Shown here: positions 1-64,000 of the stretch, piece by piece | How the letters are laid out: every line of letters begins with the position of its first letter | How positions within the stretch are numbered: the first letter of the stretch is position 1 | Virus record (IMG/VR): IMGVR_UViG_2922690425_000004 | Coordinates: 64,001-128,000 of that record | Source: a virus | Taxonomy: Duplodnaviria; Caudoviricetes | Strand: one strand, 5' to 3' | DNA length: 64,000 nt | Program-made: the position numbers and the translations under genes | Notes under the pieces: model-generated | Told to the model about the DNA's origin: nothing | Database searches by the model: none | What the model saw: the letters and a program-made list of their open reading frames with translations, nothing else

Positions 1-1
1 A

Positions 2-118
2 TTAACTCTAAAACAATTTAATCAGATTGTACTGGAGCAATACATAGAATATAAACAGCATGGTGGATATAAGTCTTTTGAAGAGTATTACGCCTATGTT
101 CAGTCTAAAGGGTTATAA
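2..118 (+). CDS. 3' end of hypothetical protein (partial)
   Basis: Open frame ...GGYKSFEEYYAYVQSKGL*; TAA 116-118 is the left arm of a palindromic site. Confidence 0.6.
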   Translation, partial: LTLKQFNQIVLEQYIEYKQHGGYKSFEEYYAYVQSKGL

Positions 119-160
119 AACTGATATTTTACTGAAATTTATAGGGTAATTATGTACAAA

Positions 161-215
161 TCCAATATACAAAAATAAATAAACTATTGAATATAATGAA
201 ATGACGTGGTATAAT
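161..215 (+). promoter_or_regulatory. SigA promoter with upstream phage operator-like motif
   Basis: TTGAAT 187-192, 17 bp, TATAAT 210-215 with TG extension; TACAAAAATAAATAAA just upstream. Confidence 0.65.
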
Positions 216-255
216 AAACACATAAGATAAGTTAATACATAGGAGGCGGTTCACA

Positions 256-543
256 ATGGAATGGGATTATGAGCGCTCTGAAAGAATTAAGGCAGCTAAA
301 CAGGAGAGACTTGAACAAGAGAAGTGCGCGAAATATACAGAGGTCAAACTTGAGGGGACAGCAGCTATTCAAACAGGATATACTAAACTCGGTAAAAAAG
401 TTGTATTTGAATCTTGTATGGGGTTTTCGTCTCAAAGCAAGTACGGTGCTGGCACTTTAAGTGTTTATGAAGGAGACGAAAGAAAAATAGTTTTCACAAA
501 AGGATATCCATCTAAAGCTCTTGATTATATGATGAAACATTAA
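256..543 (+). CDS. Hypothetical phage protein
   Basis: AGGAGG RBS, 95 aa. Confidence 0.8.
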   Translation: MEWDYERSERIKAAKQERLEQEKCAKYTEVKLEGTAAIQTGYTKLGKKVVFESCMGFSSQSKYGAGTLSVYEGDERKIVFTKGYPSKALDYMMKH

Positions 544-624
544 AAAACAATCGAGACATAGTATAGTGCAAGTAACAATGTACTGTAACGATTTAAAATA
601 CTCATTTTATAAGGAGATGTAACT

Positions 625-909
625 ATGAATAATATGTTTCAGATTGATAGAATCAATGAATTACAAGGAATCAATACAAAAGAATTAAATATGTTTAGCT
701 TACATGAACTGTATGTTGATGGCGTTCCAATTGCTTATGTTCGTATAAATAATGAAAAGATTGAAGTTTTGCCATTTTTAAAATTTGCTGCTGAACCTTG
801 TAAAGCATTATTCGTAAATACGGAAGAATTTGGTGAAATGATTGAGGGGTATAGGGTTATGGATTGTTTGATGTACAATAGTTCGAATTTTTCAAATAAA
901 ACACATTAG
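625..909 (+). CDS. Hypothetical protein (single-gene cassette between sites 594 and 912)
   Basis: AAGGAG RBS directly after site. Confidence 0.75.
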   Translation: MNNMFQIDRINELQGINTKELNMFSLHELYVDGVPIAYVRINNEKIEVLPFLKFAAEPCKALFVNTEEFGEMIEGYRVMDCLMYNSSNFSNKTH

Positions 910-956
910 GATAAATGAGTGAATTTATAGAGATATAGAAGAGAGGTGGAGTATGA

Positions 957-1142
957 ATGATATTCCAAAAAACAAAATACTACCCAGTAGATGTGCAAAG
1001 AAGGATTATATACAACGATCCAGCAAAGCGAGAAAGAGAATGTAGCGTGGAGCGTGGTTATCGCGAGAAAGGAACTATTGGTATTAAGGGTGAGAGATTA
1101 AACATGTTTGATTGCTACAAACAGTTCGAAATAACTGTATAA
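957..1142 (+). CDS. Hypothetical protein
   Basis: GAGGTGG RBS; stop TAA overlaps site 1140. Confidence 0.7.
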   Translation: MIFQKTKYYPVDVQRRIIYNDPAKRERECSVERGYREKGTIGIKGERLNMFDCYKQFEITV

Positions 1143-1267
1143 AATTCTTGTTTTACTTAGAAACGAACGTATAAATATTCAACATTAAGAGTATATTACT
1201 CGAAATTAATGATAAATACATACGTATTAATGTATATTTATAAATAAATCAAAGGATAGTGTATTAT

Positions 1268-1420
1268 ATGCAGATTGTGCAGATTAATAATTACAGGCAT
1301 GTACCAGAACTAGAACGTATCTCAGGTTCATGGATTATAACCCGTATCGATGGCGGCTATGTTATTGGTGAATTTTATGATCGTTCAGTTGCTAATCGGT
1401 TTATACTGAAACTTGTCTGA
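1268..1420 (+). CDS. Small hypothetical protein (50 aa, not in ORF track)
   Basis: AAAGGA RBS; MQIVQINNYRHVPELER...KLV*. Confidence 0.5.
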   Translation: MQIVQINNYRHVPELERISGSWIITRIDGGYVIGEFYDRSVANRFILKLV

Positions 1421-1478
1421 TTGAAACATCATTACAATACATAGTACGAATCTAAAAGAAAATTAACATCAAATCTTT

Positions 1479-1895
1479 TCATTTGATGTTAAATAGTTGT
1501 TTTATATAATTAACTAGTAATCCAGAGCCTGTGTTTGATGCAAAACTAATTAGGTGGTTAATCAACCATGCTTTTCTTCCTTTTGGTTTTTGGTTGTCCA
1601 TGATCTCTCTTAATATGCTTATTATTTCACTAAATTGGGCACTACTGAGATATTCCTTTTGAGCAATATTACCAATATTCTCAGAAATAAAATCCCAATC
1701 TCTTACTAAGACAGCTATTTTTTTACCTAGGATTATGGAATTTGTCGAAACAAAAGAACTGTCTTCACTTAATTTTAAATCTAAACCTACTTCTCCATAC
1801 ACCGTGCTTCCAATTAGTTCAATGTCATGCGTACCTTCTGCACGGATACCACATTCAGTTCCGCCAAAGGAACATCCAACAATTTTATATTTCAT
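1479..1895 (-). CDS. Hypothetical protein, paralog of 2090..2506
   Basis: Both 138 aa, align without gaps (DIELIG, KIAVL.RDW, GSGLLV.YIKQLF); GGGGG RBS. Confidence 0.8.
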   Translation of the reverse strand: MKYKIVGCSFGGTECGIRAEGTHDIELIGSTVYGEVGLDLKLSEDSSFVSTNSIILGKKIAVLVRDWDFISENIGNIAQKEYLSSAQFSEIISILREIMDNQKPKGRKAWLINHLISFASNTGSGLLVNYIKQLFNIK

Positions 1896-2032
1896 GTTAA
1901 TAGTGCCCCCAATTATATATATCGATTAGTTAAGTAGTATAGGTGGTTGGGAAATTAAAGTGAAAATGAATTTTGTTATTTATATAATTTTATAACATAA
2001 CATATCTTATAGGCTGCTTTTTAAGTTACTAA

Positions 2033-2082
2033 ATATGCTTGCTTTATAACTTCTCGTTCGTGTTGTTATAAAGCAAGCATAT
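2033..2082 (-). terminator. 18-bp perfect inverted repeat between the paralogs
   Basis: ATATGCTTGCTTTATAAC-N14-GTTATAAAGCAAGCATAT just after the stop of 2090..2506. Confidence 0.6.
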
Positions 2083-2089
2083 CTATAGA

Positions 2090-2506
2090 TTAAAATTTGG
2101 AGAAAAGCTGCTTGATATAAACAACAAGCAATCCAGAACCTATACTCGACACAAAATTAATTAACTTATCTATCAATAGCTTTTGCATTTCCTTCGATTT
2201 TTCAGTATCTTTTATTTCAATTAACCTGTTTAGCACTTCACTGTATTGTGCCTCGTTCAGTCCATCTTGCTTTGCATAACTTGCAACATCATCTACTATA
2301 GAATTCCAATCCCTAATTAGAACAGCTATTTTCCTACCTTCAATTGCGGTATCTGTAGAAATAAAGTTACTTTCTTTACTTAGGTTTAAATCTAATGCTA
2401 CATCTCCTACTACTTTAGTTCCTATAAGCTCGATATCGTTGTTGCCATTAGCGATTAACCCCTTTTGCCCACCCATTAAGTAACCACCAATAAATTTATA
2501 CGCCAT
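2090..2506 (-). CDS. Hypothetical protein, paralog of 1479..1895
   Basis: GAGGAG RBS; see paralog. Confidence 0.8.
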   Translation of the reverse strand: MAYKFIGGYLMGGQKGLIANGNNDIELIGTKVVGDVALDLNLSKESNFISTDTAIEGRKIAVLIRDWNSIVDDVASYAKQDGLNEAQYSEVLNRLIEIKDTEKSKEMQKLLIDKLINFVSSIGSGLLVVYIKQLFSKF

Positions 2507-2730
2507 TGGCTCAACTCCTCATTTTGCTATCATAGCAATAGTATAAAAGAGTAATGTATGTATGTAAACATTTAGAGTTGTTATGAGAATAAAACCAGTT
2601 TTTTATAGTAAGGTGTTATTAAAAAAATAAATTGCCAATCAAGGTTCTGTATATAAAATTTTAGACACGTAGACACGTAGATCTAGTATAATGAGGAAAT
2701 GATAGATCATATAACAGGGGGTTGGGGATT

Positions 2731-3318
2731 GTGAGTTTCGTTTCTATTATTGTTTGCAATGATTATTTGTCTGTTGTCGCTGATAGTCGAGCTGTCAATA
2801 CTATTAGTGGAGAAATCGACAATGAATACGAACAGAAGATTTTTGAAATCGGTGAGTATGTATTCATTGTCAATACAGGTTATATAAGCGATGCCGCACA
2901 ATTTTTATTAAACTCTAAACTAGATCAGTCGGTTGTGTTAAATGGATTATTAAAAGACGAGAAGGAGATCAGAAACTGGTTTAATACTATTAAGGATTAT
3001 ACTAAAACTGATTCTTTTTTTGAAGTAAAATTTGGTGGTCTCTCGGTTGAAAATAAATTTCAAGTGTATACAATTAGCAGCAAAGAAGACGATATTATAA
3101 AAATAAATTACACTAATTCTGGAATAGGATATTCATTTGCTAGCAGCCCACACACCCCTAACGATTTGCCTTTAAAGCTATTTGCACAACAATATCAAAA
3201 TTTAAAGGAAGATAATTTGGAATCAGTTCGTAAATTACAAGAATCTATAAACGACTATATTGCAAATAACGATCCCACTGTAAATAAAAATAAATCATAT
3301 TATTCTTTAGTTAAGTAG
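2731..3318 (+). CDS. Putative Ntn-hydrolase (proteasome beta/HslV-like fold) protein
   Basis: GTG start exposing N-terminal Ser; S-x-VVADSRA, KIFEIG..VFIVNTG pattern. Confidence 0.5.
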   Translation: MSFVSIIVCNDYLSVVADSRAVNTISGEIDNEYEQKIFEIGEYVFIVNTGYISDAAQFLLNSKLDQSVVLNGLLKDEKEIRNWFNTIKDYTKTDSFFEVKFGGLSVENKFQVYTISSKEDDIIKINYTNSGIGYSFASSPHTPNDLPLKLFAQQYQNLKEDNLESVRKLQESINDYIANNDPTVNKNKSYYSLVK

Positions 3319-3390
3319 AACATGGAACTCCATTAGTTAATCAACGTATATATGACAAAGATTTTAGATATAATAAAATGTTACTTTTAC

Positions 3391-3416
3391 AAACTAGGTA
3401 TATGCCTAGTTTTTTG
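3391..3416 (+). terminator. Intrinsic terminator
   Basis: AAACTAGG..CCTAGTTT hairpin followed by T run. Confidence 0.65.
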
Positions 3417-3439
3417 TTATACGGCTAAAAAAACTAAAA

Positions 3440-3487
3440 TACAAATATAATTAAATATTGACAATCTAATTGTGTGGTGATAATATT
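3440..3487 (+). promoter_or_regulatory. SigA promoter with operator-like motif
   Basis: TACAAATATAATTAAA 3440-3455 abutting TTGACA 3458-3463. Confidence 0.6.
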
Positions 3488-3535
3488 ATATATATAGAAA
3501 GTGATTAAAATAAATTTTAATAGCGAGGTGAACGC

Positions 3536-3712
3536 ATGACATTGAGAGAAAGAACACTTCAATTAATCAGTGATAAAGGAATTAAAAAATCCTTTATAGC
3601 TGGTAAATTGAGTATCAGTAATTCGTTATTCTCACTATTTATCAATGGGAAACAGCCTCTACAGAAACCTGAAATAATTAAACTGGAAGAGTTAATTGAA
3701 TCGTACAAATGA
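3536..3712 (+). CDS. Small Cro/XRE-like HTH protein (58 aa, not in ORF track)
   Basis: MTLRERTLQLISDKGIKKSFIAGKLSISNSLFSLFINGK; GAGGTG RBS. Confidence 0.7.
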   Translation: MTLRERTLQLISDKGIKKSFIAGKLSISNSLFSLFINGKQPLQKPEIIKLEELIESYK

Positions 3713-3746
3713 TGATGAATAAATACAATTAAAAGGAGAATTAAAC

Positions 3747-4802
3747 ATGGGAGCATTATTGAAATTACACGCAGAAAACTTTGTGGAAGATAGAAATGTT
3801 AGAGATCAATACATAAATAAAACTGAAGTATTACAGAAGGTAAAGTCGCTTTCACTGTTGCCAGATAATCAACATATGACAGTAAAAGCAGTTGCTGAAT
3901 ACTATGAAGTTGAATATCAAACTATTATAAATGTCCTTAATAGACACAAATCAGAGTTTGAAAAAGATGGTGTTAAAACTATAAACAATAAAGATGAGGG
4001 TTATTTCAAAGTGAAAGAAGCCTTGTCTACTGGGCAATTTATAGTTAAACTAGTACCGCGTAAAGCGATTTTAAGAATTGGAATGTTGTTAAGAGATAGT
4101 AAGGTGGCAATTAAGGTTAGAGATTATTTACTAAGAGTTGAAGAAGTGTCAACTGAGGAACAAAAGAGAAGTTTATGGTCTGATCATGATGTAATAAAAT
4201 TAAATGACATAATGAAAGATGAAATGAGTAAGGGAAATAGTAAATGGGGGGCTATCAGGAAAGCCGCTAAGGCATTCAATAAAAATCCTCACGCTGTGTA
4301 CCAGAAATATTTGTACGTAACTAAGAAACACGGATCTATGGACGAATATATAAATAAAAATAATTTGTTGTTTTTGAATAAAGAATCTGAGGAAATTCAC
4401 AATGGAGAAGTTGAAGTAATTGACCAGACACCAAAGCAAGAAGCGCAAAACTCCCCATTAGTAGGAGCCTTTCAAACAAAAATAAACAGAATATTATATA
4501 ATATGAAAAATACCAATGAACTTGAAGCAACAATAAATGAACTTAAATTAGAAGTAAAAGAATTAAAACATAATTTACAAATTAGAGATATAGAAATAGC
4601 TACATTTGATGAAAGTCTTGCTAAAAGAGATAGAATTATAAGCAAACTCAAAAAAGAAAAATTAGCTTTAGAAACTAGTGTAAAAGCAATTCGAAAAATA
4701 GTTTTAAATGGCACAAAAACAAGCAATATTGAAGAAAATAGCAAGCCTGAAGGACTTATCTATACACATGATAAGAGTGGTATAGTGGAGGTAAAAAACT
4801 AA
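3747..4802 (+). CDS. Phage DNA-binding/antirepressor-like protein with Myb/RsfA-like domain and coiled coil
   Basis: N-terminal VAEYYEV...AILRIGMLLRDS.VA..VR.YLL block; WSDHD..L helix; heptad C-terminus. Confidence 0.6.
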   Translation: MGALLKLHAENFVEDRNVRDQYINKTEVLQKVKSLSLLPDNQHMTVKAVAEYYEVEYQTIINVLNRHKSEFEKDGVKTINNKDEGYFKVKEALSTGQFIVKLVPRKAILRIGMLLRDSKVAIKVRDYLLRVEEVSTEEQKRSLWSDHDVIKLNDIMKDEMSKGNSKWGAIRKAAKAFNKNPHAVYQKYLYVTKKHGSMDEYINKNNLLFLNKESEEIHNGEVEVIDQTPKQEAQNSPLVGAFQTKINRILYNMKNTNELEATINELKLEVKELKHNLQIRDIEIATFDESLAKRDRIISKLKKEKLALETSVKAIRKIVLNGTKTSNIEENSKPEGLIYTHDKSGIVEVKN

Positions 4803-4817
4803 TAGATTAGTAACGAT

Positions 4818-4847
4818 TAACTGGGTGTATATTACCCAGTTTTTTTC
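4818..4847 (+). terminator. Intrinsic terminator
   Basis: AACTGGGT..ACCCAGTT + T run. Confidence 0.7.
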
Positions 4848-4992
4848 TTTGTTTAATTCCTAAATATAAAAATAATTAAATATTGTAATCAATAATTATG
4901 TGTGATATAATAAACCTAACAAAAAGAAACGGCGTATTGTAACCAGTAGCACCGTAATGTAAGGGGTAAAACAACGATTTTATAAGAAATGA

Positions 4993-5358
4993 GTGAGTAA
5001 TGTGGGAGCAAATAAGGAGAAGCAAAATATAAGATATAAAGCAGTATCCCGTAGAACTGAAAAGAAAGTTCGATTTGATGGCTTTACACCAGAAGAAATA
5101 AAAAACATAAAGTTGCAGAAGAATTATGAACGCTTTGAAAAAGAAATAAATAATTTCTGGGCAACTGCCCCAAGATGCGATAACGGATCAGTAGCTTGGG
5201 AAAGACTTAGTGAAGATGAATTAAATCTCTTTGAATATATTAATAAGCAAAAAGAAAAGTATAATAAACAAATCGTCAAGTATGAAGAACAGGGCATTGT
5301 CATAGATAAGATTATGAATATGTTTATGAAGCTTAATGTGCAGAGTGTTTCTTATTAA
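4993..5358 (+). CDS. Hypothetical protein
   Basis: Single ORF between sites 4967 and 5360. Confidence 0.75.
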   Translation: MSNVGANKEKQNIRYKAVSRRTEKKVRFDGFTPEEIKNIKLQKNYERFEKEINNFWATAPRCDNGSVAWERLSEDELNLFEYINKQKEKYNKQIVKYEEQGIVIDKIMNMFMKLNVQSVSY

Positions 5359-5405
5359 ATAAAAACAGGAATTTATCACATTTTCAAATGAAAGAAGGTT
5401 ATATT

Positions 5406-5774
5406 TTGAAAGATGAGATTCTGAATCATAGCGAAAAACAGGTTGTTCTTTATTCTAAAGGACATTTTTAAAAAACAGATATGCTTGAGGATATCAGACA
5501 AATTACAGCAAAAGCGTTTTCTATTCCAGTTGAATCAACTCACTTTTATCATCTGTATAATTATATTACATCAATCTTTTTGAAATTACATGAAGCGGAA
5601 TACATAACGGAAAGCATGGAGAACTTTTTGTGCAGTCTCTTTAAGTGGAAATCTGTTTTAAAGCCTGAAGACATGGTAACTAAAATGATTGGACAAATAT
5701 CTATAGTCAAGGCTTCAGGATTAGATCTTGGCGAGGCAGATGATGAGTATTTACCGATAAAAAGAAGAAGTTAA
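5406..5774 (+). pseudogene. Hypothetical protein with probable in-frame stop
   Basis: RBS and TTG at 5406 in frame with ATG 5481 but interrupted by TAA 5469-5471. Confidence 0.45.
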
Positions 5775-5815
5775 GTTTGAAATAAAACAGTTATTTTACA
5801 TGAAAAAATATTATT

Positions 5816-6727
5816 ATGGAGGTTGTATCAATGATGAAAAACATGAAAACTTGTGCACTATGTAAAACAACTAAGGAACTAAGAAAGAGTCATGTATTGC
5901 CAAAGTTTGTGATAAATTTTTTGAAAAAAGATTCATTTACAAACAAATTTAGAAATTTAGAAAACTCCAACATCTCCAGACAAGATGGAGAAAAAGAATA
6001 TCTCCTTTGTAATGACTGCGAACAATTGTTTAGTGTATCTGAGAATTTGTTTGCAAAGAATGTTTTTTATCCGTTTAAGAAGCAAACTTTAGTTAGTAAA
6101 CTCAAATATCAAGAATGGTTAACAAAGTTTATCGTATCAGTTAACTGGAGATGTTTATATTTAGACATTTTGAGAATAGAACAAGATCGAGAAGAACGAG
6201 GGAAAATTAGTACGTCTCAGTTAGATATTTTAAAGGACTCTGAAATGGTTATGAGTGAATTTTTATTGGGAAATAGAGTAGATCTGGGAAGTATTGAAAA
6301 CCATATTTTTTTCTTTGATGAAGTAAAGAGCATGAATGAAAATTTAACACTTCATAGACCTCACAGCTCAGTCCATGGCTCTATAGGTGGTTACACAGTT
6401 TGGAATGAGGATTCAATATGTGTATTTACAAATCTAGCAGGTGTATTTATTATAACAATTTTTAAAAAGGGTAAGAGTGAGAAATGGAAAAATACTTATG
6501 TTAAAAAAAGTTCGGGCGTCATTAGGATTCCTCAATTTATCAAGGGGACATTAATAGCCAATGAACTCACTTTTCTGAATAATAGTTTGAAGTACAATAA
6601 TTTATCAGATAAGCAACGAAATAAAATAGTGGAACACATTTCTTCCAATATCGATAAATTTAAAGCGAGTGGCTCATATAAGCGGTATGTGAAAGATAAG
6701 AATTTAAATACTACAAATGAAATTTAA
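5816..6727 (+). CDS. HNH-like (zinc-binding) endonuclease domain protein
   Basis: CALC..LRKSHVLPKF...LLCNDCE..FS. Confidence 0.6.
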   Translation: MEVVSMMKNMKTCALCKTTKELRKSHVLPKFVINFLKKDSFTNKFRNLENSNISRQDGEKEYLLCNDCEQLFSVSENLFAKNVFYPFKKQTLVSKLKYQEWLTKFIVSVNWRCLYLDILRIEQDREERGKISTSQLDILKDSEMVMSEFLLGNRVDLGSIENHIFFFDEVKSMNENLTLHRPHSSVHGSIGGYTVWNEDSICVFTNLAGVFIITIFKKGKSEKWKNTYVKKSSGVIRIPQFIKGTLIANELTFLNNSLKYNNLSDKQRNKIVEHISSNIDKFKASGSYKRYVKDKNLNTTNEI

Positions 6728-7053
6728 ATAAAAGTTGAATTTTACTAATTAAAAATACATATCAAGGTGGATAAACAATGAATAAACATTCGAATATTAG
6801 GAAGGTTATTCCTATAAGTGTAGCGATTTATGTGATTTTATCCATAGGAATAGCGTGTACAGGTCTGAGTGCAGCTGTTAGATGCTGACTATTTTACTTG
6901 GACTAGCAGCAGTACATAGTGTACTTGTATTGAATTTGTATTTTAGCATCAGAACAACTAAGAGTGAAAAGTTTATTAAATAAGCTGCTATGACAGGGAG
7001 GGAGTAAGCAGGGTGAGATTGCCTGACATAATCATAAAAGGGGATATACATAA

Positions 7054-7884
7054 TTGGAGAATAATATTCAAGCAGTAGAACAGAAATTGGTTGAGTTTAA
7101 TGGAACTGAATTGTTGGGAATTAAGGCGAATGACGGCAAGATTTATGTAGGTGTTCGTTGGGTTTGCGATGGGATTGGGTTATCAGACGGTCAAGTGAAG
7201 GCAGAACGTAAGAAAATTAAAGATGATTTAGTGTTGAATCAAGGGGGACGAAATTTCGTCCTCCCTACAAATGGCGGTAAACAGGACGTGCTGGCACTAG
7301 ATATTGATTTTCTACCGTTGTGGCTTGCTAAAATCACCATTACCCCAAATATGCAAATGAAGCAACCAGAAGTAGCAAGTAAGTTAATTCAGTATCAATT
7401 GAAAGCAAAAGATGTTTTAGCTGAAGCATTTGTACATAATTCGGCGCGGCAATATTTGTCCTTGTCTGAAGAAGACCGTGCAATTGCTTATTTTACAGCT
7501 AAGAAAGAACAGAAACAATTGCAGTTGCAGATTGAAGAGAATAAACCGCTGGTTACATTTGCCGAAACCGTTCTTAAATCAAAGGATAATATTCTGGTGC
7601 GTGAAATGAGCAAACTCATACAGGATGAAGGAATAAATATTGGCGAAAAGAAATTATATCAGAAATTGCGTGATTGGAATCTTGTATTAACTTATAAGAA
7701 CGAGCCAACTCAGTACGCAATGAATCAGCAATTGTTTGTTGTTGAAGAAAAGAGCATAGATACAGCATATGGGGTCAAACTGGTTAAAACAATGAAAATT
7801 ACTCCAAAAGGACAAATCCGCATAGTAGAGAAGATTAAAAAAGAATATAGTAAGAGTGTTGCCGAAGTAATTCAAAATACATAG
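7054..7884 (+). CDS. Phage antirepressor (P22_AR N-terminal + KilAC/ANT domain)
   Basis: VEFNG..L...IYVGVRWVC.GIGL; PLWLAKI; C-terminal ILVREMSK..IGEKKLY..LR, TPKGQ. Confidence 0.88.
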   Translation: MENNIQAVEQKLVEFNGTELLGIKANDGKIYVGVRWVCDGIGLSDGQVKAERKKIKDDLVLNQGGRNFVLPTNGGKQDVLALDIDFLPLWLAKITITPNMQMKQPEVASKLIQYQLKAKDVLAEAFVHNSARQYLSLSEEDRAIAYFTAKKEQKQLQLQIEENKPLVTFAETVLKSKDNILVREMSKLIQDEGINIGEKKLYQKLRDWNLVLTYKNEPTQYAMNQQLFVVEEKSIDTAYGVKLVKTMKITPKGQIRIVEKIKKEYSKSVAEVIQNT

Positions 7885-8018
7885 AACATTTAGTAATAGC
7901 ACATAAATTATAAGTCGATTAAATATTTACTTTTCACAGTTGCAAAACTTATAAACTAATAAGAGAAGTTGATTCGTCACAAGATTCGGTATACACTACA
8001 CGGATAAACAGCTTAGAG

Positions 8019-8312
8019 GTGAACAGCATGACTTTACGTAAGTGTAAGAATGAATTTTGTTCGGGAAACATTGTATCTGATTATATAGAAGCTGAATATT
8101 GTCTTAAATGCTATATGGATATGTTGAAATTTCTTCCCTTGTTTCACATACCAGTTGGAATTATGCCATATAAATCAACGAGACAGATGAGATACAATCC
8201 AAATGCATGTAAGATGAAATTTTGTAAGAATAAAGCGAGGCTAAGAGGTAGATGTTTTAAGTGTTATATCGAGTTTATGAAAAAGCAAGAATCTGAAATG
8301 AAAAGCCAATAA
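8019..8312 (+). CDS. Cys-rich hypothetical protein
   Basis: Two repeated C-x4-C..CxxCY units; stop overlaps site 8310. Confidence 0.65.
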   Translation: MNSMTLRKCKNEFCSGNIVSDYIEAEYCLKCYMDMLKFLPLFHIPVGIMPYKSTRQMRYNPNACKMKFCKNKARLRGRCFKCYIEFMKKQESEMKSQ

Positions 8313-8328
8313 AAGATTAATTTGACAA

Positions 8329-8351
8329 GATCGCTGAGGCGGTCTTTTTTT
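8329..8351 (+). terminator. Intrinsic terminator
   Basis: GATCGC-TGAG-GCGGTC + T7. Confidence 0.6.
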
Positions 8352-8631
8352 GTTAAACAATTAAATATAATGAAATACACAAAATCTATATACAAAAATA
8401 ATTAAATAATATATAATGAAGACATAGAGAGACATGAGGTGATAAGCATTTACAAGGTGACCTTGTTTGAGAAGGTGCTGGGTAAATTAGAGGCGAATAT
8501 GTATTCGTTCGATGATAAAATAGAAATGATTAAATTTACTGCATTGCGCGAAAACGAAGGTGCAATGGTTGTTATGAACATTAGTTTAAAACTAACCGTG
8601 TAACAAAACATAGAAGAAAGAGGATGAAAGA

Positions 8632-8970
8632 GTGAACATAGGAGATAAAGTATATTTAAAAGCTGTTGGAAATATGGCAAGAGGAAGAAAGGAGCCACTG
8701 ATTAAGGAGAGCGAAATTACGAGGATTGGACGTAAGTATTTTGAAGTCCAACTCGGTACCAAGCCAATCAAGTTTAATATCGAAAGTTATAGACAGGAAA
8801 ATGGTGGCTATAGTGCTGATTGGAAACTATATTTTTCCATACAGGAAATCTTAGATGAACAAGAATTTGAAAAGTTAGAAAAGGGCATCAAATCCAAATT
8901 TGATACTTTCGGCAAGTTAGATCTTACGCTTGATCAACTTAGACGAATCAATGAAATTATCAGTGAGTAG
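8632..8970 (+). CDS. Hypothetical phage protein (beta-barrel-like)
   Basis: GAGGA RBS; IGDKVY...ITRIGRKYFEV. Confidence 0.75.
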   Translation: MNIGDKVYLKAVGNMARGRKEPLIKESEITRIGRKYFEVQLGTKPIKFNIESYRQENGGYSADWKLYFSIQEILDEQEFEKLEKGIKSKFDTFGKLDLTLDQLRRINEIISE

Positions 8971-9008
8971 ATAAAACTATATTTTTATAAAGACAGGGGC
9001 AAAAAAAG

Positions 9009-9300
9009 ATGTTCGAATATAACAAGGCAGCTCAATTGTTAGAAGTGTGGAAAAAACATGATTTAGATAATGGATTTTATAAGGGTGTTCCTAACTATCC
9101 TACTAACACTCGATTCGTTAGTGAACTCAATCAAAAGATCGCTCAAGAATCTGAACGAATATTACTTAATGTGCTTGAGGGAAAACAGTCACGTTATCAA
9201 TCCAAAGGAAATACTTGAAAGTGTTATATCTAATTATGTTGCAGGTACAGATTATACTGCAAAAGAAGTAATGCAAATTATGGGTTTTAGAATAAAATGA
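9009..9300 (+). pseudogene. Hypothetical protein, probably one gene split by a frameshift
   Basis: ORF 9009..9218 and the tail of ORF 9070..9300 together fill the interval between sites 8972 and 9293. Confidence 0.45.
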
Positions 9301-9337
9301 TCCTTTTATTAAAAAAATAGAGTAGGAGAATAGGGCT

Positions 9338-9592
9338 ATGAATTTACCTTTCGGAGATTTTAAACGACATGAAAGTAAAGTTAAGATGTTCAAACCTTTA
9401 AAAAAACATCTTAAAAAAATTAAGGCATCTGAAGAAGAAATTAAAAATTGTTTGAAAAATTATTCGTATATTAACCATCATAAAGACGGTTTGTTTTATC
9501 AATATAAACATTCATGGAAAGTGGACTCTTCTAAGATTATAAAAGTGTCAGAAGTTGGGGAATTAATTGAAGGTTCAATTGACTTAAAGTAA
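9338..9592 (+). CDS. Hypothetical protein
   Basis: AGGAG RBS. Confidence 0.7.
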   Translation: MNLPFGDFKRHESKVKMFKPLKKHLKKIKASEEEIKNCLKNYSYINHHKDGLFYQYKHSWKVDSSKIIKVSEVGELIEGSIDLK

Positions 9593-9696
9593 TTGAGTAA
9601 GTGCAAAATGAACTGTATACCCAACTTTAATTGATTTATTGAGATTATAGATTATTTAATTAAATAATCCTTTTACAACTGGAGGGGAAATAAAGA

Positions 9697-9915
9697 ATGA
9701 GAAGAATAATCCAGTCGAAGAATAAAAAAGAGATAGTTGATAATTTGCGACAGGTCTATGAGTGGAAGTCAGCACTGGTTTTAGACGAAATAGCCAAGAA
9801 GTTGAATAGACAAGAGCTTGATGCTTTACAAGTGTTATTTAATGATGTTTGGCGTAAGGGATGGGCTGCTCACGATAAATGGTTAGATAAACAGGAGGAG
9901 ATAGCGAGGGGTTAA
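9697..9915 (+). CDS. Hypothetical protein
   Basis: GGAGGG RBS. Confidence 0.7.
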   Translation: MRRIIQSKNKKEIVDNLRQVYEWKSALVLDEIAKKLNRQELDALQVLFNDVWRKGWAAHDKWLDKQEEIARG

Positions 9916-9954
9916 TCCGGTGAAGTTGTCTTCTGGATAAGGAGGGGGATAAGA

Positions 9955-10173
9955 ATGTCTCAAAGGAAACAATGGTTTGAAAAGTTCATTGGCTGCTGTT
10001 TTGGTATTGATGGTGAGGAATACATATTTCAAGGAACTTTTGAAAATACCGAAACAAGCAACGGGAAGCCATATCAGTATGTCTTTGAAGCAGAGGGCAA
10101 ACCTCAAGTCATCATGACATATAAAGAAGCTCGTACAACTATGGGAGCTATGATTGATAAGTACAGCAAGTAA
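9955..10173 (+). CDS. Hypothetical protein
   Basis: AAGGAGGG RBS. Confidence 0.7.
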   Translation: MSQRKQWFEKFIGCCFGIDGEEYIFQGTFENTETSNGKPYQYVFEAEGKPQVIMTYKEARTTMGAMIDKYSK

Positions 10174-10188
10174 AGGAGTGAGAATGAA

Positions 10189-10518
10189 ATGCACAATACG
10201 GAGAAAATGATTGAATTAAAAAATACTCTCGAAGGTCTATATGAACTAAAACAGGTGTATGACGGTGAAGGGTTAGCTTATCAGTTAAGGAAGGTAAATA
10301 AAGAAATTAAAAAGAATGAAGACGAGCTTTTAGAAGAGTTATCTGTTAAGTGGAACGCTTTTAACGAAGGTGAAAGGATAGAAATATTTGTGAAAGAATT
10401 ATTTTCAAATCAGACAGCAAAAAAATATTCTGTGTTAAGATGGGAAGAATTATCTTCCAGAGTTAAAAATGTGCTATTGCATTCTGAGATACGTGGCTAC
10501 TTAAATCAGTTAAAATGA
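10189..10518 (+). CDS. Hypothetical protein
   Basis: AAGGAG RBS; stop within site 10511. Confidence 0.7.
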   Translation: MHNTEKMIELKNTLEGLYELKQVYDGEGLAYQLRKVNKEIKKNEDELLEELSVKWNAFNEGERIEIFVKELFSNQTAKKYSVLRWEELSSRVKNVLLHSEIRGYLNQLK

Positions 10519-10543
10519 ATATTTTATAAGGAGAGATCGAAAC

Positions 10544-10720
10544 ATGGAACTAATTTTCAGAGAAAAAGTAATGATCTACAATCTGTTGAGCGAAAGATAT
10601 CACGAATTAAAAAACAAACCAGAATCAAGAGATGAGAATACATTTCAAGAATTAGAGGACATGTACATTAAGTTTGGTGCTCACTTAGAAAAAGAGTACG
10701 GAAAAGATTGGTGGAAGTAG
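10544..10720 (+). CDS. Small hypothetical protein (58 aa, not in ORF track)
   Basis: AAGGAG RBS; fills the interval between sites 10511 and 10722. Confidence 0.65.
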   Translation: MELIFREKVMIYNLLSERYHELKNKPESRDENTFQELEDMYIKFGAHLEKEYGKDWWK

Positions 10721-10745
10721 ATAAAAAGATTATTTTATTTTCATT

Positions 10746-11102
10746 GTGCTGGAGGTGAATTCATTGAAAGCAAAAGTGTTTGTAGACGAAGGTATGGAAT
10801 TGAGTCCAGAACAAAAGATGATTCTCGATAGTAAGTACGAATCCTATTTAACATTTGCTGTCCCCTTGTTAGTTAATTTTGAAGATCTAGTTGAACTAGA
10901 TCACAATTTTGACCCTACTGAAACGCTAGATTATGTCTTTGCCTGTTCCAATGTGAAGTTTTTGAATTTCACTATGCTTAGGTTAGCAAAAGAAGCGGGA
11001 AGACAGATTGCTAATAGTCGATTTGTTAATATGAAGTCTACGATAGGCGTTTTTGCTTTTGCGCATGATGAACTAAATAATCAATGGAAATTAGTGAATT
11101 AG
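10746..11102 (+). CDS. Hypothetical protein
   Basis: GGAGGTG RBS (true start probably TTG 10764). Confidence 0.7.
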   Translation: MLEVNSLKAKVFVDEGMELSPEQKMILDSKYESYLTFAVPLLVNFEDLVELDHNFDPTETLDYVFACSNVKFLNFTMLRLAKEAGRQIANSRFVNMKSTIGVFAFAHDELNNQWKLVN

Positions 11103-11325
11103 CATAGAATAAACATTGATTAAAAGGAGTGGAAATTACAATGAGTTTCTCCAAGTGGATTGAAAAAAATTATAGTTGTTCTCATACACAATTGGTGTAC
11201 CTGTATGGAAACAAATATGTAAGAGAGCTTGAGGGAACATACGGTGAATTTTGTAAAGCGAATGGTATCAAACCAGAGATTGATTAAAAAAACATGGTAT
11301 AAGATAAAAAAAATTTCATGAGGAG

Positions 11326-11568
11326 ATGTGCTTTATGGGAAAGGATTTTTTGAGTTACGAGGAACAATTCAAAGAGGTTCTAAATATTGAAGAAATAGAT
11401 CGTATTGAAAATAGGGAACTTAGAGAAATTAGAATGAAGTACTGGCGATTACAGCGTGATGCATTCCTTGATGAAAATAATATATCAGATCAAGAATTAA
11501 ATAAAGTTTCACAAGAATTAACACGTAAAGAGATGGAAGAGATACAACGATTCAGAAACAAAAAGTGA
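11326..11568 (+). CDS. Hypothetical protein
   Basis: GAGGAG RBS. Confidence 0.7.
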   Translation: MCFMGKDFLSYEEQFKEVLNIEEIDRIENRELREIRMKYWRLQRDAFLDENNISDQELNKVSQELTRKEMEEIQRFRNKK

Positions 11569-11601
11569 GTAAGCTTATGAAAGGATTCTTTTATAAGGGA
11601 G

Positions 11602-11820
11602 TTGGAGTTTTTAATGACTGTGAATCAAGATTTAGTTGATCAAATTGAGAGTAGTTTTTCTGATATACATTGTTCTGAACCAACTGAAGAACAGATTGAA
11701 AATATAATAAGCTTGATTCCTCAGAGAATCAAGTTACTGGCTGAAGAATGGGGCTGGAATGATACTGAAGTAAGAGACTTTATCTTTGTTTTGATAAGAG
11801 ATAGAAAAGCCGACTATTAA
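11602..11820 (+). CDS. Hypothetical protein
   Basis: Between sites 11578 and 11846. Confidence 0.65.
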   Translation: MEFLMTVNQDLVDQIESSFSDIHCSEPTEEQIENIISLIPQRIKLLAEEWGWNDTEVRDFIFVLIRDRKADY

Positions 11821-11893
11821 TTCGATGGAATTCGGCTGATTGGAATAAAAGAAGTATTTGATAACAAAAAAAGAAGCGACCAAAAGTCGCAAC

Positions 11894-12148
11894 TTAATCA
11901 AAGTATTTATTAGCAAAAATAATTGCTATACCAATCGCTAAGAAAATAAAAGCAAATGGAATAGACACAGTGTAGTCATTTAATGCTTGAACTAAATCTT
12001 TATTAAGCGAATTGCTAATCTGAGAACCCATAAATTCTCGTGTATCTGGAGTAACCCTTAGCAGATGTTTGATGAAGTATGCATAAATAGCATAAACGAA
12101 GGATAGTGCGCTTAATCCATAACCCAAATTTTTGATTTTTACTACCAT
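11894..12148 (-). CDS. Small membrane protein (2 TM), inverted moron
   Basis: Two hydrophobic segments; AAAGGA RBS; downstream hairpin GCGAC..GTCGC. Confidence 0.7.
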   Translation of the reverse strand: MVVKIKNLGYGLSALSFVYAIYAYFIKHLLRVTPDTREFMGSQISNSLNKDLVQALNDYTVSIPFAFIFLAIGIAIIFANKYFD

Positions 12149-12249
12149 TCTTATTTTCCTTTCTCAATTTAAGATTAATTTAATTATACTAATCTATTTG
12201 TATGATATGCAAATACTGGAATGTAATCAAGTAAGAAGGAGCGAAGATT

Positions 12250-12645
12250 ATGAAGACTAGGGTTTTTACATGTTCTAACGGGACAGAGTTAATTGTTAAA
12301 CATCGAAAATCAGCAGTGATTTTTGAAATGAATCAAAACCAAATAAATAATAAATATAATGTTACATATAAGTTTGAACTTAAGGATTTCGTAGAGTTGT
12401 ATAACTACATTAATATGATTGCGAATGAAGCTTGGAGTAATCTATCTCCCAAGGGAGCTGACAGTTTAGGATCAGACTATTACGAATATTATGACAAAGA
12501 ACTTGACACTAATGGCTATCTTCGTATTCGAAAAAACACAATTAGTATAGATAGACCAGCATTAAATGGGCAGAAACTTTATCAATTCAATAAGAAAAAA
12601 ATGGAGTCATTTATTTATGACTTTGAAAAGCTTGTTAAGAGTTAG
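12250..12645 (+). CDS. Hypothetical protein
   Basis: AAGGAG RBS. Confidence 0.75.
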   Translation: MKTRVFTCSNGTELIVKHRKSAVIFEMNQNQINNKYNVTYKFELKDFVELYNYINMIANEAWSNLSPKGADSLGSDYYEYYDKELDTNGYLRIRKNTISIDRPALNGQKLYQFNKKKMESFIYDFEKLVKS

Positions 12646-12891
12646 TGTCATCAGCAATAGGGAAATGTTACAGATAAAATAAGTCTTTTAATAACAATAA
12701 TGCACATAACAACGGAGGAATAAATATGTTTACAGTAACCAATACAGAAACGAAGAAATACCTTAGAGCAGATTGGGAAGCTGAGCGCGGTCAACTATAT
12801 ACGCATGACGTTGATCTAGCTGTCAAGTTTGAAAGTTGGCATGATGCTGAAGATATTACTGAAGCAACAGAACAAGTAGTACCTCTGTCTA

Positions 12892-13101
12892 ATGATTAAA
12901 AATATAATAAAAGGAGAATTTGAGATGGATACATACATGATAGTTGTAGATGGAAAAGTAAAAGAAGAAATCGAAACCGCTGGACGTTCCAAGGAAGCAA
13001 TGAGTTTTGTGTTGATTGATCGTTTCTATCACTGGAGTGGTTTTTCTGCTAATGTGAACATCTATAGTTCTTTAACGGGGAGTGAGTATCATTATGTTTA
13101 A
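12892..13101 (+). CDS. Hypothetical protein
   Basis: AAGGAG RBS before internal MDTY. Confidence 0.6.
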   Translation: MIKNIIKGEFEMDTYMIVVDGKVKEEIETAGRSKEAMSFVLIDRFYHWSGFSANVNIYSSLTGSEYHYV

Positions 13102-13383
13102 AGCTGGGGCATTAAAAAACAATAAGCTGTGTGTTAGAAATAATCAGGGCAAGTGGATTGAATTACATGAAGCAGCGAAACAATATGAACAACATAGAAT
13201 ATTGAAACATACATAATAAAGATAACGGTAATGTGGTCTTTTTAATAAACAAAAATAATTAATATATTGAGTATAGCGTCGTAATATGTTATGATTTATT
13301 TATCGATAGGCAAACATTGTAAAGAAACTAGTAAAATAGTATTGTAGAATAAGAGAATTCAAAAGAAAAGGGAAGTGTGAAAT

Positions 13384-13638
13384 GTGGAAAATGAATGGAA
13401 ATACTTAAGCGAACCTACTAAAACGATTCTGGAACGAATTGATATAAATCGTAAGAGCGCGGAAGTGCCAATTGGACATACGATTAGTATCCCCCATTTT
13501 AATGGAGTTTTAACTAAGGAAATTGCAAAAGAAATTATTGAATATCAACATTCTAAAGAAAATGAAGGATATTTTTCAGCTTCACTTGAAGATGATCTGT
13601 TAAAGATCAACTTTATAAAACAAGCATTAAATTTTTAA
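13384..13638 (+). CDS. Hypothetical protein
   Basis: 84-aa ORF after promoter and operator at ~13248. Confidence 0.65.
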   Translation: MENEWKYLSEPTKTILERIDINRKSAEVPIGHTISIPHFNGVLTKEIAKEIIEYQHSKENEGYFSASLEDDLLKINFIKQALNF

Positions 13639-13680
13639 TTAAAAGGTTTATTTTATTCATAAAATGAAGGGAGTAACAAT

Positions 13681-13920
13681 ATGAATGCACAGGATAAGGT
13701 TCTGGAGGGGTTTGCTAGAATGTCAATGGCATCTTATGACGCAAAAGAAGCCATTGAAAAACTCGAAAAGGCTCAAGATCACTACAAGGATATGAAGGTT
13801 GAAGAATGCGTTCAAAATATATTAAGCTTACTAAAAGAAAATAAAAAACTAACAGAAAGAGATATGATACTATTAATTGGAACTTTAGCAACTGACATTA
13901 AAGAGATTTACGTGAAATAA
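13681..13920 (+). CDS. Hypothetical protein
   Basis: Between sites 13640 and 13913. Confidence 0.7.
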   Translation: MNAQDKVLEGFARMSMASYDAKEAIEKLEKAQDHYKDMKVEECVQNILSLLKENKKLTERDMILLIGTLATDIKEIYVK

Positions 13921-13943
13921 CTATTTGATAGGAAGTGTGAACC

Positions 13944-14150
13944 ATGAAAAAATCAGTATTATGTTCTATCATTATCGTTTTTCACAAGTTAATTAACATT
14001 GAATTTGTAAAAGAGGGCGATGATTTATGGGCAATTGAATATAATTATAAAATTTTTTCGATGCCAGATAAAATTATAGCAAAATGGAAGGTTAAACAAG
14101 GTTCTTTTGTTTATCGCAAATTAATGCAAACACAGGCTCATGTAAAATGA
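13944..14150 (+). CDS. Hypothetical protein
   Basis: Between sites 13913 and 14143. Confidence 0.6.
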   Translation: MKKSVLCSIIIVFHKLINIEFVKEGDDLWAIEYNYKIFSMPDKIIAKWKVKQGSFVYRKLMQTQAHVK

Positions 14151-14191
14151 CTGTTTTACCTTGAAAATATTTTAAGGAAAGAGGTACTCAT

Positions 14192-14557
14192 ATGTCTGAA
14201 GCACCTTACGGATATCATATTTTAAATGGAGAAATGGTTGCACATCCATTTGAATCGAAAGTTGTTAGATTAACCTATGGACTGTCACAGATTGGACTCG
14301 AATCTAGTGATATTCAGTATCTGTTGGAAGAGTTTAAAGTTCCAAAACGTGGTGAAGATTATAACTACGATATCGACGGGAATTTACATGAAATATACGT
14401 TGCTGGAGCCAAGCTTCTTATTGATTTAATTCAAGAAAAAATCGATAATGAAATAGTTTATTTGCCCGTTGATAAAGAAAAGACACATCCAATCGTATTA
14501 GTTACTAGTTTAGCACATATTTTTAATAGATTTAGAGATTCGGATGAAACTCTGTGA
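14192..14557 (+). CDS. Protein with N-terminus resembling the large-serine-recombinase 'recombinase' DNA-binding domain
   Basis: APYGY..NG.MV..P.E..VVR. Confidence 0.5.
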   Translation: MSEAPYGYHILNGEMVAHPFESKVVRLTYGLSQIGLESSDIQYLLEEFKVPKRGEDYNYDIDGNLHEIYVAGAKLLIDLIQEKIDNEIVYLPVDKEKTHPIVLVTSLAHIFNRFRDSDETL

Positions 14558-14927
14558 ACTGGCTGTTTTAAAGGAGACGAGTAACTCTGTGGATATAAAT
14601 AAAATACAACTAGGGCACACCTACCAAATTAATAATGTTAGCAAGAACAACGGAAGAAAATGCATTGTTCTTGAGACTGTAGATAACAACAAAGCAAAAA
14701 TTAAATTTGTGGACAATAGAAGAATCGGAAAAGTGTCATTATATAATCTGGAAGAAGTACCTAAAGTAATGACAAGAGAAGAAAAAGTTACTCAAATGCA
14801 GCACAAGAAACTCGAAATAAATATGCTAATTGCAGAAGAGTATGAAAAAATCAAACTAATTGAAAAACGAATCGAGGAATATAGAATCGAACTCTTGCGT
14901 TGTGAAAATGAATTAACTAAGTTATAG
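14544..14927 (+). CDS. SH3-like domain plus coiled-coil protein
   Basis: GRKCIVL..KAKIKFVDNRRIGKV shared with 48266..48583. Confidence 0.6.
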   Translation: MKLCELAVLKETSNSVDINKIQLGHTYQINNVSKNNGRKCIVLETVDNNKAKIKFVDNRRIGKVSLYNLEEVPKVMTREEKVTQMQHKKLEINMLIAEEYEKIKLIEKRIEEYRIELLRCENELTKL

Positions 14928-14984
14928 TCGTCATCCCAACACATGTTCGGTAAAAGATGTGTTTCACAGGGAAGGAGCATAGCT

Positions 14985-15350
14985 GTGACTGATAAGATTG
15001 ACCTGTATGTTGACGATCTTAGAGACTGTCCAGATGGCTTTGTGGTGGCTCGTACATACTATGAAGCAATACATATCCTTGAAACCAAAAGTGTCGGCAT
15101 TCTTACGTTAGACCATGATTTGGGAGAGGACGTAGATGGTAAAGAACTGCCTAACGGATATGACTTGGTGAAGTACTTCTGTGAACATGGATTGAGGGCT
15201 GATAAGATATATTTACATACAGACAACCCTGTGGGACGCAAGAACATGCATGAAACGTTGTTAGCTGCTCAGCGGAGAGGTTTTATCGATGAGGATATTG
15301 AGATATATCATTATCCTATAACGGTGAACAAGTATTCTGGTAGCTGGTAA
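14985..15350 (+). CDS. Cyclic-phosphate-processing receiver-like domain protein
   Basis: LYVDDLR.CP, LDHDLG, GYD, HTDNPVGR motifs; GTG start after AAGGAG. Confidence 0.8.
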   Translation: MTDKIDLYVDDLRDCPDGFVVARTYYEAIHILETKSVGILTLDHDLGEDVDGKELPNGYDLVKYFCEHGLRADKIYLHTDNPVGRKNMHETLLAAQRRGFIDEDIEIYHYPITVNKYSGSW

Positions 15351-15388
15351 AAGGCATGTTTCATAATGGAGAGGAGACCCAGAATAAA

Positions 15389-16543
15389 ATGAAATTAAAG
15401 GTTCAGTTCACAAACGAGCTACCATTTATGATTCAACTTCCAAATGGAGATTATTCAGTAAGAACGAGACTAAACCCAACAGAAGAGAAAGATTTTATCC
15501 TAAAATTAAGTGATGATGTTTTCAGAGTACATATTAATCCTTTTGGTAGCAAAAAGTCTGCCATGTGTATCGAAGGTGAGAGAGCGGAATTGGAAAGTTA
15601 CATAATCAATAATCGTATTCCAAATTATGCTTTCGAACCTTGTAAAAGTTATATTAGTTGTACAATTGAGGAGGAACTAGAATTAAAAGATGAACTGTAT
15701 TTAAATGTCACGAACGACGACTTGATTGATAAAATTAAATCAAAAATGATAAGAGAAGGAATTAAATATACTGATACCATTGATTTAACTAGAATGGCGA
15801 CAACAGAATTTGGCACCTACAATACAGATCAGGTTTTAGAAGAAAAAATAGATTACGTTGTTAATAGGAGATTGAATGAACTTAGCAGATTAGTTTATCC
15901 CTATCATAATGCTTTAAATCAATTCATAAAACAATATTCTTATCTGCGAAATGATTTTTTTGTCGAAACTACAACTATGCATACTCTTAAGGGGACGACA
16001 TCGAGACAGTTTGTCGATGGTTATTATTATGATTCTATTAAGCATGCTGGAAAAGCACCTAGCATGATGCCATATCAAAAATGGTTACCAGAGATCGATA
16101 GTAATCATGTTGAAACATTAAAAGAAAGACTTATAAATGGTTTCGATATTCCACCTACTAAAGATTTGATTATAATGGCTCGCAATCTTGCTGAAAGAGG
16201 AGAGTACCGTTCAGCAATCATTAATAGTTCCGCAGCTCTTGAGGTTGCTGTAGAACAAAAAATCATTGAGAAAATGTATTTGAATGGAAACACGCAAGCG
16301 GAAATTGATACTTTCTTAGACAGCACAAAGACTAATTTTTATAGGAGATGCGACAGACAATTGAATGAGAAGGCAGGGCAATCACTGGTACGAAACAATC
16401 CTACTCTTTGGACAAACATTAATTCCCACAGGAATAGATACCGTCATAAGATTGCTCATTCTTCGCTCATGCCCAATGCGAGGGATACCGAGAAAGTAAT
16501 TAACGATTTTGAGATAGCCGTAAACTGGGTAGAAGCTTTATAA
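15389..16543 (+). CDS. HEPN-domain protein (ApeA-like, putative RNase/defence effector)
   Basis: C-terminal YRSAII...ALEV and R-x4-H motif RHKIAH. Confidence 0.6.
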   Translation: MKLKVQFTNELPFMIQLPNGDYSVRTRLNPTEEKDFILKLSDDVFRVHINPFGSKKSAMCIEGERAELESYIINNRIPNYAFEPCKSYISCTIEEELELKDELYLNVTNDDLIDKIKSKMIREGIKYTDTIDLTRMATTEFGTYNTDQVLEEKIDYVVNRRLNELSRLVYPYHNALNQFIKQYSYLRNDFFVETTTMHTLKGTTSRQFVDGYYYDSIKHAGKAPSMMPYQKWLPEIDSNHVETLKERLINGFDIPPTKDLIIMARNLAERGEYRSAIINSSAALEVAVEQKIIEKMYLNGNTQAEIDTFLDSTKTNFYRRCDRQLNEKAGQSLVRNNPTLWTNINSHRNRYRHKIAHSSLMPNARDTEKVINDFEIAVNWVEAL

Positions 16544-16597
16544 AATGCAAGTTTGATTAGTCCAATATTAATGCGAATAGTAAAGGAGTATTAATTC

Positions 16598-16873
16598 ATG
16601 AAGGCTATGGCAATCGTAAGATCGTCTATCGAATGGAGCATAGACGAACAGCAAAATAAAATAAATCAGTATGCAATATCAGAAGGTATCAATCTTGTTC
16701 ACATTGTTGTAGTAGCGAGTGATGTAGATTTAGAATTAGCTACCAATAATCTATCAGAAGTTGACGCTGTTATTGTGACCGACGTAACCCGAATTAGTAG
16801 AAACAAAGAAACCTTAGACATGTTCAAAGAACAACTTAGACATAATGATACGCAATTGGTGATACTCTCTTGA
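16598..16873 (+). CDS. Stand-alone short serine-recombinase catalytic-like domain
   Basis: AIVRSS..IDEQ...DAVIVTDVTRISRN; no DNA-binding domain. Confidence 0.65.
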   Translation: MKAMAIVRSSIEWSIDEQQNKINQYAISEGINLVHIVVVASDVDLELATNNLSEVDAVIVTDVTRISRNKETLDMFKEQLRHNDTQLVILS

Positions 16874-16907
16874 TCTTTATATCTTAAGCGGAAGGGAGAA
16901 AAATGGG

Positions 16908-17186
16908 TTGGTATCAAATAGACTAATAGATAACTTAAAATCTAAACAAAATAAATGGAGCTATAACCAACGCATATGGGTAAGAGGTGCGAGTATTGGA
17001 TGGATAAAAGGTTATTGTGATGTTAAGGACAAATATGTAGTAGAAAGAATGGTAAATGGAAAATTAGTAGTAAGATTGTATATGTCTGAAAATATTTTAG
17101 AGTATGAGCCTTGGGACGAAGAGAAAAAGAAGCAACATAAGAAGCATGTAGAATGTATAAAAAGACAAAAGTTTATAGAAGATTAA
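16908..17186 (+). CDS. Hypothetical protein
   Basis: AAGGGAG RBS. Confidence 0.6.
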   Translation: MVSNRLIDNLKSKQNKWSYNQRIWVRGASIGWIKGYCDVKDKYVVERMVNGKLVVRLYMSENILEYEPWDEEKKKQHKKHVECIKRQKFIED

Positions 17187-17549
17187 TTTAGATATTTATG
17201 GATGGCAGTTGAAATGTAGTTTTAATTAAAAAGATAGGTGAAATGCAGAATGTATTGTGAGAAGTGTGGTAAGAAACTAGAGGATGTGTTGGAACACGTT
17301 AAGCACATCCTCCATGAGTGCAATGGATAAAATACATACAAGTAAGGGGAAGCAGCAATAGTGGACGAGAAGGCAAGAGAAGCACTTAGGAAGGCTGTAT
17401 ATCTAATTGGTATTGGGGAAGGGTTGAAGGCAAGCGAATTGCTGATTGATCTCTGCTGAATCAACCTCTGAACGATGCAGCTAAATAACCGCACCACAAA
17501 GTTTGTTTTATAGTGAGTAAAATATAATTTTTATTAAAAAGCCTGCCAA

Positions 17550-18071
17550 TTAAATGGCAGGTTCTTCTTTGTGTGCAATGTTTTTTGGAAACCCTAATTG
17601 TTCGGCTCTGTGTATAATTTTAATTAATGTGTCTAAATCCTCGCTAGCGATAGGTCTTTCTTTCCTGCCATCACTAATTTCGATTTTCAACTCATTTATT
17701 TTATTTGTTTGCATTCGAATTGTTTCCTGCATATTCAGAAATTCCAATCGCAAGTTATTTAGTGCGTCGATTGCTTTATCTATTTCTGTCATATAATTTA
17801 TGTCTTCTTTCATAGCTGTGTTGGTATTTGTATTTCTTATTTTTGTATTTGTCTTATTATTCATTCTTTCTTCTTTAGCTGCTTTTATTTCATTCCTATA
17901 GTTATGTCTCAAAGCACTGTTCCAGCGAAAACCACATGCTGCCGCTGTACGATTTAGTTCTCTCCCAACCTCCTGAAATGCAGTTAATTGAGTTTTGTTA
18001 CTGCTTATATAGTTAATCACTGTTTTAGCTAGCAGATCGTCATCGGATCGAGACCAAGCGTCTTGTCGCAT
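17550..18071 (-). CDS. RsfA/YlbO-family transcriptional regulator
   Basis: MRQDAWS..DD.LLA..V..YI...QL.AF.EVG..LNRTAAACGFRWNS signature. Confidence 0.9.
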   Translation of the reverse strand: MRQDAWSRSDDDLLAKTVINYISSNKTQLTAFQEVGRELNRTAAACGFRWNSALRHNYRNEIKAAKEERMNNKTNTKIRNTNTNTAMKEDINYMTEIDKAIDALNNLRLEFLNMQETIRMQTNKINELKIEISDGRKERPIASEDLDTLIKIIHRAEQLGFPKNIAHKEEPAI

Positions 18072-18144
18072 CTATATTCCTCCCTGAAGATATCCTTAAT
18101 GCTATGTATATCCAGTTGTCAATAGTATTATGCACTTAGGCACG

Positions 18145-18222
18145 GAAATATTCGTATGATACGAAAAAAACTTGACAGAACAAACGTTCCATCTTGTATT
18201 TAATTATTTTTGTTAGTATAAT
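18145..18222. promoter_or_regulatory. Divergent control region: palindrome, LexA box, operator, SigA promoter
   Basis: TTCGTATGATACGAA 18151-18165; TTGACA 18172; GAAC-AAAC-GTTC 18178-18189; reverse operator 18199-18214; TTGTAT-17-TATAAT 18194-18222. Confidence 0.7.
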
Positions 18223-18319
18223 TACATATAGAAAGAGCAAGATAAGTTTAGAAAAGTACATAATAGAATTTAAAACTAGTAGCAAAAATAAAAATAAGAT
18301 GAGAAGTAAACAATAGTTA

Positions 18320-18706
18320 ATGAGGAGTGATTACATAGTGGCGGTAGCAATGGATCGAATGACAAAAGAAATTAAACGCTTGGATATGTGGAATGTACAT
18401 TTAGGGAGCAATAAAGGGAGCGTACAAAGTGGTGAAAGACCTTGTGTGGTGATTGGTAACAATATGGGAAACAAGTATTCTCCAGTAGTTATAGTGGCTC
18501 CTGTAACATCACGTGTAAAAAAAGAAATGCCTACTCATGTAAAAGTAAGTGGAACAGACACAGGACTATATAGCGATAGCATCATTTTGCTGGAACAAAT
18601 TATGACTATATCCAAAGATCAATTAGATTTTAAAATTACCGAACTTCCAGATAAGTATAGTCATGAAATTGTGGATGCATTATCAGTTTCATTGGCAATG
18701 AGATAA
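18320..18706 (+). CDS. mazF: PemK/MazF-family endoribonuclease (no adjacent antitoxin seen)
   Basis: GSVQSGERPCVVIGNNMGNKYSPVVIVAPVTS, SIILLEQI.TI.K. Confidence 0.88.
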   Translation: MRSDYIVAVAMDRMTKEIKRLDMWNVHLGSNKGSVQSGERPCVVIGNNMGNKYSPVVIVAPVTSRVKKEMPTHVKVSGTDTGLYSDSIILLEQIMTISKDQLDFKITELPDKYSHEIVDALSVSLAMR

Positions 18707-18733
18707 AGAAACGGGAAACTAATCCCGTTTCTC
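18706..18733. terminator. Bidirectional terminator between convergent genes
   Basis: AGAAACGGGA..TCCCGTTTCT hairpin. Confidence 0.6.
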
Positions 18734-18940
18734 TTCTTTATGTAAAAGGATTATCTCATCAAGATCTATATCCAAGACTTCGCAAATAGTAGCCAAGTTG
18801 TCGAAAGATAGTTGTTTTGCAGTGTTATTGCATAGGCTATTTATTGTTGCAGGTCTAATGCCAGTTCTGCGCGCCAACTCCCTATTACTAATACCCTTTC
18901 TATCTAATATATGAGAGAGTGTAATTTCAAACCACCACAT
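18719..18940 (-). CDS. XRE/Cro-like HTH regulator (HTH_26 type)
   Basis: ISNRELARRTGIRPATINSLCNN..KQLSFDNL..IC. Confidence 0.88.
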   Translation of the reverse strand: MWWFEITLSHILDRKGISNRELARRTGIRPATINSLCNNTAKQLSFDNLATICEVLDIDLDEIILLHKEEKRD

Positions 18941-18958
18941 ATTTCACCAAAAAAGCAG

Positions 18959-19019
18959 TTGACATGTAAAATAACCCCTTTTATAATAAATTAAGAGCAA
19001 GTGGAACGAATTTCGTTCC
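18959..19019 (+). promoter_or_regulatory. SigA promoter with downstream palindromic operator
   Basis: TTGACA 18959-17 bp-TATAAT 18982; GGAACGAATTTCGTTCC 19003-19019. Confidence 0.7.
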
Positions 19020-19123
19020 ATAAAGAAGACATAACAAAATCTCCCTACTTTTGTAGAGGGAGTAATTTGTCATTTTATTCTATCAGATTAACGGCATAAT
19101 AGACAACATCATGGAGAGCAGCT

Positions 19124-19339
19124 ATGAAAAATAAAAGATTTTGTTTAATGAAGCTAACCGAGTATGACAGAGAACATAAACTCGAAACTTGGGTATTTAC
19201 GAACACAAATGCCGATAGCGAGCACACACTAAGCAATTTTATGGCAAATGGGTTCCGTATATGGGATTCTAAGAAAAACCGGGTAGTGAGAACGAACCTT
19301 GATATTGACAAATGGTTACATGTTCACCAAAAGGAGTGA
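19124..19339 (+). CDS. Hypothetical protein
   Basis: GGAG RBS. Confidence 0.6.
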   Translation: MKNKRFCLMKLTEYDREHKLETWVFTNTNADSEHTLSNFMANGFRIWDSKKNRVVRTNLDIDKWLHVHQKE

Positions 19340-19721
19340 AATGATGGGTCAAGTCATAACAGATTTAATGATAAAAACATCATATGATTACGCAAAAAGA
19401 GTATTTCATAATCAGATTGAATTAAATCATGCACTTAACGACATTGTATCTCTATCCGGTATGTATAGAGGGTTAGCTTTAGCTTACATTTCAGCCTTCA
19501 GATCAATGATAGAAGGAAAAGTTTATAAGATTGCAATAAAGACAGAAGCGACAATGTATTTTCTTGTCCATATTCACAAAGATTACGGCGCTTTATGTTT
19601 TAGCAAAGCTCTAGAGTCTGTAGATCTACATATAGATTATTACAAAAATATTAAAGGTATAAAATTAAATAAAATAAAGGAAATTGTTGAAGATTTAAAA
19701 GATAAGGAGGTTCTTGCATGA
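19321..19721 (+). CDS. Hypothetical protein (start within ORF 19299..19721, approximate)
   Basis: AAGGAG RBS before MMGQV. Confidence 0.6.
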
Positions 19722-20000
19722 AGTGTATGTATTGTAGAAAGGAATTTTTTACAACCGTTGAGGATCGAAAATTGTGTGATATCTGTCTCCCCATTGTGAG
19801 GAAAGAATTAATAGCAAATCCACATAAATACACAAAATTAGATTTTGGAAATTTATTGTGGCACAAAGAGGACGATGAGTCTAAAAACTATTGTTAATGT
19901 CTTATTCATGAGTATGTATTAAAAACACTGCTGGATAAAATAGAGATTTATTTAGAGAGTCTTGTAACAACTATTTAGAAGTATATGAACACGAACGTGG

Positions 20001-20028
20001 GCGAACATGAAAAGAGTTCGCTTTTTTG
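20001..20028 (+). terminator. Intrinsic terminator
   Basis: GCGAAC..GTTCGC + T run. Confidence 0.6.
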
Positions 20029-20089
20029 TGTTTTTTAAAATTTATTGTTTTGATAATAACTATCGCTTATAGTATATTAATCATAGGAG

Positions 20090-20569
20090 GTGTTTGCGAT
20101 TAATTCTCAATATTACACAATGACCTACACGCTAAATAGCGGTATTAAAGGAAGTTTAAATCTGTCCACCAAACAAATACAGGACTGGATAGAATCTTAT
20201 CGTGTAGGCAGTAAATATGTAACAACAGTAGGTAAAGAGTACTTTGGATTGAATCCTGAGCTTGTGGCAGACTTTAAAGTACATAATGAATTTAGTGAGC
20301 AGAGGGAATATGTAGCAGCAATACAGCAACCAACAGTAGCAAGTAAGGTCAATCAACTTCTAACAGATGCATACAGCCAGCATAAAGTATGGATACAAGT
20401 AGAATGTAAATGTGGGGCTTCCTATATCAAAGATTCGGTGTATAAGAGAAGTAAATGGGGTTGTAAAGAATGTGGTGATATTGTATTTTTGGATAACAAG
20501 AAGGGTATGGTGGAAACAGAGAAGGGCAAGGCTTGGTATATGACCAACAGGTATTTTGTTGAGAGGTGA
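20090..20569 (+). CDS. Zinc-ribbon protein
   Basis: CKCG...CKECG; AGGAGGTG RBS suggests ATT start at 20099. Confidence 0.65.
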   Translation: MFAINSQYYTMTYTLNSGIKGSLNLSTKQIQDWIESYRVGSKYVTTVGKEYFGLNPELVADFKVHNEFSEQREYVAAIQQPTVASKVNQLLTDAYSQHKVWIQVECKCGASYIKDSVYKRSKWGCKECGDIVFLDNKKGMVETEKGKAWYMTNRYFVER

Positions 20570-21339
20570 TTCATATGGATAATGAGATCGTTGCTCAGGC
20601 AAGGCTTGCGGCAGAAAAAGCAGGTGGATATTTGACAACTGAGCTTTTTGATAAATACAGAGATAAGGATAAAACTGTAACGTGGGATACTTATAACAGA
20701 AAACACAAAATTGGATTCAAGGAATTTTTAAAAATTGCAAACATACCAAGTAAAGATGAGTTTCAACTAAAAGAAAATAGAACAAAAGCCATAAGTAATT
20801 TGAAGTTATTAAATGTAACACAAGGCTATATTGATAAGCAAGGATATGAGAAAGAGGGCTTTAGTCCTAGCTGGGATTATATATCTGAGCATTTTGGAAT
20901 AGAAAATCTCGCAGAAGTAGCAAAGGTCAACTTAAAGAATAGATATTTAAACATCGATACAATGATAAGCGATTTGAAACAGGCAATAAAAAGGCTAGGC
21001 TATATCCCAACTAGAAAACAGTATGGGGATCTAAAACTTAAACCTTCATTGTCTACGATTGCAAATAACAATATGACATGGGAAGTGGCTATGGCAAAGG
21101 CCGAGTTTAATGCTAAAGGAGCTAAAACACACGACAAAGTTTGTAACAACGAAAGGTGCTATACGCAATTCACACCAGTTAATAATGAGCTATTTTGTGA
21201 TAGCTGCTACAAACAAATCAGGGAAGAAATTATAAAAAAGATACAAAACTATTCTTTAAGTGATGTAAGAAAAATGGCTATCGATCTAGTTTTATTTGGT
21301 AATAGCCATCAAAAGTTGGACGAATATCGGCGACTATAG
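20566..21339 (+). CDS. Homing-endonuclease-associated-repeat type DNA-binding protein with C-terminal Zn finger
   Basis: Three repeats like LGYIPT..QY...PS..TI....TW..AM; CxxxxC..CDSC. Confidence 0.55.
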   Translation: MIHMDNEIVAQARLAAEKAGGYLTTELFDKYRDKDKTVTWDTYNRKHKIGFKEFLKIANIPSKDEFQLKENRTKAISNLKLLNVTQGYIDKQGYEKEGFSPSWDYISEHFGIENLAEVAKVNLKNRYLNIDTMISDLKQAIKRLGYIPTRKQYGDLKLKPSLSTIANNNMTWEVAMAKAEFNAKGAKTHDKVCNNERCYTQFTPVNNELFCDSCYKQIREEIIKKIQNYSLSDVRKMAIDLVLFGNSHQKLDEYRRL

Positions 21340-21394
21340 TCATGTATATTTATTATTTTTTTATGTTATAATGAAAATATAATCAATACAAAGG

Positions 21395-22714
21395 GTGACG
21401 ATATTGAAAAAAGAGAGAAGCGAATTAGAACAACGTCTAACTGAAATTGTTGAATCAAATAAAAATGATAAGAAAAGCATTTTAAAAATTAATGATCGTT
21501 TGAGTGCATTGGGAGTTCCATACGGAGAATATAATAAAATAATAATCAACACAAAACTGTTACAAGATACTGATATTTCACTTATATGTGTGATTACAGA
21601 AGTATTGCAAAGTGTACTTGGTAATACAATAATTGATGTAATGGACTATTTTAGCCATAATGAAATAAACGAAGCAAAAGAAAACATTAAATTGATCTAT
21701 CAAAAAGATTATTTAAAACTGCCTATTACTTTTGAAGACGTAATACAAATAGATGAAAGATCGTATTCTACAAAGATTACTATACAGATGTTGGTACAAA
21801 TGTTCAATTCTCAATTAATTAATTATGACCCTCGTTCCCAACGTGGTATGAGATACAAAGGTAATACTCGCGATGGTGTAGTGGAGTCACCCATTGTTAA
21901 CCAAACGAGTGTAAAAAAAATTGCTCAAAAAATTCTAAATCAAAGCTATCTTGCAGATACAATTACTTTTAATGTATTCGCATACGAGCACCAACCTGTG
22001 ACATATGATAAAGAAAATTATACTCTCACAATAAACGAAAAAAGTATAATTTCCATACTCGATGGATATCATCGTTTTCAAGGTCAAATTAAAGCTTTGA
22101 ACACAAAAGAAGACATTGATTTTGTATCTCCTCTTTCAATAAGAGTATATGACAACACCACCGCAGAACAATATTTTGGTCAAATAAATACCATAAACCC
22201 TTTGTCCAAGGAAAGAAGAAAAGAACTACAAGCGGAAAAGAAGTCAGACAACGTGGTAAAAGAATTACAAAATAATCCAAATAGTGAACTAAGAGGGATT
22301 AGAATTGCTTCTAGCAGAAAGGCAAATAAAGAAGTTGGTCAACTTACAACTTTCAGTATTTTGTCATTCGGAATTGAAAAAACATTTAACCCAACTAATT
22401 ATGTTGAGTACAGAGAAGTCTCAGAATATTTAATTAAATTTTTTGGGTATCTTATTGGCTTTTATTACGACGAATTTATTGAAAATCCCAATAAACACAC
22501 TTATATCAACAATCCTTTTATGTTCCTTGGGTATACGGTTATCGCTAAACGTTTTTACGATGAGAATAGAGAATTGAAAAGTTTGAAGAGTGTTGTAGAT
22601 GAGATCAATTTTGAAGATAATGATTTGATTGAAATCCTTGAATCGAAGAGAATTTACGACAATAAGAAATTACAGGGAGAACTTATAAAATATTTTGAGC
22701 GCACTATAAAATAA
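21395..22714 (+). CDS. DndB/ParB-like (DGQHR-type) protein, SPbeta YopQ-like
   Basis: YDPRSQRG, ILDGYHR, F.QINT motifs; directly upstream of YopR-like gene. Confidence 0.75.
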   Translation: MTILKKERSELEQRLTEIVESNKNDKKSILKINDRLSALGVPYGEYNKIIINTKLLQDTDISLICVITEVLQSVLGNTIIDVMDYFSHNEINEAKENIKLIYQKDYLKLPITFEDVIQIDERSYSTKITIQMLVQMFNSQLINYDPRSQRGMRYKGNTRDGVVESPIVNQTSVKKIAQKILNQSYLADTITFNVFAYEHQPVTYDKENYTLTINEKSIISILDGYHRFQGQIKALNTKEDIDFVSPLSIRVYDNTTAEQYFGQINTINPLSKERRKELQAEKKSDNVVKELQNNPNSELRGIRIASSRKANKEVGQLTTFSILSFGIEKTFNPTNYVEYREVSEYLIKFFGYLIGFYYDEFIENPNKHTYINNPFMFLGYTVIAKRFYDENRELKSLKSVVDEINFEDNDLIEILESKRIYDNKKLQGELIKYFERTIK

Positions 22715-22731
22715 CAAGAGGTGTCTTATTA

Positions 22732-23721
22732 ATGAACCGTATATATGGAGACAATCTATATAATCCAGATATAAAACAAAGGTTTTTAGAGGGATATAGA
22801 AAAGCAACAAGAGGTAATTATGAAAGTAAATTAAAACGTGCAAGCAAGGTTGAAATGAAATACAACAAAGATTTGTATAATTTTAGTTTGTCCGAAATCG
22901 AAGAGGTTATGTATTTGTTGGCTCCCAATAAATTGAGTTCGGCAACTATATATGGATCGGTAATTAAAAAATACATCGAGTGGGCTATTTCTCAAGATCT
23001 TAGAGCTGATAATCTGAATCCACTTGATGTTGTTAATGGTAAGGAATTTTATGAAAAGTTTATTCCAAAACAAATTCTTATAAGAGATGACGATCTTGAG
23101 TTAGCGCTTGGTAAAATTGATAGCAATAGAGATATTGTTATAATTCAAAGTATATTTGAAGGCATTCTAGGACGTGAATGCTCCGAAATCAGGAACTTGA
23201 AAAAGCAGGATATAAATCAAGCCAATGGGACAGTAAAACTTACAAACGTTGGACGATATGGTGAAGTGGAAGAACGAGAAATAGAGATAAGCGAATTTTT
23301 ATTGGAAGCAATGTTTAGAGCCGATGAGGAGACAGCTTATAGCTCAAATTTCGGTGAAGGGAGTCTCAGTAATAAAAAAATCAGTAGCCTTAAAGACAGT
23401 TCTTATATTATAAAAAGCACTAAAGACGAAAAAGTTAAACAGACCCTTATATCTCAAACTATCACAAAGTTTGCTACAAAGCTAAATATGGATAGATTGT
23501 CTCCAGTAGACATAAGGAATTCAGGAATGCTAAAAATGGCGAAAGATTTTTATGTTGATAATAAGGGTAAACTGGAGAGAAGCGATATACATGAAATAAG
23601 CAAAAAGTTTAATGTGGGCAGTAAAGATGGAGAGATTTTCTATACAACAATGTACACAAAAGACTTTTTAAATATAGAAACAATAATAAGAATATATCCA
23701 GAAGTACTTGAAGTAGAATAA
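22732..23721 (+). CDS. Tyrosine-recombinase-fold lysogeny repressor, SPbeta YopR/MrpR-like
   Basis: YN.DIK.RFL, E..YNKDLY.F, YIEWAIS, FEGI.G...SE, P..I..SG match YopR as recalled; HxxR His replaced (PVDIR). Confidence 0.8.
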   Translation: MNRIYGDNLYNPDIKQRFLEGYRKATRGNYESKLKRASKVEMKYNKDLYNFSLSEIEEVMYLLAPNKLSSATIYGSVIKKYIEWAISQDLRADNLNPLDVVNGKEFYEKFIPKQILIRDDDLELALGKIDSNRDIVIIQSIFEGILGRECSEIRNLKKQDINQANGTVKLTNVGRYGEVEEREIEISEFLLEAMFRADEETAYSSNFGEGSLSNKKISSLKDSSYIIKSTKDEKVKQTLISQTITKFATKLNMDRLSPVDIRNSGMLKMAKDFYVDNKGKLERSDIHEISKKFNVGSKDGEIFYTTMYTKDFLNIETIIRIYPEVLEVE

Positions 23722-23746
23722 GTTTTTTCTTATTCTACTTTTTTTT
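23711..23746 (+). terminator. Intrinsic terminator after repressor gene
   Basis: AAGTAGAATAAG-T6-CTTATTCTACTT + T run. Confidence 0.75.
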
Positions 23747-23757
23747 ATGTGTAGATG

Positions 23758-23812
23758 TTGACAGATCTGATTACTCATGATATATTCACTATATAAATTA
23801 ATTATATTTGTA
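23758..23812 (+). promoter_or_regulatory. SigA promoter of agr-like operon with inverted phage operator
   Basis: TTGACA 23758-17 bp-TATATT 23781; ATTAATTATATTTGTA 23797-23812 is the reverse complement of the operator. Confidence 0.65.
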
Positions 23813-23833
23813 TTTAGGGAGAGAAACAGCAGA

Positions 23834-24475
23834 ATGGAAACAATCAAATACATATTATTGTCTATGTTTGATGGAGTAGCAATTTTTACATTTGGTTTTG
23901 GGATGTACCAAGTTAAGCTTCGTGAGTATTGGATACAGTTTGTGGTGGCGAGTTTATGTATATCTGTTGCTACTTATCTATACAGAGATTATGGGCTACC
24001 AGAGAACTTTGCTCCCATTGTAAACATAGGTTTGATGATCGTTTTTCTCATTTCTTTGTTTAAGATATCGCTACTTTCATCACTTAGAATTTCTGGAATT
24101 AGTTTTTTGTTTTCATTTATTGCTCAAACAATAATTGCAGTCCTTTTTATGGTATCAACATCGAAGTCATTAGATTCAACACTTTTTACATATGGATATA
24201 TAGTACAAATAGCAGGGGACAGTATAGTAATCTTTACAAGTCTATATTTAAGAAAAAAATCTATCTGGTTTACTACATTACCCTATCAATACTCCTTAAA
24301 ATTCAAATTAAATTTCTCGAATATCACTTTGTTTATTGCGTCACTTTTAGGCGTAACATTTATGAGTAAATCTATTTTTAACAATATATATATAAATGGT
24401 CTTTTTTGGTTGGCAATATTCGTGATTATGATAATGATTGAATTTAGAAAGGAATTAAAAGATGAGAATAATTGA
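23834..24475 (+). CDS. Polytopic membrane protein, AgrC-sensor-like, lacking a histidine kinase domain
   Basis: About 7 hydrophobic segments, no HisKA/HATPase region; overlaps agrB; ATG 23834 after AGGGAG. Confidence 0.6.
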   Translation: METIKYILLSMFDGVAIFTFGFGMYQVKLREYWIQFVVASLCISVATYLYRDYGLPENFAPIVNIGLMIVFLISLFKISLLSSLRISGISFLFSFIAQTIIAVLFMVSTSKSLDSTLFTYGYIVQIAGDSIVIFTSLYLRKKSIWFTTLPYQYSLKFKLNFSNITLFIASLLGVTFMSKSIFNNIYINGLFWLAIFVIMIMIEFRKELKDENN

Positions 24476-25001
24476 TCATTTTGTTGACAAAGTGAGTCAC
24501 CAATTAAAAAATAAATATCCAGACGAGTTGCCTTCATATGGAATCATCCGATATGCTTTAAAGTTCATAATTACAAATACTATACCTATTTTTTTGATAA
24601 TAATGTTTTCTCTGATTTTTGGTAATTTAAAAGAAAGTTTGATAGCGATACTTGGTTTCTCACTACTAAGAATATTTTCGGGAGGGTTTCATTTTCAAAC
24701 TCCCGAAAAGTGCATAATTTTTTCGACAGTAATGATTATTCTTATTTCTGAACTTGGCTACTATTTTACTACACATACTTTTATAATGTTTATAGTTAGT
24801 TTGCTTATAGTTCTAATTTACGCACCAAGCGATATACAAAATCAAACAAAAGTAAAAAAAGAAAATTATAAATGGTTTAAAATTATTTCATTGTTGCTAG
24901 TTTCAATATTTTATTTAATAGACAACCCAATATCTAATCTAGCTATATTAGTTCAAAGTATTCTTCTTATTCGCCTGAAGGGAGGTGGAAAGGAAGAATG
25001 A
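24462..25001 (+). CDS. agrB: AgrB-family peptide-processing membrane protein
   Basis: F..LR.FSGGFH....C motif, YAP. Confidence 0.92.
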   Translation: MRIIDHFVDKVSHQLKNKYPDELPSYGIIRYALKFIITNTIPIFLIIMFSLIFGNLKESLIAILGFSLLRIFSGGFHFQTPEKCIIFSTVMIILISELGYYFTTHTFIMFIVSLLIVLIYAPSDIQNQTKVKKENYKWFKIISLLLVSIFYLIDNPISNLAILVQSILLIRLKGGGKEE

Positions 25002-25117
25002 AAAGCAAATTGATTATGTTAGTTGGCTTCGTTTTTACGATTCTGACTGTAGCAGAAGTAAATCTCGCTAGTTGGACGCTGGTATGCAGTGAGCCAGTGC
25101 CTGATGAATTGAAGTAA
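24998..25117 (+). CDS. agrD: AgrD-like cyclic-lactone autoinducer precursor (39 aa, not in ORF track)
   Basis: MKSKLIMLVGFVFTILTVAEVNLASWTLVCSEPVPDELK; ATGA overlap with agrB; GGAGG RBS; amphipathic leader and P.P.EL tail. Confidence 0.85.
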   Translation: MKSKLIMLVGFVFTILTVAEVNLASWTLVCSEPVPDELK

Positions 25118-25193
25118 TTAAGTGAAACAAATGTTTACCGCCTTGTACTGAATAAAACTTGCAAGGCGAGTAAACGAATCGAGGTGAATTCCA

Positions 25194-25559
25194 ATGAAGT
25201 TGACAGATACAATCAAGGTAGTAAAAAGAGAAGGTAAAAAAACACATGACCAAGCGATAATGCTTCAAGTTGGGGAAATCCGAGCTTTTAAACCTGAAAC
25301 AAAAAATGGACGAACTACGCTTGTATATTTGACAGATGACGGTGAATACATAGACGAGACCAGAGTGGATCAAACGATGAAATTATTTCAAGAACTACCT
25401 GAGTTTGAAAAAGCAAGTAGAGGAAGTATGGTTCAGATCGGAAAAATTGAACATATAGATGAAAAGAGTTATAAGATTTATGTCAATAAGCTTAAAACTC
25501 ATTTCGTAGATGTAACAGCTATACACTTGAAAAAAATACTGAGTTATTTCAAAAGGTAA
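25194..25559 (+). CDS. Stand-alone LytTR DNA-binding protein
   Basis: FEKASRGSMVQIGKIEHID matches LytTR F.R..RS..VN..KI..id; no receiver domain. Confidence 0.75.
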   Translation: MKLTDTIKVVKREGKKTHDQAIMLQVGEIRAFKPETKNGRTTLVYLTDDGEYIDETRVDQTMKLFQELPEFEKASRGSMVQIGKIEHIDEKSYKIYVNKLKTHFVDVTAIHLKKILSYFKR

Positions 25560-25743
25560 AATATAATTATCAATAATACATATAAATAACGGTAACTTCT
25601 TGCATTTTACCTTTTGGTATTGGTATAATGAAGTAAATCAGAACAAGTGTTCTTGTTTATTGGTTATTCGACATTTTGCGACATAAATATTGTAGATCAT
25701 TCCATATAAAGGGTTTTGTCAAGAAATATTCGTATGATATGAA
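25550..25743. promoter_or_regulatory. Composite control region (13-bp IR, SigA promoter, LexA box, tandem Spo0A boxes, palindrome)
   Basis: CAAAAGGTAAAAT/ATTTTACCTTTTG; TTGCAT-18-TATAAT 25600-25629; GAAC-AAGT-GTTC 25641; TTCGACA 25667 and TGCGACA 25677; TTCGTATGATATGAA 25729. Confidence 0.65.
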
Positions 25744-25813
25744 TTTCAGTTGCCTAACTCTGGAAATATCATATAATTAATGTATAGAAAAAATATTACA
25801 GAGGAGAAAAGTT

Positions 25814-26194
25814 ATGCAGCATGAAGAGCTAGTCGAAGCATTACAGATTCCTGAAAAGGCAGATATAATTATAAATTTGATGAACTTTCTTTTACGTTCT
25901 AATGACGATAGAAGTGAAATGTTCTTTTACTGTTGTAAACAAAAAGGCTTAGAGTTGGAGTTTCTTGGGAAGAAAAGAAGGGCATTAATCGACCAATATG
26001 GATATAAAAATAAAGAAGATTTTGTTGCTGATTACTTAGAAGACAAAGCTAAAGCTTTAGAGAAATTATGCCAAGAAAAAGCGGAAGAATGTATATTGAT
26101 TAAATTTAAAACGAATAATCCCGACAAGATTTATAATGCCTACACTAGAAGCGGAAAATATACAGCAATGATTAGATTAGCGTACTTAGCCTAG
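25814..26194 (+). CDS. Hypothetical protein
   Basis: GAGGAG RBS. Confidence 0.75.
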   Translation: MQHEELVEALQIPEKADIIINLMNFLLRSNDDRSEMFFYCCKQKGLELEFLGKKRRALIDQYGYKNKEDFVADYLEDKAKALEKLCQEKAEECILIKFKTNNPDKIYNAYTRSGKYTAMIRLAYLA

Positions 26195-26327
26195 AAGTAT
26201 AATGCCGACATAGATTCGGCAAATTACATAAGGAAATTTAAAATATAAAAATAATTAAAATAACTATTGACTACACTCATTAATGCTGATATATTTAAAT
26301 AGAACCAAAGATTAAGTGAAAGATAAT

Positions 26328-26959
26328 ATGAGTAAAAGAATACTTTTATCAAGATAGACAGTTACCAAAAGGCAATACACAATACATATTTCCAATAAAG
26401 ATAAGGGAGAAGATATGGTATTTACGAAAATGAATTCAATGGAAAGAAAGTAAGACATCTCAATAATTACAGAACTATTTTTATACCAGAATATCACAAA
26501 ACACTAAGAGGAAGGGGATATGAAGGATTTGTATATGAACACATATATATTGCAGAGGACATGATTGGACGTGAATTGAGACTTAAAGAAGTTGTACACC
26601 ATCTTGACCTTAACAAGCAAAACAATCATCCAAAAAATCTAATTGTACTTGAGAGTTCTCAACATGCTAAATTGCATGGTTGGCTGAAAAGAATCGATTT
26701 CAATAGTACAGTTAAACATCTTTATTGCTCTCCTTATTGCGAGGTTTGTGGGAAGATACTTAAATCTCATCAGCAAAAAACATGTTCTAGTAAATGCGGC
26801 AGTATATCAAGAGGAGTTAATCAGCGTAAGTTGGAATGGCCTAATCCAGAAGAGTTATCTCAAATGATGAACACAATGAGTTGGGTTGCAATTGGTAGAA
26901 AATATAAGGTTAGTGATAACACAGTTCGTAAGTGGGCTAAAAAGTACAATATTTTATAA
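26328..26959 (+). pseudogene. HNH homing endonuclease, 5' part apparently frameshifted
   Basis: GFVYEH..IAE..IGR.L...EVVHHLD.NK.NN...NL; frame open from ~26405 without a start; upstream ATG 26328 needs frameshifts. Confidence 0.6.
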
Positions 26960-27097
26960 TACATAAAAACTTACTAAAATAACACACAAAAATGTGTGAT
27001 TATATATAAAAATAAAAATATAAAAGAGAGAGGAGATGTTGATATTGATTGGTTTTCATGGTGTTACATCTTTGAAAAAATAGGGTGAAAGCGAAGT

Positions 27098-27997
27098 ATG
27101 AATTTATCTCCTACATACGGAAATTTTGTTTTAAGAGGAACTGTCCTCGGGTTAGCCGACAAAAAAGCATTTACTGAAGGTCAAACAGAGAATGGCAAAT
27201 GGAAAAGAGTACAGTTTGGAATCAAAGTGTCAGAAAATTCAATTGTGTATGTTGAGTTGTTTGGATCGAAAACCAGCAAAGTTAAGTTGTTTAAAAGTGG
27301 GACAGGTGAACCTTTGACAGTTGAGTGGGATGATTTATATAACAGCGAATACAGTAATTATCGCTATGCGAACCAAGTAAAACTTAACATTAGTCACGGA
27401 AGCATTTGTGATGACATATCGGTTATTGCTTGGGACGCAATTGAAAGCTTCGAAGAACAGTTAAAAGATGGATTAGAAGTACTTGTAAAAGGATCGCTCC
27501 AAATAAATGAATATAAAGGGAATTCCCAAGAACAATTTGTAATTAGAGAGTTATACGCTTTAGAAGGTTTTACTTATGAAAATAAACAGCCAGAAGCTTT
27601 TTTTAGTCAAGAAATTGTTTATGTTGATGCTAATCCATCTAGTATAAATGGAGAGTATTTACTTGATACAAGAATAATAATTAGAAATTCTAATGATTAT
27701 GATATTATCCCATTCAACTTTTATATATATAACAAAGAAGTATATGAGTATTTTAAGAATAATGTTACAATTGGTTCCACTCTTAGAGTTCACGGTAACA
27801 TTCTCAATTATGTACCACTAATAACTATAGAAGGACGCAGAGTTATAAACGGTTCTGTAGTTAAAGGTTTAGAAGTAACTGGTGGAAATGTAGCCTCAAT
27901 AAATTTAAATAATTACGATGTAAATAAACTAGATAAAGTAAATATAAGTGGATCGCCATTTGAAGAAGATACAAATATTAATGAATGGGGATTTTGA
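27098..27997 (+). CDS. OB-fold single-stranded DNA-binding-like protein
   Basis: Two OB-like halves (F.LRG.V.G; V.VKG.L..NEY), acidic aromatic tail. Confidence 0.6.
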   Translation: MNLSPTYGNFVLRGTVLGLADKKAFTEGQTENGKWKRVQFGIKVSENSIVYVELFGSKTSKVKLFKSGTGEPLTVEWDDLYNSEYSNYRYANQVKLNISHGSICDDISVIAWDAIESFEEQLKDGLEVLVKGSLQINEYKGNSQEQFVIRELYALEGFTYENKQPEAFFSQEIVYVDANPSSINGEYLLDTRIIIRNSNDYDIIPFNFYIYNKEVYEYFKNNVTIGSTLRVHGNILNYVPLITIEGRRVINGSVVKGLEVTGGNVASINLNNYDVNKLDKVNISGSPFEEDTNINEWGF

Positions 27998-28113
27998 AAG
28001 GATGTGAGCACATAGATACTGGGTCTATGAGAAGTCCACCTATTTAGATTATTGTTGTAGATTTCTAGATATATCAATTACACAATAATACATAAAATAG
28101 GAGAGATTTATTA

Positions 28114-29046
28114 ATGGCAAACGAAAAAACACTTCAAGAAGCAGAAAACACAGTACATATCGAAGGAACTATTAAAGAAGTGCGAATTGAAGAAGGCACA
28201 CTACCAGATAAGAGAGAAGTAATTTCGGGTGAGATTGATATTCAGGTTGATGAAAACTCTGTTCATACTGTTCACTTGTTCTCATTTAAGTATAAACAAG
28301 ACAAAAGCATCAATGGTATTTACAAAGGCATTAAGACGATGATGGACGAGTATAAAACAGGGGATAAAGTTAGAATCACACAAGGTTCAGTTCGGCTCAA
28401 TGAATACGTTGGTGGCGATGGTCTTTGGAAATCATATCCACAAATCAATACTAACTTTGTAAATCGCGTTAAAGAGTCTGATGTGTTTGAGCCTAAAGCC
28501 AACTTTTCATTTGAATTATTTGTTATATCTGTAAAAGAAGAAATTAAAAATGACGAAAGTACAGGAAGAGCAATTATTAAAGGTTTGATTCCGATTTATG
28601 GTGGAGCGGTCATTCCTTTTGAAGTGGTAGCAGCCGATCCAAAAGCAGTTGCATACGTGACAGATACATATGAAAAAGGAAATACAGTATCCTTGCATGG
28701 AGTTATTGTTAATCAAGAAATTATCAATCGTCGAGAAATTGAAACTGGGTTCGGCGAACCACAAGTAAAGATTGATCGTAAAACAGTCAGAGAGTATTTG
28801 GTTAAAGGTGGATCGGCTCCATATGATGAAGACAGTAAAAATGCATTTGATCCGAAATTAGTCGCTAAAGCCCTTAAAGTTCGTGAATCAGAGATTGAAG
28901 AAAAGAAAGAGAAAAAGAAAAGTGGTCAAGGAAATAAAAATTCTGACGGAGGATTTGGTAAAAATCCTTTCGATGAGCCAACAAAAATTGATCCTTTTTC
29001 TGATAGTAAGCCAATCAATATTTCTGAAGATGATCTGCCGTTTTAA
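28114..29046 (+). CDS. Phage SSB-like OB-fold protein
   Basis: N.V.IEG.I.E; acidic tail ISEDDLPF; precedes Sak4-like ATPase. Confidence 0.75.
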   Translation: MANEKTLQEAENTVHIEGTIKEVRIEEGTLPDKREVISGEIDIQVDENSVHTVHLFSFKYKQDKSINGIYKGIKTMMDEYKTGDKVRITQGSVRLNEYVGGDGLWKSYPQINTNFVNRVKESDVFEPKANFSFELFVISVKEEIKNDESTGRAIIKGLIPIYGGAVIPFEVVAADPKAVAYVTDTYEKGNTVSLHGVIVNQEIINRREIETGFGEPQVKIDRKTVREYLVKGGSAPYDEDSKNAFDPKLVAKALKVRESEIEEKKEKKKSGQGNKNSDGGFGKNPFDEPTKIDPFSDSKPINISEDDLPF

Positions 29047-29152
29047 TGGATAGTAGCATTACATAGATTGAAATATAGTTAGATTGTGCTGGCGGCTAGT
29101 TTGCTGCTAGTCGCCTAATTTACATTTTAAATTAGGGAGAGATTTTATACAT

Positions 29153-30154
29153 ATGTCAACATTAGATATTTTTAATCCACAAGTTTCAGTAGTTGCAAGA
29201 GGGCTAGAAGGCAAAATCATCACAATTTATGGTAGTAACAACTTGGGCAAAACTAAGCAAGCTACACGTTTTAAGAAACCTTTTTACCTAGGATTTGAAA
29301 AAGGACTCAATGCAATTGCTGGTGTTCCATTTGCTCCAATCAACAACTGGAGCGACTTTAAAAAGGTAAATAAACAATTAACTCACAAATCCACGGTAAG
29401 TAAAGCGCGAGAAGTATACCAGACTATTATCTTTGATGAAGTTGAAGCATCAGCTCGTTACTGCGCTAAGTATATTTGCGATAAATATGATTCAGATACA
29501 ATTGCATCTGGACGAGATGGGTTTGGTCTTTGGAAAGAGTATGAGACAGCATACTGGGAAGAGATTGATAAGTTGATTGGAGCAGGATTCACAGTTGTTT
29601 TCATTGCCCACCAAACTGAGGATAAAGAAGGAAAGTTCTGGCCTAAAGGTGACAAGAGAGCACTTGCTCCAGTTATCGACAATAGTGATATCGTGGTTTA
29701 CCTTCGTTCCAATGGGACTGATGAAAAAAACCAAGTAATTAAATCTTCTGCTTTCCTTGCTGAAACAGATAAATTCTTTGCTCGTAGCCGCTTTGATTAC
29801 ATCCAAACTGGGCTAAGAGAATTTACTGCTGAAGCATTGGAAGAAGCTATTATCAAAGCAATCGAAAAACAAGAAGAAGTAGAAGGAATTAAGGCTGTTA
29901 CTTATGAGGAGCAAAAAGAGACGCTTAAATCCCAAGATCTGAACTTTGAAGAGTTGAAGACAAATATCATTGCTGCGGGTAGATTTCTGCATGAATGTGG
30001 CAAAGGAGATACAGTTACAGATATCATCGAGAATGGACTTGGAAAAGGTAAAAAGGTTACCGACTTTACAAAGAACCATGTTGAGATGATGGTTGGTGTA
30101 TTGGATGAATTGAATGACGCTGTGCGAGAATTTAAAGAGTCACAGCCGGAATAG
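29153..30154 (+). CDS. AAA_24/Sak4-like ATPase (SPbeta YorG-like)
   Basis: IYGSNNLGKT Walker A, FEKG, TIIFDE Walker B, VVFIAH. Confidence 0.82.
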   Translation: MSTLDIFNPQVSVVARGLEGKIITIYGSNNLGKTKQATRFKKPFYLGFEKGLNAIAGVPFAPINNWSDFKKVNKQLTHKSTVSKAREVYQTIIFDEVEASARYCAKYICDKYDSDTIASGRDGFGLWKEYETAYWEEIDKLIGAGFTVVFIAHQTEDKEGKFWPKGDKRALAPVIDNSDIVVYLRSNGTDEKNQVIKSSAFLAETDKFFARSRFDYIQTGLREFTAEALEEAIIKAIEKQEEVEGIKAVTYEEQKETLKSQDLNFEELKTNIIAAGRFLHECGKGDTVTDIIENGLGKGKKVTDFTKNHVEMMVGVLDELNDAVREFKESQPE

Positions 30155-30238
30155 AATAACACAGTAAAAGACAGAGTTTATCAGAAAATAGCCTCACTAT
30201 AGAAGTGGGGCTTCATACTAAAACAGGAGCGTGATACG

Positions 30239-30745
30239 TTGGGTGAGCTAATCCTCTCTCTGCTATTGGCGCTATCAGTTTGCAACAACACTGAAGCACA
30301 AAGTGTCAATCAAGTACGAGAAATGAAAAACACGACCATTAAGCAAGAAGTAAAGGTTGCTAAGTTGGGTAAGATTGAACAAGTGAAAAATAAGAAAGAT
30401 ACATACAAATGGGATCGCTTTGAGTTAACAGCCTACACCAATAATCAAGGTAGAAGTGTACACAGCAAAGACTATGGAAGAACTGCTTCAGGTAAAATGA
30501 CAAAGGCTGGTGAAACAATAGCTGCTGACTGGAGGGTACTGCCTAAGGGGACAGTGGTTTATATAGATGGTGTAGGTAGAAGAGTAGTACAGGATAAAGG
30601 TGGAGCAATTAAGGGTCACAAAATTGATGTGTATGTCAGAACAGAAAATGAAGCAAGACAATTTGGTAGAAAGAAACATGTAAAAGTACGAGTGATTAAG
30701 TGGGGAGAGAATAAAGATCGAAAACAATCAGGAACAGCGAATTGA
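30239..30745 (+). CDS. Secreted 3D-domain protein (cell-wall lytic transglycosylase-like)
   Basis: TAYT..TASG..IAAD..LP.GT..QDKGGAIKG.KIDVY; signal peptide. Confidence 0.88.
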   Translation: MGELILSLLLALSVCNNTEAQSVNQVREMKNTTIKQEVKVAKLGKIEQVKNKKDTYKWDRFELTAYTNNQGRSVHSKDYGRTASGKMTKAGETIAADWRVLPKGTVVYIDGVGRRVVQDKGGAIKGHKIDVYVRTENEARQFGRKKHVKVRVIKWGENKDRKQSGTAN

Positions 30746-31007
30746 GAAAATTTGTGGTGAGGTTGAGTCACTTCTAAAAAGAAAGAATCATGATTACGGA
30801 AATTCTTTTAGTATCCAGTTTGAGAAATATGGAATTTTAAGTGCGCTAATCCGCATGGACGATAAAATGAGAAGACTTGAAAACTTGGTTCAAGGAAGTA
30901 AGGCCAAGGTTGAAGAATCAATTGAAGATACATTACTTGATCAAATTGGTTATGGAATACTCGCTTTAGTTGAATTAAGAAAACAGAAAGAGGGATTGAA
31001 TGGCTAA
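30711..31007 (+). CDS. DUF1599/nucleotide-modification-associated domain protein (ATA start, not in ORF track)
   Basis: KNHDYGNSF..G..S..IR..DK..RL..ESIEDTLLD..GY. Confidence 0.78.
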   Translation: MKIENNQEQRIEKICGEVESLLKRKNHDYGNSFSIQFEKYGILSALIRMDDKMRRLENLVQGSKAKVEESIEDTLLDQIGYGILALVELRKQKEGLNG

Positions 31008-31536
31008 GAAAGTATTAGCTGTCGATCAGGACAATGTTATTGCCGACCTGCTCAGTGAGTGGGTACGGCGTTACAATCTTGATTACAATGATGATTTACA
31101 CCCAGATCAAATTAACGCTTGGAATTGGCATCATCTATGCAAAGAAGAATGTGGGGATAAAATATATAAGTATCTTGATGAACCTGACTTCTTTTATAGC
31201 CTGCCCGTAATGGAGGGATGCCAAGAAGTACTGAAAGAATTGAACTACAATTATGACATCTACATTGTGACAGCTCCATTCAACTTGAACAATGTTGTGC
31301 CTAAATATAAATGGCTGGTAAAGCACTTCCCTTTTTTAGATGAAAATAAATTTGTATTTACAAGGGACAAATCTATAATAGCAGCCAATTATTTAATTGA
31401 CGATAAACCTAAAAATTTAGAGAATTTCAAAGGGAATAAGATTCTGTATAATGCACCACACAATCTTGATGAGAAGCGATTTTTTCGAGTAAACAACTGG
31501 AATGAAGTAAGAGAAATTTTGTTGGATTGGAAGTGA
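31000..31536 (+). CDS. 5'(3')-deoxyribonucleotidase (NT5C, HAD family)
   Basis: VDQDNVIAD, K..WL..HFPF, LIDD, APHN. Confidence 0.9.
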   Translation: MAKKVLAVDQDNVIADLLSEWVRRYNLDYNDDLHPDQINAWNWHHLCKEECGDKIYKYLDEPDFFYSLPVMEGCQEVLKELNYNYDIYIVTAPFNLNNVVPKYKWLVKHFPFLDENKFVFTRDKSIIAANYLIDDKPKNLENFKGNKILYNAPHNLDEKRFFRVNNWNEVREILLDWK

Positions 31537-31680
31537 TAAAGTGTTGCCATTTAACTTTGAACGATTATTCGAATTATATAATTACTTAGAAATTGATGAT
31601 ATTGATTATGGAGAGCTTCAGGAGTTACGCGATAAGATTTACGACTTAAAACAAATTGTTGAAGATAAAATGGATGTATA

Positions 31681-31869
31681 TTGATGAACAGAACTAAGAC
31701 GATTAAATACATAAATGAAAATTGCGTTGATGAGATGGTCAAGCAAGTAAAAGTTAAAGGATCAAATATTAATCAGGTTATTGAAGCAGCCAAGGAGTCA
31801 AGGACTCAGTATGGGTTAAAGGTGCAGGAATTTATCGAACAACTAGATGAGGTAGAGAGCGATGTTTAA
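31681..31869 (+). CDS. Hypothetical protein
   Basis: Short ORF overlapping next gene. Confidence 0.5.
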   Translation: MMNRTKTIKYINENCVDEMVKQVKVKGSNINQVIEAAKESRTQYGLKVQEFIEQLDEVESDV

Positions 31870-32059
31870 GTGGATAGCATATGGCTTAACTATGCCTAAG
31901 GATATTCTTTTTATCGACAAAAATAATGACGATATGTGGGCATCACATGATAAAGCTTTAGAACATCTAAAAGATAATCGTATAGAATTTGATACTTTGA
32001 GTAATTATGACCCAAAGATAGACGTGGACATTGACCTGATGTTGGTAATAGAAATTTAG
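31862..32059 (+). CDS. Hypothetical protein
   Basis: Ends immediately before site 32060. Confidence 0.6.
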   Translation: MFKWIAYGLTMPKDILFIDKNNDDMWASHDKALEHLKDNRIEFDTLSNYDPKIDVDIDLMLVIEI

Positions 32060-32087
32060 TAAAACCTGTATTTTACAAGGAGGATAA

Positions 32088-32444
32088 ATGGAACAGATTC
32101 AATCTCATGAAGTTAAAGATATTTGGCGAATTAGAGAAGGACTATTAGTAGAAATTCATAAATATAAGTCTCTTGGATATCACATACACAGCAAGAAAGA
32201 AGAAAAGCGTGTGAAAGGCTGTAAAGGACTGACTGAACTAACAAAGGAATATACCGATTCTTATTATCAAAAGACTTTTCCTAAAGGAACATTGTTTTAT
32301 CATGGTTCACCAGTTGAGCCAGTAACTGATCCACAGCAATTTAAAATTGAGATTAAATCGAGTGGTGGTTCAATTTGGGGGTCAATCAATGAAGTTAATG
32401 TGGCACTTAAAGACATCAATACATTGGTCGGCAAATACCAATGA
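32088..32444 (+). CDS. Hypothetical protein
   Basis: AGGAGG RBS; between sites 32060 and 32442. Confidence 0.75.
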   Translation: MEQIQSHEVKDIWRIREGLLVEIHKYKSLGYHIHSKKEEKRVKGCKGLTELTKEYTDSYYQKTFPKGTLFYHGSPVEPVTDPQQFKIEIKSSGGSIWGSINEVNVALKDINTLVGKYQ

Positions 32445-32478
32445 AAATTGAATTTGATCGGGGAACGAGGAGGTAATC

Positions 32479-32712
32479 ATGGAAGAGTTCATAAAATTTT
32501 ATGATTCAATAAAAAAGTATCATAAAAGTTGGACGCTAGAAGTATATCATTCAGACGTTCTAGATTGGTGTATTTCTGTGGGATACAGAATCGGTCATCC
32601 ATGGCATGGGCGAACTATAATCCATGTTCAAAGCAATGATATTGAATTGGCTTTCGCAAAGGCCCAAGTGGAACTAAAAGAGTGGCTGTTGGAGAAGGAC
32701 GGAGGATACTGA
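32479..32712 (+). CDS. Hypothetical protein
   Basis: AGGAGG RBS. Confidence 0.75.
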   Translation: MEEFIKFYDSIKKYHKSWTLEVYHSDVLDWCISVGYRIGHPWHGRTIIHVQSNDIELAFAKAQVELKEWLLEKDGGY

Positions 32713-32779
32713 GCTTTTATTTATTCTAAGGAAATGTAGGACTATAAAATAAAGATTTGATGATAAAGTATGTACACTA

Positions 32780-32830
32780 TATGAATAGTAGGCTCAGGTA
32801 AATAGAAAAATATAGAGCCTACTATTCATA
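32780..32830 (-). terminator. 16-bp inverted repeat terminating the inverted moron
   Basis: TATGAATAGTAGGCTC..GAGCCTACTATTCATA. Confidence 0.6.
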
Positions 32831-32847
32831 AAATTAATTAACTAAAC

Positions 32848-33165
32848 TTATCGATTTACCCATCCTGCATAAGTGACTGTCCAAGTGTAACCTGTTTGTC
32901 CATCGACAGAACGCAAAGGTATGGTGCCCGTCCAACCATCTTGATTGTACCCATAATACATAGGCAAACTAGACATATCAGGAAAAGATGATTTCGGTAA
33001 AACCTCTTGATGAGTGACATATTTAGTTTCAAAAGGTGTTATTGATGAAATTTTACTTGAGTTAGTATTAGTGGTTTGTGTGGTAGCACTAGCCGCAAAA
33101 GATGTTGATCCAAGTGTGAAACAAGCAACAACAGTCAACAGACTAACTAATAGTTTCTTTTTCAT
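32848..33165 (-). CDS. Small secreted protein (signal peptide, aromatic beta-rich C-terminus)
   Basis: MKKKLLVSLL...SFA signal; YNQDGWTGTIPL...YAGWV. Confidence 0.75.
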   Translation of the reverse strand: MKKKLLVSLLTVVACFTLGSTSFAASATTQTTNTNSSKISSITPFETKYVTHQEVLPKSSFPDMSSLPMYYGYNQDGWTGTIPLRSVDGQTGYTWTVTYAGWVNR

Positions 33166-33326
33166 CTTTATCATCCTTTCATATTTGGAATACACATTTA
33201 TCATAGTGGATGTTTTACCATAAGTAAACAATAAAATGAATTAATTGTAAATGATGATGAACATAATGTGAACATCATATTAAATTTAATTAAAATTGAT
33301 ATTTCATTAGGAAAGGAGAGATTTAT

Positions 33327-33518
33327 CTGAGCGTTCAAAGCGCAAAACATTTTATTGAGCAGCAGTTAGACTACTACGAAAACTTTATTCCTGATTTAGA
33401 GAGAGAAAAGGAAGATTTGGGGCATAAGTTGGAGTTAGTTCAAAGTCGAATTGAAATTTACAAAGAAAAGTTCTCTGATTATAGAACAATATTAGATCAA
33501 TTAAAAAGCGATGTGTAA
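33327..33518 (+). CDS. Coiled-coil hypothetical protein (CTG start, not in ORF track)
   Basis: AAAGGAG RBS; fills interval between sites 33291 and 33520. Confidence 0.55.
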   Translation: MSVQSAKHFIEQQLDYYENFIPDLEREKEDLGHKLELVQSRIEIYKEKFSDYRTILDQLKSDV

Positions 33519-33549
33519 ATAAAATCGATCATTTATCAAGAAGTAGATA

Positions 33550-33978
33550 ATGAAAATAAAAATACTTGAATGTTCATCAAAAGGAGATAAACGATTTTCC
33601 GCTTTTTATGCGAAAGTAAGGGCATGGGGTAGGTTTAATTCAATAGAAAATCACTATCAGATGTGTAAGAGATTTGGGGATTATAAACCATCAAACTGGA
33701 AAGATGCAAAGGGAAAACAACCTACACACATTGAGTTGAACGGAAAACAATACGATCTTAATTATTTGTCACAATGGTACAAAATGCTTTGGGTAAATTA
33801 TTTAGATAACCATCCTGATTTGGTAAGGTATGCAGAAGAGTTTGATGATTTTAATGACATTTTCAAAGGTAAAAGCTTGAACTGTCAAGCAGACGTAATT
33901 AGACAATACATAAAGCAAGGCAGACAATCTTTGGTAGACGAATATCAAGAACTAATGGATTTATTTAGATCGAAGTAA
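33550..33978 (+). CDS. NADAR-like phage protein
   Basis: LECSSKGDKRFSAFYA..SIE..YQ..K...Y..LW..YL..HP.L..F.D.F..CQA. Confidence 0.5.
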   Translation: MKIKILECSSKGDKRFSAFYAKVRAWGRFNSIENHYQMCKRFGDYKPSNWKDAKGKQPTHIELNGKQYDLNYLSQWYKMLWVNYLDNHPDLVRYAEEFDDFNDIFKGKSLNCQADVIRQYIKQGRQSLVDEYQELMDLFRSK

Positions 33979-34064
33979 AATCAGCATTTCACTATGTTAA
34001 AACAATTTAGTATTTACATAATATTATTATAATACTATAATGATCTCAAAAGGAGGTTGTTACA

Positions 34065-34733
34065 GTGATAATAAAATTTCACAATCTTTTGAAAAAGTAC
34101 AGAAATGAACATGGTATAAGCAGAAGAGCATTTTCCGAAAAAGTAGGTCTTCATGAATCCACTATTCAAAAGTATGAAAATCTAGAGATTGCTGTTTCAA
34201 AAAGTAACGCACTGTATCTTGGAAAAAATATGGGGATGAGTGAATATAATATACTCATATCGCTTGATGATCCTCCTGTGATAGGAGTAGATATTTCAGG
34301 CTCATTAATCTCAGATGAAAAAATGCAAGAAGAGCTTCGTTTAAATTACACAATATCTGCACTAGGATCTCTTTATAACATTCTTTCAAAAAATGATGTG
34401 TTAATTGATTTAGAAATAGATACGGGAATAAATAAGACAAGACTAAATGAGGTTAAAGAAAGTTGTTTTGAAAGTATACCAGTAACTATGTTTGAAGCCA
34501 CGGCTATTTGTAAGGCTCTGGATCGAAGGTTCAGCGAGTTGTTTGCCGTGGTTGCCAATGATTATTTCAATGACATTAAAGCTATAGATATAGCACACTC
34601 ACTTCAACAATTTATACAAAAGCAAAAAGAGCTGGTATTTGTTTGGGACAAAGTAGATGTTAGTGTAACGGAGAAAGAATCAGCTTTGCTTAGAGAAATG
34701 CTAAAAACGATAAGGAAACTTGATTTTAAATGA
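34065..34733 (+). CDS. XRE-family HTH regulator with second HTH-like region
   Basis: LKKYRNEHGISRRAFSEKVGLHESTIQKYEN. Confidence 0.8.
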   Translation: MIIKFHNLLKKYRNEHGISRRAFSEKVGLHESTIQKYENLEIAVSKSNALYLGKNMGMSEYNILISLDDPPVIGVDISGSLISDEKMQEELRLNYTISALGSLYNILSKNDVLIDLEIDTGINKTRLNEVKESCFESIPVTMFEATAICKALDRRFSELFAVVANDYFNDIKAIDIAHSLQQFIQKQKELVFVWDKVDVSVTEKESALLREMLKTIRKLDFK

Positions 34734-35037
34734 ATTGTACAAATGGGGGGATTATTTCCCCCCATCAGATAATGACAGAGGAGGCACAATGAAGATTTAT
34801 CACACACAAACCGCAAAAAATAAGCAATACAAGTACCATATTTTGAGTGATATTGGTGAACATGTATATCATTCACTATGCAACTCTGGGAGCTTTTGGG
34901 TAGGTGGGTATCATAATGATAAGCCAGCAATTAAGCCTATTTTAATTGATTTTGATAATAATTATGCCAATAAACTATGTCCTTCTTGTGTATTACAAGC
35001 GTATAAAAACGGAATGATTGGAATCTATGAAAGGTAA
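34720..35037 (+). CDS. Hypothetical protein
   Basis: GAGGAGG RBS before internal MKIYH. Confidence 0.6.
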   Translation: MILNELYKWGDYFPPSDNDRGGTMKIYHTQTAKNKQYKYHILSDIGEHVYHSLCNSGSFWVGGYHNDKPAIKPILIDFDNNYANKLCPSCVLQAYKNGMIGIYER

Positions 35038-35046
35038 GGTGAATAA

Positions 35047-35316
35047 ATGGCTACAGCAGAAGAGCGTGAAACTGTATGTGTGTGTAATGATGAAACAAAT
35101 GAGTGGGAAGTGTACAGTTGTTCCCCTAAAACAATCACAAAAATCAAAAAAGCTGGTTTGGAGCTGCTTCGAGTTGATGCAGATGGTGGTCATTACTTCA
35201 AGGGTGACTATGGGCAGGTATCATTGCGTGCTAAGAGTAGTGGTCGCAACTGGACACCCGAACAGAGACAGGCTGCTGCTGATAGAATGAGAGCAATAGC
35301 AACTAAAAATACGTAA
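35047..35316 (+). CDS. Hypothetical phage protein
   Basis: AAGGTG RBS; EERET..W.VYS. Confidence 0.75.
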   Translation: MATAEERETVCVCNDETNEWEVYSCSPKTITKIKKAGLELLRVDADGGHYFKGDYGQVSLRAKSSGRNWTPEQRQAAADRMRAIATKNT

Positions 35317-35327
35317 GAAGTGGTTTA

Positions 35328-35948
35328 ATGAAAATAAATCAACAGTTTCAATGTGAGAAATGTGAAGAGGTTTTTACAGATGAGGGCAATTGCGCCAACC
35401 ACGAAGCAAATTGTTGTCCAGAAGAGACAAGATGGTGCTATAAATGTGGTAAAACAGAAACTTGGAATGAAAAAGATGATTGGGCATTTAGTTATCAAGA
35501 GCAATGGCACACAATCAATCTTGGAAGAGTGGGATATGGTAGTTCATTAGATGCATGCGATGTTGAATTTACAATTTGTGATGATTGTTTGTATGGATTT
35601 ATAGATACATTTACGATAGAAGGACAAGAAAAAATACATAATAGTGGTTCGAATGGTGATTTACCAACAGATATTTGGATTCGCGAAGCAAGAGGCGAAT
35701 TGAGTGATGAAGAGTATGAAGATTATGGTATGTATTCCCCTCGTCAAATTAAAGCTTACAAAGAAAGATTTCCTATATGTGAAAAGGTAATAATTTATGA
35801 ATATGAGGATGGAAGCAGGGGGAGTCATTGTTGTAACTTTACCTTTGGAGACAGAGAAGGTAAGGCCGACCGTAATGGACACTCCAAGTGTTTTGATTGT
35901 GTTTCTTTTAAAGAAAGAACTGGGGAAATAGAAATTGAAAAAGCATAA
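35328..35948 (+). CDS. Cys-rich zinc-finger protein
   Basis: CEKC..C..HE..C, CYKCG, GYGS.LD..ICDDC. Confidence 0.7.
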   Translation: MKINQQFQCEKCEEVFTDEGNCANHEANCCPEETRWCYKCGKTETWNEKDDWAFSYQEQWHTINLGRVGYGSSLDACDVEFTICDDCLYGFIDTFTIEGQEKIHNSGSNGDLPTDIWIREARGELSDEEYEDYGMYSPRQIKAYKERFPICEKVIIYEYEDGSRGSHCCNFTFGDREGKADRNGHSKCFDCVSFKERTGEIEIEKA

Positions 35949-35989
35949 AGATTATCAAATAAGAATTTTACATAGAAGGGAATTAAATT

Positions 35990-36670
35990 TTGAGTAAAAA
36001 GTTAAAAACTATTATGGGTGACGAATTTGGAATTACTGCACTTGATGGTATACCAGTAGTAAGTAGTAGAAAAGTTGGAGAAATATTTGTAAAACGACAC
36101 GATCATGTACTCAGAGATATTGCAAACATTCAAAGTTCACTCCCCAAAATTGGGGAGTCAGATTGGGACATTAATTTTATAAAATCGTCCTATAAAAATG
36201 ATCGAGGAAAAGAGTATCCAGAGTTTTTGTTGACTGAAAATGGATTCACACTTTTGGCAATGGGATTTACAGGTGAAAATGCAATTAAATTTAAAATAAA
36301 ATACATAGAGAAATTCAACGAAATGAAAAAGTTCATTCAAGAGCGACAACTGGCACGAATTGAATATCCAGCATTAACAACGATGATTAAAATGTCTCAC
36401 GAAAATCCAAATCCGTTTCATTACAGTAATGAGGCAGACATGATAAATAAGATAGTACTCGGGATGACTTCAAAAAAATTCAAAGAGAAACATAGTCTAA
36501 AGAAACATCAAGGAATCAGAGATTTTATGAGTCATCAGCAAGTGGAAGCGATTGTTAAATTACAACAAGTAGATGTTGGACTAGTAGCATCAATTAAAGA
36601 TATTTCTGGACGAAAAAAAATATTAGAGGACTATTATTATAGAATCTACGGGAAGCTATCCTTGATTTAA
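35990..36670 (+). CDS. Rha-family phage regulatory protein
   Basis: SSR.V...F.KRHDHVLRDI, GFTLLAMGFTG..A.KFK..YI..FN.M. Confidence 0.9.
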   Translation: MSKKLKTIMGDEFGITALDGIPVVSSRKVGEIFVKRHDHVLRDIANIQSSLPKIGESDWDINFIKSSYKNDRGKEYPEFLLTENGFTLLAMGFTGENAIKFKIKYIEKFNEMKKFIQERQLARIEYPALTTMIKMSHENPNPFHYSNEADMINKIVLGMTSKKFKEKHSLKKHQGIRDFMSHQQVEAIVKLQQVDVGLVASIKDISGRKKILEDYYYRIYGKLSLI

Positions 36671-36708
36671 AATCGCGATTTAATTGAAATTATCTCGTTT
36701 AGAAAAGA

Positions 36709-36915
36709 GTGGATTTATTTTTGATTAACTTTTTGATTGGCTTACTTCTCTTTATTATTGATTTCATTATTGTATTGGGAATCTACTGCGTGATAGGTCT
36801 TTTATGGACAATTGCAGAAAAAGTATTTTATGGCACGATCACACCTAGATGCATTGACGATATTGTTGCTTTTGTTTTAGCCTGCTCTATTTATTTGAAT
36901 CTAGTTAGATTGTAA
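36709..36915 (+). CDS. Small membrane protein
   Basis: Hydrophobic, 68 aa. Confidence 0.6.
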   Translation: MDLFLINFLIGLLLFIIDFIIVLGIYCVIGLLWTIAEKVFYGTITPRCIDDIVAFVLACSIYLNLVRL

Positions 36916-36936
36916 TTTTAGATTAAAAGGAGAGAT

Positions 36937-37377
36937 ATGATGATTCAGAAAATTGAAATTAAAACCCCAAAGTATGAAACTGTACAAGTGGGGGAAGATG
37001 TTGAAACAATGTGGGAGACAAGTGATGGTAAGCAATTCGAAAGTGAAGGCGATGCAGAACGACATGAGTTTTACCAGTGTAAAATTAATCATAGAGGTCA
37101 CAATCTCCCCATACAAGGGCTTGAGTTATTTGATTTTACATGTGTTGAAGATTTAGAAAGATACGAAAAGGACTATTTGTATAATGAACATGTTAAAAAG
37201 TATGATAAAAAATCAATGAGCTTTCCAAATACATATGCAATGTATGAAGAAGATGATCCTACTTTCGATTATGAAGATTATGATGATTACTACAATCGAC
37301 CAGACAAGCATATTTATTTTATGACCCTTGAGGACTATAAAAATAAACTGATAACTGCCGTCAAAAACTTTCGTTGA
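36937..37377 (+). CDS. Hypothetical phage protein
   Basis: AGGAG RBS; W.T.DG..F.....A..HE. Confidence 0.75.
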   Translation: MMIQKIEIKTPKYETVQVGEDVETMWETSDGKQFESEGDAERHEFYQCKINHRGHNLPIQGLELFDFTCVEDLERYEKDYLYNEHVKKYDKKSMSFPNTYAMYEEDDPTFDYEDYDDYYNRPDKHIYFMTLEDYKNKLITAVKNFR

Positions 37378-37452
37378 AGAATCATTGACAATGTAAATTT
37401 AATGTAAAATAGAAATTTCATAAAAAAGAAGAGCAGCCTTACAGACCGCTCC

Positions 37453-37896
37453 CTAGAGAATAGTATGTCTCAGCTCATAGTGACAGCGAATAAGATTATC
37501 GGGGAGGGTATATCCATGAGGAACTCTTGCGAAAAAGTAGAGCAGAGTGTCTGTTTCTTTCTCTGTTAGTTCGTGTGAAATTACGTTAAACACGTTTTCC
37601 ATAAACTTTAGAAACCTCTGATTTGGTGTGGAATTGGGGAACTGATACATGTCATAGGAAGATTCGTGCCAGTTTTTAATGATAAGTTCATCATCTCCAA
37701 ACGATCTTAAATGAAGAGCGGTAATCAAAGCGTCACCTAGAAATATGTTAGCGTTTAATTTCTGGAGCACCTTAAGTACAGTTGACGGTATCTTGATTGC
37801 AGTATTTTTTTTACTATTTAATAAGTAACGCGCGCCGTCAGAAGAATTGATTTTTGATTTATCAAATTCTTTGAGTGGTTTAGGAGAGAGTGCCAT
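37453..37896 (-). CDS. Hypothetical protein, inverted moron between sites 37405 and 37971
   Basis: AAGGTGG RBS, own TATAAT upstream, hairpin downstream. Confidence 0.7.
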   Translation of the reverse strand: MALSPKPLKEFDKSKINSSDGARYLLNSKKNTAIKIPSTVLKVLQKLNANIFLGDALITALHLRSFGDDELIIKNWHESSYDMYQFPNSTPNQRFLKFMENVFNVISHELTEKETDTLLYFFARVPHGYTLPDNLIRCHYELRHTIL

Positions 37897-38130
37897 TTAA
37901 TTGCCACCTTTAGTGAGAGTTAGTATTTATATTATAAACCTTCTCATTAAATAAAGCACAAATAATTGAATAAAAGAGGACTTTTATTGAGTCAAAATTA
38001 AACAACAAAGTTTTGATTCTTTTGAACTTTATCTTTCAAAAAGCTGGAAAAATGGAGCACTCTTCCTAAGTCGAACAAAAACAACAGAGAAAGACCACCT
38101 TATCAAAAAGGTGGTCTAGATTAAAAAATG

Positions 38131-38601
38131 TTACTTGGAAGTTGTAATGTTCACATTCAATGTTCCATCAATTTTTTTAGCATCAACTTTAGCTCCCAAT
38201 ACTTCAGAAACAATTCGCAATGGAACTTGAATGCGAGTTGCCGGACTTTGCGGTGCAACAAGCAAGGTTTTCTTTTCACCATTGACATACGCAGTTTTGC
38301 TACCGACCGCTAATTTAATTACAGTTCCGTCTTTCGATTGGATGGTGACTTGTTGCAAAGCTTTATTCCAATCTGTTACTTTGCCACCTAAATTTTCAGA
38401 AACAAAACGAAGAGGAACAAAAGCTGTATTTGTAGCATTATCAATATACGGAGGCGCATCTGAATTAGTTCCGAAATTAACGGGAACATTGTTTACCTCC
38501 ACATTAATTGTGTAATTATAAGGATGTTTTGTTGCACTGGCTTGTACGCTTAATGCAAGTGAAAAAATAAGAAACACAGAAACCATAAAGAATCTTTTCA
38601 T
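38131..38601 (-). CDS. Copper-amine-oxidase N-terminal (stalk) domain secreted protein
   Basis: Signal peptide; PYI..FVPLRFVSE.LG..V.W; VPLR.VSE.LGA.V. Confidence 0.88.
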   Translation of the reverse strand: MKRFFMVSVFLIFSLALSVQASATKHPYNYTINVEVNNVPVNFGTNSDAPPYIDNATNTAFVPLRFVSENLGGKVTDWNKALQQVTIQSKDGTVIKLAVGSKTAYVNGEKKTLLVAPQSPATRIQVPLRIVSEVLGAKVDAKKIDGTLNVNITTSK

Positions 38602-38632
38602 GATGTCTTTCTCCTTTTAATTCAAAGTACAA

Positions 38633-39793
38633 TCAATTTACTGAAAAGACATATCTTTCTGACTGCCCTGACTTGGTATAGTCTATTTTTCCTCCGTGAG
38701 TCCATACGTCGTTGCTTAATCCTGAGACGCTACTTGGGTAAACAGAACTGGAACTATTGTTAGTTAGAAATTTCATATTGTTCCAAATAGCAGGTGTAGT
38801 GTATCCATAGTGGAATGGGCTGGTGGTTGAAGTGGCAGAACCCATAGCTATTGCAGTTAGCCGCTTAACTGATCTACCTGTGCTTCCTAATCCATTAAAT
38901 CTAACAACATAAATATCCGAGTAATTTATTTGCTCTCTAATGGTGAGCGTTGAGTCTGTTGAGTAATAATATACTTTATAGCCGTTAATTTTGTCACCAC
39001 CATAGAACTTTTTAGTTGTATCATAGTAATATTTACCACTACTAGGTTGTGGTATGCCATTGGTATTTCCTGAATCAACAGTATGATTTGATTTTGCATG
39101 GAACATTGGATACCACCCAGCTGGAGTAAACTGAGAAGCAATTCCTTCAAATCCAACTTCAGCTACTCCATCAACACCAGTGTATAAGTAGGCTGCCTCT
39201 GAATATTTCAAAGCATCAGTGATATTATAAGTTGGCAAAACAACAGAGTCTGCAACTACGCCATTATATATTTTATTAGCGTTACTAGCGGGAGTTTGAA
39301 GGCGATGGAATGCCCCTGTTTCTTTGCCTGCTGTGTTTCCTTGATTACCTAAGTAAGATTGTGTAGAGATTCTTTCATGTGGTTCAGTTCCATATGTAGA
39401 TTCTGTAGTTGTGATTTCTCTTGTTTCAAAATTTGATCGGATATCGCCTTTATCGGAGGAAGTTGCGTTAATTAATTCTCCATCTGAATCGAAGTCTAGA
39501 AGAACAACTTCTGCATTTTCCAATTTTTTGATGTTTTCTTTTGTGGTTTGACTAATGCTAGAACTTTCTGTGATGTTGTCTAAAGTTTTATCGAATTCCT
39601 TATTGCTCAAAGTTGACATGCCTTTTGCAGTACTAGATGCACCTTTATCTAGTAAGATTTCTTGTTCAATCGCTTCTTTAATATACTGGTCATAGTTGTT
39701 GGGAGTAGCATTTTCTTGGGCATTTGCCATTAAAGAAGGGATTGATGCAGATAGGAGCAAAACAGATAAAGCAACTTTAGCTACTTTTAACAT
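38633..39793 (-). CDS. Secreted protein (YrpD-like beta-rich C-terminal domain, tentative)
   Basis: Signal peptide; GAFHR..Y.G..LP..AYLYTG; VKRLT.IA. Confidence 0.6.
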   Translation of the reverse strand: MLKVAKVALSVLLLSASIPSLMANAQENATPNNYDQYIKEAIEQEILLDKGASSTAKGMSTLSNKEFDKTLDNITESSSISQTTKENIKKLENAEVVLLDFDSDGELINATSSDKGDIRSNFETREITTTESTYGTEPHERISTQSYLGNQGNTAGKETGAFHRLQTPASNANKIYNGVVADSVVLPTYNITDALKYSEAAYLYTGVDGVAEVGFEGIASQFTPAGWYPMFHAKSNHTVDSGNTNGIPQPSSGKYYYDTTKKFYGGDKINGYKVYYYSTDSTLTIREQINYSDIYVVRFNGLGSTGRSVKRLTAIAMGSATSTTSPFHYGYTTPAIWNNMKFLTNNSSSSVYPSSVSGLSNDVWTHGGKIDYTKSGQSERYVFSVN

Positions 39794-39968
39794 AGTATAT
39801 CCTCCTTGATATTGGGTTTATATAGTAAGCTGGCCAGCATTACTTCCCAAAAAAACTTACTGAAAAAGTATAATATGAATAAAAATATATAGCAAGGAAA
39901 AGTTTTGTTGCTATTTACTAGTATAAAACATAGATTTTACCATAATACATACAAAAGGATGATAAAGT

Positions 39969-40481
39969 ATGAGTAAGTTATATGAGCTTGGGGAGCAGTA
40001 TAGAGTATTTAACAATTTTGTAGATTCTGCGTGGGACAATGACGATTTAACGGAAGATGATTTGCAACTGTACATTGAGACACTAGAATCTATTGAAGAT
40101 GAGATTAGTAATAAGGCAGAGAATATCGCTAAGTTCATGAAAAACATCGAGGGAGATATCAAAGCCTTAAAAGAAGAAGAAGATCGACTTGCAAAAAAAC
40201 GCAAATACCTTCAGAACAAAATAGAAGGATTAAAGAGCTACACTCAAGCTGTGCTAGAAGTAAATAAAATTGACAAGATAGACGCAGGTCTATTTAAAGT
40301 TAGACTACAAAAGAATCCTCCATCCATTAATATTGTGAATGAAAGAGCTATTCCTAATACATACAGAATTCCGCAACCCGATAAGATTGATACCAAGGGG
40401 TTATTGGCTGCCGTAAAACAGGGTAAAGTTGTTGAAGGTGTTGAATTAGTGACAGATAAAAAGCATTTGCGTATTAGTTAG
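39969..40481 (+). CDS. Siphovirus Gp157-family protein
   Basis: KLYEL..TLESI..K.ENI..N...I.ALK.EE.RL; QKNPPS..I...IP; IDTK. Confidence 0.88.
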   Translation: MSKLYELGEQYRVFNNFVDSAWDNDDLTEDDLQLYIETLESIEDEISNKAENIAKFMKNIEGDIKALKEEEDRLAKKRKYLQNKIEGLKSYTQAVLEVNKIDKIDAGLFKVRLQKNPPSINIVNERAIPNTYRIPQPDKIDTKGLLAAVKQGKVVEGVELVTDKKHLRIS

Positions 40482-40485
40482 TGCA

Positions 40486-40512
40486 AAGCCTCCTTTAATG
40501 GAGGTTTTTTTT
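40486..40512 (+). terminator. Intrinsic terminator
   Basis: AAGCCTCC..GGAGGTTT + T run. Confidence 0.7.
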
Positions 40513-40569
40513 ATTTAAATAAGCAAAAATAATGAAATATATTGATATCAAACAAGATGGATGCTATAA

Positions 40570-40974
40570 TTGATTTATGGAAAGATACATATCAATTCAA
40601 AAAAAGAGGTGAGTAAAATGTATCACTGTATTGGAGTACCCAAGAGGCATTTATTCCATCTATCTCACTATGAGGGCTGTGGGGAGAAGTGGGTATTTGA
40701 TTATGACAAATGTCCGATTTGTAGAGGATACTTAATTCCAGAGTCGCTAATTAGCAAGCAAGCTAATCATTCTGAAGTTATACAATTGAAAAAAGAAAGT
40801 ATAGAGGAGGAAAGCAGTTTGCCAAAGCTTCTGTATGAAATTAAAACTTATGAATATGAAAATTATGAAGAGTATCTTCAACACGCCGTAGAAATGACAA
40901 ACAATGGATGGAAATTTCAATCTCAAAGTAACAATCATAAGGAAGTTGTTTGGACAATCGATCATAGAAATTAG
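40570..40974 (+). CDS. Hypothetical zinc-ribbon protein
   Basis: GAGGTG RBS before MYHC; CG..CPIC. Confidence 0.6.
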   Translation: MIYGKIHINSKKEVSKMYHCIGVPKRHLFHLSHYEGCGEKWVFDYDKCPICRGYLIPESLISKQANHSEVIQLKKESIEEESSLPKLLYEIKTYEYENYEEYLQHAVEMTNNGWKFQSQSNNHKEVVWTIDHRN

Positions 40975-41007
40975 CTAAAAGAGTTCTTTTATTAAGAAAG
41001 GGGAGAA

Positions 41008-41199
41008 TTGGGTATGGGACGCTTCGATAATAATAAACTACAAGTCAACGAAAAGAGAATGATTCTTCAACACTACAAAGCTATTAAGGAAACTTTACTT
41101 GAGTTACAAGAAGAAACAATGAACAACTTAGATTACTCAGCATTTGAGAGAACGATTGAATTTATTGATAATAAAGTAAACTTAATTAAGAATAGTTGA
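41008..41199 (+). CDS. Hypothetical protein
   Basis: GGGGAG RBS after site 40976. Confidence 0.6.
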   Translation: MGMGRFDNNKLQVNEKRMILQHYKAIKETLLELQEETMNNLDYSAFERTIEFIDNKVNLIKNS

Positions 41200-41225
41200 T
41201 GGTCTGTTTCATAAGGAGTTGAACA

Positions 41226-41405
41226 ATGAGAAAAATATCAGAAGCTCAATACAAGAAAATAATAAAAATGTTTAACGATCAAGTAAATAAAGAAACGAGC
41301 GCGATGACTATCGTGTTATCATCTTGGGGAAGAAATTCTGAATTAGTAAAATTGGAGAATGAAGCAAGCGCAAAGAAAGAGGAGTTCATTAAACTGTTTC
41401 AGTAA
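41226..41405 (+). CDS. Small hypothetical protein (59 aa, not in ORF track)
   Basis: AAGGAG RBS; stop overlaps site 41403. Confidence 0.6.
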   Translation: MRKISEAQYKKIIKMFNDQVNKETSAMTIVLSSWGRNSELVKLENEASAKKEEFIKLFQ

Positions 41406-41432
41406 AAGGCACGTTTTATAAGTAGGAGGAAA

Positions 41433-41681
41433 TTGATGTATAAGAAGTATTGGAACGAAGATGGTAAACAATACAAGATAAAAATTGATGAAGTCAGAGT
41501 TAATACAAGCAGAGAACATGGGATGACTTACTACAAACTTGTTCAAAAACTAAAAATCTACCAGAAGAAAAAATACTGCTTGGGTTGGAAGTGTATTTAT
41601 ATAAATCAATGGGACGAAAAAAGGGGCGAGGATTTAATTAAAAGAATCCGTGAGAGCACTAATGATTGCTTCAGTAAATAA
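41433..41681 (+). CDS. Hypothetical protein
   Basis: AGGAGG RBS. Confidence 0.7.
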   Translation: MMYKKYWNEDGKQYKIKIDEVRVNTSREHGMTYYKLVQKLKIYQKKKYCLGWKCIYINQWDEKRGEDLIKRIRESTNDCFSK

Positions 41682-41701
41682 ATAAAGGAGAGAAATCTTT
41701 T

Positions 41702-42067
41702 ATGACTATAAGTGTGCCAATTGAAATTATCAGAAATAATAAAACTCAGGAGTTTATTGAGTTGCAACAAGTACATGAAAGTTTAGACAACGAATTGAAA
41801 AGATGCGCTATTAAGCTGGAAGAATTATATGTCGAATTAAATAAAACAATTAATCCAACAGATCGTTATGGTCATTCATACACTTACAACTACGAATACT
41901 TTAAGAAACGAACAGCATGGAGAGAAGCGTTGCTTATGCAAGATGCGATTAACGAAGTTGTGAACGTAGAAGGAGAAATGCAAGAAGTAAATGCGGCATA
42001 CATAGAAGTCAGAGAGAAACTTAGAGTTATTTATAGAAAATGTGGTATGACAGATGTGGTTATTTAA
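41702..42067 (+). CDS. Coiled-coil hypothetical protein
   Basis: AAGGAG RBS. Confidence 0.7.
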   Translation: MTISVPIEIIRNNKTQEFIELQQVHESLDNELKRCAIKLEELYVELNKTINPTDRYGHSYTYNYEYFKKRTAWREALLMQDAINEVVNVEGEMQEVNAAYIEVREKLRVIYRKCGMTDVVI

Positions 42068-42369
42068 GTGGTGTTGATTTATGTAACAAAAGGAGGATGA
42101 ATATGTTTTTTGTGGGTCTAGCAGAAATAGAAACTTTTGATGTTGTAGAAACTCCTATTTACAATAAAGAGGTTGAAGAGTTATTGCAATATTTTTATGG
42201 AGATTACTATGAAATAGCTTTTGTTGTAGAGGGTGAAGCTAAATTTTTTAAGCCGCTATATAAAGAACCAATTTCGGATCTCCTGAAGAAATGGACATCT
42301 AGCTGGAAAGCAGAAGATAATAATGAATATAAAAGTAAACTAGCACGACTAAAAGTAATTATTCAGTAA
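42040..42369 (+). CDS. Hypothetical protein
   Basis: AGGAGG RBS before internal MFFV; stop overlaps site 42367. Confidence 0.65.
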   Translation: MWYDRCGYLSGVDLCNKRRMNMFFVGLAEIETFDVVETPIYNKEVEELLQYFYGDYYEIAFVVEGEAKFFKPLYKEPISDLLKKWTSSWKAEDNNEYKSKLARLKVIIQ

Positions 42370-42420
42370 AATGCGTGTTTGATTAAGAATTTAATGTTGT
42401 AAATCTAGAGGGAATATGAA

Positions 42421-42615
42421 GTGATTAAAATCAAAGTTAACACAAGCAGTATTTGTTTGAAATGTACACATTTCTGGCATGAATGTGGAGATGCAGTCCA
42501 ACAGGATGAATACGAATGTCTTGAGACTTGTAGTAATTCAGATGAAGCTATTCAAGAATTTTTTGAGAATAAACATGAAATAAAAGAATGTAGAGGGTTT
42601 GAAAGAGAGTATTAA
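42421..42615 (+). CDS. Cys-rich small protein
   Basis: CLKC..C..C..C..C. Confidence 0.6.
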   Translation: MIKIKVNTSSICLKCTHFWHECGDAVQQDEYECLETCSNSDEAIQEFFENKHEIKECRGFEREY

Positions 42616-42636
42616 TAAAAAAATAGGAGGTACTGA

Positions 42637-43230
42637 ATGGAATTGGAGTTAATGAAAAAAGAATATGAACAAGTGGAATCGGATTACAAATCTGTACTGT
42701 CTAGAACGGCAAAATTGAGCATTAGTGAAGAAATGAGTAAACTGAAGCGGAAAATTGATGACGAAGAACGTAGACTGAATGCCGAAATAAAGGTTGTAAA
42801 CATCAATGGAGTTAATTATGAAGTCCCAAATGGATTTGGTTTTTATCGAGAAGTTGATCGTTATACATATGAAGTAAAAGATGAATGTTTGTATCGATTT
42901 GAAAAGATGAAATTAGATTCAGATGGAAGTTTTCACTTGCACCACCATGTATGGATTCCACAAAGAGAGGATAAGTTTGTAGATCTCTGTGTTCGTGTTC
43001 TGGGTGGTGATAGGTTCGGAGAAAGATACTTTATAAGTGCCAGTTACTATAAGCATCCATCTGATTCGTTTCCATATATGCACAAGTATGTTCGGACTGA
43101 CAATTACGGATACAAACCCATCTATTCATATGTTATTGCTAAGATGGGACTAAAGCATAAAAAGGATAATTGGGACACTAATAAGCTTGAGTGGATTGAA
43201 AAGGAGAAGAGAAATGAAGCAGAAAAATGA
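42637..43230 (+). CDS. Hypothetical protein
   Basis: AGGAGG RBS, 197 aa. Confidence 0.75.
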   Translation: MELELMKKEYEQVESDYKSVLSRTAKLSISEEMSKLKRKIDDEERRLNAEIKVVNINGVNYEVPNGFGFYREVDRYTYEVKDECLYRFEKMKLDSDGSFHLHHHVWIPQREDKFVDLCVRVLGGDRFGERYFISASYYKHPSDSFPYMHKYVRTDNYGYKPIYSYVIAKMGLKHKKDNWDTNKLEWIEKEKRNEAEK

Positions 43231-43393
43231 ACAAAGTATTTATGTAGTACAAGGGAGAAGTGGAATTGTATTTTCTGCAACTTCAAATTACGAAGAAGCC
43301 TTAAATGTTATGAACAATTTGAATGAGATGGAATACGGTAGAGCCAGAATGGAACATTGGGAACATAATAGAGTTGTGCTTCGGGAGTCGTGA
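43187..43393 (+). CDS. Hypothetical protein
   Basis: AAGGAG RBS before MKQK. Confidence 0.6.
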   Translation: MSGLKRRREMKQKNEQSIYVVQGRSGIVFSATSNYEEALNVMNNLNEMEYGRARMEHWEHNRVVLRES

Positions 43394-43620
43394 TGAATTT
43401 ATGCAAAGGTGGTGCCAAAGTGGATATTGACACTTGCCCATATTGTAGTGGTAGGCCATTGGCAGACAGAAAGCCATTAATGAGAAATCACAGTGATGAC
43501 TATTCAGTTTTCATTAATAGCTGCAATTATCTGGAGGATAGTGTTATTGGTGGAAGCGAACTTCATTCATTGTATGGGGTAAAAATATATTTCTGTCCTG
43601 TGTGTGGTAGAAAACTGTAG
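43390..43620 (+). CDS. Zinc-finger protein
   Basis: CPYC...I.FCPVCGRKL. Confidence 0.7.
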   Translation: MMNLCKGGAKVDIDTCPYCSGRPLADRKPLMRNHSDDYSVFINSCNYLEDSVIGGSELHSLYGVKIYFCPVCGRKL

Positions 43621-43685
43621 GTTGATGAAATACATATTTTACATAGAAAATAAAAATACAAACTCAATTTTATTGGAGGATTATT

Positions 43686-44057
43686 ATGGATAAGATTATT
43701 GCTTCAGAACAATTGCTTGACAAGATCATAAATATTGACCCTCCTTTGAAAGCTGCCATGAGCGACAAAAGCACAAAAACTATTGTTATTAACAAACTAA
43801 GTGAAGGATTTGAGGGTATTGTAGCTCATTATCCGCATTTGATCGATGACATCCAAAGAAGGATTGTTGAGTATCATAAAAACAAGGGGAGGGATGGGAA
43901 GATCACTGATTTCGTGTCACTTGTTGATTGGTACAGTATGAGCTTGTTAGAAAAACCTGCGGAGTGGTGGGATAGCACAGGAGAATACTTTAATTTAAGA
44001 ATGAATGAAGTTATCAATATGTTTCTTATGGCTAGATTCAATTTTGGATTGGTATAA
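43686..44057 (+). CDS. Hypothetical protein
   Basis: GGAGG RBS; between sites 43626 and 44055. Confidence 0.75.
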   Translation: MDKIIASEQLLDKIINIDPPLKAAMSDKSTKTIVINKLSEGFEGIVAHYPHLIDDIQRRIVEYHKNKGRDGKITDFVSLVDWYSMSLLEKPAEWWDSTGEYFNLRMNEVINMFLMARFNFGLV

Positions 44058-44274
44058 AATGAACATTTTAATATAAAGGGTGACAAAAATTCTAATTACT
44101 TATCTTAATACTGCTTTGGGTATGTTGGCGGCGATGGCAATATTATACCCACCTTGTCGCCTCATAAGTTTCACTAACAAGTCAAAATTCTCTCATAAAA
44201 CATATTTCTATGTAATGATGGGGTCATTTATTTTAATTGCAGCGCTACAGAGATTTTAGATTTTTAAGAAAGAG

Positions 44275-44949
44275 GTGATACTCATGGTTGACTTCGCATG
44301 GCTAAATTCCCCTGAAGGAAGAGAAGAAATAAACAAAAGACGTGAAGAACGCAGAGTACAGGAGAAGCTAGAAAGTAGAACACTATCATTCACAGGACAC
44401 CGCCCGAATAAATTAGGAAATTGCTACAGCCTTATGGATAAACAATCAAAATACATAAAGAGCAAAATTGAAACAGTGTTAATTGACTTAATTAAGAACG
44501 AGGGAGTTGAACGTTTTATTACTGGCGGTGCTATCGGCTTTGACCAAATAGCATTCTGGACAGTTCAGGGGCTAAAGAACACAGATTATTCTGAAATCAA
44601 AAACATTGTAGCGATACCATTCAAAAATCAAGCAAGTAAATGGACTGATCGTGTAACTCAGCACTGGTACACGAAGATGCTTGATACAGCAGATGAAGTT
44701 GTTTATGTAGACGAGATGCCACTATATAGAGTAGAGGGAGTGCCGATTGGCGAGTATCATGTAGCGAAAATGCAAAAGAGAAATGAATACATGGTAGATA
44801 AATCACGGATTGTTGTCGCTGCTTGGGATGGAACGAAGGGTGGTACTGGTAACTGTTGTAGATATGCAAGAAAAGTGGGAAAGACACTCTATACACTAAG
44901 ACCACAAAATGATTTTGAATTAGACATATTGTATGGATTCAATGGATAA
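44275..44949 (+). CDS. SLOG-family protein (YspA/DUF1273)
   Basis: FTGHRP, FITGGAIGFDQ, RNEYMVD, WDG..GGT..C..YA. Confidence 0.88.
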   Translation: MILMVDFAWLNSPEGREEINKRREERRVQEKLESRTLSFTGHRPNKLGNCYSLMDKQSKYIKSKIETVLIDLIKNEGVERFITGGAIGFDQIAFWTVQGLKNTDYSEIKNIVAIPFKNQASKWTDRVTQHWYTKMLDTADEVVYVDEMPLYRVEGVPIGEYHVAKMQKRNEYMVDKSRIVVAAWDGTKGGTGNCCRYARKVGKTLYTLRPQNDFELDILYGFNG

Positions 44950-45265
44950 ACGAATTTATGACGGAGGAATGATAACAATGATTACGAAAGTTCAGGATTA
45001 CGTTGATACTATGATCAAAAAATTGGAAAGCGAAGGACATCGCGACATTCAATTTCTAAGCGCTTCTGATTGTACGTTTGTGAAGAATGGAATTAAAGAA
45101 GGCTATTTAATGGAAGAAACAAATTTAAACAAAATATGTTCTGGAATAAACTTGAACGAAATAGAAGACGGAGTTGAAGTTGTGGGAAGCAAACTAAGAA
45201 TCTTTAGTATTCCAAAAAGAAAACGTAAAGGCGTAACTTCTGTTTATTATGTAGTAATTCAATAA
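44933..45265 (+). CDS. Hypothetical protein
   Basis: GGAGG RBS internal. Confidence 0.6.
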   Translation: MDSMDKRIYDGGMITMITKVQDYVDTMIKKLESEGHRDIQFLSASDCTFVKNGIKEGYLMEETNLNKICSGINLNEIEDGVEVVGSKLRIFSIPKRKRKGVTSVYYVVIQ

Positions 45266-45303
45266 TACTAAACTGATAAAATTGGGCTTTTAGAAGGAAT
45301 GAA

Positions 45304-45885
45304 ATGACGAGGAGGCTACTGTTAATGAAGGTCATGTATTCTAAGTGGCATAATAACTACGATGAATTGGTACTTGGACAAGAATATAGCGCTCAGTATT
45401 ATAAAAAAGGATGGTTGTTAATTGATACAGTTTTGTACAGAGAGGACTGTTTTCAGATGGTAAACAACTTAAACAACGCAATCTCAATTGCTGCAACTAT
45501 GCATAATGGTCAACATGATAAGGGTGGTAATCCATATATCTTACATCCATTGCGTGTAATGATGAATATGAATTCAAATGAAGAACAAATTGTGGCTGTA
45601 CTACATGACATCCTAGAAGACACAACTATGACCGGAGAAAAACTGTCGAAATATTTCACAAGTCAAATTATTGAAGCAGTTATTGCCTTGACAAGACAAG
45701 AGAACGAAACGTACTGGGAGTTCATTGCACGTTGTAAACAAAATAAGTTGGCGCGAAAAGTTAAGATTGCTGATATTGAAGATAACATTGATTTGAGTAG
45801 GATTGAGCAGCCAACAAAGAAGGACTATGAGCGAATAAAGAAATATGAAAAGGCATTAAAGGAGCTAATGAGCATTGAAGAGTAA
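45304..45885 (+). CDS. HD-domain protein, (p)ppGpp hydrolase (Mesh1/SpoT-HD)-like
   Basis: H.GQ.DKGG.PYI.HP, AVLHDILEDT, VKIAD..DN. Confidence 0.82.
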   Translation: MTRRLLLMKVMYSKWHNNYDELVLGQEYSAQYYKKGWLLIDTVLYREDCFQMVNNLNNAISIAATMHNGQHDKGGNPYILHPLRVMMNMNSNEEQIVAVLHDILEDTTMTGEKLSKYFTSQIIEAVIALTRQENETYWEFIARCKQNKLARKVKIADIEDNIDLSRIEQPTKKDYERIKKYEKALKELMSIEE

Positions 45886-46084
45886 TTTAGAATTGCTTCA
45901 GCAGATTTATAAAGTAGCAAGCGCCCTAGATCTTGAATTATGTACTGTATTGAATCGTGGCAAAAGTACTATGAGTGGTGCAGAGTATGAAGAGTTAATG
46001 GAATTGATGATTGAAGTAGAAGATTATTTAGAAGCTAAAGATTTGTAAAAGCATCGTTTTACCAAGATAGGAGAATACATAATA

Positions 46085-46369
46085 ATGGCAAAACAGAAGA
46101 CTAATGTTCAGTATCAGTTTCCACCCAAATCAGACACTGTTTTTAGAATTTACCTTAAAACAAATCATATGAACAGTCTAATTGTTGTTCGGTTTGAGTT
46201 GCTTAGTGGAGAGGAGTACACAAGGAATTACGGGAACATTCCTTCAAATACTCTCTTGGTTGAATACAAAGGTTATGAATTCGAATTATACATAGATGGC
46301 GAATATGTTGGACAAAGAGTTCTTGTTGAAGCAGATAGGAACATGTTTAGATACGATGCTATTGAATAG
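46085..46369 (+). CDS. Hypothetical protein
   Basis: AGGAG RBS after site 46046. Confidence 0.65.
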   Translation: MAKQKTNVQYQFPPKSDTVFRIYLKTNHMNSLIVVRFELLSGEEYTRNYGNIPSNTLLVEYKGYEFELYIDGEYVGQRVLVEADRNMFRYDAIE

Positions 46370-46394
46370 TTATTTAGTTAGTTGTACACTATAA

Positions 46395-46406
46395 GAACAA
46401 ACGTTC
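46395..46406. promoter_or_regulatory. LexA (Cheo) box
   Basis: GAAC-AAAC-GTTC immediately upstream of RBS of 46416 gene. Confidence 0.75.
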
Positions 46407-46415
46407 TAGGAGTGT

Positions 46416-46808
46416 GTGTACAGCATGAGTAATTATAAAACATCTAATGAAGACACTCAGCTTGTAATTGATTTTATACAACTACCTTATGTGTTGGATG
46501 TATTGGAGCTTAACATAAGCAAGATCAAGAAGTCTGACTTAAAGATGAAGGAATTGTTTGTTTTATATCTAGAGGGCTTACAAAGCAGAGTATTGACAGA
46601 TTTAAAAGTGGTTCGTCAAAAAATGAGACAGAGAGGCATAAAAGTTTATGAGGGGGTTAGGTCAGATAAAGATTTGGTGACCGAGTATCTATGTCGTGGA
46701 TATACTCACACCATGCGATTTCTTTGGTCTAAAATTAGGAATGATGTAGAAGTAAGGATAGCTGCTTATATGGATGTTGACTTGAGTAAATTGGTCAGGT
46801 TGGAATAA
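46416..46808 (+). CDS. YhjD-like SOS-associated protein
   Basis: I.LP.VL.VL..LK.K..M....IKV..Y..RGY pattern; LexA box upstream. Confidence 0.55.
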   Translation: MYSMSNYKTSNEDTQLVIDFIQLPYVLDVLELNISKIKKSDLKMKELFVLYLEGLQSRVLTDLKVVRQKMRQRGIKVYEGVRSDKDLVTEYLCRGYTHTMRFLWSKIRNDVEVRIAAYMDVDLSKLVRLE

Positions 46809-47171
46809 TTCAGCTTGACTTAAACAAACAAAAATAATAAAATAATATGTATAAGTTGTTAAGAAATACATAGGAAAATGTTGTATAATATTGCTATGTT
46901 AAGCATCGAGGAGGGATAGAGATGCAACAAGAAGATATTGATCTTATTTACAAGAATATTGGTGACTACAAAGGTTGGACATGTCCATTTATCGGTTTGG
47001 GCTCATTAGTTATGAGAAAAGGCAACGAGGAAATTAAAGCTAACAGAGGATTAGAAGTTAGCAATTGGGTAGTTTAATGTTGGTATGAACTAAAAAATGA
47101 TATTGATAAAATTGAAAAAAGAGCTACTGCATAAGGTAATAAGTTAGTTCTATAAAGAGAGGTGACAGCAT

Positions 47172-47428
47172 ATGAAGACTAAAATCTCTAAAGAAATTAG
47201 GGCTTCAATTAGGAAAGCAGCCAAATATCGTCACAAGGCTAGTCATTTTGAGATTATAATTGAAAATGGTTGGATACAAATGGGGTCGGAGATAATGACA
47301 GTTTTAGAGATACATACATAGATTCGGTACAACTGAGCAACAATCCCGAAGAAGCCATTGAACGTTTCGAAGAACTGCTTATAGAAAAAGAGATATCTGA
47401 GAAAATAGATAGAGAATATAATAACTAA
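47172..47428 (+). pseudogene. Hypothetical protein with apparent frameshift
   Basis: MKTKISKE..IIE continues as KWLDTNGVG..EYNN* in another frame at the GAAAATGG A-run. Confidence 0.4.
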
Positions 47429-47450
47429 GGATTAAAAAGATAAAATTTTA

Positions 47451-48236
47451 TTGGTGGTGATAATATTGGAGATGACGCAAAGAAAAGTAAGAAAAAAATT
47501 GCGTGGGAAAATCGGTAGAATCAGACATGCATTACAATTGGTCACTATTTTATTTTATACGCTAATACTATTGATTTTAGCATTATTGATATCTATTTGG
47601 ATTGAAGGTATTATACCCGGTTTGCCCAGTATCATCTCTGTCATAATCCCGTACATAGGATACTTTGTTCTTGTTCCTTTACTCTATCCTTTGAAATCGA
47701 GATATTACATAAGACGGATCATAAAAGAAGAGTATGAAAAATTGAATGGAAGGAATTTAATACATTATACCGACCACTTATTTCCTTACGAAATTGAAGA
47801 GGCTGAAAGAACTGGGATAATTAGATTGATTGCAAATAGTAGCGCACGTTCAAATTATAATTTTAAATTCAGTGATGCAACTAAGAAATTTGTTTGGTTT
47901 CACCCTTCTCGAACTGATGAAAACAAGGAACCTAAATTTAACTCTTTCTGGTACTCTCATTATAGCGAATCAGATCCAAGAGACTATAAGATAATAGTTA
48001 ATCCAATGAATGTAGATATGAACAGAATATTTATTAGACCTATTGATGGTGCAATAGTAATTGAAGATGATTATACAGGTGAAGCGAATATAGAAAAAAC
48101 ATTTAATTGGTACAATAGTAAGATATATTTTTGGAGGTCGTTGTGTGTGTCGCCAATCACATTCGGTCTTGTCATGTTTATTGGTATTAAGCAACTTATG
48201 GGAAGTATTATCGATAGGAAACGCGCAATAAAATAA
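47451..48236 (+). CDS. Membrane protein (3 TM with soluble domain)
   Basis: Hydrophobic N- and C-terminal segments. Confidence 0.7.
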   Translation: MVVIILEMTQRKVRKKLRGKIGRIRHALQLVTILFYTLILLILALLISIWIEGIIPGLPSIISVIIPYIGYFVLVPLLYPLKSRYYIRRIIKEEYEKLNGRNLIHYTDHLFPYEIEEAERTGIIRLIANSSARSNYNFKFSDATKKFVWFHPSRTDENKEPKFNSFWYSHYSESDPRDYKIIVNPMNVDMNRIFIRPIDGAIVIEDDYTGEANIEKTFNWYNSKIYFWRSLCVSPITFGLVMFIGIKQLMGSIIDRKRAIK

Positions 48237-48265
48237 CACTTTTACTAGGAAACGAGGTGTAGCAA

Positions 48266-48583
48266 ATGGATTCTCAATCAAAATATAACCGAAGTATGAT
48301 GGATTACAACAATCTAAGAGATAGCAATAATTCATCAGGATATTTTTTAGAGCAAATAAGGAAAGGTGAAATAGTAAGAGCAGTGGACTTGTTTGTTGGG
48401 GGTCACTATGTTGTTTCACCATTGAATCTTCTGAAGATCAAACACAGAGATAGAAGGTGTGTTATAGCTGAATTTGAATTAGATGAGTTGGATAATCCCA
48501 TAAGGGCTAAAGTTCGTTTTGATGACAATAATCGATCAGGTATAGTTGATTTGCACGATTTAGATATTATTCAAAGTAGCTGA
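48266..48583 (+). CDS. SH3-like domain protein, related to 14544..14927
   Basis: RRCVI..RAKVRFDDNNRSGIVDL.DL; between sites 48229 and 48584. Confidence 0.65.
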   Translation: MDSQSKYNRSMMDYNNLRDSNNSSGYFLEQIRKGEIVRAVDLFVGGHYVVSPLNLLKIKHRDRRCVIAEFELDELDNPIRAKVRFDDNNRSGIVDLHDLDIIQSS

Positions 48584-48652
48584 TAAAGCAATTCTTTTAT
48601 TATATATGCTTGGTAAATAGAGTGTGTGACAACATAGAATGGAGGAAGGAAT

Positions 48653-49342
48653 ATGCAGTATTTTTCTCCTTTAACTCCTTGGCTGGAGAGGAAAAGAACT
48701 CTCCCTGCTTTTGCTTATTTAGAAGAAGGAAAACCCGAGTTCAATCTTGGTGGTTTTTTAGGTATGGATGTTTGTTATCCTCTTCACGAAGTTAATAAAC
48801 ATATACCTAGAAGTCTAGAAACGACGTGGAACATGGTAAGGGAATATGTGAATGAGGCTTTAGTCATCACACAAAACAATACAGGAAATTGGTTGGATAG
48901 AGAAGAAGTCGAAATGATTAAAGAGGAGCTTGGTGAACCTCCAAATCACTGTTATCCAATTTATATTGTTACTGTGGGAATTTTTCCAAATGAAAAAATT
49001 GTTTACATTGGTAAAACATCTTCAAATTTAAGTCGTTTTGCAGGAGGGCATAGAGTAGCTTTAAAACTTCATGATCCTATATATAACAATCTGCCCAAGA
49101 GGGTTTACTTTTGTAGTGTGAGTTTTTTGGTGGGAAAAGAATATTTACCAATTGAATGGATATCGCCAATAGAAGAAGCAAAGACTATTTTGGATAGTGT
49201 GGAGTCACAATTAATATCTAGTTTTCAGCCTGAATTAAATAGGTCAAAAACAAAACGGAACTATTCAAAACATCCTATAATGCTCCAATTACAGAATTTT
49301 ACGGGGAGTAGATTTCTACATGATGAAATGGTAAATGATTAA
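48653..49342 (+). CDS. GIY-YIG-like nuclease
   Basis: IYIVT..VYIGKT..RF..H..E..LI..FQP.LN. Confidence 0.65.
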   Translation: MQYFSPLTPWLERKRTLPAFAYLEEGKPEFNLGGFLGMDVCYPLHEVNKHIPRSLETTWNMVREYVNEALVITQNNTGNWLDREEVEMIKEELGEPPNHCYPIYIVTVGIFPNEKIVYIGKTSSNLSRFAGGHRVALKLHDPIYNNLPKRVYFCSVSFLVGKEYLPIEWISPIEEAKTILDSVESQLISSFQPELNRSKTKRNYSKHPIMLQLQNFTGSRFLHDEMVND

Positions 49343-49440
49343 ACAAACTTAAGGTGTGTTTATCACGCATTAAAGTCGTTTTTCGAAATGTAGATAATTT
49401 ATATAATTAGTCTTTCACTTACAATTTAGGATGGTGCCAC

Positions 49441-49956
49441 GTGGTCTATATTGATAAGAAGATAATTGAGTCGACTGCTGTAATGGCGGATAACAAGCTA
49501 TACAGATATCGACTAACGAGAATTTGGGAGAAAGACAAGGAAATTGTAGGGGTAGTTATGCTCAATCCAAGTAGAGCTAATTCATTGAAAACAGATGATA
49601 CGATAATGAACCTTACTAATTATTTGATTGATAACAACTATGGTGGCGTAGATATTGTTAACATGTATGCATTTATGGCATCAAAACCGTCTGAACTTCA
49701 AAATAGAGATCAAGCATATGAGGCGTATAATGATAGTCACATCACAGAAACAGCAGCCGAAAGAGATGTCCTTATTATTGCATGGGGATCTGACATGAAG
49801 AAATATGTGAGACGAAAAAGAGAGATTGAGACTTTATTATTTCCGTATGCTCATAAGATAAAATGCTTAGAAGACCCTGAAGGCAAGAGTCCAAGACACC
49901 CTCTGCTTTTGTCAAAGGATTGGAAGTTAGTCCCATATAGTTTTAGATACATCTAA
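49441..49956 (+). CDS. DUF1643 protein
   Basis: YRYRL.R.W..VMLNPS.A..DDT..N.YA..AWG..PRHPL. Confidence 0.88.
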   Translation: MVYIDKKIIESTAVMADNKLYRYRLTRIWEKDKEIVGVVMLNPSRANSLKTDDTIMNLTNYLIDNNYGGVDIVNMYAFMASKPSELQNRDQAYEAYNDSHITETAAERDVLIIAWGSDMKKYVRRKREIETLLFPYAHKIKCLEDPEGKSPRHPLLLSKDWKLVPYSFRYI

Positions 49957-50204
49957 TCAAACGAATCTTTTAAGGGAAGTGATATTTTTCTTGAAGAGTA
50001 ATGTTTTTGAAGGAATTGTAGATGTGTTTTTAGTTAATGGAGAACCCGCATACGCAGACGTTGATAATCGAGAGCAAGGTTGCTCTTTGAATGAGTATCT
50101 GCTCTTAGTTTTAGCAGGTAAAAGAGTGCGAATCACAGTTGAAAGATTAGAAGACTGAATGAAGTGTGAGTTTTAACAAGAAAATTAAATAAGGGGGGAT
50201 TAAC

Positions 50205-50723
50205 ATAAGTAAAGAGTGGCTTGATAGTGATGACGTACTTGAAGAATACTATGACTCAACTAAGTATGCATTAATTGAATTAGGTGTACAATTAATTGAT
50301 CCTAAGAAGATCATTGCTTTATCACGGGAACTAAGAGAAGTGAAATTAGAGAGACTTCGAATGAAAATAATAAATAATGGTTGGCAGGACGAGTCTCCAA
50401 CGGATTTTAATCTCATAAAAACATTGGATGGAAATTATGTTGTAGATGGTGGAGGCAATCATAGAGCCTATCTCAGTAATGAACTTGAAATTAAAGAAGT
50501 GAAAGCTAGAGTGTGGTCTCACGTTGAACTTAATAAATTATCGAAAGAAGAGTTTGATCAATATAAAATATATAAGGATGAAATTTCTGGATTCTATAAA
50601 CAATTTAAAATTTATAAGATTAGAGGAGACGAAGAGAAACAATTCGAATTTTTACATAAAGCTGGGAAATTAGAGGAGAAGCTTAAAGCATTTCTTCTAA
50701 AAATTTATAACGGATCATTATAA
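50205..50723 (+). CDS. ParB/Srx-like N-terminal domain protein (probable ATA start)
   Basis: IDPKKI, Y.VDGGGNHR; frame open from 50205 after AAGGGGGG RBS. Confidence 0.65.
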   Translation: MSKEWLDSDDVLEEYYDSTKYALIELGVQLIDPKKIIALSRELREVKLERLRMKIINNGWQDESPTDFNLIKTLDGNYVVDGGGNHRAYLSNELEIKEVKARVWSHVELNKLSKEEFDQYKIYKDEISGFYKQFKIYKIRGDEEKQFEFLHKAGKLEEKLKAFLLKIYNGSL

Positions 50724-50755
50724 AACAAATATTTTATAAAGAAAAAGGAGCATAT

Positions 50756-51289
50756 ATGAACTACATAATTTTTGATCTAGAAGCTACTTGTTGGGAAAAT
50801 GACCGCAAAAGACAAAACGAAATTATTGAGATCGGAGCCGTAAAACTAAATGATAGGCTGAAGACTGTAAGTGAATTCCAAATTTTTGTCAAGCCTGTAT
50901 TAAGCCCACAGCTTTCTGATTTTTGTAAGCGGCTTACCTCCATCTCTCAGGCGGATGTGGATGCTGCAATGTATTATCCGCAGGCAATCCGTCAATTTCG
51001 AGAGTGGATAGGCAATGAACCTCATGTTCTCTGCTCCTGGGGGTTCTATGATAAGAACCAGTTGCAGAAGGATTGTGCACTACATCAAATCGCATGTGAA
51101 TGGACGGATAACCATATCAGTCTCAAGCATCAGCATGGGAGGATGATTGGTAGGGAGCGAGGCGTAGGCATGGAAAGAGCTTTGACTATGCTTAAACTGC
51201 CAATGGAGGGAACCCATCACAGAGGGATTGATGACGCTAAGAATATTGCTAAGATTTTTGTGAAGATTTATGATCAATTGAGATTCTGA
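50756..51289 (+). CDS. DEDDh 3'-5' exonuclease (ERI-1/KapD-like)
   Basis: DLEATC, EIIEIGAV, WG.YD, HHRGIDDA. Confidence 0.92.
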   Translation: MNYIIFDLEATCWENDRKRQNEIIEIGAVKLNDRLKTVSEFQIFVKPVLSPQLSDFCKRLTSISQADVDAAMYYPQAIRQFREWIGNEPHVLCSWGFYDKNQLQKDCALHQIACEWTDNHISLKHQHGRMIGRERGVGMERALTMLKLPMEGTHHRGIDDAKNIAKIFVKIYDQLRF

Positions 51290-51325
51290 TAAATCGTACA
51301 TTTTACGGGAAGAGTGATATAAAAA

Positions 51326-51577
51326 ATGCCTTGGATTCAGGTTCTTATATTTCTAGTTGCTCTATTCTATCTACGTGGCACCATTAGATTGGGAAAAGAA
51401 ACATTGTTTATAAAATTTGTTTTTGTAGTTCTACTGATAGTCGTATTTGCTTTGCCTTTTAATTTTATCTATAACGTGTCTCCTTGGAAAGAAGGTCCAG
51501 TGTTGGCATGGATATGTTCTTTATTTTATCTAGTATTGATTGTTTACCTTGCAAACATTAAACCAAAAGAAAAATAG
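51326..51577 (+). CDS. Small membrane protein (3 TM)
   Basis: Hydrophobic; between sites 51290 and 51580. Confidence 0.7.
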   Translation: MPWIQVLIFLVALFYLRGTIRLGKETLFIKFVFVVLLIVVFALPFNFIYNVSPWKEGPVLAWICSLFYLVLIVYLANIKPKEK

Positions 51578-51615
51578 AATCAAATTTTCCTTTTACATAG
51601 AAATGGGGAGATAAT

Positions 51616-51825
51616 ATGAGCACAAGTACGGATTATGTGTTGGGGTACAACAAAGGAAGAATGGTCGAGGCAGAAGAAACATTAAGGAATTTGTACATTA
51701 TCTTAGACCAAATGACTGAAATCCCTCATTACTCAAATCATATTATGGTTTACATTCGTGACCTTGAGAAAGCCACTGGGAAAAATCGCAAATATTTTTC
51801 AGATGAAGAAAACGCATTTGACTGA
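51616..51825 (+). CDS. Hypothetical protein
   Basis: Between sites 51580 and 51832. Confidence 0.7.
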   Translation: MSTSTDYVLGYNKGRMVEAEETLRNLYIILDQMTEIPHYSNHIMVYIRDLEKATGKNRKYFSDEENAFD

Positions 51826-51867
51826 TCCAATTAAAATCTTTCTTTTACTAAGAATGGAGACTTAGGT

Positions 51868-52017
51868 ATGCAGAACGAGAACAAGCATATGGTTGAAGAG
51901 TGCTATGATGCTTTAGAATGGGTCATAATTCAATTTAAAAAAGTTCTATCTGGAGAAGTCGCAGGGAATGTACAAGAAAGCCTATCCTATGCTGAATCAA
52001 TCCTTAAAAACAGATAA
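51868..52017 (+). CDS. Small hypothetical protein (49 aa, not in ORF track)
   Basis: GGAG RBS; fills interval between sites 51832 and 52015. Confidence 0.55.
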   Translation: MQNENKHMVEECYDALEWVIIQFKKVLSGEVAGNVQESLSYAESILKNR

Positions 52018-52043
52018 AAGTTTACTTTGATCAAAAATGGGGG

Positions 52044-52268
52044 ATGTCAATGCAATTGTATCAATTTTGGTGGGAAGGTTCTTATGAAGGTGATAATGGA
52101 GAGCCATTGGCTCATGAAAGTATCTTCACAAGAGAAGAATTAGTAGAAATGGTCAAAGAATCTGGCAATCGTTATGACTTGGACAGATTAGAGGAATTTT
52201 TAATCGAAAATAAAGGGTTTTTCAAGCCCAATTGTATTAGGATCAATACTGAAAATTCCTTTGGGTAG
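52044..52268 (+). CDS. Hypothetical protein
   Basis: ORF after site 52015. Confidence 0.6.
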   Translation: MSMQLYQFWWEGSYEGDNGEPLAHESIFTREELVEMVKESGNRYDLDRLEEFLIENKGFFKPNCIRINTENSFG

Positions 52269-52298
52269 ATAAGTACACGACAACAAGGAGCTACAACA

Positions 52299-52556
52299 AT
52301 GAGCGAACAAGAATATAAAATTAAGCTACTTACCAGTAATCAATACAGTGATTTTTATTTTTATGCCTCTATCGATGAACTAGAAGAGTATTTAAATGAA
52401 ACGTTGGCAATAACTCCAGAACAGTTTTTAGAGTGCTACACTTTGGGGCAGTCACGACAGTTTTTTGAATGGATTAAAGCGAAATCTAATCAAAGAAATC
52501 AGAATGAACTAAAGGGAACAAATGAAGAATTAAAAGAAACAAAAGAAGAAGAATAG
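52299..52556 (+). CDS. Hypothetical protein
   Basis: AAGGAG RBS. Confidence 0.65.
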   Translation: MSEQEYKIKLLTSNQYSDFYFYASIDELEEYLNETLAITPEQFLECYTLGQSRQFFEWIKAKSNQRNQNELKGTNEELKETKEEE

Positions 52557-52563
52557 TAAAAGG

Positions 52564-52776
52564 TTGATCTTACTAGGAGAAGGAGGTGAAATTTTGAGTT
52601 TATATGAAAAACTGTCGGGAATTTACCATGAATTGGGTTGGAAGTACGAGGAACTACATGTCGCAGTAGAGGATGATAATAAAAAAGAAATATTACGACT
52701 TAATGATGAAATTAACTCATTAATGCAACAAAGCGAAGAATTATATATTGAAAAAATACATACAAAATTACCGTAA
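52564..52776 (+). CDS. Hypothetical protein
   Basis: AGGAGGTG RBS internal. Confidence 0.6.
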   Translation: MILLGEGGEILSLYEKLSGIYHELGWKYEELHVAVEDDNKKEILRLNDEINSLMQQSEELYIEKIHTKLP

Positions 52777-52872
52777 GAATGCAGATTGGATATGAAGAAA
52801 AAATTTACTCGCTAGACATAAATACTTTGAGTAAAAGTTCAATTTTACCAAATACATAGTGGAGGAAAATAA

Positions 52873-53088
52873 ATGGTTTACGAAGTAACTAAGGGAGCTA
52901 GATACAAGCATTATAAAGGAAATTACTACACAATTGTCAGTATGGCTACACACACTGAAACATTGGATGGTTTGGTGATCTACAAGGATAAAAATAATAA
53001 CATTTGGGCTAGACCAGTGGATATGTTTTTTGGATATACAGATGATGGCATCAAGCGCTTTGAGCTAATGGAGGAGGAGATGGAATGA
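52873..53088 (+). CDS. DUF1653 protein
   Basis: YKHYKG..Y..A.HTET..V.Y..WARP..MF. Confidence 0.88.
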   Translation: MVYEVTKGARYKHYKGNYYTIVSMATHTETLDGLVIYKDKNNNIWARPVDMFFGYTDDGIKRFELMEEEME

Positions 53089-53331
53089 CAGCAGGATATA
53101 CACTAAGTCTAGAAGAGGTCAGGAAGATCATTGTAAAACACCTCAATGAAACGGGTGTCTATATTCCAATGGATGATTCATTCATTATGGTATTGGATGA
53201 ACACGATCAATTAATCGACAACACAAATGTTTTACAAGTATACCATGAAATTGAATAAAATCTTCATTTTAAACGATATACATAACTTACCGCTGAAATA
53301 GTATATACTCATTTGATATACTGTTAAATGG

Positions 53332-54168
53332 GTGATGAATATGTTTGTATCTCCAATGCTTCTGTATAAGGCAGATAACAATGAGCCATTTAACAGTAAT
53401 TTGCATTTAACAGAGTTAAAGCTTGATGGGATAAGACTTCTTGTAGATACACGAGATGGAGTAAGGCTATATACACGACATAAGAACGAAGTAACTGGCA
53501 AGTTCCCTGAGCTTATTGATAATATTCCAATTGAAAATGGAACAACTCTAGATGGGGAACTAATTGTTACTGACTCAGAAGGAAAACCAAATTTTGAATC
53601 AGTTATGGAAAGGTTTAAATCAAGAAAAAGTAAACACAAAGTAGCTTTTTGTGCATTCGATATCATTAATTATAATGGAAAAAGTGTTACCCACTTGCCG
53701 TTAATTGAGCGCAAAGAGATACTGGAGTCAGCATTTAAGGATAATGATTATTACAAAAAGACAAAGTTTATCTTAGGTCATGGAGTTGACTACTTTAATC
53801 TAACTAAACAACAAAAACTTGAAGGAATCGTTCAGAAAGACATCGGTTCAAAATATGAGATTGACAAAAGATCAGATAAGTGGCTTAAAGTAATTGCCTA
53901 TGATGTTGGAGAGTACTACATTGCTGGTTATAAAAAAGATGAATTTGGTTGGCTACTATCTGATGGTGAACGAATAGTAGGTGTCTTAACTTTAGCAGTA
54001 GGCTCAAATGAGAGAAAAGCAGGGTACAAGGTATTCCAGCAGCTTAAAGTAAAGGAAACAGAAAGTACAGTCTACATTAAAGAAGTTATTAAGTGCGTAG
54101 TTAAACATAGAGGATTTACGAAAAACAATTTGTTGAGATTGCCTGAGTTTGAATGTTTTAAATTCTAA
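53332..54168 (+). CDS. ATP-dependent DNA ligase
   Basis: ELKLDGIR (KxDG), LDGEL, AFDI, EGIVQK, WLKV. Confidence 0.92.
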   Translation: MMNMFVSPMLLYKADNNEPFNSNLHLTELKLDGIRLLVDTRDGVRLYTRHKNEVTGKFPELIDNIPIENGTTLDGELIVTDSEGKPNFESVMERFKSRKSKHKVAFCAFDIINYNGKSVTHLPLIERKEILESAFKDNDYYKKTKFILGHGVDYFNLTKQQKLEGIVQKDIGSKYEIDKRSDKWLKVIAYDVGEYYIAGYKKDEFGWLLSDGERIVGVLTLAVGSNERKAGYKVFQQLKVKETESTVYIKEVIKCVVKHRGFTKNNLLRLPEFECFKF

Positions 54169-54173
54169 AGGGG

Positions 54174-54755
54174 GTGATTAAACTGGCAAGACCAGTTAAG
54201 TGTCCGATTTGTAGTCAGTATGGACTTAGAGAAGATATGATTTTAGAAAACAGGAGATATTACCACAAAGAATACTGCTTTGATAGGTTTAAGAAAGAGC
54301 AAGAGGCAACTAGAATTGAAAACGAACAATGGGATGATCTATATCAATACATAATAAAGTTTCACGATTTAGTAACACTATCAGTAGCAAATATAACAAG
54401 ACTGAAGCATCTTCGAGCTGGCTTTGAGTATAAAAAAGGCAAGAAAATTCCAAAGTGGAGAACGGGGCCTGACTATGCTCTAATGCTTGAAGCTTATAGG
54501 CTATCTGAGAAAAATAACTTACATGCAATGTCTACAAAGATTGGAGATTGGAACGATGTTAATCAGGTCAACTATACAATCTCTACTATGATGGGGCATT
54601 TAAATGATGCTTGGAGAATAAGACAGAATAAAAAGAAACAATTAGAAGTGGCAAAGAGAGTTGAAAAACAAGAGTCAAAAAGAGACCAATCTCTTACAAA
54701 CAAAAATACATATAGCAATAAACGGGATGAGTTAGACATTTCTGATTATGTGTAA
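54174..54755 (+). CDS. Zinc-finger replication protein, putative helicase loader (YorH position)
   Basis: CPIC..YYH..C; directly upstream of helicase. Confidence 0.55.
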   Translation: MIKLARPVKCPICSQYGLREDMILENRRYYHKEYCFDRFKKEQEATRIENEQWDDLYQYIIKFHDLVTLSVANITRLKHLRAGFEYKKGKKIPKWRTGPDYALMLEAYRLSEKNNLHAMSTKIGDWNDVNQVNYTISTMMGHLNDAWRIRQNKKKQLEVAKRVEKQESKRDQSLTNKNTYSNKRDELDISDYV

Positions 54756-56265
54756 TTCGTTAGGAGTGGTAACAATAGAATATATCAAAGAATTTGTAGA
54801 TCCATCAAAAGTTCATGAGTCTATATTTATCGGTTATTTATGGAATACGCCCACCTTATACGGTAAATATAAAACCCATAAAATCAGCAAAGAAACTTTT
54901 ACAGAAGGAATATGGTGGTACTACTTTTATATTGGAAAAGAGATGTATGAAAGTGGTATTCGATTATTTGATGATGTAACCACTTACTCATTTATTACAT
55001 CTAAACCTTCTGAAAACGGCAAGAAGTCATACTTTGATTATTATAATGATTATGGCGGCTTCTCAACAATTGATGAAGTCGTATCAGAGTGTGACGGAGA
55101 CAAAGGAAATGATGAATATCATTTTAGCGAAGTACAAAAATATGAGTCACTTCGTAATCTTCAAAAGCAAGGATTGTTGGATATAAGTAATACAAATCTG
55201 GTTTCAAAATTGGCTAATATGTCACTTAAACAGATGCAAAGCTTCTTTCAATTTAAACATAAAGAATCCTTTTCTCACGTAAATAGTGGAGAAGTAATTG
55301 AATACAATCTTATAGATAACCTAGATGAAACCATTGATCAATTGGAGGCAGGTGAAGATGCAGGAATACCGCTATTCGAGTCTCCTAGGCTAAATAAGAA
55401 GATCAATGGTCAGAAGCTTGGGAACTTAATGTATCTCGTCCTTCCTTCAGGTGTGGGGAAATCGAGCATATTAACTGAGAAAGGTGTTTTGGGGTTACTT
55501 GAGAGCGGAGAAAAAGGAATTATCTTTGCAAATGAAGAAGGGATAAAAAGATGGAGAACAAGACTTCTAGTGACCGTTGCCGCAAGAATTTTGAAAAAGC
55601 CAGTGGCACGAGATACGGTTAACAGGGGTGGATTTAGTGCAGAGATTAAACAGACACTTAAGGAAGCTGCCGAATGGTTGCAGACACACCGTCCAGACTT
55701 TATTAAGTTTGTACAACTTAAAAAGTATCGGATTGAAGATGTCATTAATAGGATTGAACTTTATAGACCGTTAGGTTATAAGCATATTTATTTCGATACA
55801 TTTAAACCTGACTTATCACAGAACGTAGAACGATGGCTGGCTTTCTCCAACTCAGCTCAAGAACTGTATGACTGTATCAAAGAAGAGTCTAATAATTGCG
55901 CCACAATAGCAACAGTTCAACTTAAGATTGGTAAAGAGTTTAGATACATAGATTTAGATTGTATTGGTAAATCACCAGAGATTGTAGAAGTAGCAGCCGT
56001 TGTGATGGCTGGCAGATTGATTTTTGCAGACGAATATCCCGGTGGAAAAAACGAATTAGATCCATACAACTGGGAGAAGGATAGTGGTTTTGGTGGATGG
56101 CACAAGAAACCGTATAAATTAGACCCGGGGAAAAAATATCTCATTCTGTTCCTACCTAAAAACCGTGAAGGATCTGAGGATGAACAAATAGTGTTTGAAG
56201 TGAATTATGATTTTAATATTTGGAAAGAGGTAGCATTAGTAGTCGTACCTAATAACGGACGTTAA
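54748..56265 (+). CDS. Replicative DnaB-like helicase (SPbeta YorI-like)
   Basis: PSGVGKS Walker A, ANEE, YFDTFK, TVQL, KNREG. Confidence 0.85.
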   Translation: MCNSLGVVTIEYIKEFVDPSKVHESIFIGYLWNTPTLYGKYKTHKISKETFTEGIWWYYFYIGKEMYESGIRLFDDVTTYSFITSKPSENGKKSYFDYYNDYGGFSTIDEVVSECDGDKGNDEYHFSEVQKYESLRNLQKQGLLDISNTNLVSKLANMSLKQMQSFFQFKHKESFSHVNSGEVIEYNLIDNLDETIDQLEAGEDAGIPLFESPRLNKKINGQKLGNLMYLVLPSGVGKSSILTEKGVLGLLESGEKGIIFANEEGIKRWRTRLLVTVAARILKKPVARDTVNRGGFSAEIKQTLKEAAEWLQTHRPDFIKFVQLKKYRIEDVINRIELYRPLGYKHIYFDTFKPDLSQNVERWLAFSNSAQELYDCIKEESNNCATIATVQLKIGKEFRYIDLDCIGKSPEIVEVAAVVMAGRLIFADEYPGGKNELDPYNWEKDSGFGGWHKKPYKLDPGKKYLILFLPKNREGSEDEQIVFEVNYDFNIWKEVALVVVPNNGR

Positions 56266-56284
56266 ACTCCTTTGGAGGAGCAAC

Positions 56285-57358
56285 ATGAGCAATGATCTGA
56301 AGTTAATAAAGGAAAGAATCATAGAAGAATCAAGGGTTGGAGAACTTTTAGAAGCAATGGGTTGCGAATATGTAGAAAAAAAGAATAATCGCTACGAGGC
56401 GCAACTCCCCCACAAATTTGAATCGCCAAATAAAAGATCCGTTCAAGTTTACTTAAATGAAAGCCTATCAAGCAGAATTAGGACGCTTGGAGAGTCAGAC
56501 ATAGATATTTATGGATTGGTATCTTATATAGTTTTTGATCAAATATCGGAAGATGACAGACAAAGAGGATTGCCTAAAGCGAAGAGATGGATATGTGAAC
56601 AATTAGGCTACAAAGAATTTTTAGACAGCAGCTATATACCTCCACCTAGTTTAGTTCAACTTGATTGGCTCAAGGATGTTAGAAGGAAACGTAAGAAAAA
56701 AAGAGAGTTAAATAACCTTGAAAACGACACTTATGCTGACGAAATATTGAATCAATATGTCATGTACCCTCATCAATTTTATCTAGATGAGGGGGTGTCA
56801 TGCGAAATACAGCGAGAATTTCAAATAGGGTTTGATTTAAGAAGTCAGCGAATCATTTTCCCCATTCATAATCGGTTTGGTGACATTGTATCTATAAAGG
56901 GCAGAACTATCTTTGAAGATTATGAGGAAAGAAACGTTTATAAATTTTTATATCTTATTAATTTCAATAAAATGATTGAACTCTACAATTGGCATAGAGC
57001 CTTGTATTACATATTAGAAAGAAAAGAGATATTGATATTCGAAGGTGAAAAAACTTGCTGGTTAATTAGTCAATACGGTCATCGAAACTGTGTTGCTATT
57101 AGTGGTGATGATCTAAGTGATTGGCAGGTTAAGATGATAAAAGAATTAGACCATGATGTAGAGATAGTTATAGCGTTAGATAAAGACAAGCCAGTAGAAG
57201 CAGTAAAAAAACAAGCAGCTAAGTTCGGGAAAACTAGAAATGTGTATGCCTTATATGACAATAGAAACTTGTTTAAAGATAAAGACAGTCCATGTGACAG
57301 AGGGGAAGAGGTATTCAGTATTCTTTATACAGAGTGTAAATACAAAGTATCAGTCTGA
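56285..57358 (+). CDS. DNA primase (TOPRIM; SPbeta YorJ-like)
   Basis: RIIFPIHN..G.I..IKGR, LYN, IFEGEK, IALDKD, KDSP.D. Confidence 0.88.
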   Translation: MSNDLKLIKERIIEESRVGELLEAMGCEYVEKKNNRYEAQLPHKFESPNKRSVQVYLNESLSSRIRTLGESDIDIYGLVSYIVFDQISEDDRQRGLPKAKRWICEQLGYKEFLDSSYIPPPSLVQLDWLKDVRRKRKKKRELNNLENDTYADEILNQYVMYPHQFYLDEGVSCEIQREFQIGFDLRSQRIIFPIHNRFGDIVSIKGRTIFEDYEERNVYKFLYLINFNKMIELYNWHRALYYILERKEILIFEGEKTCWLISQYGHRNCVAISGDDLSDWQVKMIKELDHDVEIVIALDKDKPVEAVKKQAAKFGKTRNVYALYDNRNLFKDKDSPCDRGEEVFSILYTECKYKVSV

Positions 57359-57391
57359 GTAAAATATAGTTTTTACTCAGATTATTTTTTT
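57354..57391 (+). terminator. Terminator-like hairpin built on a palindromic site
   Basis: TCTGAGTAAAA-TATAGT-TTTTACTCAGA followed by TTATTTTTTT. Confidence 0.6.
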
Positions 57392-57469
57392 GATGAAGCT
57401 TGTTTGAAAGAAGACATAGCAGCTATTAGATTTACTAAAAGTAGAACTATAAAGTTATAAAATTAGCGG

Positions 57470-57502
57470 TTGACAACATTCCAATATACAAATATAATTA
57501 AA
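57470..57502 (+). promoter_or_regulatory. Consensus SigA promoter overlapped by phage operator
   Basis: TTGACA 57470-17 bp-TATAAT 57493; TACAAATATAATTAAA 57487-57502. Confidence 0.75.
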
Positions 57503-57527
57503 TTATGAAACAGAGAGGTGTGGTTCC

Positions 57528-57770
57528 ATGCATGAAGAGCAACCTGCAAATCTTATTCCTACGGAGAATATAGATGAAGCAACTCATGTTTTTATTGCAG
57601 ACAAGAAATTCAACATCAAGACCACGGTGGGAAAGTTTTATAAATTATACAGATGGGAGGCAAACGCAAGTTCATGTGGTATAGCTGAAGCATATATTAT
57701 TGATGATGAAGGAAAAGATTCAACGGGGTTCATGTATTATTGCAAAGCTAAGTTTTATATACAAAAATAA
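57528..57770 (+). CDS. Hypothetical protein
   Basis: GAGGTG RBS. Confidence 0.7.
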   Translation: MHEEQPANLIPTENIDEATHVFIADKKFNIKTTVGKFYKLYRWEANASSCGIAEAYIIDDEGKDSTGFMYYCKAKFYIQK

Positions 57771-57881
57771 AGAATAATACATATAAGAGGTTGACCGTAG
57801 ATTAATCATAGCCAACAACCTCTCAAACTCGTAAACAAGCATGTAGAAGTTGGATTTTATAAGAATAAAGGAGGCTACTAA

Positions 57882-58310
57882 ATGCCACGACCAAGAGTAT
57901 ACAAACTTTTTCATACATTTGATCCAGAGGACTTAAAAATATATTTTAAAACAACAATGACAGATGAACACCTAATTAAACTGATTAAGATTTGGCAAGT
58001 TAAACTGAGCAACATTGTTCCTGAGTATGACTGGGGAACAGAAGAAATGATGGAGTTGCTTTCGACATTTGGCTGTGAACAGATAAACGAAAATAGTGGA
58101 TTTAGAACATATTACGAAGCAAACCTGTATGATATTTGGGAGTATGCGAATACATGGCCTACGGATGAAGAAATAGAAGATCCTAAATATAACAATGACA
58201 ATACTCAACCTGTTTTCGATAAAGTTATTGAGCAAAATAGAGAAGTTTATAAAGGTTATTGGATGAAGTGGGAAGCAAAGAATGAAGAAAGACAATCAAA
58301 TAAAATTTGA
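57882..58310 (+). CDS. Hypothetical protein
   Basis: AGGAGG RBS; between sites 57844 and 58301. Confidence 0.75.
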   Translation: MPRPRVYKLFHTFDPEDLKIYFKTTMTDEHLIKLIKIWQVKLSNIVPEYDWGTEEMMELLSTFGCEQINENSGFRTYYEANLYDIWEYANTWPTDEEIEDPKYNNDNTQPVFDKVIEQNREVYKGYWMKWEAKNEERQSNKI

Positions 58311-58337
58311 ATTTTAACCAAGAAAGGAGGATGAAAA

Positions 58338-58655
58338 ATGGCAAAGGTTCATATTCATCAAATTCTTCCGTATACAGTAAATAGTATTGTAAAGACACCA
58401 AAAGGAGAGCTTATTCAGGAGCAGCTTATTCGGGGAAGTAGAAAAGACTATAAGGTTGTTTATAATGGCGATAAAACAATTGTAATTTTAAGCGATGGTT
58501 CGAAGGGAATTGCTAAAAGAAATCCTAATGATCCTTATAATATTCAAATTGGACATGATATTGCTCACGCAAGAGCGATTATCAAGCAGCAAGAAAAAGA
58601 AATTGAAGATATTACTAAGAATATGACTACTGAGGACAGAAGAATTGATTTTTAA
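58338..58655 (+). CDS. Hypothetical phage protein
   Basis: TIVILSDG.KG.AK.NP.D; between sites 58301 and 58665. Confidence 0.75.
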   Translation: MAKVHIHQILPYTVNSIVKTPKGELIQEQLIRGSRKDYKVVYNGDKTIVILSDGSKGIAKRNPNDPYNIQIGHDIAHARAIIKQQEKEIEDITKNMTTEDRRIDF

Positions 58656-58701
58656 GTAATAGGATAAAAGAAGAGTTTTACCAAGAAAGGAGAAAAGTAA
58701 A

Positions 58702-58983
58702 ATGTTTGCTGAAATCAGTGAAGAAGGCGTCAGTTTCTATGAGCCAAACATCCGATACAACGAGGAAAACAAGTTAATTCTAGACGGTGTCTGCTGGGTT
58801 AAAGACGACCAATTAGATTGTTACAATTGGGAAAATGAAGATATGTTATGGATCTTAGACACTATTCCTGCAAGTGATGATGATATTCCAGAAGCTAGAT
58901 ATTATTGTCACAACGTTAACCAAAATGCAACTGGGTGGGTACTCCATAATCAGGTGAAATTTAATTTGGAATTGGCAGAGTAA
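58702..58983 (+). CDS. Hypothetical protein
   Basis: Between sites 58665 and 59002. Confidence 0.7.
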   Translation: MFAEISEEGVSFYEPNIRYNEENKLILDGVCWVKDDQLDCYNWENEDMLWILDTIPASDDDIPEARYYCHNVNQNATGWVLHNQVKFNLELAE

Positions 58984-59038
58984 ACAACTCTAAGAAGTTT
59001 ATAAAAATATACTTTTACATAGAGGAGAATAAAATATA

Positions 59039-59608
59039 ATGACTAAAATTGCTATGGTCAAACATAATGGAAATTCAAAAGAGTACGCATTTAAAACAGA
59101 CATCAATCTCAACATTGGCGACCTCGTGGTTTGCGATACTGCAAATGGATACGAGACTGGAAGAGTACAAAATATTACTGACCAAGACTATTGGGCAACT
59201 AAGAGATGGATTGTTTCTAGAATTGACACCAAAAGTCACGTAGAACGAGTAAAAAAAGAAAAGAAGATTAGTGAGCTAAATCAGCAGATCGAGATGAGAA
59301 GAAATGAGTACGAAGGAAAAATTAATGATTTGATTGCTCAACATGACAAGGTAATGTTTGATCTGTTGGATGAACTCAACGAACTAACGAATACTAATAA
59401 TCGTAGTAACGACATTGAACTGAAAGATTCATTTTATTTTAAAAATCAGAATGGATTTGAATATTATGCTACTAAATTAGGAGATAAGTATTCTATTGTA
59501 CACGTTGATACTTTAGATACCTATGAAATTAATGTAAAGACAGTGAAAAAATATATCTCTAAAGGGGAATGGAGAATAATTAAGTATTATAAAATGGGTA
59601 TCTTTTGA
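59039..59608 (+). CDS. Hypothetical phage protein
   Basis: K.YAFKTD..L..GDLVVCDT..G; between sites 59002 and 59621. Confidence 0.75.
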   Translation: MTKIAMVKHNGNSKEYAFKTDINLNIGDLVVCDTANGYETGRVQNITDQDYWATKRWIVSRIDTKSHVERVKKEKKISELNQQIEMRRNEYEGKINDLIAQHDKVMFDLLDELNELTNTNNRSNDIELKDSFYFKNQNGFEYYATKLGDKYSIVHVDTLDTYEINVKTVKKYISKGEWRIIKYYKMGIF

Positions 59609-59683
59609 GGAGAGTGGGAGTAAAAACAAGAATTTATAAAAAATGTGTAAATAAAAAATATAATAATATGGGGAGATAGCGGA

Positions 59684-60211
59684 ATGAATGAAATGAGATT
59701 TTTTAAGATTAAACAAGGAACAAAATATCATGAAGCAGTGAAACAACACTTAACCTTACTTCCAAAGTGGAAACCAATTTATGCTAAAGTAAGTGAATTG
59801 CTCGATGAGAAAATCACTTTAATGGTTCAAGCCCCAGACTATCTTCAAATAGAATACTCAGAACTTAAAAAGGATGAAAACAAGAAGATTTTCAAAAAAG
59901 ACGGTACTTTAAAAGCAAACTCGAAAAAGGCAAAAGAAATTGAAGCTGCTTACAAAGAGATTGTCAAAGAAGCTGGACTAGAGAAGTTTGAAAGTTTGGG
60001 ACATATCAATTTCTGTTACTGTGTAATGCGTTATCATGGAGAAACATTAAAAACCTTTAAGACTAGTGGCCATGAACTCTATTATGAGGCAGATTTCGAT
60101 CTAGAAGAGAGAACTAAAGAATCAAATTCAGGAGATGGTCTAGTAATTCCGATTACAGAAATCGAGCATCAAGAAAAATATCTTGAAGAAATTAAAAAAC
60201 AGTCTGCGTAA
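59684..60211 (+). CDS. Hypothetical protein
   Basis: Stop overlaps site 60209. Confidence 0.75.
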   Translation: MNEMRFFKIKQGTKYHEAVKQHLTLLPKWKPIYAKVSELLDEKITLMVQAPDYLQIEYSELKKDENKKIFKKDGTLKANSKKAKEIEAAYKEIVKEAGLEKFESLGHINFCYCVMRYHGETLKTFKTSGHELYYEADFDLEERTKESNSGDGLVIPITEIEHQEKYLEEIKKQSA

Positions 60212-60230
60212 AACTACTATTTTATAAGGA

Positions 60231-60473
60231 GTGATGATAGCGATGACACAAGATTTAGAACCAACAGCCACACTAAAAGAAAAAGCAGATATAGTGTTTA
60301 TTAAAGTAGATTCAGGAATCTATCAGATACATAAAGACAGAAATGGTAGATTTGCAGGAAGAGTTTATGTAGGCACGCAGGAAGTTTTGGATGCACTGAA
60401 TTTTGATGATGTAGTTATTATAAGAAAACATAAAAACGGATTATCCTTGCATGATAATTTCAGTGATTTTTGA
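60231..60473 (+). CDS. Hypothetical protein
   Basis: AAGGAG RBS. Confidence 0.6.
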   Translation: MMIAMTQDLEPTATLKEKADIVFIKVDSGIYQIHKDRNGRFAGRVYVGTQEVLDALNFDDVVIIRKHKNGLSLHDNFSDF

Positions 60474-60852
60474 AAAAGGAGAGGAGATAGAGAACAATGG
60501 ATGAACTCGAATTAAAATTAGGGATTTACACAGACGTTTTGTATTCAAAAGTGGAACTGTTTCGGAAGCAAGGCAAGGAAGAAGTGGCACATGAAATCAT
60601 GAATATAATCAACGAACTGCTTGAAATTCAAGGAATGATCTAAGAGAGGGGACAGCGGAATGAAAAAGGACATAGAAAAAATCATCGAAGACCTGAAGCA
60701 AGAACGAGAAGAGTACGGAGAACGAATCGTATCCTTATCCCATGCCTATGACAGTGCCTTAGAAAAGCTTTGTGATTTGGTAGGTCAAGAGTTTGTTGCT
60801 TACGAGGATAGATACTAATACAGCCCCAAAAGGGCAAGGAGAGGAATAAAGG

Positions 60853-61044
60853 ATGATTAGAATATCGGGAACAGCAACTGTGCGTGTGGATTATGAAGTG
60901 GAAATCGAATTGACGGAAGATGAATTTTATGAACTAACCGAGAAGAAACAAACCGAACTAATTGAATCTGCAATTGACTGGCGGGATGCTTTACGGAATG
61001 GACAAACAGACGAAATTGAAGTCGATGACATTGAGGAGGCCTAA
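60853..61044 (+). CDS. Acidic small hypothetical protein
   Basis: GGAGAGG RBS. Confidence 0.65.
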   Translation: MIRISGTATVRVDYEVEIELTEDEFYELTEKKQTELIESAIDWRDALRNGQTDEIEVDDIEEA

Positions 61045-61283
61045 ACCATATATAAGAAGTGATATAAAAAGTAGAAATATTGAATTATATGTCTTTAAAC
61101 TAACCTGAACTGAGGAGTGATTAGATATGGCAAGTATCAAAGTCATAAACAAACAGACAGGAAGGGAGAACAGGCATCTCACCCACAACTTTATGAAAGC
61201 AATTGACAATAACCTTAAAATTACACTACCTGAAAAATTCAAAATAAGTATTCAATAAAGTAGTATCAAGGGGTGATTAAATC

Positions 61284-62921
61284 ATAGTCTGGAAGCAAAA
61301 GAAACCCAAAATTCCGTTTGAGCCTTATGACAATACATACAGTAAACTCGCTAAGATTAATGGAATTGAAGATATAGATCAATTTCTAAATCCATTGTCT
61401 AATGTAATATGTAGCCCATATTTACTCAAAAATATCGATCCATTAGTAACACGAATAGTCCTTGCAATTAGAAACCATGAAACTATAACTATATCAGGAG
61501 ATCCAGACTTTGACGGGATAACTGCTCTAGCAACCCTATATAAATATCTTAAGAATTTTACCGATGATGTCAATTATGTGTGTAATGAACGAAGTGAAGG
61601 CCACTCAATAAATAATCTAATTTCTACTGTCTCAGATCAAACAAGATTATTTATTGCTGTTGATAGTTCATCAAATGATTTATGGTCAATGAAAGAGTTG
61701 ACAGATAGAGGCATTGACTGTTTGGTAATCGACCATCACACAGTAACCGTAAATAATCCATATATTACATTGGTTAATCCTCAACAAGAAGGATGTAAGT
61801 ATCCAAATAAAAATGCTTGTGGTGGATTGCTTGTATTCAAGGTTTGCGAGGTAATTGATGATTACATGGATACATATTATGCAAACCAACTATCTGACTT
61901 GCCGGGATTTTCATTAATGGCAGACATGATGTCAATGATGGAGTTAGAGAACAGATATTTTGCGAAACTATCCTTAAAGGGGTTGCGACATGCAGGATTA
62001 AAAGCGCTATTTTCAGCTATGAACTTTGACTTAAACAACCTTTCAGCAGCAGACTTTCTTTATGGCGTAAGTCCTGCTGTTACCGCTGCTACAAGAGCAG
62101 ATAATATTCAATTAGCAATAGACTTCCTGATGTGTGATGAAGACTCACCAGAGATTAAAACGATAGTAAAAGAATTGATCAAGTTAAATGAAAATCGTAA
62201 AGTAATCCAAGCTGAAGCATTAGTTAGATTGAAGCCCTTGGTTAATAAAAACGACAAAGTTGTTATTGTTATTGATCATACTCTTGGAAAAGGGATGAAT
62301 GGACTTGTAGCGCAAGAGCTATCTAGAACATTCAATAAGCCAGCAATTGTTCTTGGAGAAGGAGCTAATGAAGATACATATGCAGGTAGCTTCAGAGGAT
62401 TAGAGGACTTTTCGATGCTCGACTTGCTAAACGAATGTGAGAGTGTAATTTATACTGGTGGACACCCTGCGGCTGGAGGGGTGCAGATACTTAAAACGGA
62501 TTTTGATGTATTGCGTCAAGAGTTGAATGAGAAGCTTTACGAATTTGAGCCTGATGATACTGTATATTATGATTTACAATTCGATATTAGAGAAGTTAAT
62601 GAAAAATTAGTTCAACACCTATCAGAGTTTTATCGGATTACGGGAAACGAATTTAAACAAGGTCAATTTAAGATTTCTGGATTATTTGTTTCAGATAAAA
62701 AACTGATCGGTAAGTTAAATAATACAGTTAAGTTTGATTGTGACAAACTCCAGCTTATGAAGTTTAAGACTGACGTAGATTACTATAAAAGCGTTCCTGT
62801 CTTTAGTGAAATTGAAGCAATTGGAACATTAAATATAAATGTATGGAAGGTTTATAGACCAAAATTCAAAGTAACTAAAACAGTCCAGTTATTTATAGAA
62901 GAATATAGAGAAACAAAATAA
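61284..62921 (+). CDS. recJ: RecJ-like ssDNA exonuclease (DHH; SPbeta YorK-like), probable ATA start
   Basis: GDPDFDG, VDS, IDHH, VNP, GGHPAAGG; frame extends to 61284 (W..GI..FLNP). Confidence 0.85.
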   Translation: MVWKQKKPKIPFEPYDNTYSKLAKINGIEDIDQFLNPLSNVICSPYLLKNIDPLVTRIVLAIRNHETITISGDPDFDGITALATLYKYLKNFTDDVNYVCNERSEGHSINNLISTVSDQTRLFIAVDSSSNDLWSMKELTDRGIDCLVIDHHTVTVNNPYITLVNPQQEGCKYPNKNACGGLLVFKVCEVIDDYMDTYYANQLSDLPGFSLMADMMSMMELENRYFAKLSLKGLRHAGLKALFSAMNFDLNNLSAADFLYGVSPAVTAATRADNIQLAIDFLMCDEDSPEIKTIVKELIKLNENRKVIQAEALVRLKPLVNKNDKVVIVIDHTLGKGMNGLVAQELSRTFNKPAIVLGEGANEDTYAGSFRGLEDFSMLDLLNECESVIYTGGHPAAGGVQILKTDFDVLRQELNEKLYEFEPDDTVYYDLQFDIREVNEKLVQHLSEFYRITGNEFKQGQFKISGLFVSDKKLIGKLNNTVKFDCDKLQLMKFKTDVDYYKSVPVFSEIEAIGTLNINVWKVYRPKFKVTKTVQLFIEEYRETK

Positions 62922-62951
62922 AAAGACATATAAGAACGGAGAAATATACAT

Positions 62952-63173
62952 ATGAAATTTTACGGAATCGCAGTAAACACACAAAACAAAAACGTGGTAA
63001 TTAACAATCTACCAACTGACTATCTTGGAGCAGTAAAAGAGGCAAAACGAATCGCGACTAAAGAAGGATTAAAGTTTCAATTTGTTAAGCCTGCCGTGAA
63101 TGGACAAAAAGAAGGGGCAACGCTCACGAAATTTGCAGCACAACGCAAGAATCGTAAGTCTGTAAAACGGTGA
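62952..63173 (+). CDS. Basic hypothetical protein
   Basis: GGAG RBS. Confidence 0.65.
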   Translation: MKFYGIAVNTQNKNVVINNLPTDYLGAVKEAKRIATKEGLKFQFVKPAVNGQKEGATLTKFAAQRKNRKSVKR

Positions 63174-63177
63174 TTTT

Positions 63178-63417
63178 ATGCGTATTAAAGTGTCCGATCA
63201 TGCGAGAACAAGATGTGAGCAAAGTAATGTTGGAGTGGGTCGCCTCATTAAAGAGGTGGCTGCCATTCCTAATATTGTGGGAAAGATTAGCTGGAAGACT
63301 AAATTTGGAGTAATAGTTGTAGAGAGGGTTAATGAAGGATTGCTGCTTATCAAGACGTTTATCGCTCGATTTAAGTATAGAGGTAAACAATATCACAAAG
63401 GTTGTAGAACAATTTAA
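63178..63417 (+). CDS. Hypothetical protein, possible RelE/BECR-like fold
   Basis: VSDHARTR...LLIKTF. Confidence 0.5.
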   Translation: MRIKVSDHARTRCEQSNVGVGRLIKEVAAIPNIVGKISWKTKFGVIVVERVNEGLLLIKTFIARFKYRGKQYHKGCRTI

Positions 63418-63473
63418 AGGGTGAAGAATTGTGAGCAAAAATTACGATCAAATACAAGTTTGATGAGAAGTGA

Positions 63474-63746
63474 GTGTGTATCCAATTGACTAAAAATAGA
63501 AATCTTTTGATTACTATTGAAGAAGTTATAGAGAAAAAGAATCCATCTCAACCATACATGGCCGGGGTTCATGTTGCTCAAACGACATCAATTTACACGG
63601 AAATAGATCATAACTATGAAATTGTAAATATGATTGTTGATAATACGGTTATTCATGAGGAAGAAAAAGAAAGATTTGTTAAGGTTAGTAGTGAAGATAA
63701 GGATATTTTTAAGCGAATATTGAATAAATATCTCAAAATAAAATAA
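63474..63746 (+). CDS. Hypothetical protein
   Basis: Between sites 63448 and 63739. Confidence 0.6.
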   Translation: MCIQLTKNRNLLITIEEVIEKKNPSQPYMAGVHVAQTTSIYTEIDHNYEIVNMIVDNTVIHEEEKERFVKVSSEDKDIFKRILNKYLKIK

Positions 63747-64000
63747 TGCTTTTACTGGGATGACAAATTAGGAGGAATGAGTTTGAAGTATATCCGTCTA
63801 CCTAGGGGATCAGGAAAGCCAGACACCATTATGAATTTAATCAAAGAAAAGATAGAAAAGGAGGAATGTTTCATCGTGTTAAATGATATGAATTATCTTG
63901 ATATCACCAAACGTTTGGAGAAGTTACGCAAGGATCGAGCAAAGATTGATCGGGAAATATATGACCTAGAAAATATGAAAAGCAGAAAGCTATCTGAAGA

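Follow-up and report, generated by a model that had tools for sequence, protein, structure and literature searches.

In SPbeta, the sole repeated element described is SPBRE, and ChAP-seq of the master repressor MrpR (SroF) gave only ten peaks, each at an SPBRE (PMC10516654). Monomeric SroF binds a 24–26-bp asymmetric A-tract box, and SroE has been reported as a second repressor of unsettled function (bioRxiv 2025.11.27.690993). Of the 16 junctions in phi3Ts x SPbeta hybrids made in the laboratory, 15 mapped to ordinary homology (bioRxiv 2020.05.06.055103). The dif, difH and difSL sites resemble the junction sites described here in their 11-6-11 geometry and AAAA/TTTT inner arms (PMC5357621).

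The phage carrying the analysed 64-kb stretch (hereafter the window; positions 64001–128000 of a provirus of 160,162 bp) is an SPbeta-like Bacillus prophage. The window contained 37 perfect copies of TAAAA-N6-TTTTA, against 1.25 expected from dinucleotide shuffles (maximum 6), and 42 one-mismatch copies, of which approximately 26 lay outside CDS according to crude CDS calls. The non-random array of palindromic sites claimed in an earlier note thus held against shuffled controls; its count of 35 perfect copies rose to 37 on recount, and all seven of its example coordinates were present. The whole provirus had 56 perfect sites, versus 4 for the pattern read backwards, and the spacing was specific in 1.7 Mb of related loci (347 sites for N6, 19 for N5, 34 for N7 and 13 for the reversed control). 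Forty of the 56 sites were intergenic and 8 were at a gene edge, in a genome that is approximately 9% intergenic, in line with the placement at gene junctions described earlier; they were concentrated in the early operons, immediately 5' of ribosome-binding sites (RBS). SPbeta carries the same motif at its junctions, with 29 perfect copies over 84 kb, as do 20 of the 24 related records. No prior description of these junction sites was found in the literature.

Table 1. Junction sites and related features, in window coordinates. Sites are named by their 6-bp centre; G2 and G20 are the two relatives compared; an island is an identical 16-mer between flanks of background identity.
Feature	Position	Strand	Observation
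Perfect site CTGATA	116..131	.	Same 16-mer in G2 and G20, left flank alone homologous; SroF-box-like repeat next, at 168
SroF/MrpR-box-like repeat TACAAAAATAAWTAAATA, distinct from junction sites	168..190	+	Further copies at 8391, 57760
Perfect site TACTCA	594..609	.	G2: same 16-mer, right flank alone homologous; G20: island
Perfect site TTCTTG	1140..1155	.	G2 and G20 homology begins 4 bp ahead
Perfect site CCAGTT	2590..2605	.	No same-centre partner in G2 or G20
Perfect site TGTTAC	3374..3389	.	Same centre, colinear place, G2 and G20, outside any HSP
Perfect site CAACGA	4967..4982	.	G2 homology stops 9 bp past; island vs G2 and G20 (ungapped flank test)
Perfect site CAGTTA	5783..5798	.	Same centre in G2 and G20, outside HSPs
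Perfect site GTTGAA	6729..6744	.	G20: island
One-mismatch site (TTTGA arm)	8310..8325	.	Homology begins at first base (G2), one base earlier (G20)
Perfect site CTATAT	8972..8987	.	First base = exact start of 99%-identical G2 block
Perfect site TGATCC	9293..9308	.	Last base = exact end of G2 block begun at 8972
Perfect site TGAATA	10511..10526	.	Same centre in G2 and G20; with 10722 encloses single 58-aa ORF
Perfect site AGATTA	10722..10737	.	G20 homology begins at first base
One-mismatch site	11846..11861	.	G2 and G20 homology begins 1 bp ahead
Perfect site TAAGTC	12675..12690	.	Kept within 96% G20 block; stretch deleted from G2
Perfect site GGTTTA	13640..13655	.	First base = start of G20 homology
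Perfect site TGACTG	14143..14158	.	G20 homology begins 2 bp ahead; G2: island
Perfect site TATAAT	17518..17533	.	16-mer 100% identical in 76%-identical G2 block
SroE/YopQ-like protein (DndB/ParB-like), candidate site binder	21395..22714	+	Pfam PF14072, E 1.4e-7
MrpR/SroF/YopR-like master repressor, tyrosine-recombinase fold	22732..23721	+	PF22822 MrpR_N_CB, E 2.8e-24
Perfect site GAATAC	26333..26348	.	Same 16-mer in G2 and G20, flanks diverged
Sak4-like AAA_24 annealing protein, candidate short-homology exchange catalyst	29153..30154	+	PF13479, E 7.8e-38
Perfect site CCTGTA	32060..32075	.	Right arm contains end of G2 and G20 homology
One-mismatch site	33291..33306	.	G2 block begins 2 bp into site
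One-mismatch site	33520..33535	.	Last base = end of G2 block begun at 33291 site
One-mismatch site	36668..36683	.	G2 homology begins at first base; orthologous sites differ in one centre base
Perfect site GAGGAC	37971..37986	.	G2: island
Perfect site CATAGA	39924..39939	.	First base = start of 67%-identical G2 block; 16-mer identical
Perfect site GAGTTC	40976..40991	.	G2 block begun at 39924 stops 1 bp past
Perfect site GGCACG	41403..41418	.	G20: 564-bp insertion directly 3'; no site at its far end
Perfect site TGAACA	44055..44070	.	G20 homology begins 1 bp ahead
Perfect site TTGGGC	45277..45292	.	G20 homology begins 5 bp ahead
Perfect site GCATCG	46046..46061	.	99% G20 block begins 1 bp ahead
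Perfect site TAACAC	48229..48244	.	G20 block begun at 46046 stops 1 bp past; following 2.5 kb replaced in G20
Perfect site CAAATA	50721..50736	.	G20 homology resumes 1 bp ahead
Perfect site TCTTTC	51832..51847	.	G2: island; with 52015 encloses one 49-aa ORF
One-mismatch site	52015..52030	.	G20 block stops 8 bp past
Perfect site GTTCAA	52832..52847	.	G20: 1.4-kb insertion, end 6 bp ahead
Perfect site TCTTCA	53256..53271	.	Left border of ligase-primase module; G2 homology begins 5 bp ahead
Perfect site TATAGT	57360..57375	.	Right border of ligase-primase module; 4.5-kb G20 block stops at last base
Perfect site TTTGAA	58301..58316	.	G2 and G20: island
Perfect site GAAGAG	58665..58680	.	G20 block begins 2 bp into site
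Perfect site ATATAC	59002..59017	.	G20 block stops 8 bp past; 245-bp G20 insertion there, no second site
Perfect site CTACTA	60209..60224	.	G2 and G20: island
Perfect site CGGTGA	63163..63178	.	16-mer 100% identical within 81-83% identical blocks
Perfect site TAATGC	63739..63754	.	G2 and G20 homology stops 1 bp past

The outer letters of the RTAAAA/TTTTAY form are real: a purine was present at position 0 in 43 of 48 sites and a pyrimidine at position 17 in 41 of 48. Further out, A-R-G-A recurred at +3 to +6 and its mirror image TCT, less pronounced, on the upstream side, so that the dyad spans 28 bp in an 11-6-11 arrangement (approximately TCT-N2-R-TAAAA-N6-TTTTA-Y-N2-AGA), which agrees with the tyrosine-recombinase-type geometry proposed earlier. 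The two arms change independently, compensatory changes are absent, and the common arm variants TTTGA and TTTCA disrupt pairing; the folded 28-nt site RNAs had a mean MFE of only -1.8 kcal/mol, and no Rfam family matched the site. This independence of the arms, together with the lack of selection for a hairpin, makes the site look like DNA bound by a dimeric protein. For the 37 perfect sites, the stop codon of an ORF of at least 40 codons was the left-arm TAA in 7 cases, lay inside the site in 7 and up to 40 nt upstream in 13. The intervals 10511-10722, 51832-52015 and 58665-59002 each held one ORF, as had been stated; they belong to a long operon, with only two strong promoters at 40–60 kb, and promoter-like matches were not enriched.

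Breakpoints in the window were mapped against two mosaic relatives, with which only 38–54% of the DNA was alignable. Of 122 homology ends, 39 were no more than 12 bp from the matching site edge, and many of these fell at 0 or ±1; in a count of 50 ends, 21 were within 2 bp of an edge (5.8 expected). Breakpoints coincided with 36 of the 57 site-bearing junctions versus 19 of the 80 others (OR 5.5, p 4e-6). Across the SPbeta family, 30–37% of breakpoints were within 14 bp of a site, whereas such bases make up 2%, and a given site recurred next to differing genes on its left, on its right or on both sides. Sites were frequent around variable genes and rare at junctions within conserved multi-gene modules. 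The idea that breakpoints in relatives would fall in the 6-bp cores was correct as to the sites but not as to the position, since enrichment in both comparisons was at the outer edges and not inside differing cores, the whole site including its centre being shared. Some swaps had no site boundaries, and some insertions occurred via RBS microhomology.

A same-centre partner was found at the colinear place for 28 and 34 of the 37 window sites in the two relatives (76–92%). Within blocks of 76–89% identity, 42 of 42 centre positions were identical, versus approximately 72% in adjacent flanks, and each relative had 12 identical 16-mers between flanks of background identity. The 56 centres of the provirus included no identical pair, but 1.9 were expected, so this uniqueness is not significant. 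Shared ORFs were fully colinear (54/54 and 78/78), no translocated or paralogous cassettes were found within the provirus, and none of nine simple insertions had a site at both ends or duplicated a site. Position-specific (allelic) replacement of cassettes in fixed slots at the sites is well supported by these comparisons.

All 20 motif-rich records encoded a SroE/YopQ homologue; the 4 motif-poor records had none. The sro module, which includes SroD/YopP, tracks the motif across records, unlike a third recombinase located in the late region; in two records with SroE/F and no detectable SroD, weak enrichment persisted (6–8 intergenic sites). Such co-occurrence does not tell which of SroD, SroE and SroF is the putative site protein. 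SroD/YopP homologues retain the R-K-H-R/K-H-Y catalytic set of tyrosine recombinases, although SPbeta YopP has Lys in place of the second catalytic Arg. According to Brady and colleagues (2023, Cell Host Microbe), SroD is reportedly an auxiliary repressor, and the repressors are said to bind multiple sites. The window's MrpR-like repressor shares 25% identity with SPbeta YopR (E 5e-24).

In our preferred reading, to which we give a probability of roughly 0.45, the sites would be recognised by a dimeric phage protein and, spread over the early and accessory operons, act as a fixed framework for allelic cassette replacement between SPbeta-like phages. The centre at each junction would stay constant between phages, even next to unrelated genes, and genes between sites would be traded at fixed positions with the sites as crossover points and their order unchanged. 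A phage recombinase may pair identical-centre sites of two co-resident genomes and exchange strands at the arm/centre borders, and unlike centres within one genome would block deletions; the best candidate is the apparently catalytically intact SroD/YopP. We infer both the binding protein's identity and catalysis by a recombinase, as opposed to exchange driven by homology. The logic would be that of engineered cassette exchange with heterospecific lox/FRT spacer variants, and such site-guided swapping looks like an undescribed route to mosaic phage genomes. Several observations argue against the preferred reading, namely the Lys of SPbeta YopP, the encoded Sak4-like protein as an annealing alternative, the RBS-microhomology insertions and swaps lacking site boundaries, the ordinary-homology junctions of the laboratory hybrids, the non-significant uniqueness of centres and, for SroD specifically, the enrichment in the two records in which it was not detected.

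It is possible, but rather unlikely, that a repressor dimer (SroE/YopQ, or a non-catalytic SroD) bound at approximately 60 sites silences or punctuates the lysogen's early operons. The link to mosaicism would then be secondary: essential sites filling the stop-to-RBS spacer would outlast replacement and offer short identity for Sak4-type annealing, from which edge breakpoints and islands would also be expected. This fits the exact co-occurrence of the motif with SroE and SroF homologues (20/20 vs 0/4), the concentration of sites directly before RBSs of early operons, the reported repressor role of SroE, the auxiliary-repressor role reported for SroD and the multiple-site binding reported for the repressors. 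It also fits the sites just upstream of SPBRE at the SPbeta aimR, yorE and yosX promoters, the window site at 116 ahead of the SroF-box-like repeat, the 11-bp centre-to-centre distance of the inner arms, suitable for an HTH dimer, and the RBS microhomology in some insertions. However, an uncontacted spacer is not expected to be 100% identical beside intergenic bases at ~72%, or to persist in 16-bp islands between unrelated genes; repression does not predict sites that are rare in conserved modules and frequent around variable genes, and it leaves the intact SroD catalytic set without explanation. The SPBRE-only MrpR peaks rule out SroF as the junction-site binder, though not SroE or SroD. Equating the junction sites with SPBRE itself, as the MrpR/SroF operator, is refuted, even though a MrpR homologue is encoded in the window and SPBRE is the only repeated SPbeta element on record. 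The ten MrpR ChAP-seq promoters share CAAAWAATATGTATA and not the dyad, several have no TAAAA-N6-TTTTA even at two mismatches, and none of the 29 SPbeta dyad sites is a peak; SPBRE is a different, asymmetric box, and SroF binds such a box as a monomer. The TACAAAAATAAWTAAATA repeat was compared with the SPBRE derived here and with the phi3T SroF box (bioRxiv 2025.11.27.690993), and the provirus has its own SroF-type box at about six promoters.

Two further accounts are very improbable. The sites may act in early polycistronic mRNAs as a translational operator, processing site or weak attenuator before each RBS, in keeping with their constant position between stop codon and RBS, their location on the transcribed strand of long operons in every case and the lengthening of site 57360 into a 13-bp terminator-like hairpin; yet the perfect dyad with pairing-breaking arms, the weak folding and the lack of an Rfam family speak against it, and an RNA role leaves breakpoints and islands unexplained. 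The earlier note had proposed an integron-like phage that gains, loses and shuffles site-bounded circular cassettes, each an ORF plus site excised and reinserted by a phage tyrosine recombinase. Site geometry, the many single-ORF intervals, site-located breakpoints and an encoded candidate recombinase are in its favour, but this proposal is largely refuted by the perfect colinearity and the lack of translocated paralogues, and the mobile 'ORF + site' unit fails because simple insertions do not duplicate the site. An attC-like nature was rejected, the sites being too short and too unstructured. There is also no attI/IntI platform: the arrays do not include the two clear Phage_integrase (PF00589) genes, and their sole internal PF00589 match is the MrpR-like repressor, under the family cut-off.

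The perfect dyad TAAAA-N6-TTTTA occurred 37 times in the window, against 1.25 copies expected, and was accompanied by 42 one-mismatch copies. The whole 160,162-bp provirus (G000), of which the window is positions 64001-128000, contained 56 perfect sites; reading the pattern backwards gave 4. Besides the 37 in the window, 7 of the 56 were in the late cluster of 64 kb and 12 past the window. Forty-eight of the 56 were intergenic or at a gene edge, although non-coding sequence accounts for 9% of G000, and the repeated dyad at gene junctions described in the earlier note is thus real. Across 1.7 Mb of related loci, the N6 spacing was counted 347 times, against 19 for N5, 34 for N7, and 13 for the reversed control. 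Read in the direction of transcription, the consensus was R-TAAAA-(B-N4-V)-TTTTA-Y-W-A-R-G-A, and a less pronounced mirror-image TCT was present on the upstream side. The full dyad spans 28 bp, as two 11-bp arms around 6 bp (TCT-N2-R-TAAAA-N6-TTTTA-Y-N2-AGA), and its outer TCT/AGA was sharper in SPbeta than in G000. This 11-6-11 layout, with neither N5 nor N7 enriched, agrees with the tyrosine-recombinase-site geometry that the same note had proposed. ComK-type boxes have the form A4-N5-T4, and such a box was discarded as the identity of the sites because the N5 spacing is not enriched. In SPbeta, 29 perfect sites were found between positions 50,000 and 134,416 (rebuilt sequence), again at gene junctions, and the number per genome ranged from 29 to 61. 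TAAAA-N6-TTTTA is the most abundant repeated element of SPbeta and phi3T; a literature search for the dyad of SPbeta-like phages retrieved no description in the searchable literature.

The window has a G+C content of approximately 33%, and nearly all of its genes are on the plus strand. Based on weak DNA matches (Bacillus phages SPBc2, SPR, and Goe11-14) and gene content, it is assigned to an SPbeta-like phage, and its counterpart in SPbeta is the early/accessory "cluster III". The main features are listed in the table. The window also encodes the antirepressor-type proteins KilAC and Rha, a primase, an ATP-dependent ligase, a RecJ-like nuclease, an SSB-like protein, and a Sak4-like AAA_24 protein. 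A minus-strand ORF of 386 aa (window 38633-39793), exactly as long as SPbeta AimR and 99% conserved in one of the two mosaic relatives (G020), had no Pfam match at E <= 0.01 and is possibly a divergent signalling receptor. At the late-cluster border lies an 853-aa minus-strand ORF (locus L097 2094-4655, corresponding to G000 52094-54655), which resembles in size and position YonO, the single-subunit RNA polymerase of SPbeta.

Coordinates of the sro-module homologues, the late-region recombinase, and the repressor-box-like repeat
Feature	Position	Strand	Remarks
YopP/SroD homologue	G000 55121-56170		Just upstream of the window; 28% identical, E 4e-31
YopQ/SroE-like DndB-domain protein	Window 21395-22714
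MrpR/SroF/YopR homologue	Window 22732-23721		Directly after the SroE-like gene; PF22822, E 2.8e-24; 25% identity to SPbeta YopR
Third tyrosine recombinase	L098 2945-3946 = G000 31945-32946	minus	R..K..HxxK..H..Y kept; 58-98% identical across SPbeta-like phages
SroF/MrpR-box-like repeat TATACAAAAATAAWTAAATA	Window 168-190, 8391-8413, 57760-57782; G000 59889, 60772, 141578		Upstream of -10-like boxes

Most sites were internal to operons, where they separated a stop codon from the ribosome-binding site (RBS) that follows. The region from 40.5 to 57.4 kb of the window is a single long operon with a terminator and strong-promoter pair at each end, and most sites are therefore intra-operon. At window 57352-57498, the site at 57360 lies within a hairpin with a 13-bp stem followed by a T-run, and a perfect TTGACA-17-TATAAT promoter follows about 90 bp on; here the junction site is at the same time the border of an operon.

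The junction site appears to be the DNA target of a dimer and not a hairpin. Mirrored positions of the flanks and centre paired no more than independence predicts in both G000 and SPbeta, the arm variants TTTGA and TTTCA, which break pairing, were frequent, and the site RNAs (28 nt) had a mean minimum free energy of -1.8 kcal/mol. As an Rfam search with the sites also matched no family, neither a hairpin acting as RNA nor membership of a described RNA family was retained as an explanation. Promoter or terminator function was not enriched, with site 57360 in its terminator-like hairpin as the lone exception: promoter-like matches numbered 79, against 82.7 in shuffles, and in 20 kb with about 20 sites, strong promoters numbered just two and terminators were scarce. 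The operator of MrpR (= YopR, SroF), SPBRE, is known from ten ChAP-seq peaks (PMC10516654). The ten MrpR promoters of SPbeta share the de novo consensus CAAAWAATATGTATA, which is unlike the dyad, and several of them are without any dyad; the sites were therefore not regarded as MrpR operators. SroF was reported to bind as a monomer to an asymmetric A-tract box of 24-26 bp, the phi3T box being 26 bp (bioRxiv 2025.11.27.690993). Because this box differs in sequence and has about ten copies, the dyad is a second, far more abundant element. The repeat TATACAAAAATAAWTAAATA was found at about six promoter-like places in G000, three of them in the window; it is probably the master-repressor box of G000 and resembles the SPBRE of SPbeta and phi3T.

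Breakpoints between related phages were concentrated at the sites. When a 30-kb stretch of SPbeta was compared with Goe13, SPbetaL8, SPbetaL4, SPR, and phi3T, 30-37% of the breakpoints were <=14 bp from a site centre, against 2% of bases and approximately 9.5% of intergenic bases. Resolved to single bases, the ends of homology were most frequent on the outermost positions of the site, with left ends peaking on its first base and right ends on its last. Around the same site with the same centre, the upstream gene, the downstream gene, or both differed by phage, as exemplified by TAAAAGATGCATTTTA between yoqC and yoqD. For the window, a search with the MrpR homologue found no close relatives; two mosaic relatives (G002 and G020) were found via the AAA_24 protein and a 505-aa protein, and the homologous 80-100 kb of each was compared. 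Alignable sequence amounted to 24 kb (29 blocks) for one and 35 kb (35 blocks) for the other, out of 64 kb, and 39 of the 122 block ends were <=12 bp from the edge of a matching site, many at 0 or +/-1. Breakpoints were present at 36 of the 57 site-bearing junctions, compared with 19 of the 80 site-free ones (odds ratio 5.5, p 4e-6), and within site-bearing junctions, 21 of 50 ends were <=2 bp from a site edge (5.8 expected). The comparative test proposed in the earlier note, namely an alignment of related phages to see where gene gain and loss breakpoints fall, was thus positive for the site edges in both the window relatives and the SPbeta family.

The centres were conserved by position. Same-centre partners at the colinear place were found for 28 of the 37 perfect window sites when one relative was compared and for 34 when the other was. 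Inside blocks of 76-89% identity, the whole 16-mer was identical at seven of seven sites (42/42 centre positions), while the 12 bases on each side of these sites were approximately 72% identical. In a non-circular test using neighbouring proteins, in which junctions were chosen by the adjacent protein (54-88% identical), half of the centres were unchanged and several others were one base off. Exact 16-mers shared with the two relatives numbered 19 and 29, respectively. Twelve per relative were islands, i.e., identical sites with 60-bp flanks at background identity on both sides, although the comparison was ungapped and nearby indels may inflate this count. The conserved-centre pattern was likewise observed in the SPbeta family. 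The 56 centres of G000 contained no identical pairs, against 1.9 expected, which is not significant; centre uniqueness and the avoidance of palindromic centres were statistically too weak to be used as evidence. Overall, we consider it well supported (a joint probability of roughly 0.8) that the sites constitute a protein-recognised, family-wide scaffold whose conserved centres are junction-specific, and that genes are replaced between relatives at these sites, in register.

The earlier note had interpreted the arrays as integron-like cassettes of an ORF plus a site. Integron attC cassettes are indeed alike in having promoterless ORF arrays, site-like repeats, and a tyrosine recombinase nearby, but the dyad arrays are without attI/IntI, folded attC, site duplication, or variable order. 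The ORFs shared with the relatives were colinear (54/54 and 78/78), and no translocated paralogues were found within G000. Nine simple insertions had a site at no more than one end, the other end being an RBS or elsewhere, and showed no site duplication. The sites are 16-28 bp long, whereas attC sites are imperfect inverted repeats of 57-141 bp that fold as single strands, and no IntI with an adjacent attI and Pc promoter was found at an array head in G000. PF00589 gave two matches above the family cut-off, at 55.5 and 32 kb of G000, both outside the arrays and not at an array head; a third, below the cut-off, was the MrpR-like repressor gene. A documented, recent fragment swap from phi3T to phi3Ts was not site-bounded, and of the 16 junctions reported for phi3Ts-SPbeta hybrids made in the laboratory, 15 were in ordinary homology (bioRxiv 2020.05.06.055103). 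From the colinearity, the insertions without site duplication, the lack of translocated paralogues, the phi3T swap, and the hybrid junctions, it follows that the units are fixed slots between sites, the contents of which are replaced, and not ORF+site cassettes in circulation. Readings of the sites as integron-like cassettes, as an RNA-level element, or as SPBRE are each highly improbable.

The motif was surveyed in 24 related records, with counts compared to those of a control pattern. It was enriched in the 20 records with SroE and SroF homologues (11-61 copies, control 0-7), 18 of which also had SroD, and did not exceed background, at 1-4 copies, in the four without the whole sro module, which comprises the tyrosine recombinase SroD/YopP, the DndB/ParB-like SroE/YopQ, and the master repressor SroF/MrpR/YopR. 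The two SroD-less records were AT-rich or incomplete and weakly enriched: G009 had 6 intergenic sites (0.84 expected, control pattern 3), and G013 was only 72% complete. Thirty-three further records, sought for a separation of SroD from SroE/F, included no informative case, and co-occurrence cannot separate the three proteins. With regard to possible recognition by host XerC/XerD (or XerS/XerH), the confinement of the motif to sro-module phages argues for a phage factor. Among relatives with few perfect copies, no variant motif was found, and the clade of loci L073-L089 was without the element. This clade (G016-G019; 150-170-kb phages), in which the AAA_24 replication module is shared at 56% aa identity, is without SroD, SroE, SroF, and the dyad motif and represents a natural negative control. 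The third tyrosine recombinase, of the late region, was found in two records without the motif and was missing from two rich in it; as its presence does not track the motif, it serves as a negative control and was rejected as the factor tied to the sites, despite a perfect dyad at G000 31915, 15 bp past its stop codon.

SroF is excluded as the binder by its known operator and ChAP-seq. When aligned to XerA, SroD kept Arg, Lys, His-x-x-Arg, His, and Tyr, with the second Arg changed to Lys in SPbeta. SroD is said to have been described as an auxiliary repressor by Brady et al. in 2023 (in Cell Host Microbe), and the repressors reportedly bind multiple sites. SroE is ParB/DndB-like and has been termed a "second repressor" (bioRxiv 2025.11.27.690993).

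Regarding the mechanism, we tentatively favour, at slightly less than even odds, a model in which a recombinase, for which SroD is the likeliest candidate, brings sites with identical centres together. The recombinase would pair same-centre sites of two co-resident genomes and the slot gene or genes would be swapped, while the unlike centres within one genome would prevent deletions and rearrangements. This model is favoured because it is the only one that covers the shared arms, the position-specific conserved centres, the 16-bp islands, the colinearity, and the intact orphan recombinase. Its fullest form, a natural recombinase-mediated cassette exchange with about 30-60 heterospecific sites, shared arms, a 6-bp "address" each, and the orphan SroD/YopP acting on them, is a more doubtful proposition. 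Also rather unlikely is the main rival, in which the sites would be operators or roadblocks of sro repression and exchange a by-product of Sak4-type short-homology annealing. In phages that integrate by a serine recombinase, the intact catalytic set of SroD would be difficult to account for if SroD were no more than an accessory repressor. Recombinase pairing and the operator and annealing model are not mutually exclusive.

In heterospecific lox/FRT cassette exchange, sites with common inverted arms and differing spacers exchange only with the same spacer, and no deletion occurs between unlike ones. This logic predicts the conserved centres, islands, and colinearity observed at the dyad sites, and the spacer was the same between partners (28/37 and 34/37 sites; 42/42 centre positions), the uniqueness part not being significant. 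The lox/FRT systems are engineered and use two sites, whereas the dyad sites number about 60 in a natural genome and any catalysis at them is putative. SPBRE/SroF belongs to the same phage family, its operator is likewise present in multiple copies per genome, its binder has a tyrosine-recombinase fold, and some dyad sites adjoin SPBRE promoters; however, SPBRE is an asymmetric A-tract box that a monomer binds, and about 10 copies are found, at promoters, compared with 29-61 dyad sites at gene junctions. The stoperators of cluster A mycobacteriophages such as L5 are short repressor sites that occur, like the dyad sites, by the dozen in the narrow intergenic gaps of long operons, but they are asymmetric, 13 bp long, oriented with transcription, and of the same sequence everywhere. 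To our knowledge, junction-specific conserved centres and an association with breakpoints have not been described for stoperators, those of L5 reportedly being the subject of a 1997 paper by Brown et al. in EMBO J. PeSL of T4-type phages (Arbiol et al. 2010, PMC2839356; Comeau et al. 2014, PMC4122927) are similarly short intergenic repeats; they lie on either side of small, non-essential genes of the variable regions, and the insertion, deletion, and replacement boundaries of close relatives coincide with them, as found for the dyad sites. PeSL are composites of strong promoters and terminator stem-loops that recombine by homology and give mini-circles, whereas the dyad sites (16-28 bp) are neither promoters nor stable hairpins, lack the combination of a strong sigma-70 promoter with a terminator stem-loop, and have junction-specific centres and an unshuffled order. 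The dif/pdif Xer sites, including Acinetobacter dif modules (PMC5357621; PMC6449649; PMC13141974), share the 11-6-11 geometry, and the AAAA/TTTT inner arms of the dyad resemble difH and difSL (PMC5357621); in dif modules, too, many sites bracket discrete gene modules. The pdif sites serve host XerC/XerD, their two arms differ from each other, and they bound modules that move between plasmids, whereas the dyad sites have symmetric arms, are phage-specific, track the sro module, and carry their own centre per slot, with the modules staying in place. None of PeSL, Acinetobacter dif modules, and difH/difSL joins symmetric arms, per-slot centres, and fixed order.

The accessory genes of SPbeta-like phages are thus placed in fixed slots bounded by address-like sites and replaced slot by slot, including the slots of anti-defence genes such as Gad1 in SPbeta relatives, which gives a predictive map for finding new accessory genes. 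SPbeta and phi3T are model temperate phages for arbitrium signalling, anti-defence gene discovery, and large serine integrases. For the old "linker sequence" idea of modular phage evolution, the sites offer a concrete mechanism that can be put to the test, and they suggest a candidate function for the conserved recombinase SroD/YopP or the second repressor SroE. If SroD does act in address-specific exchange, this would be a dedicated, programmable mechanism of phage mosaicism and would assign a role to a gene in the conserved core of a model phage; enzyme-catalysed, centre-specific exchange would also supply the engineering of Bacillus phages with a multi-site cassette-exchange toolkit that is ready for use. 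At window 26382-26976, an ORF-bearing segment of about 590 bp is replaced in G002 by a tRNA-like gene (rebuilt G2 30391-30469; anticodon CAT, assigned by eye), and this position looks like an allelic slot, with a protein gene here and a putative RNA gene in the relative.

Follow-up and report, generated by a model that had tools for sequence, protein, structure and literature searches.

A kinase-less agr-type peptide cassette beside the master-repressor gene of an SPbeta-like Paenibacillus prophage: a candidate for lysis-lysogeny signalling

What is an agr-type operon doing directly behind the lysogeny repressor gene of a phage? To our knowledge, arbitrium is the only phage peptide language with an understood mechanism, and its receptor is cytoplasmic. 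The DNA analysed here (the window) is a 64,000-nt part of the record of a 160-kb SPbeta-like Paenibacillus prophage. It carries a four-gene operon on the + strand, with all genes intact, between an MrpR/YopR homologue (22732-23721) and an early promoter with an SOS box. Judged by their sequences, the four genes should suffice to produce a cyclic peptide and to detect it with no kinase involved, and may serve the phage as a means of gauging its own density. We give about even chances to the reading that this cassette is a self-contained, phosphorelay-free agr-type peptide-signalling operon in the lysis-lysogeny control region of an arbitrium-free prophage, biasing lysogeny versus lytic growth by peptide density; the role of the peptide in lysis-lysogeny is what we infer.

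The operon and its upstream neighbours

The following features were annotated from the upstream partner genes to the end of the cassette:

21395-22714, + strand: YopQ-like gene with a DndB domain (PF14072, 1.4e-7; phrog_5732, 7e-93), the upstream partner of mrpR and syntenic in all relatives
22732-23721, + strand: homologue of the MrpR/YopR-type master repressor, with a tyrosine-recombinase fold (PF22822 MrpR_N_CB, 86 bits, 2.8e-24)
23710-23741, + strand: intrinsic terminator of mrpR, 13-bp stem and T-run (-14.8 kcal/mol, z -4.9), kept in L006 and L007
23758-23786, + strand: promoter of the cassette, TTGACA-17-TATATT plus an extended TG, agreeing with the consensus at 11 of 12 positions; L006 and L007 have the same -35 and -10 boxes
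23799-23814, + strand: copy of a repeated element and candidate MrpR operator, located in the 5' UTR directly ahead of the ribosome-binding site, core kept in L006 and L007
23834-24475, + strand: seven-helix membrane protein (213 aa), AgrC-type sensor domain without DHp and ATPase domains, putative peptide receptor
24462-25001, + strand: AgrB peptidase/cyclase (PF04647, 97.5 bits, cut-off 23, 7.6e-28), whose start codon region overlaps the end of the sensor gene
24998-25117, + strand: AgrD-type precursor (39 aa) with hydrophobic leader, predicted ring S-W-T-L-V and tail CSEPVPDELK, ATGA overlap with agrB
25133-25175, + strand: strong hairpin without U-tract between agrD and the LytTR gene (-20.7 kcal/mol, z -3.8)
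25194-25559, + strand: LytTR-only DNA-binding protein (121 aa; PF04397, 20.8 bits, below the cut-off of 22.6)

The four gene identities proposed in a preliminary description of the window were confirmed, AgrB by its Pfam score, the 39-aa reading frame exactly as it had been quoted and the LytTR protein through its orthologues. The upstream gene, which had been called YopR/MrpR-like, encodes a true MrpR/YopR homologue: besides the MrpR_N_CB match, PDB entries 8a0a (MrpR, 1.5e-20) and 8bj6 (YopR, 2.4e-20) were recovered, and matches to 8a0a, 8bj6 and 9rd5 lay in the range 1e-20 to 2e-23. Its terminator lies right against the -35 box of the cassette, and the operon does begin just behind it, as first described. 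The sequence places all four cassette genes under this single promoter. No terminator was predicted after the LytTR gene, between the cassette and the early genes that follow.

The promoter had also been said to carry a repeated phage operator. A 16-nt element, TAATTAT(A/T)TTTGTAT, is indeed repeated in the provirus (14 copies at promoters versus 0-5 in shuffles) and present in the promoter region of the cassette; this copy follows the -10 box and falls within the 5' UTR. It is the sole copy in its orientation; the remaining 13 abut -35 boxes in the opposite one. These positions match those of an AT-rich element shared by three MrpR-bound SPbeta promoters, which at PaimR adjoins the -35 box and at yopM and yopV immediately precedes the ribosome-binding site, and the two elements partly resemble each other in sequence (ATACAAA.A.TA). 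Operators of the SPBRE type, about 15 bp long, recur at about 10 early promoters. MrpR binds SPBRE at those three SPbeta promoters (PMC10516654), and the repeated element is probably the MrpR operator.

Sensor, signal peptide and regulator

Comparison with homologues places the start of the first cassette gene at 23834 (METIKY...), behind the ribosome-binding site AGGGAGAG, and not at 23777. Its protein family comprises 69 representatives of 206-229 aa, except for three short ones (121-193 aa); none exceeds 229 aa. The family profile matched, over its full length, residues 3-205 of a 458-aa HATPase_c histidine kinase adjoining AgrB in Chengkuizengella (L028, E 9e-39), and more weakly the N-terminus of clostridial AgrC kinases (2e-8 for one of them); L028 and L045 establish the homology to AgrC sensors. 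The kinase domains of AgrC (DHp, GHKL ATPase) are not in the 213-aa protein, which gave no HATPase match. An AF2 model built from 51 sequences showed seven helices at a pLDDT of 90.9 (an earlier one from eight sequences, pLDDT 49, was unusable); in a Foldseek search of the PDB with the sensor model, no match reached E <= 0.001 (the best had 0.48). Among the predicted loops, the inner ones are conserved and the outer ones variable, and the protein has no His residue at all. New in this analysis is thus the identification, by homology, of the membrane protein as a kinase-less AgrC sensor domain. A function as an MroQ/CPBP-type protease for N-terminal AgrD processing was considered and rejected, as the protein has neither His nor a Glu-Glu motif. 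A scan of representative genomes with the membrane protein gave nothing.

The LytTR protein scored below the Pfam threshold, a point against the reading favoured here; its orthologues in Abouo (gp47, 29.4 bits) and L023 (38.9 bits) pass it, and the family profile matches the C-terminal halves of AgrA-type regulators. A receiver domain of the AgrA type is absent from the 121-aa protein, which consists of the LytTR domain only; host-type AgrA with a receiver domain was found elsewhere (L045, L073). With a kinase-less sensor and a LytTR protein that lacks a receiver domain, the circuit cannot be wired as a two-component phosphorelay. Both of these traits had been missed in the preliminary description.

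In AgrB, the catalytic residues H77 and C84 are invariant in an alignment with three relatives, including Abouo gp45. Six of seven prophage AgrBs cluster in a tree with weak support (93/55), which does not resolve a single origin of the prophage cassettes. No AgrD model of Pfam or NCBIfam matched the 39-aa precursor, and its membership therefore rests on architecture and translational coupling to agrB. Counterparts of 38-41 aa are called by gene callers in relatives, and an alignment of about 15 homologues reads A-S-W-x-x-x followed by x-x-E-x-V-P-x-E-L-K. A-S-W is invariant across about 13 phage lineages; the Cys of the window is replaced by His or Gly elsewhere, and one chromosomal homologue (L018) has Cys at the Ser position. 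The invariant Ser-Trp, the unconserved Cys and this Cys-for-Ser exchange support the Ser-lactone ring SWTLV that had been predicted. Ser-lactone peptides of the agr type are known from the Staphylococcus intermedius group (AIP) and from Enterococcus (GBAP). The hairpin behind agrD recurs at the same place in 13 other lineages with unrelated sequences, at full size in 12 (the L085 stretch analysed was truncated to 35 nt), and is probably an attenuator or a stabiliser of the mRNA 3' end.

A survey of peptide diversification, suggested at the outset, did not bear out the expectation. After Ser-Trp, the ring variants are TLV, TLI, TIL, TVI, MLF, AAL and ALF, and SWTLI is common to phages whose MrpR is far from that of the window (62% and 36-37% identity). 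With so few variants, diversification into private languages is less than expected, which counts against the reading favoured here.

Small modified peptide, membrane immunity protein and LytTR regulator are also a common layout of bacteriocin loci. It is on this layout that one could see no signal at all in the cassette and take the product for an AgrB-processed antimicrobial or toxic peptide, the membrane protein for its immunity factor and the LytTR protein for a purely local regulator. We find this barely credible: AgrC sensor domains, the kinase-fused form adjoining AgrB among them, are homologues of the membrane protein, and the precursor has all features of AgrD.

The peptide might instead act chiefly as an antagonist or mimic at the AgrC receptor of the host. 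When the thiolactone of an S. aureus peptide is replaced by a lactone, the analogue tends to be an inhibitor and not an activator, a point in favour of such interference. So is the ring shape, which is like that of host peptides: ring position 2 is aromatic and positions 4-5 are hydrophobic (PMC12180512); the agr peptide ring is C-W-W-I-A in genome G002 and C-F-G-L-F in P. polymyxa (PMC12180512). Yet a sensor gene and a LytTR gene are always part of the cassette, and a jammer could do without both; the prophage AgrB is the only one in lysogen genome G001; and the sensor profile did not match the host AgrC of G002. Jamming of host agr, offered earlier as an alternative, is for these reasons very improbable.

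We return to a signal read by the phage's own proteins. AgrB would remove the acidic tail of AgrD and cyclise S-W-T-L-V into a Ser-lactone that keeps a short N-terminal tail; the peptide would be exported and bind the variable outer face of the sensor. By analogy with the membrane inhibitors of LytTR regulatory systems, the kinase-less sensor would hold or release the LytTR protein at a conserved cytoplasmic loop (FTTLPYQY..KFK). The LytTR protein thus freed or captured would alter transcription from phage promoters, those of the adjoining early region with the SOS box being the likeliest, and peptide density would bias lysogeny versus lytic growth, the part played by arbitrium in SPbeta. That a seven-helix AgrC-type sensor which has lost its kinase gates a receiver-less LytTR protein by direct contact on binding a Ser-lactone, and that a clade of SPbeta-like Paenibacillus phages uses this phosphorylation-free circuit, under its master repressor, instead of arbitrium to decide between lysogeny and lysis, is put forward tentatively, as possible rather than probable. 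If true, phages would have a second peptide language, unrelated in mechanism to the first, and the agr family a new mode of signal transduction.

The early region that would receive this output comprises:

25600-25652, + strand: early promoter TTGCAT-18-TATAAT, then a LexA-type box GAACAAGTGTTC (25641-25652), kept in L006 and L007
25729-25777, + strand: 15-bp near-palindrome TTCGTATGATATGAA with a second promoter, TTGCCT-16-TATAAT, in front of the first early gene
25814-26194, + strand: 126-aa early protein of unknown family (no Pfam match), a conserved neighbour outside the cassette

GAAC-N4-GTTC occurs three times versus 0.53 expected, and a LexA-type box also precedes the gene for the 126-aa protein in the cassette-less relative L087. 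A copy of the 15-bp element at 18151-18165 is a perfect palindrome. A search for direct repeats of the LytTR/LRS type gave nothing consistent, either at the promoter of the cassette or in front of 17 cassettes, chromosomal ones included, and no LytTR target site was found; this counts against the reading favoured here. The 126-aa protein is present in all standard cassette-bearing phage loci; as a dedicated output of the cassette it was rejected, since L087 has it directly after mrpR with no cassette.

Arbitrium, linkage to mrpR and possible roles beyond the lytic switch

The absence of AimR, noted before for the window, was extended to the whole 160-kb provirus, in which AimR (PF22871) gave no match at E <= 10 with a positive B. 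subtilis control. Nor was AimR matched in two related lysogen genomes (G001, G002) or, by phmmer, at distances of up to 7 kb from mrpR in 25 viral contigs. Two reading frames were inspected as receptors and rejected: the 395-aa ORF at 15356-16543 as AimR (no AimR or TPR match, a HEPN-like C-terminus, adjoining a cREC_REC gene), and, as an RRNPP receptor, the 386-aa ORF on the reverse strand at 38633-39793 (signal peptide, no repeats).

A scan of the viral contigs with a single AgrB protein found nothing, and a blastn search of a phage collection with the region gave no match; profile-based scans with AgrB and MrpR worked. The cassette was located directly after mrpR in about 19 loci; it has this place in six assembly lineages and in 13 of the 25 viral contigs. 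The link between agr and mrpR genes on which the earlier reading leaned, and whose lack in relatives would have refuted it, is conserved. All loci with an MrpR at least 36% identical to that of the window carry the cassette except L081; the two cassette-less relatives, L081 and L087, count against the reading favoured here.

Cassettes of the same kind occur in bacterial chromosomes, in 16 Paenibacillaceae loci (Paenibacillus, Brevibacillus, Thermobacillus, Chengkuizengella, Longirhabdus; two without a LytTR match), and further chromosomal ones lie beside sporulation or germination genes (gerP, spoVA, cotH). Since the same cassette is common in chromosomes, its function is not inherently about phage life cycles. 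Both sets of loci speak for a lysogenic-conversion module, an extra quorum-sensing circuit for the host whose LytTR output falls on host genes (sporulation, secondary metabolism, surface properties) and not on the phage switch; the promoter of its own and the terminator upstream are moron-like, and host agr controls antibiotic production in P. polymyxa (PMC12180512). We nevertheless consider this unlikely. The position between mrpR and the early promoter is fixed in the roughly 19 loci, the candidate repressor operator in the 5' UTR predicts a cassette silent in lysogens, the early genes follow with no terminator between, and the unrelated phage Abouo likewise has the cassette in its lysogeny module.

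A signal confined to carriers could also serve superinfection or kin discrimination, the peptide, secreted by lysogens or infected cells, changing immunity, exclusion or abortive infection in neighbours with the same prophage and not the lysis-lysogeny choice. Sensor and regulator are phage-borne, so only carriers would respond, and the region is rich in defence-type and toxin genes (MazF/PemK toxin at 18320-18706; cREC_REC and HEPN-like genes at 14943-16543); the arbitrium operon of SPbeta is also linked to MazEF (PMC10516654). Such a role appears quite improbable, as no regulatory link was found between the LytTR protein and these genes, to which the cassette is not adjacent.

A bias on lysogeny versus lytic growth remains the reading that we prefer. 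The host group is Paenibacillus polymyxa, which is genetically tractable. Its agrBD genes were previously expressed in B. subtilis to identify peptides (PMC12180512), and on both counts the idea is directly testable.

Comparison with known systems

Canonical agr (agrBDCA; S. aureus, P. polymyxa) shares with the cassette the His/Cys dyad of AgrB, a five-residue ring, an E-x-V-P-x-E-L tail, a sensor domain homologous to that of AgrC and, as output domain, the LytTR domain of AgrA; the agr locus of P. polymyxa makes Ac-I-c(CFGLF) (PMC12180512). Unlike canonical agr, the cassette is phage-borne with the sensor gene first in the operon, the sensor is devoid of DHp, ATPase and any His, the regulator has no receiver domain, and Ser in place of Cys predicts a lactone instead of a thiolactone.

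For control of the regulator by the sensor, the LytTR regulatory systems of Streptococcus mutans (HdrRM, BrsRM) are the best available model, by analogy: the regulator, likewise LytTR-only, has a polytopic membrane protein as partner, and control by the membrane protein needs no phosphorylation (PMC6193735). In those systems, the regulator gene comes first, 9-bp direct repeats (12-bp spacer) that serve self-activation lie about 10 bp upstream of the -35 box and no peptide ligand is known (PMC6193735), whereas in the window the membrane gene comes first, agrBD lie between and no such repeats were found.

Two precedents are phage-borne. The agr3 locus of Clostridioides difficile phage phiCDHM1 likewise has agrB, agrD and a sensor gene, but retains the complete AgrC kinase and itself encodes no regulator, where the window has a LytTR regulator and no kinase (PMC3901668). 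The gp44-gp47 cassette of phage Abouo, also present in phages Davies and Emery, was noted by Hargreaves et al. in 2014, who mention AgrB, AgrD and membrane proteins lacking a kinase but do not name the LytTR gene, and report no experiments on them (PMC3901668). It has the same four genes in the same order (membrane protein of about 220 aa, AgrB, Ser-type AgrD of about 40 aa ending P-E-E-L-K, LytTR-only protein of 122 aa) and also lies in a lysogeny module, between the integrase and repressor genes. AgrB is 32% identical to that of the window; the sensor and LytTR proteins gave no BLASTP alignment. Unlike the prophage studied here, Abouo is a 45-kb Brevibacillus siphovirus with an integrase and a CI/Cro-type switch, not an SPbeta-like phage with MrpR.

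Arbitrium itself (aimR-aimP-aimX; SPbeta, phi3T) is a phage-encoded secreted peptide system in a yopQ-yopR neighbourhood, as the cassette, going by its genes, would be. The MrpR operator of SPbeta lies on PaimR (PMC10516654), and an analogous repeated element lies on the promoter region of the cassette. The proteins are unrelated: a cytoplasmic TPR receptor and an imported linear hexapeptide in arbitrium, a putative membrane sensor and a predicted cyclic peptide in the window. Should the cassette work as proposed, phage density sensing would have evolved convergently, and it would become clear by what means an agr-type sensor can work kinase-free; the numerous Paenibacillaceae copies in chromosomes pose the same question. 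A related lineage free of arbitrium keeps, at the same regulatory hub and apparently under a similar repressor operator, a module for a predicted cyclic peptide with a putative sensor in the membrane.

Operon layout and linkage to mrpR

The window covers bases 64001-128000 of an IMG/VR provirus (160,162 bp, 34% G+C) that was complete by CheckV; Paenibacillus polymyxa-group genomes were the source of its nearest proteins. Synteny of the SPbeta type was found in the region, with a YopQ-like gene followed by mrpR, and the four-gene operon proposed in the preliminary description was present with its terminator, promoter and translationally coupled or closely spaced genes.

Features at the start of the cassette
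21395-22714: YopQ-like gene with DndB domain
22732-23721 (+): mrpR, gene of the MrpR/YopR homologue (MrpR_N_CB 2.8e-24; PDB entries of MrpR and YopR ~1e-20)
23710-23741: mrpR terminator, 13-bp stem and T-run
23758-23786: cassette promoter, near-consensus TTGACA-17-TATATT with TG, 17 bases past the terminator

The order YopQ, MrpR, sensor, AgrB, AgrD, LytTR, 126-aa gene and replication genes recurred in six assembly lineages, the cassette proteins of which were only 30-60% identical to those of the window. The survey of mrpR neighbourhoods suggested earlier placed the cassette directly 3' of mrpR in 13 of 25 cases on viral contigs, and wherever MrpR was at least 36% identical to that of the window the cassette was present, except at L081. 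In the cassette-less relative L087 the 126-aa gene directly follows mrpR and is preceded by a LexA-type box; the cassette is therefore inserted after the repressor gene and ahead of an early promoter that is SOS-controlled and older. The reported lack of arbitrium extended to the whole provirus, in which AimR (PF22871) was not found even at E <= 10 (B. subtilis control positive), nor was it found in two related lysogen genomes.

Variant arrangements were also recorded. Viral contig IMGVR_UViG_3300012153_000089 (L086 and L090) carries two mrpR paralogues ~13 kb apart, only one followed by a cassette; ~6.5 kb upstream of mrpR, a second small ORF with weak LytTR similarity is present in L083, L084 and L090; and a more distant MrpR-bearing viral contig (L088:8138-10135) has the order AgrB, sensor, longer LytTR protein, with no detectable 126-aa gene.

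Sensor, AgrB and precursor peptide

The start of the first gene was set at 23834 by homologues, giving 213 aa instead of 232. An exhaustive profile search yielded 69 family representatives, none fused and none longer than the usual 206-229 aa, three being short (121-193 aa). When the family profile was run on AgrB neighbourhoods of representative genomes, the whole length of the profile matched residues 3-205 of a 458-aa Chengkuizengella axinellae protein (E 9e-39), which ends in a histidine-kinase ATPase domain (HATPase_c 2.4e-21) and is encoded just upstream of AgrB (L028:3373-4749). Clostridial AgrC kinases were matched as well, over their first 200 residues (2e-8), and the membrane protein is assigned as a kinase-less AgrC sensor domain. 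It contains no histidines and has a predicted outside N-terminus and inside C-terminus (charge distribution); its AlphaFold model (51 sequences) has seven helices and a pLDDT of 90.9, and no similar solved structure was found. The predicted cytoplasmic loops are conserved, FTTLPYQY..KFK foremost, and the predicted outer loops variable, a pattern that fits a receptor whose ligands diversify while its partner inside the cell stays the same. The C. axinellae genome also has a kinase-less cassette in the order AgrB, sensor, LytTR (L020), and the two loci form a natural pair for the question of kinase loss. Three tandem sensor paralogues, then one AgrB and one LytTR gene, occur in Paenibacillus sp. 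GYB003 (L027:2667-5014).

AgrB was assigned unambiguously by its Pfam match (PF04647, 97.5 bits) and retains catalytic His77 and Cys84. Its stop codon overlaps the 39-aa precursor ORF (ATGA), whose ribosome-binding site is strong. At 20.8 bits, the last gene fell slightly below the Pfam LytTR cut-off (orthologues 29-39 bits), and the LytTR-only family profile matched the LytTR halves of AgrA-type regulators.

When about 15 related loci were aligned, the small ORF always encoded a hydrophobic leader followed by invariant A-S-W, a variable three-residue stretch (TLV, TLI, TIL, TVI, MLF, AAL or ALF) and x-x-E-x-V-P-x-E-L-K. The conserved Pro lies ten residues after the invariant Ser, presumably in the same register as the ring Cys of S. 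aureus AgrD. The earlier prediction of a Ser-lactone ring (SWTLV in the window) remains the best reading, because the Ser is invariant, the Cys of the window precursor is His or Gly in relatives, and a Cys stands exactly in place of the Ser in the chromosomal homologue L018. That such a peptide jams host agr signalling, as was also suggested, is unlikely, since receptor and regulator are both supplied by the cassette, the prophage AgrB is the only one in lysogen genome G001, and the canonical host agr of lysogen genome G002 has a different ring (CWWIA) and an AgrC unmatched by the sensor profile.

Regulatory elements and neighbouring genes

A 16-nt element, TAATTAT(A/T)TTTGTAT, occurred in 14 copies in the provirus (0-5 in shuffles), 13 of them adjoining the -35 box of a promoter on the + strand. 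The remaining copy, in inverted orientation, is in the cassette 5' UTR immediately ahead of the ribosome-binding site and is conserved in relatives; the repeated operator described at the cassette promoter corresponds to this 5' UTR element, a candidate MrpR operator. SPbeta MrpR binds SPBRE at ten promoters, PaimR among them (PMC10516654). An AT-rich element common to three MrpR-bound SPbeta promoter regions was extracted here. At PaimR it adjoins the -35 box, at yopM and yopV it immediately precedes the ribosome-binding site, and its core ATACAAA.A.TA is shared by the provirus element. By analogy, the cassette would be under master-repressor control, as arbitrium is.

A strong hairpin without U-tract follows agrD (25133-25175). 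Thirteen other lineages have a hairpin of unrelated sequence at the same place (12 full-size; in L085 the folded stretch was cut to 35 nt); its probable role is to fix how many signal-making transcripts are produced per regulator transcript. No terminator was predicted downstream of the LytTR gene, so transcription could continue into the early region, where two promoters are found together with a LexA box (25641-25652) and a 15-bp near-palindrome. Regions 18136-18320 and 25600-25780 have both motifs in common: GAAC-N4-GTTC at 18178 and 25641 (a third at 46395), and palindrome TTCGTATGATACGAA at 18151, imperfectly repeated at 25729. A 73-aa Cro/CI-type HTH protein (18719-18940, -) may use this palindrome as its operator.

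Neighbouring genes
14943-16543: cREC_REC receiver-like gene (PF20274, 3.4e-29), then a 395-aa protein with weak HEPN-like C-terminus (phrog_28299)
17550-18071 (-): Myb-like DNA-binding protein
18320-18706 (+): MazF/PemK-type toxin (PF02452, 1e-24)
25814-26194 (+): 126-aa early gene
26561-26959: HNH_3 endonuclease with C-terminal HTH, inserted between the 126-aa early gene and the YorF-like genes
38131-39793 (-): secreted protein (386 aa, no known family) and 156-aa copper-amine-oxidase N-terminal-domain protein

The cREC_REC gene and its neighbour resemble a pair for defence or signalling; relatives have cREC_REC at the same place, one with a GmrSD_N gene nearby. The toxin and Myb-like pair, just upstream of the yopQ-mrpR block, is conserved in relatives. 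The SPbeta arbitrium operon connects to MazEF (PMC10516654), a host system through which it acts, and a link of the phage toxin to that connection could be meaningful. The HNH_3 gene is probably a homing endonuclease because relatives L006 and L011 lack it there. The reverse-strand pair, amid + strand genes and with signal peptides on both products, looks like a moron.

Comparison with known systems

The cassette type is not restricted to phages. At 16 AgrB loci of representative Paenibacillaceae genomes (Paenibacillus, Brevibacillus, Thermobacillus, Chengkuizengella, Longirhabdus) a same-family sensor adjoins AgrB and mrpR is absent; the LytTR-only gene is usual (no match in L021 and L030), and L028 has the kinase-fused form. 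Metagenomic copies adjoin gerP, spoVA and cotH genes. In the AgrB tree these proteins form a clade separate from clostridial AgrBs (100/100), six of the seven prophage AgrBs grouping together weakly. The main rival reading, in which the prophage would carry, as a conversion gene, a quorum-sensing module aimed at the host, seems rather improbable.

All four genes also occur in Brevibacillus phage Abouo (45 kb, unrelated), where they are flanked by the integrase and repressor genes; its AgrB, AgrD and kinase-less membrane proteins were noted in 2014, its LytTR gene was not (Hargreaves et al., PMC3901668). A literature search found no paper testing such a cassette. What appears new here is that agr parts are rewired without phosphorylation and fixed in a phage switch region.

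A phosphorelay is excluded, because the cassette lacks a kinase, a phospho-acceptor His and a receiver domain. LytTR regulatory systems, whose LytTR regulator is kept inactive by a membrane protein (PMC6193735), offer the closest working model, but their hallmark promoter repeats and gene order were not found in the cassette. The scheme proposed on these grounds, to which we give roughly even chances, is that the sensor would capture or release the LytTR protein, gated by the peptide, with phage promoters as the output.
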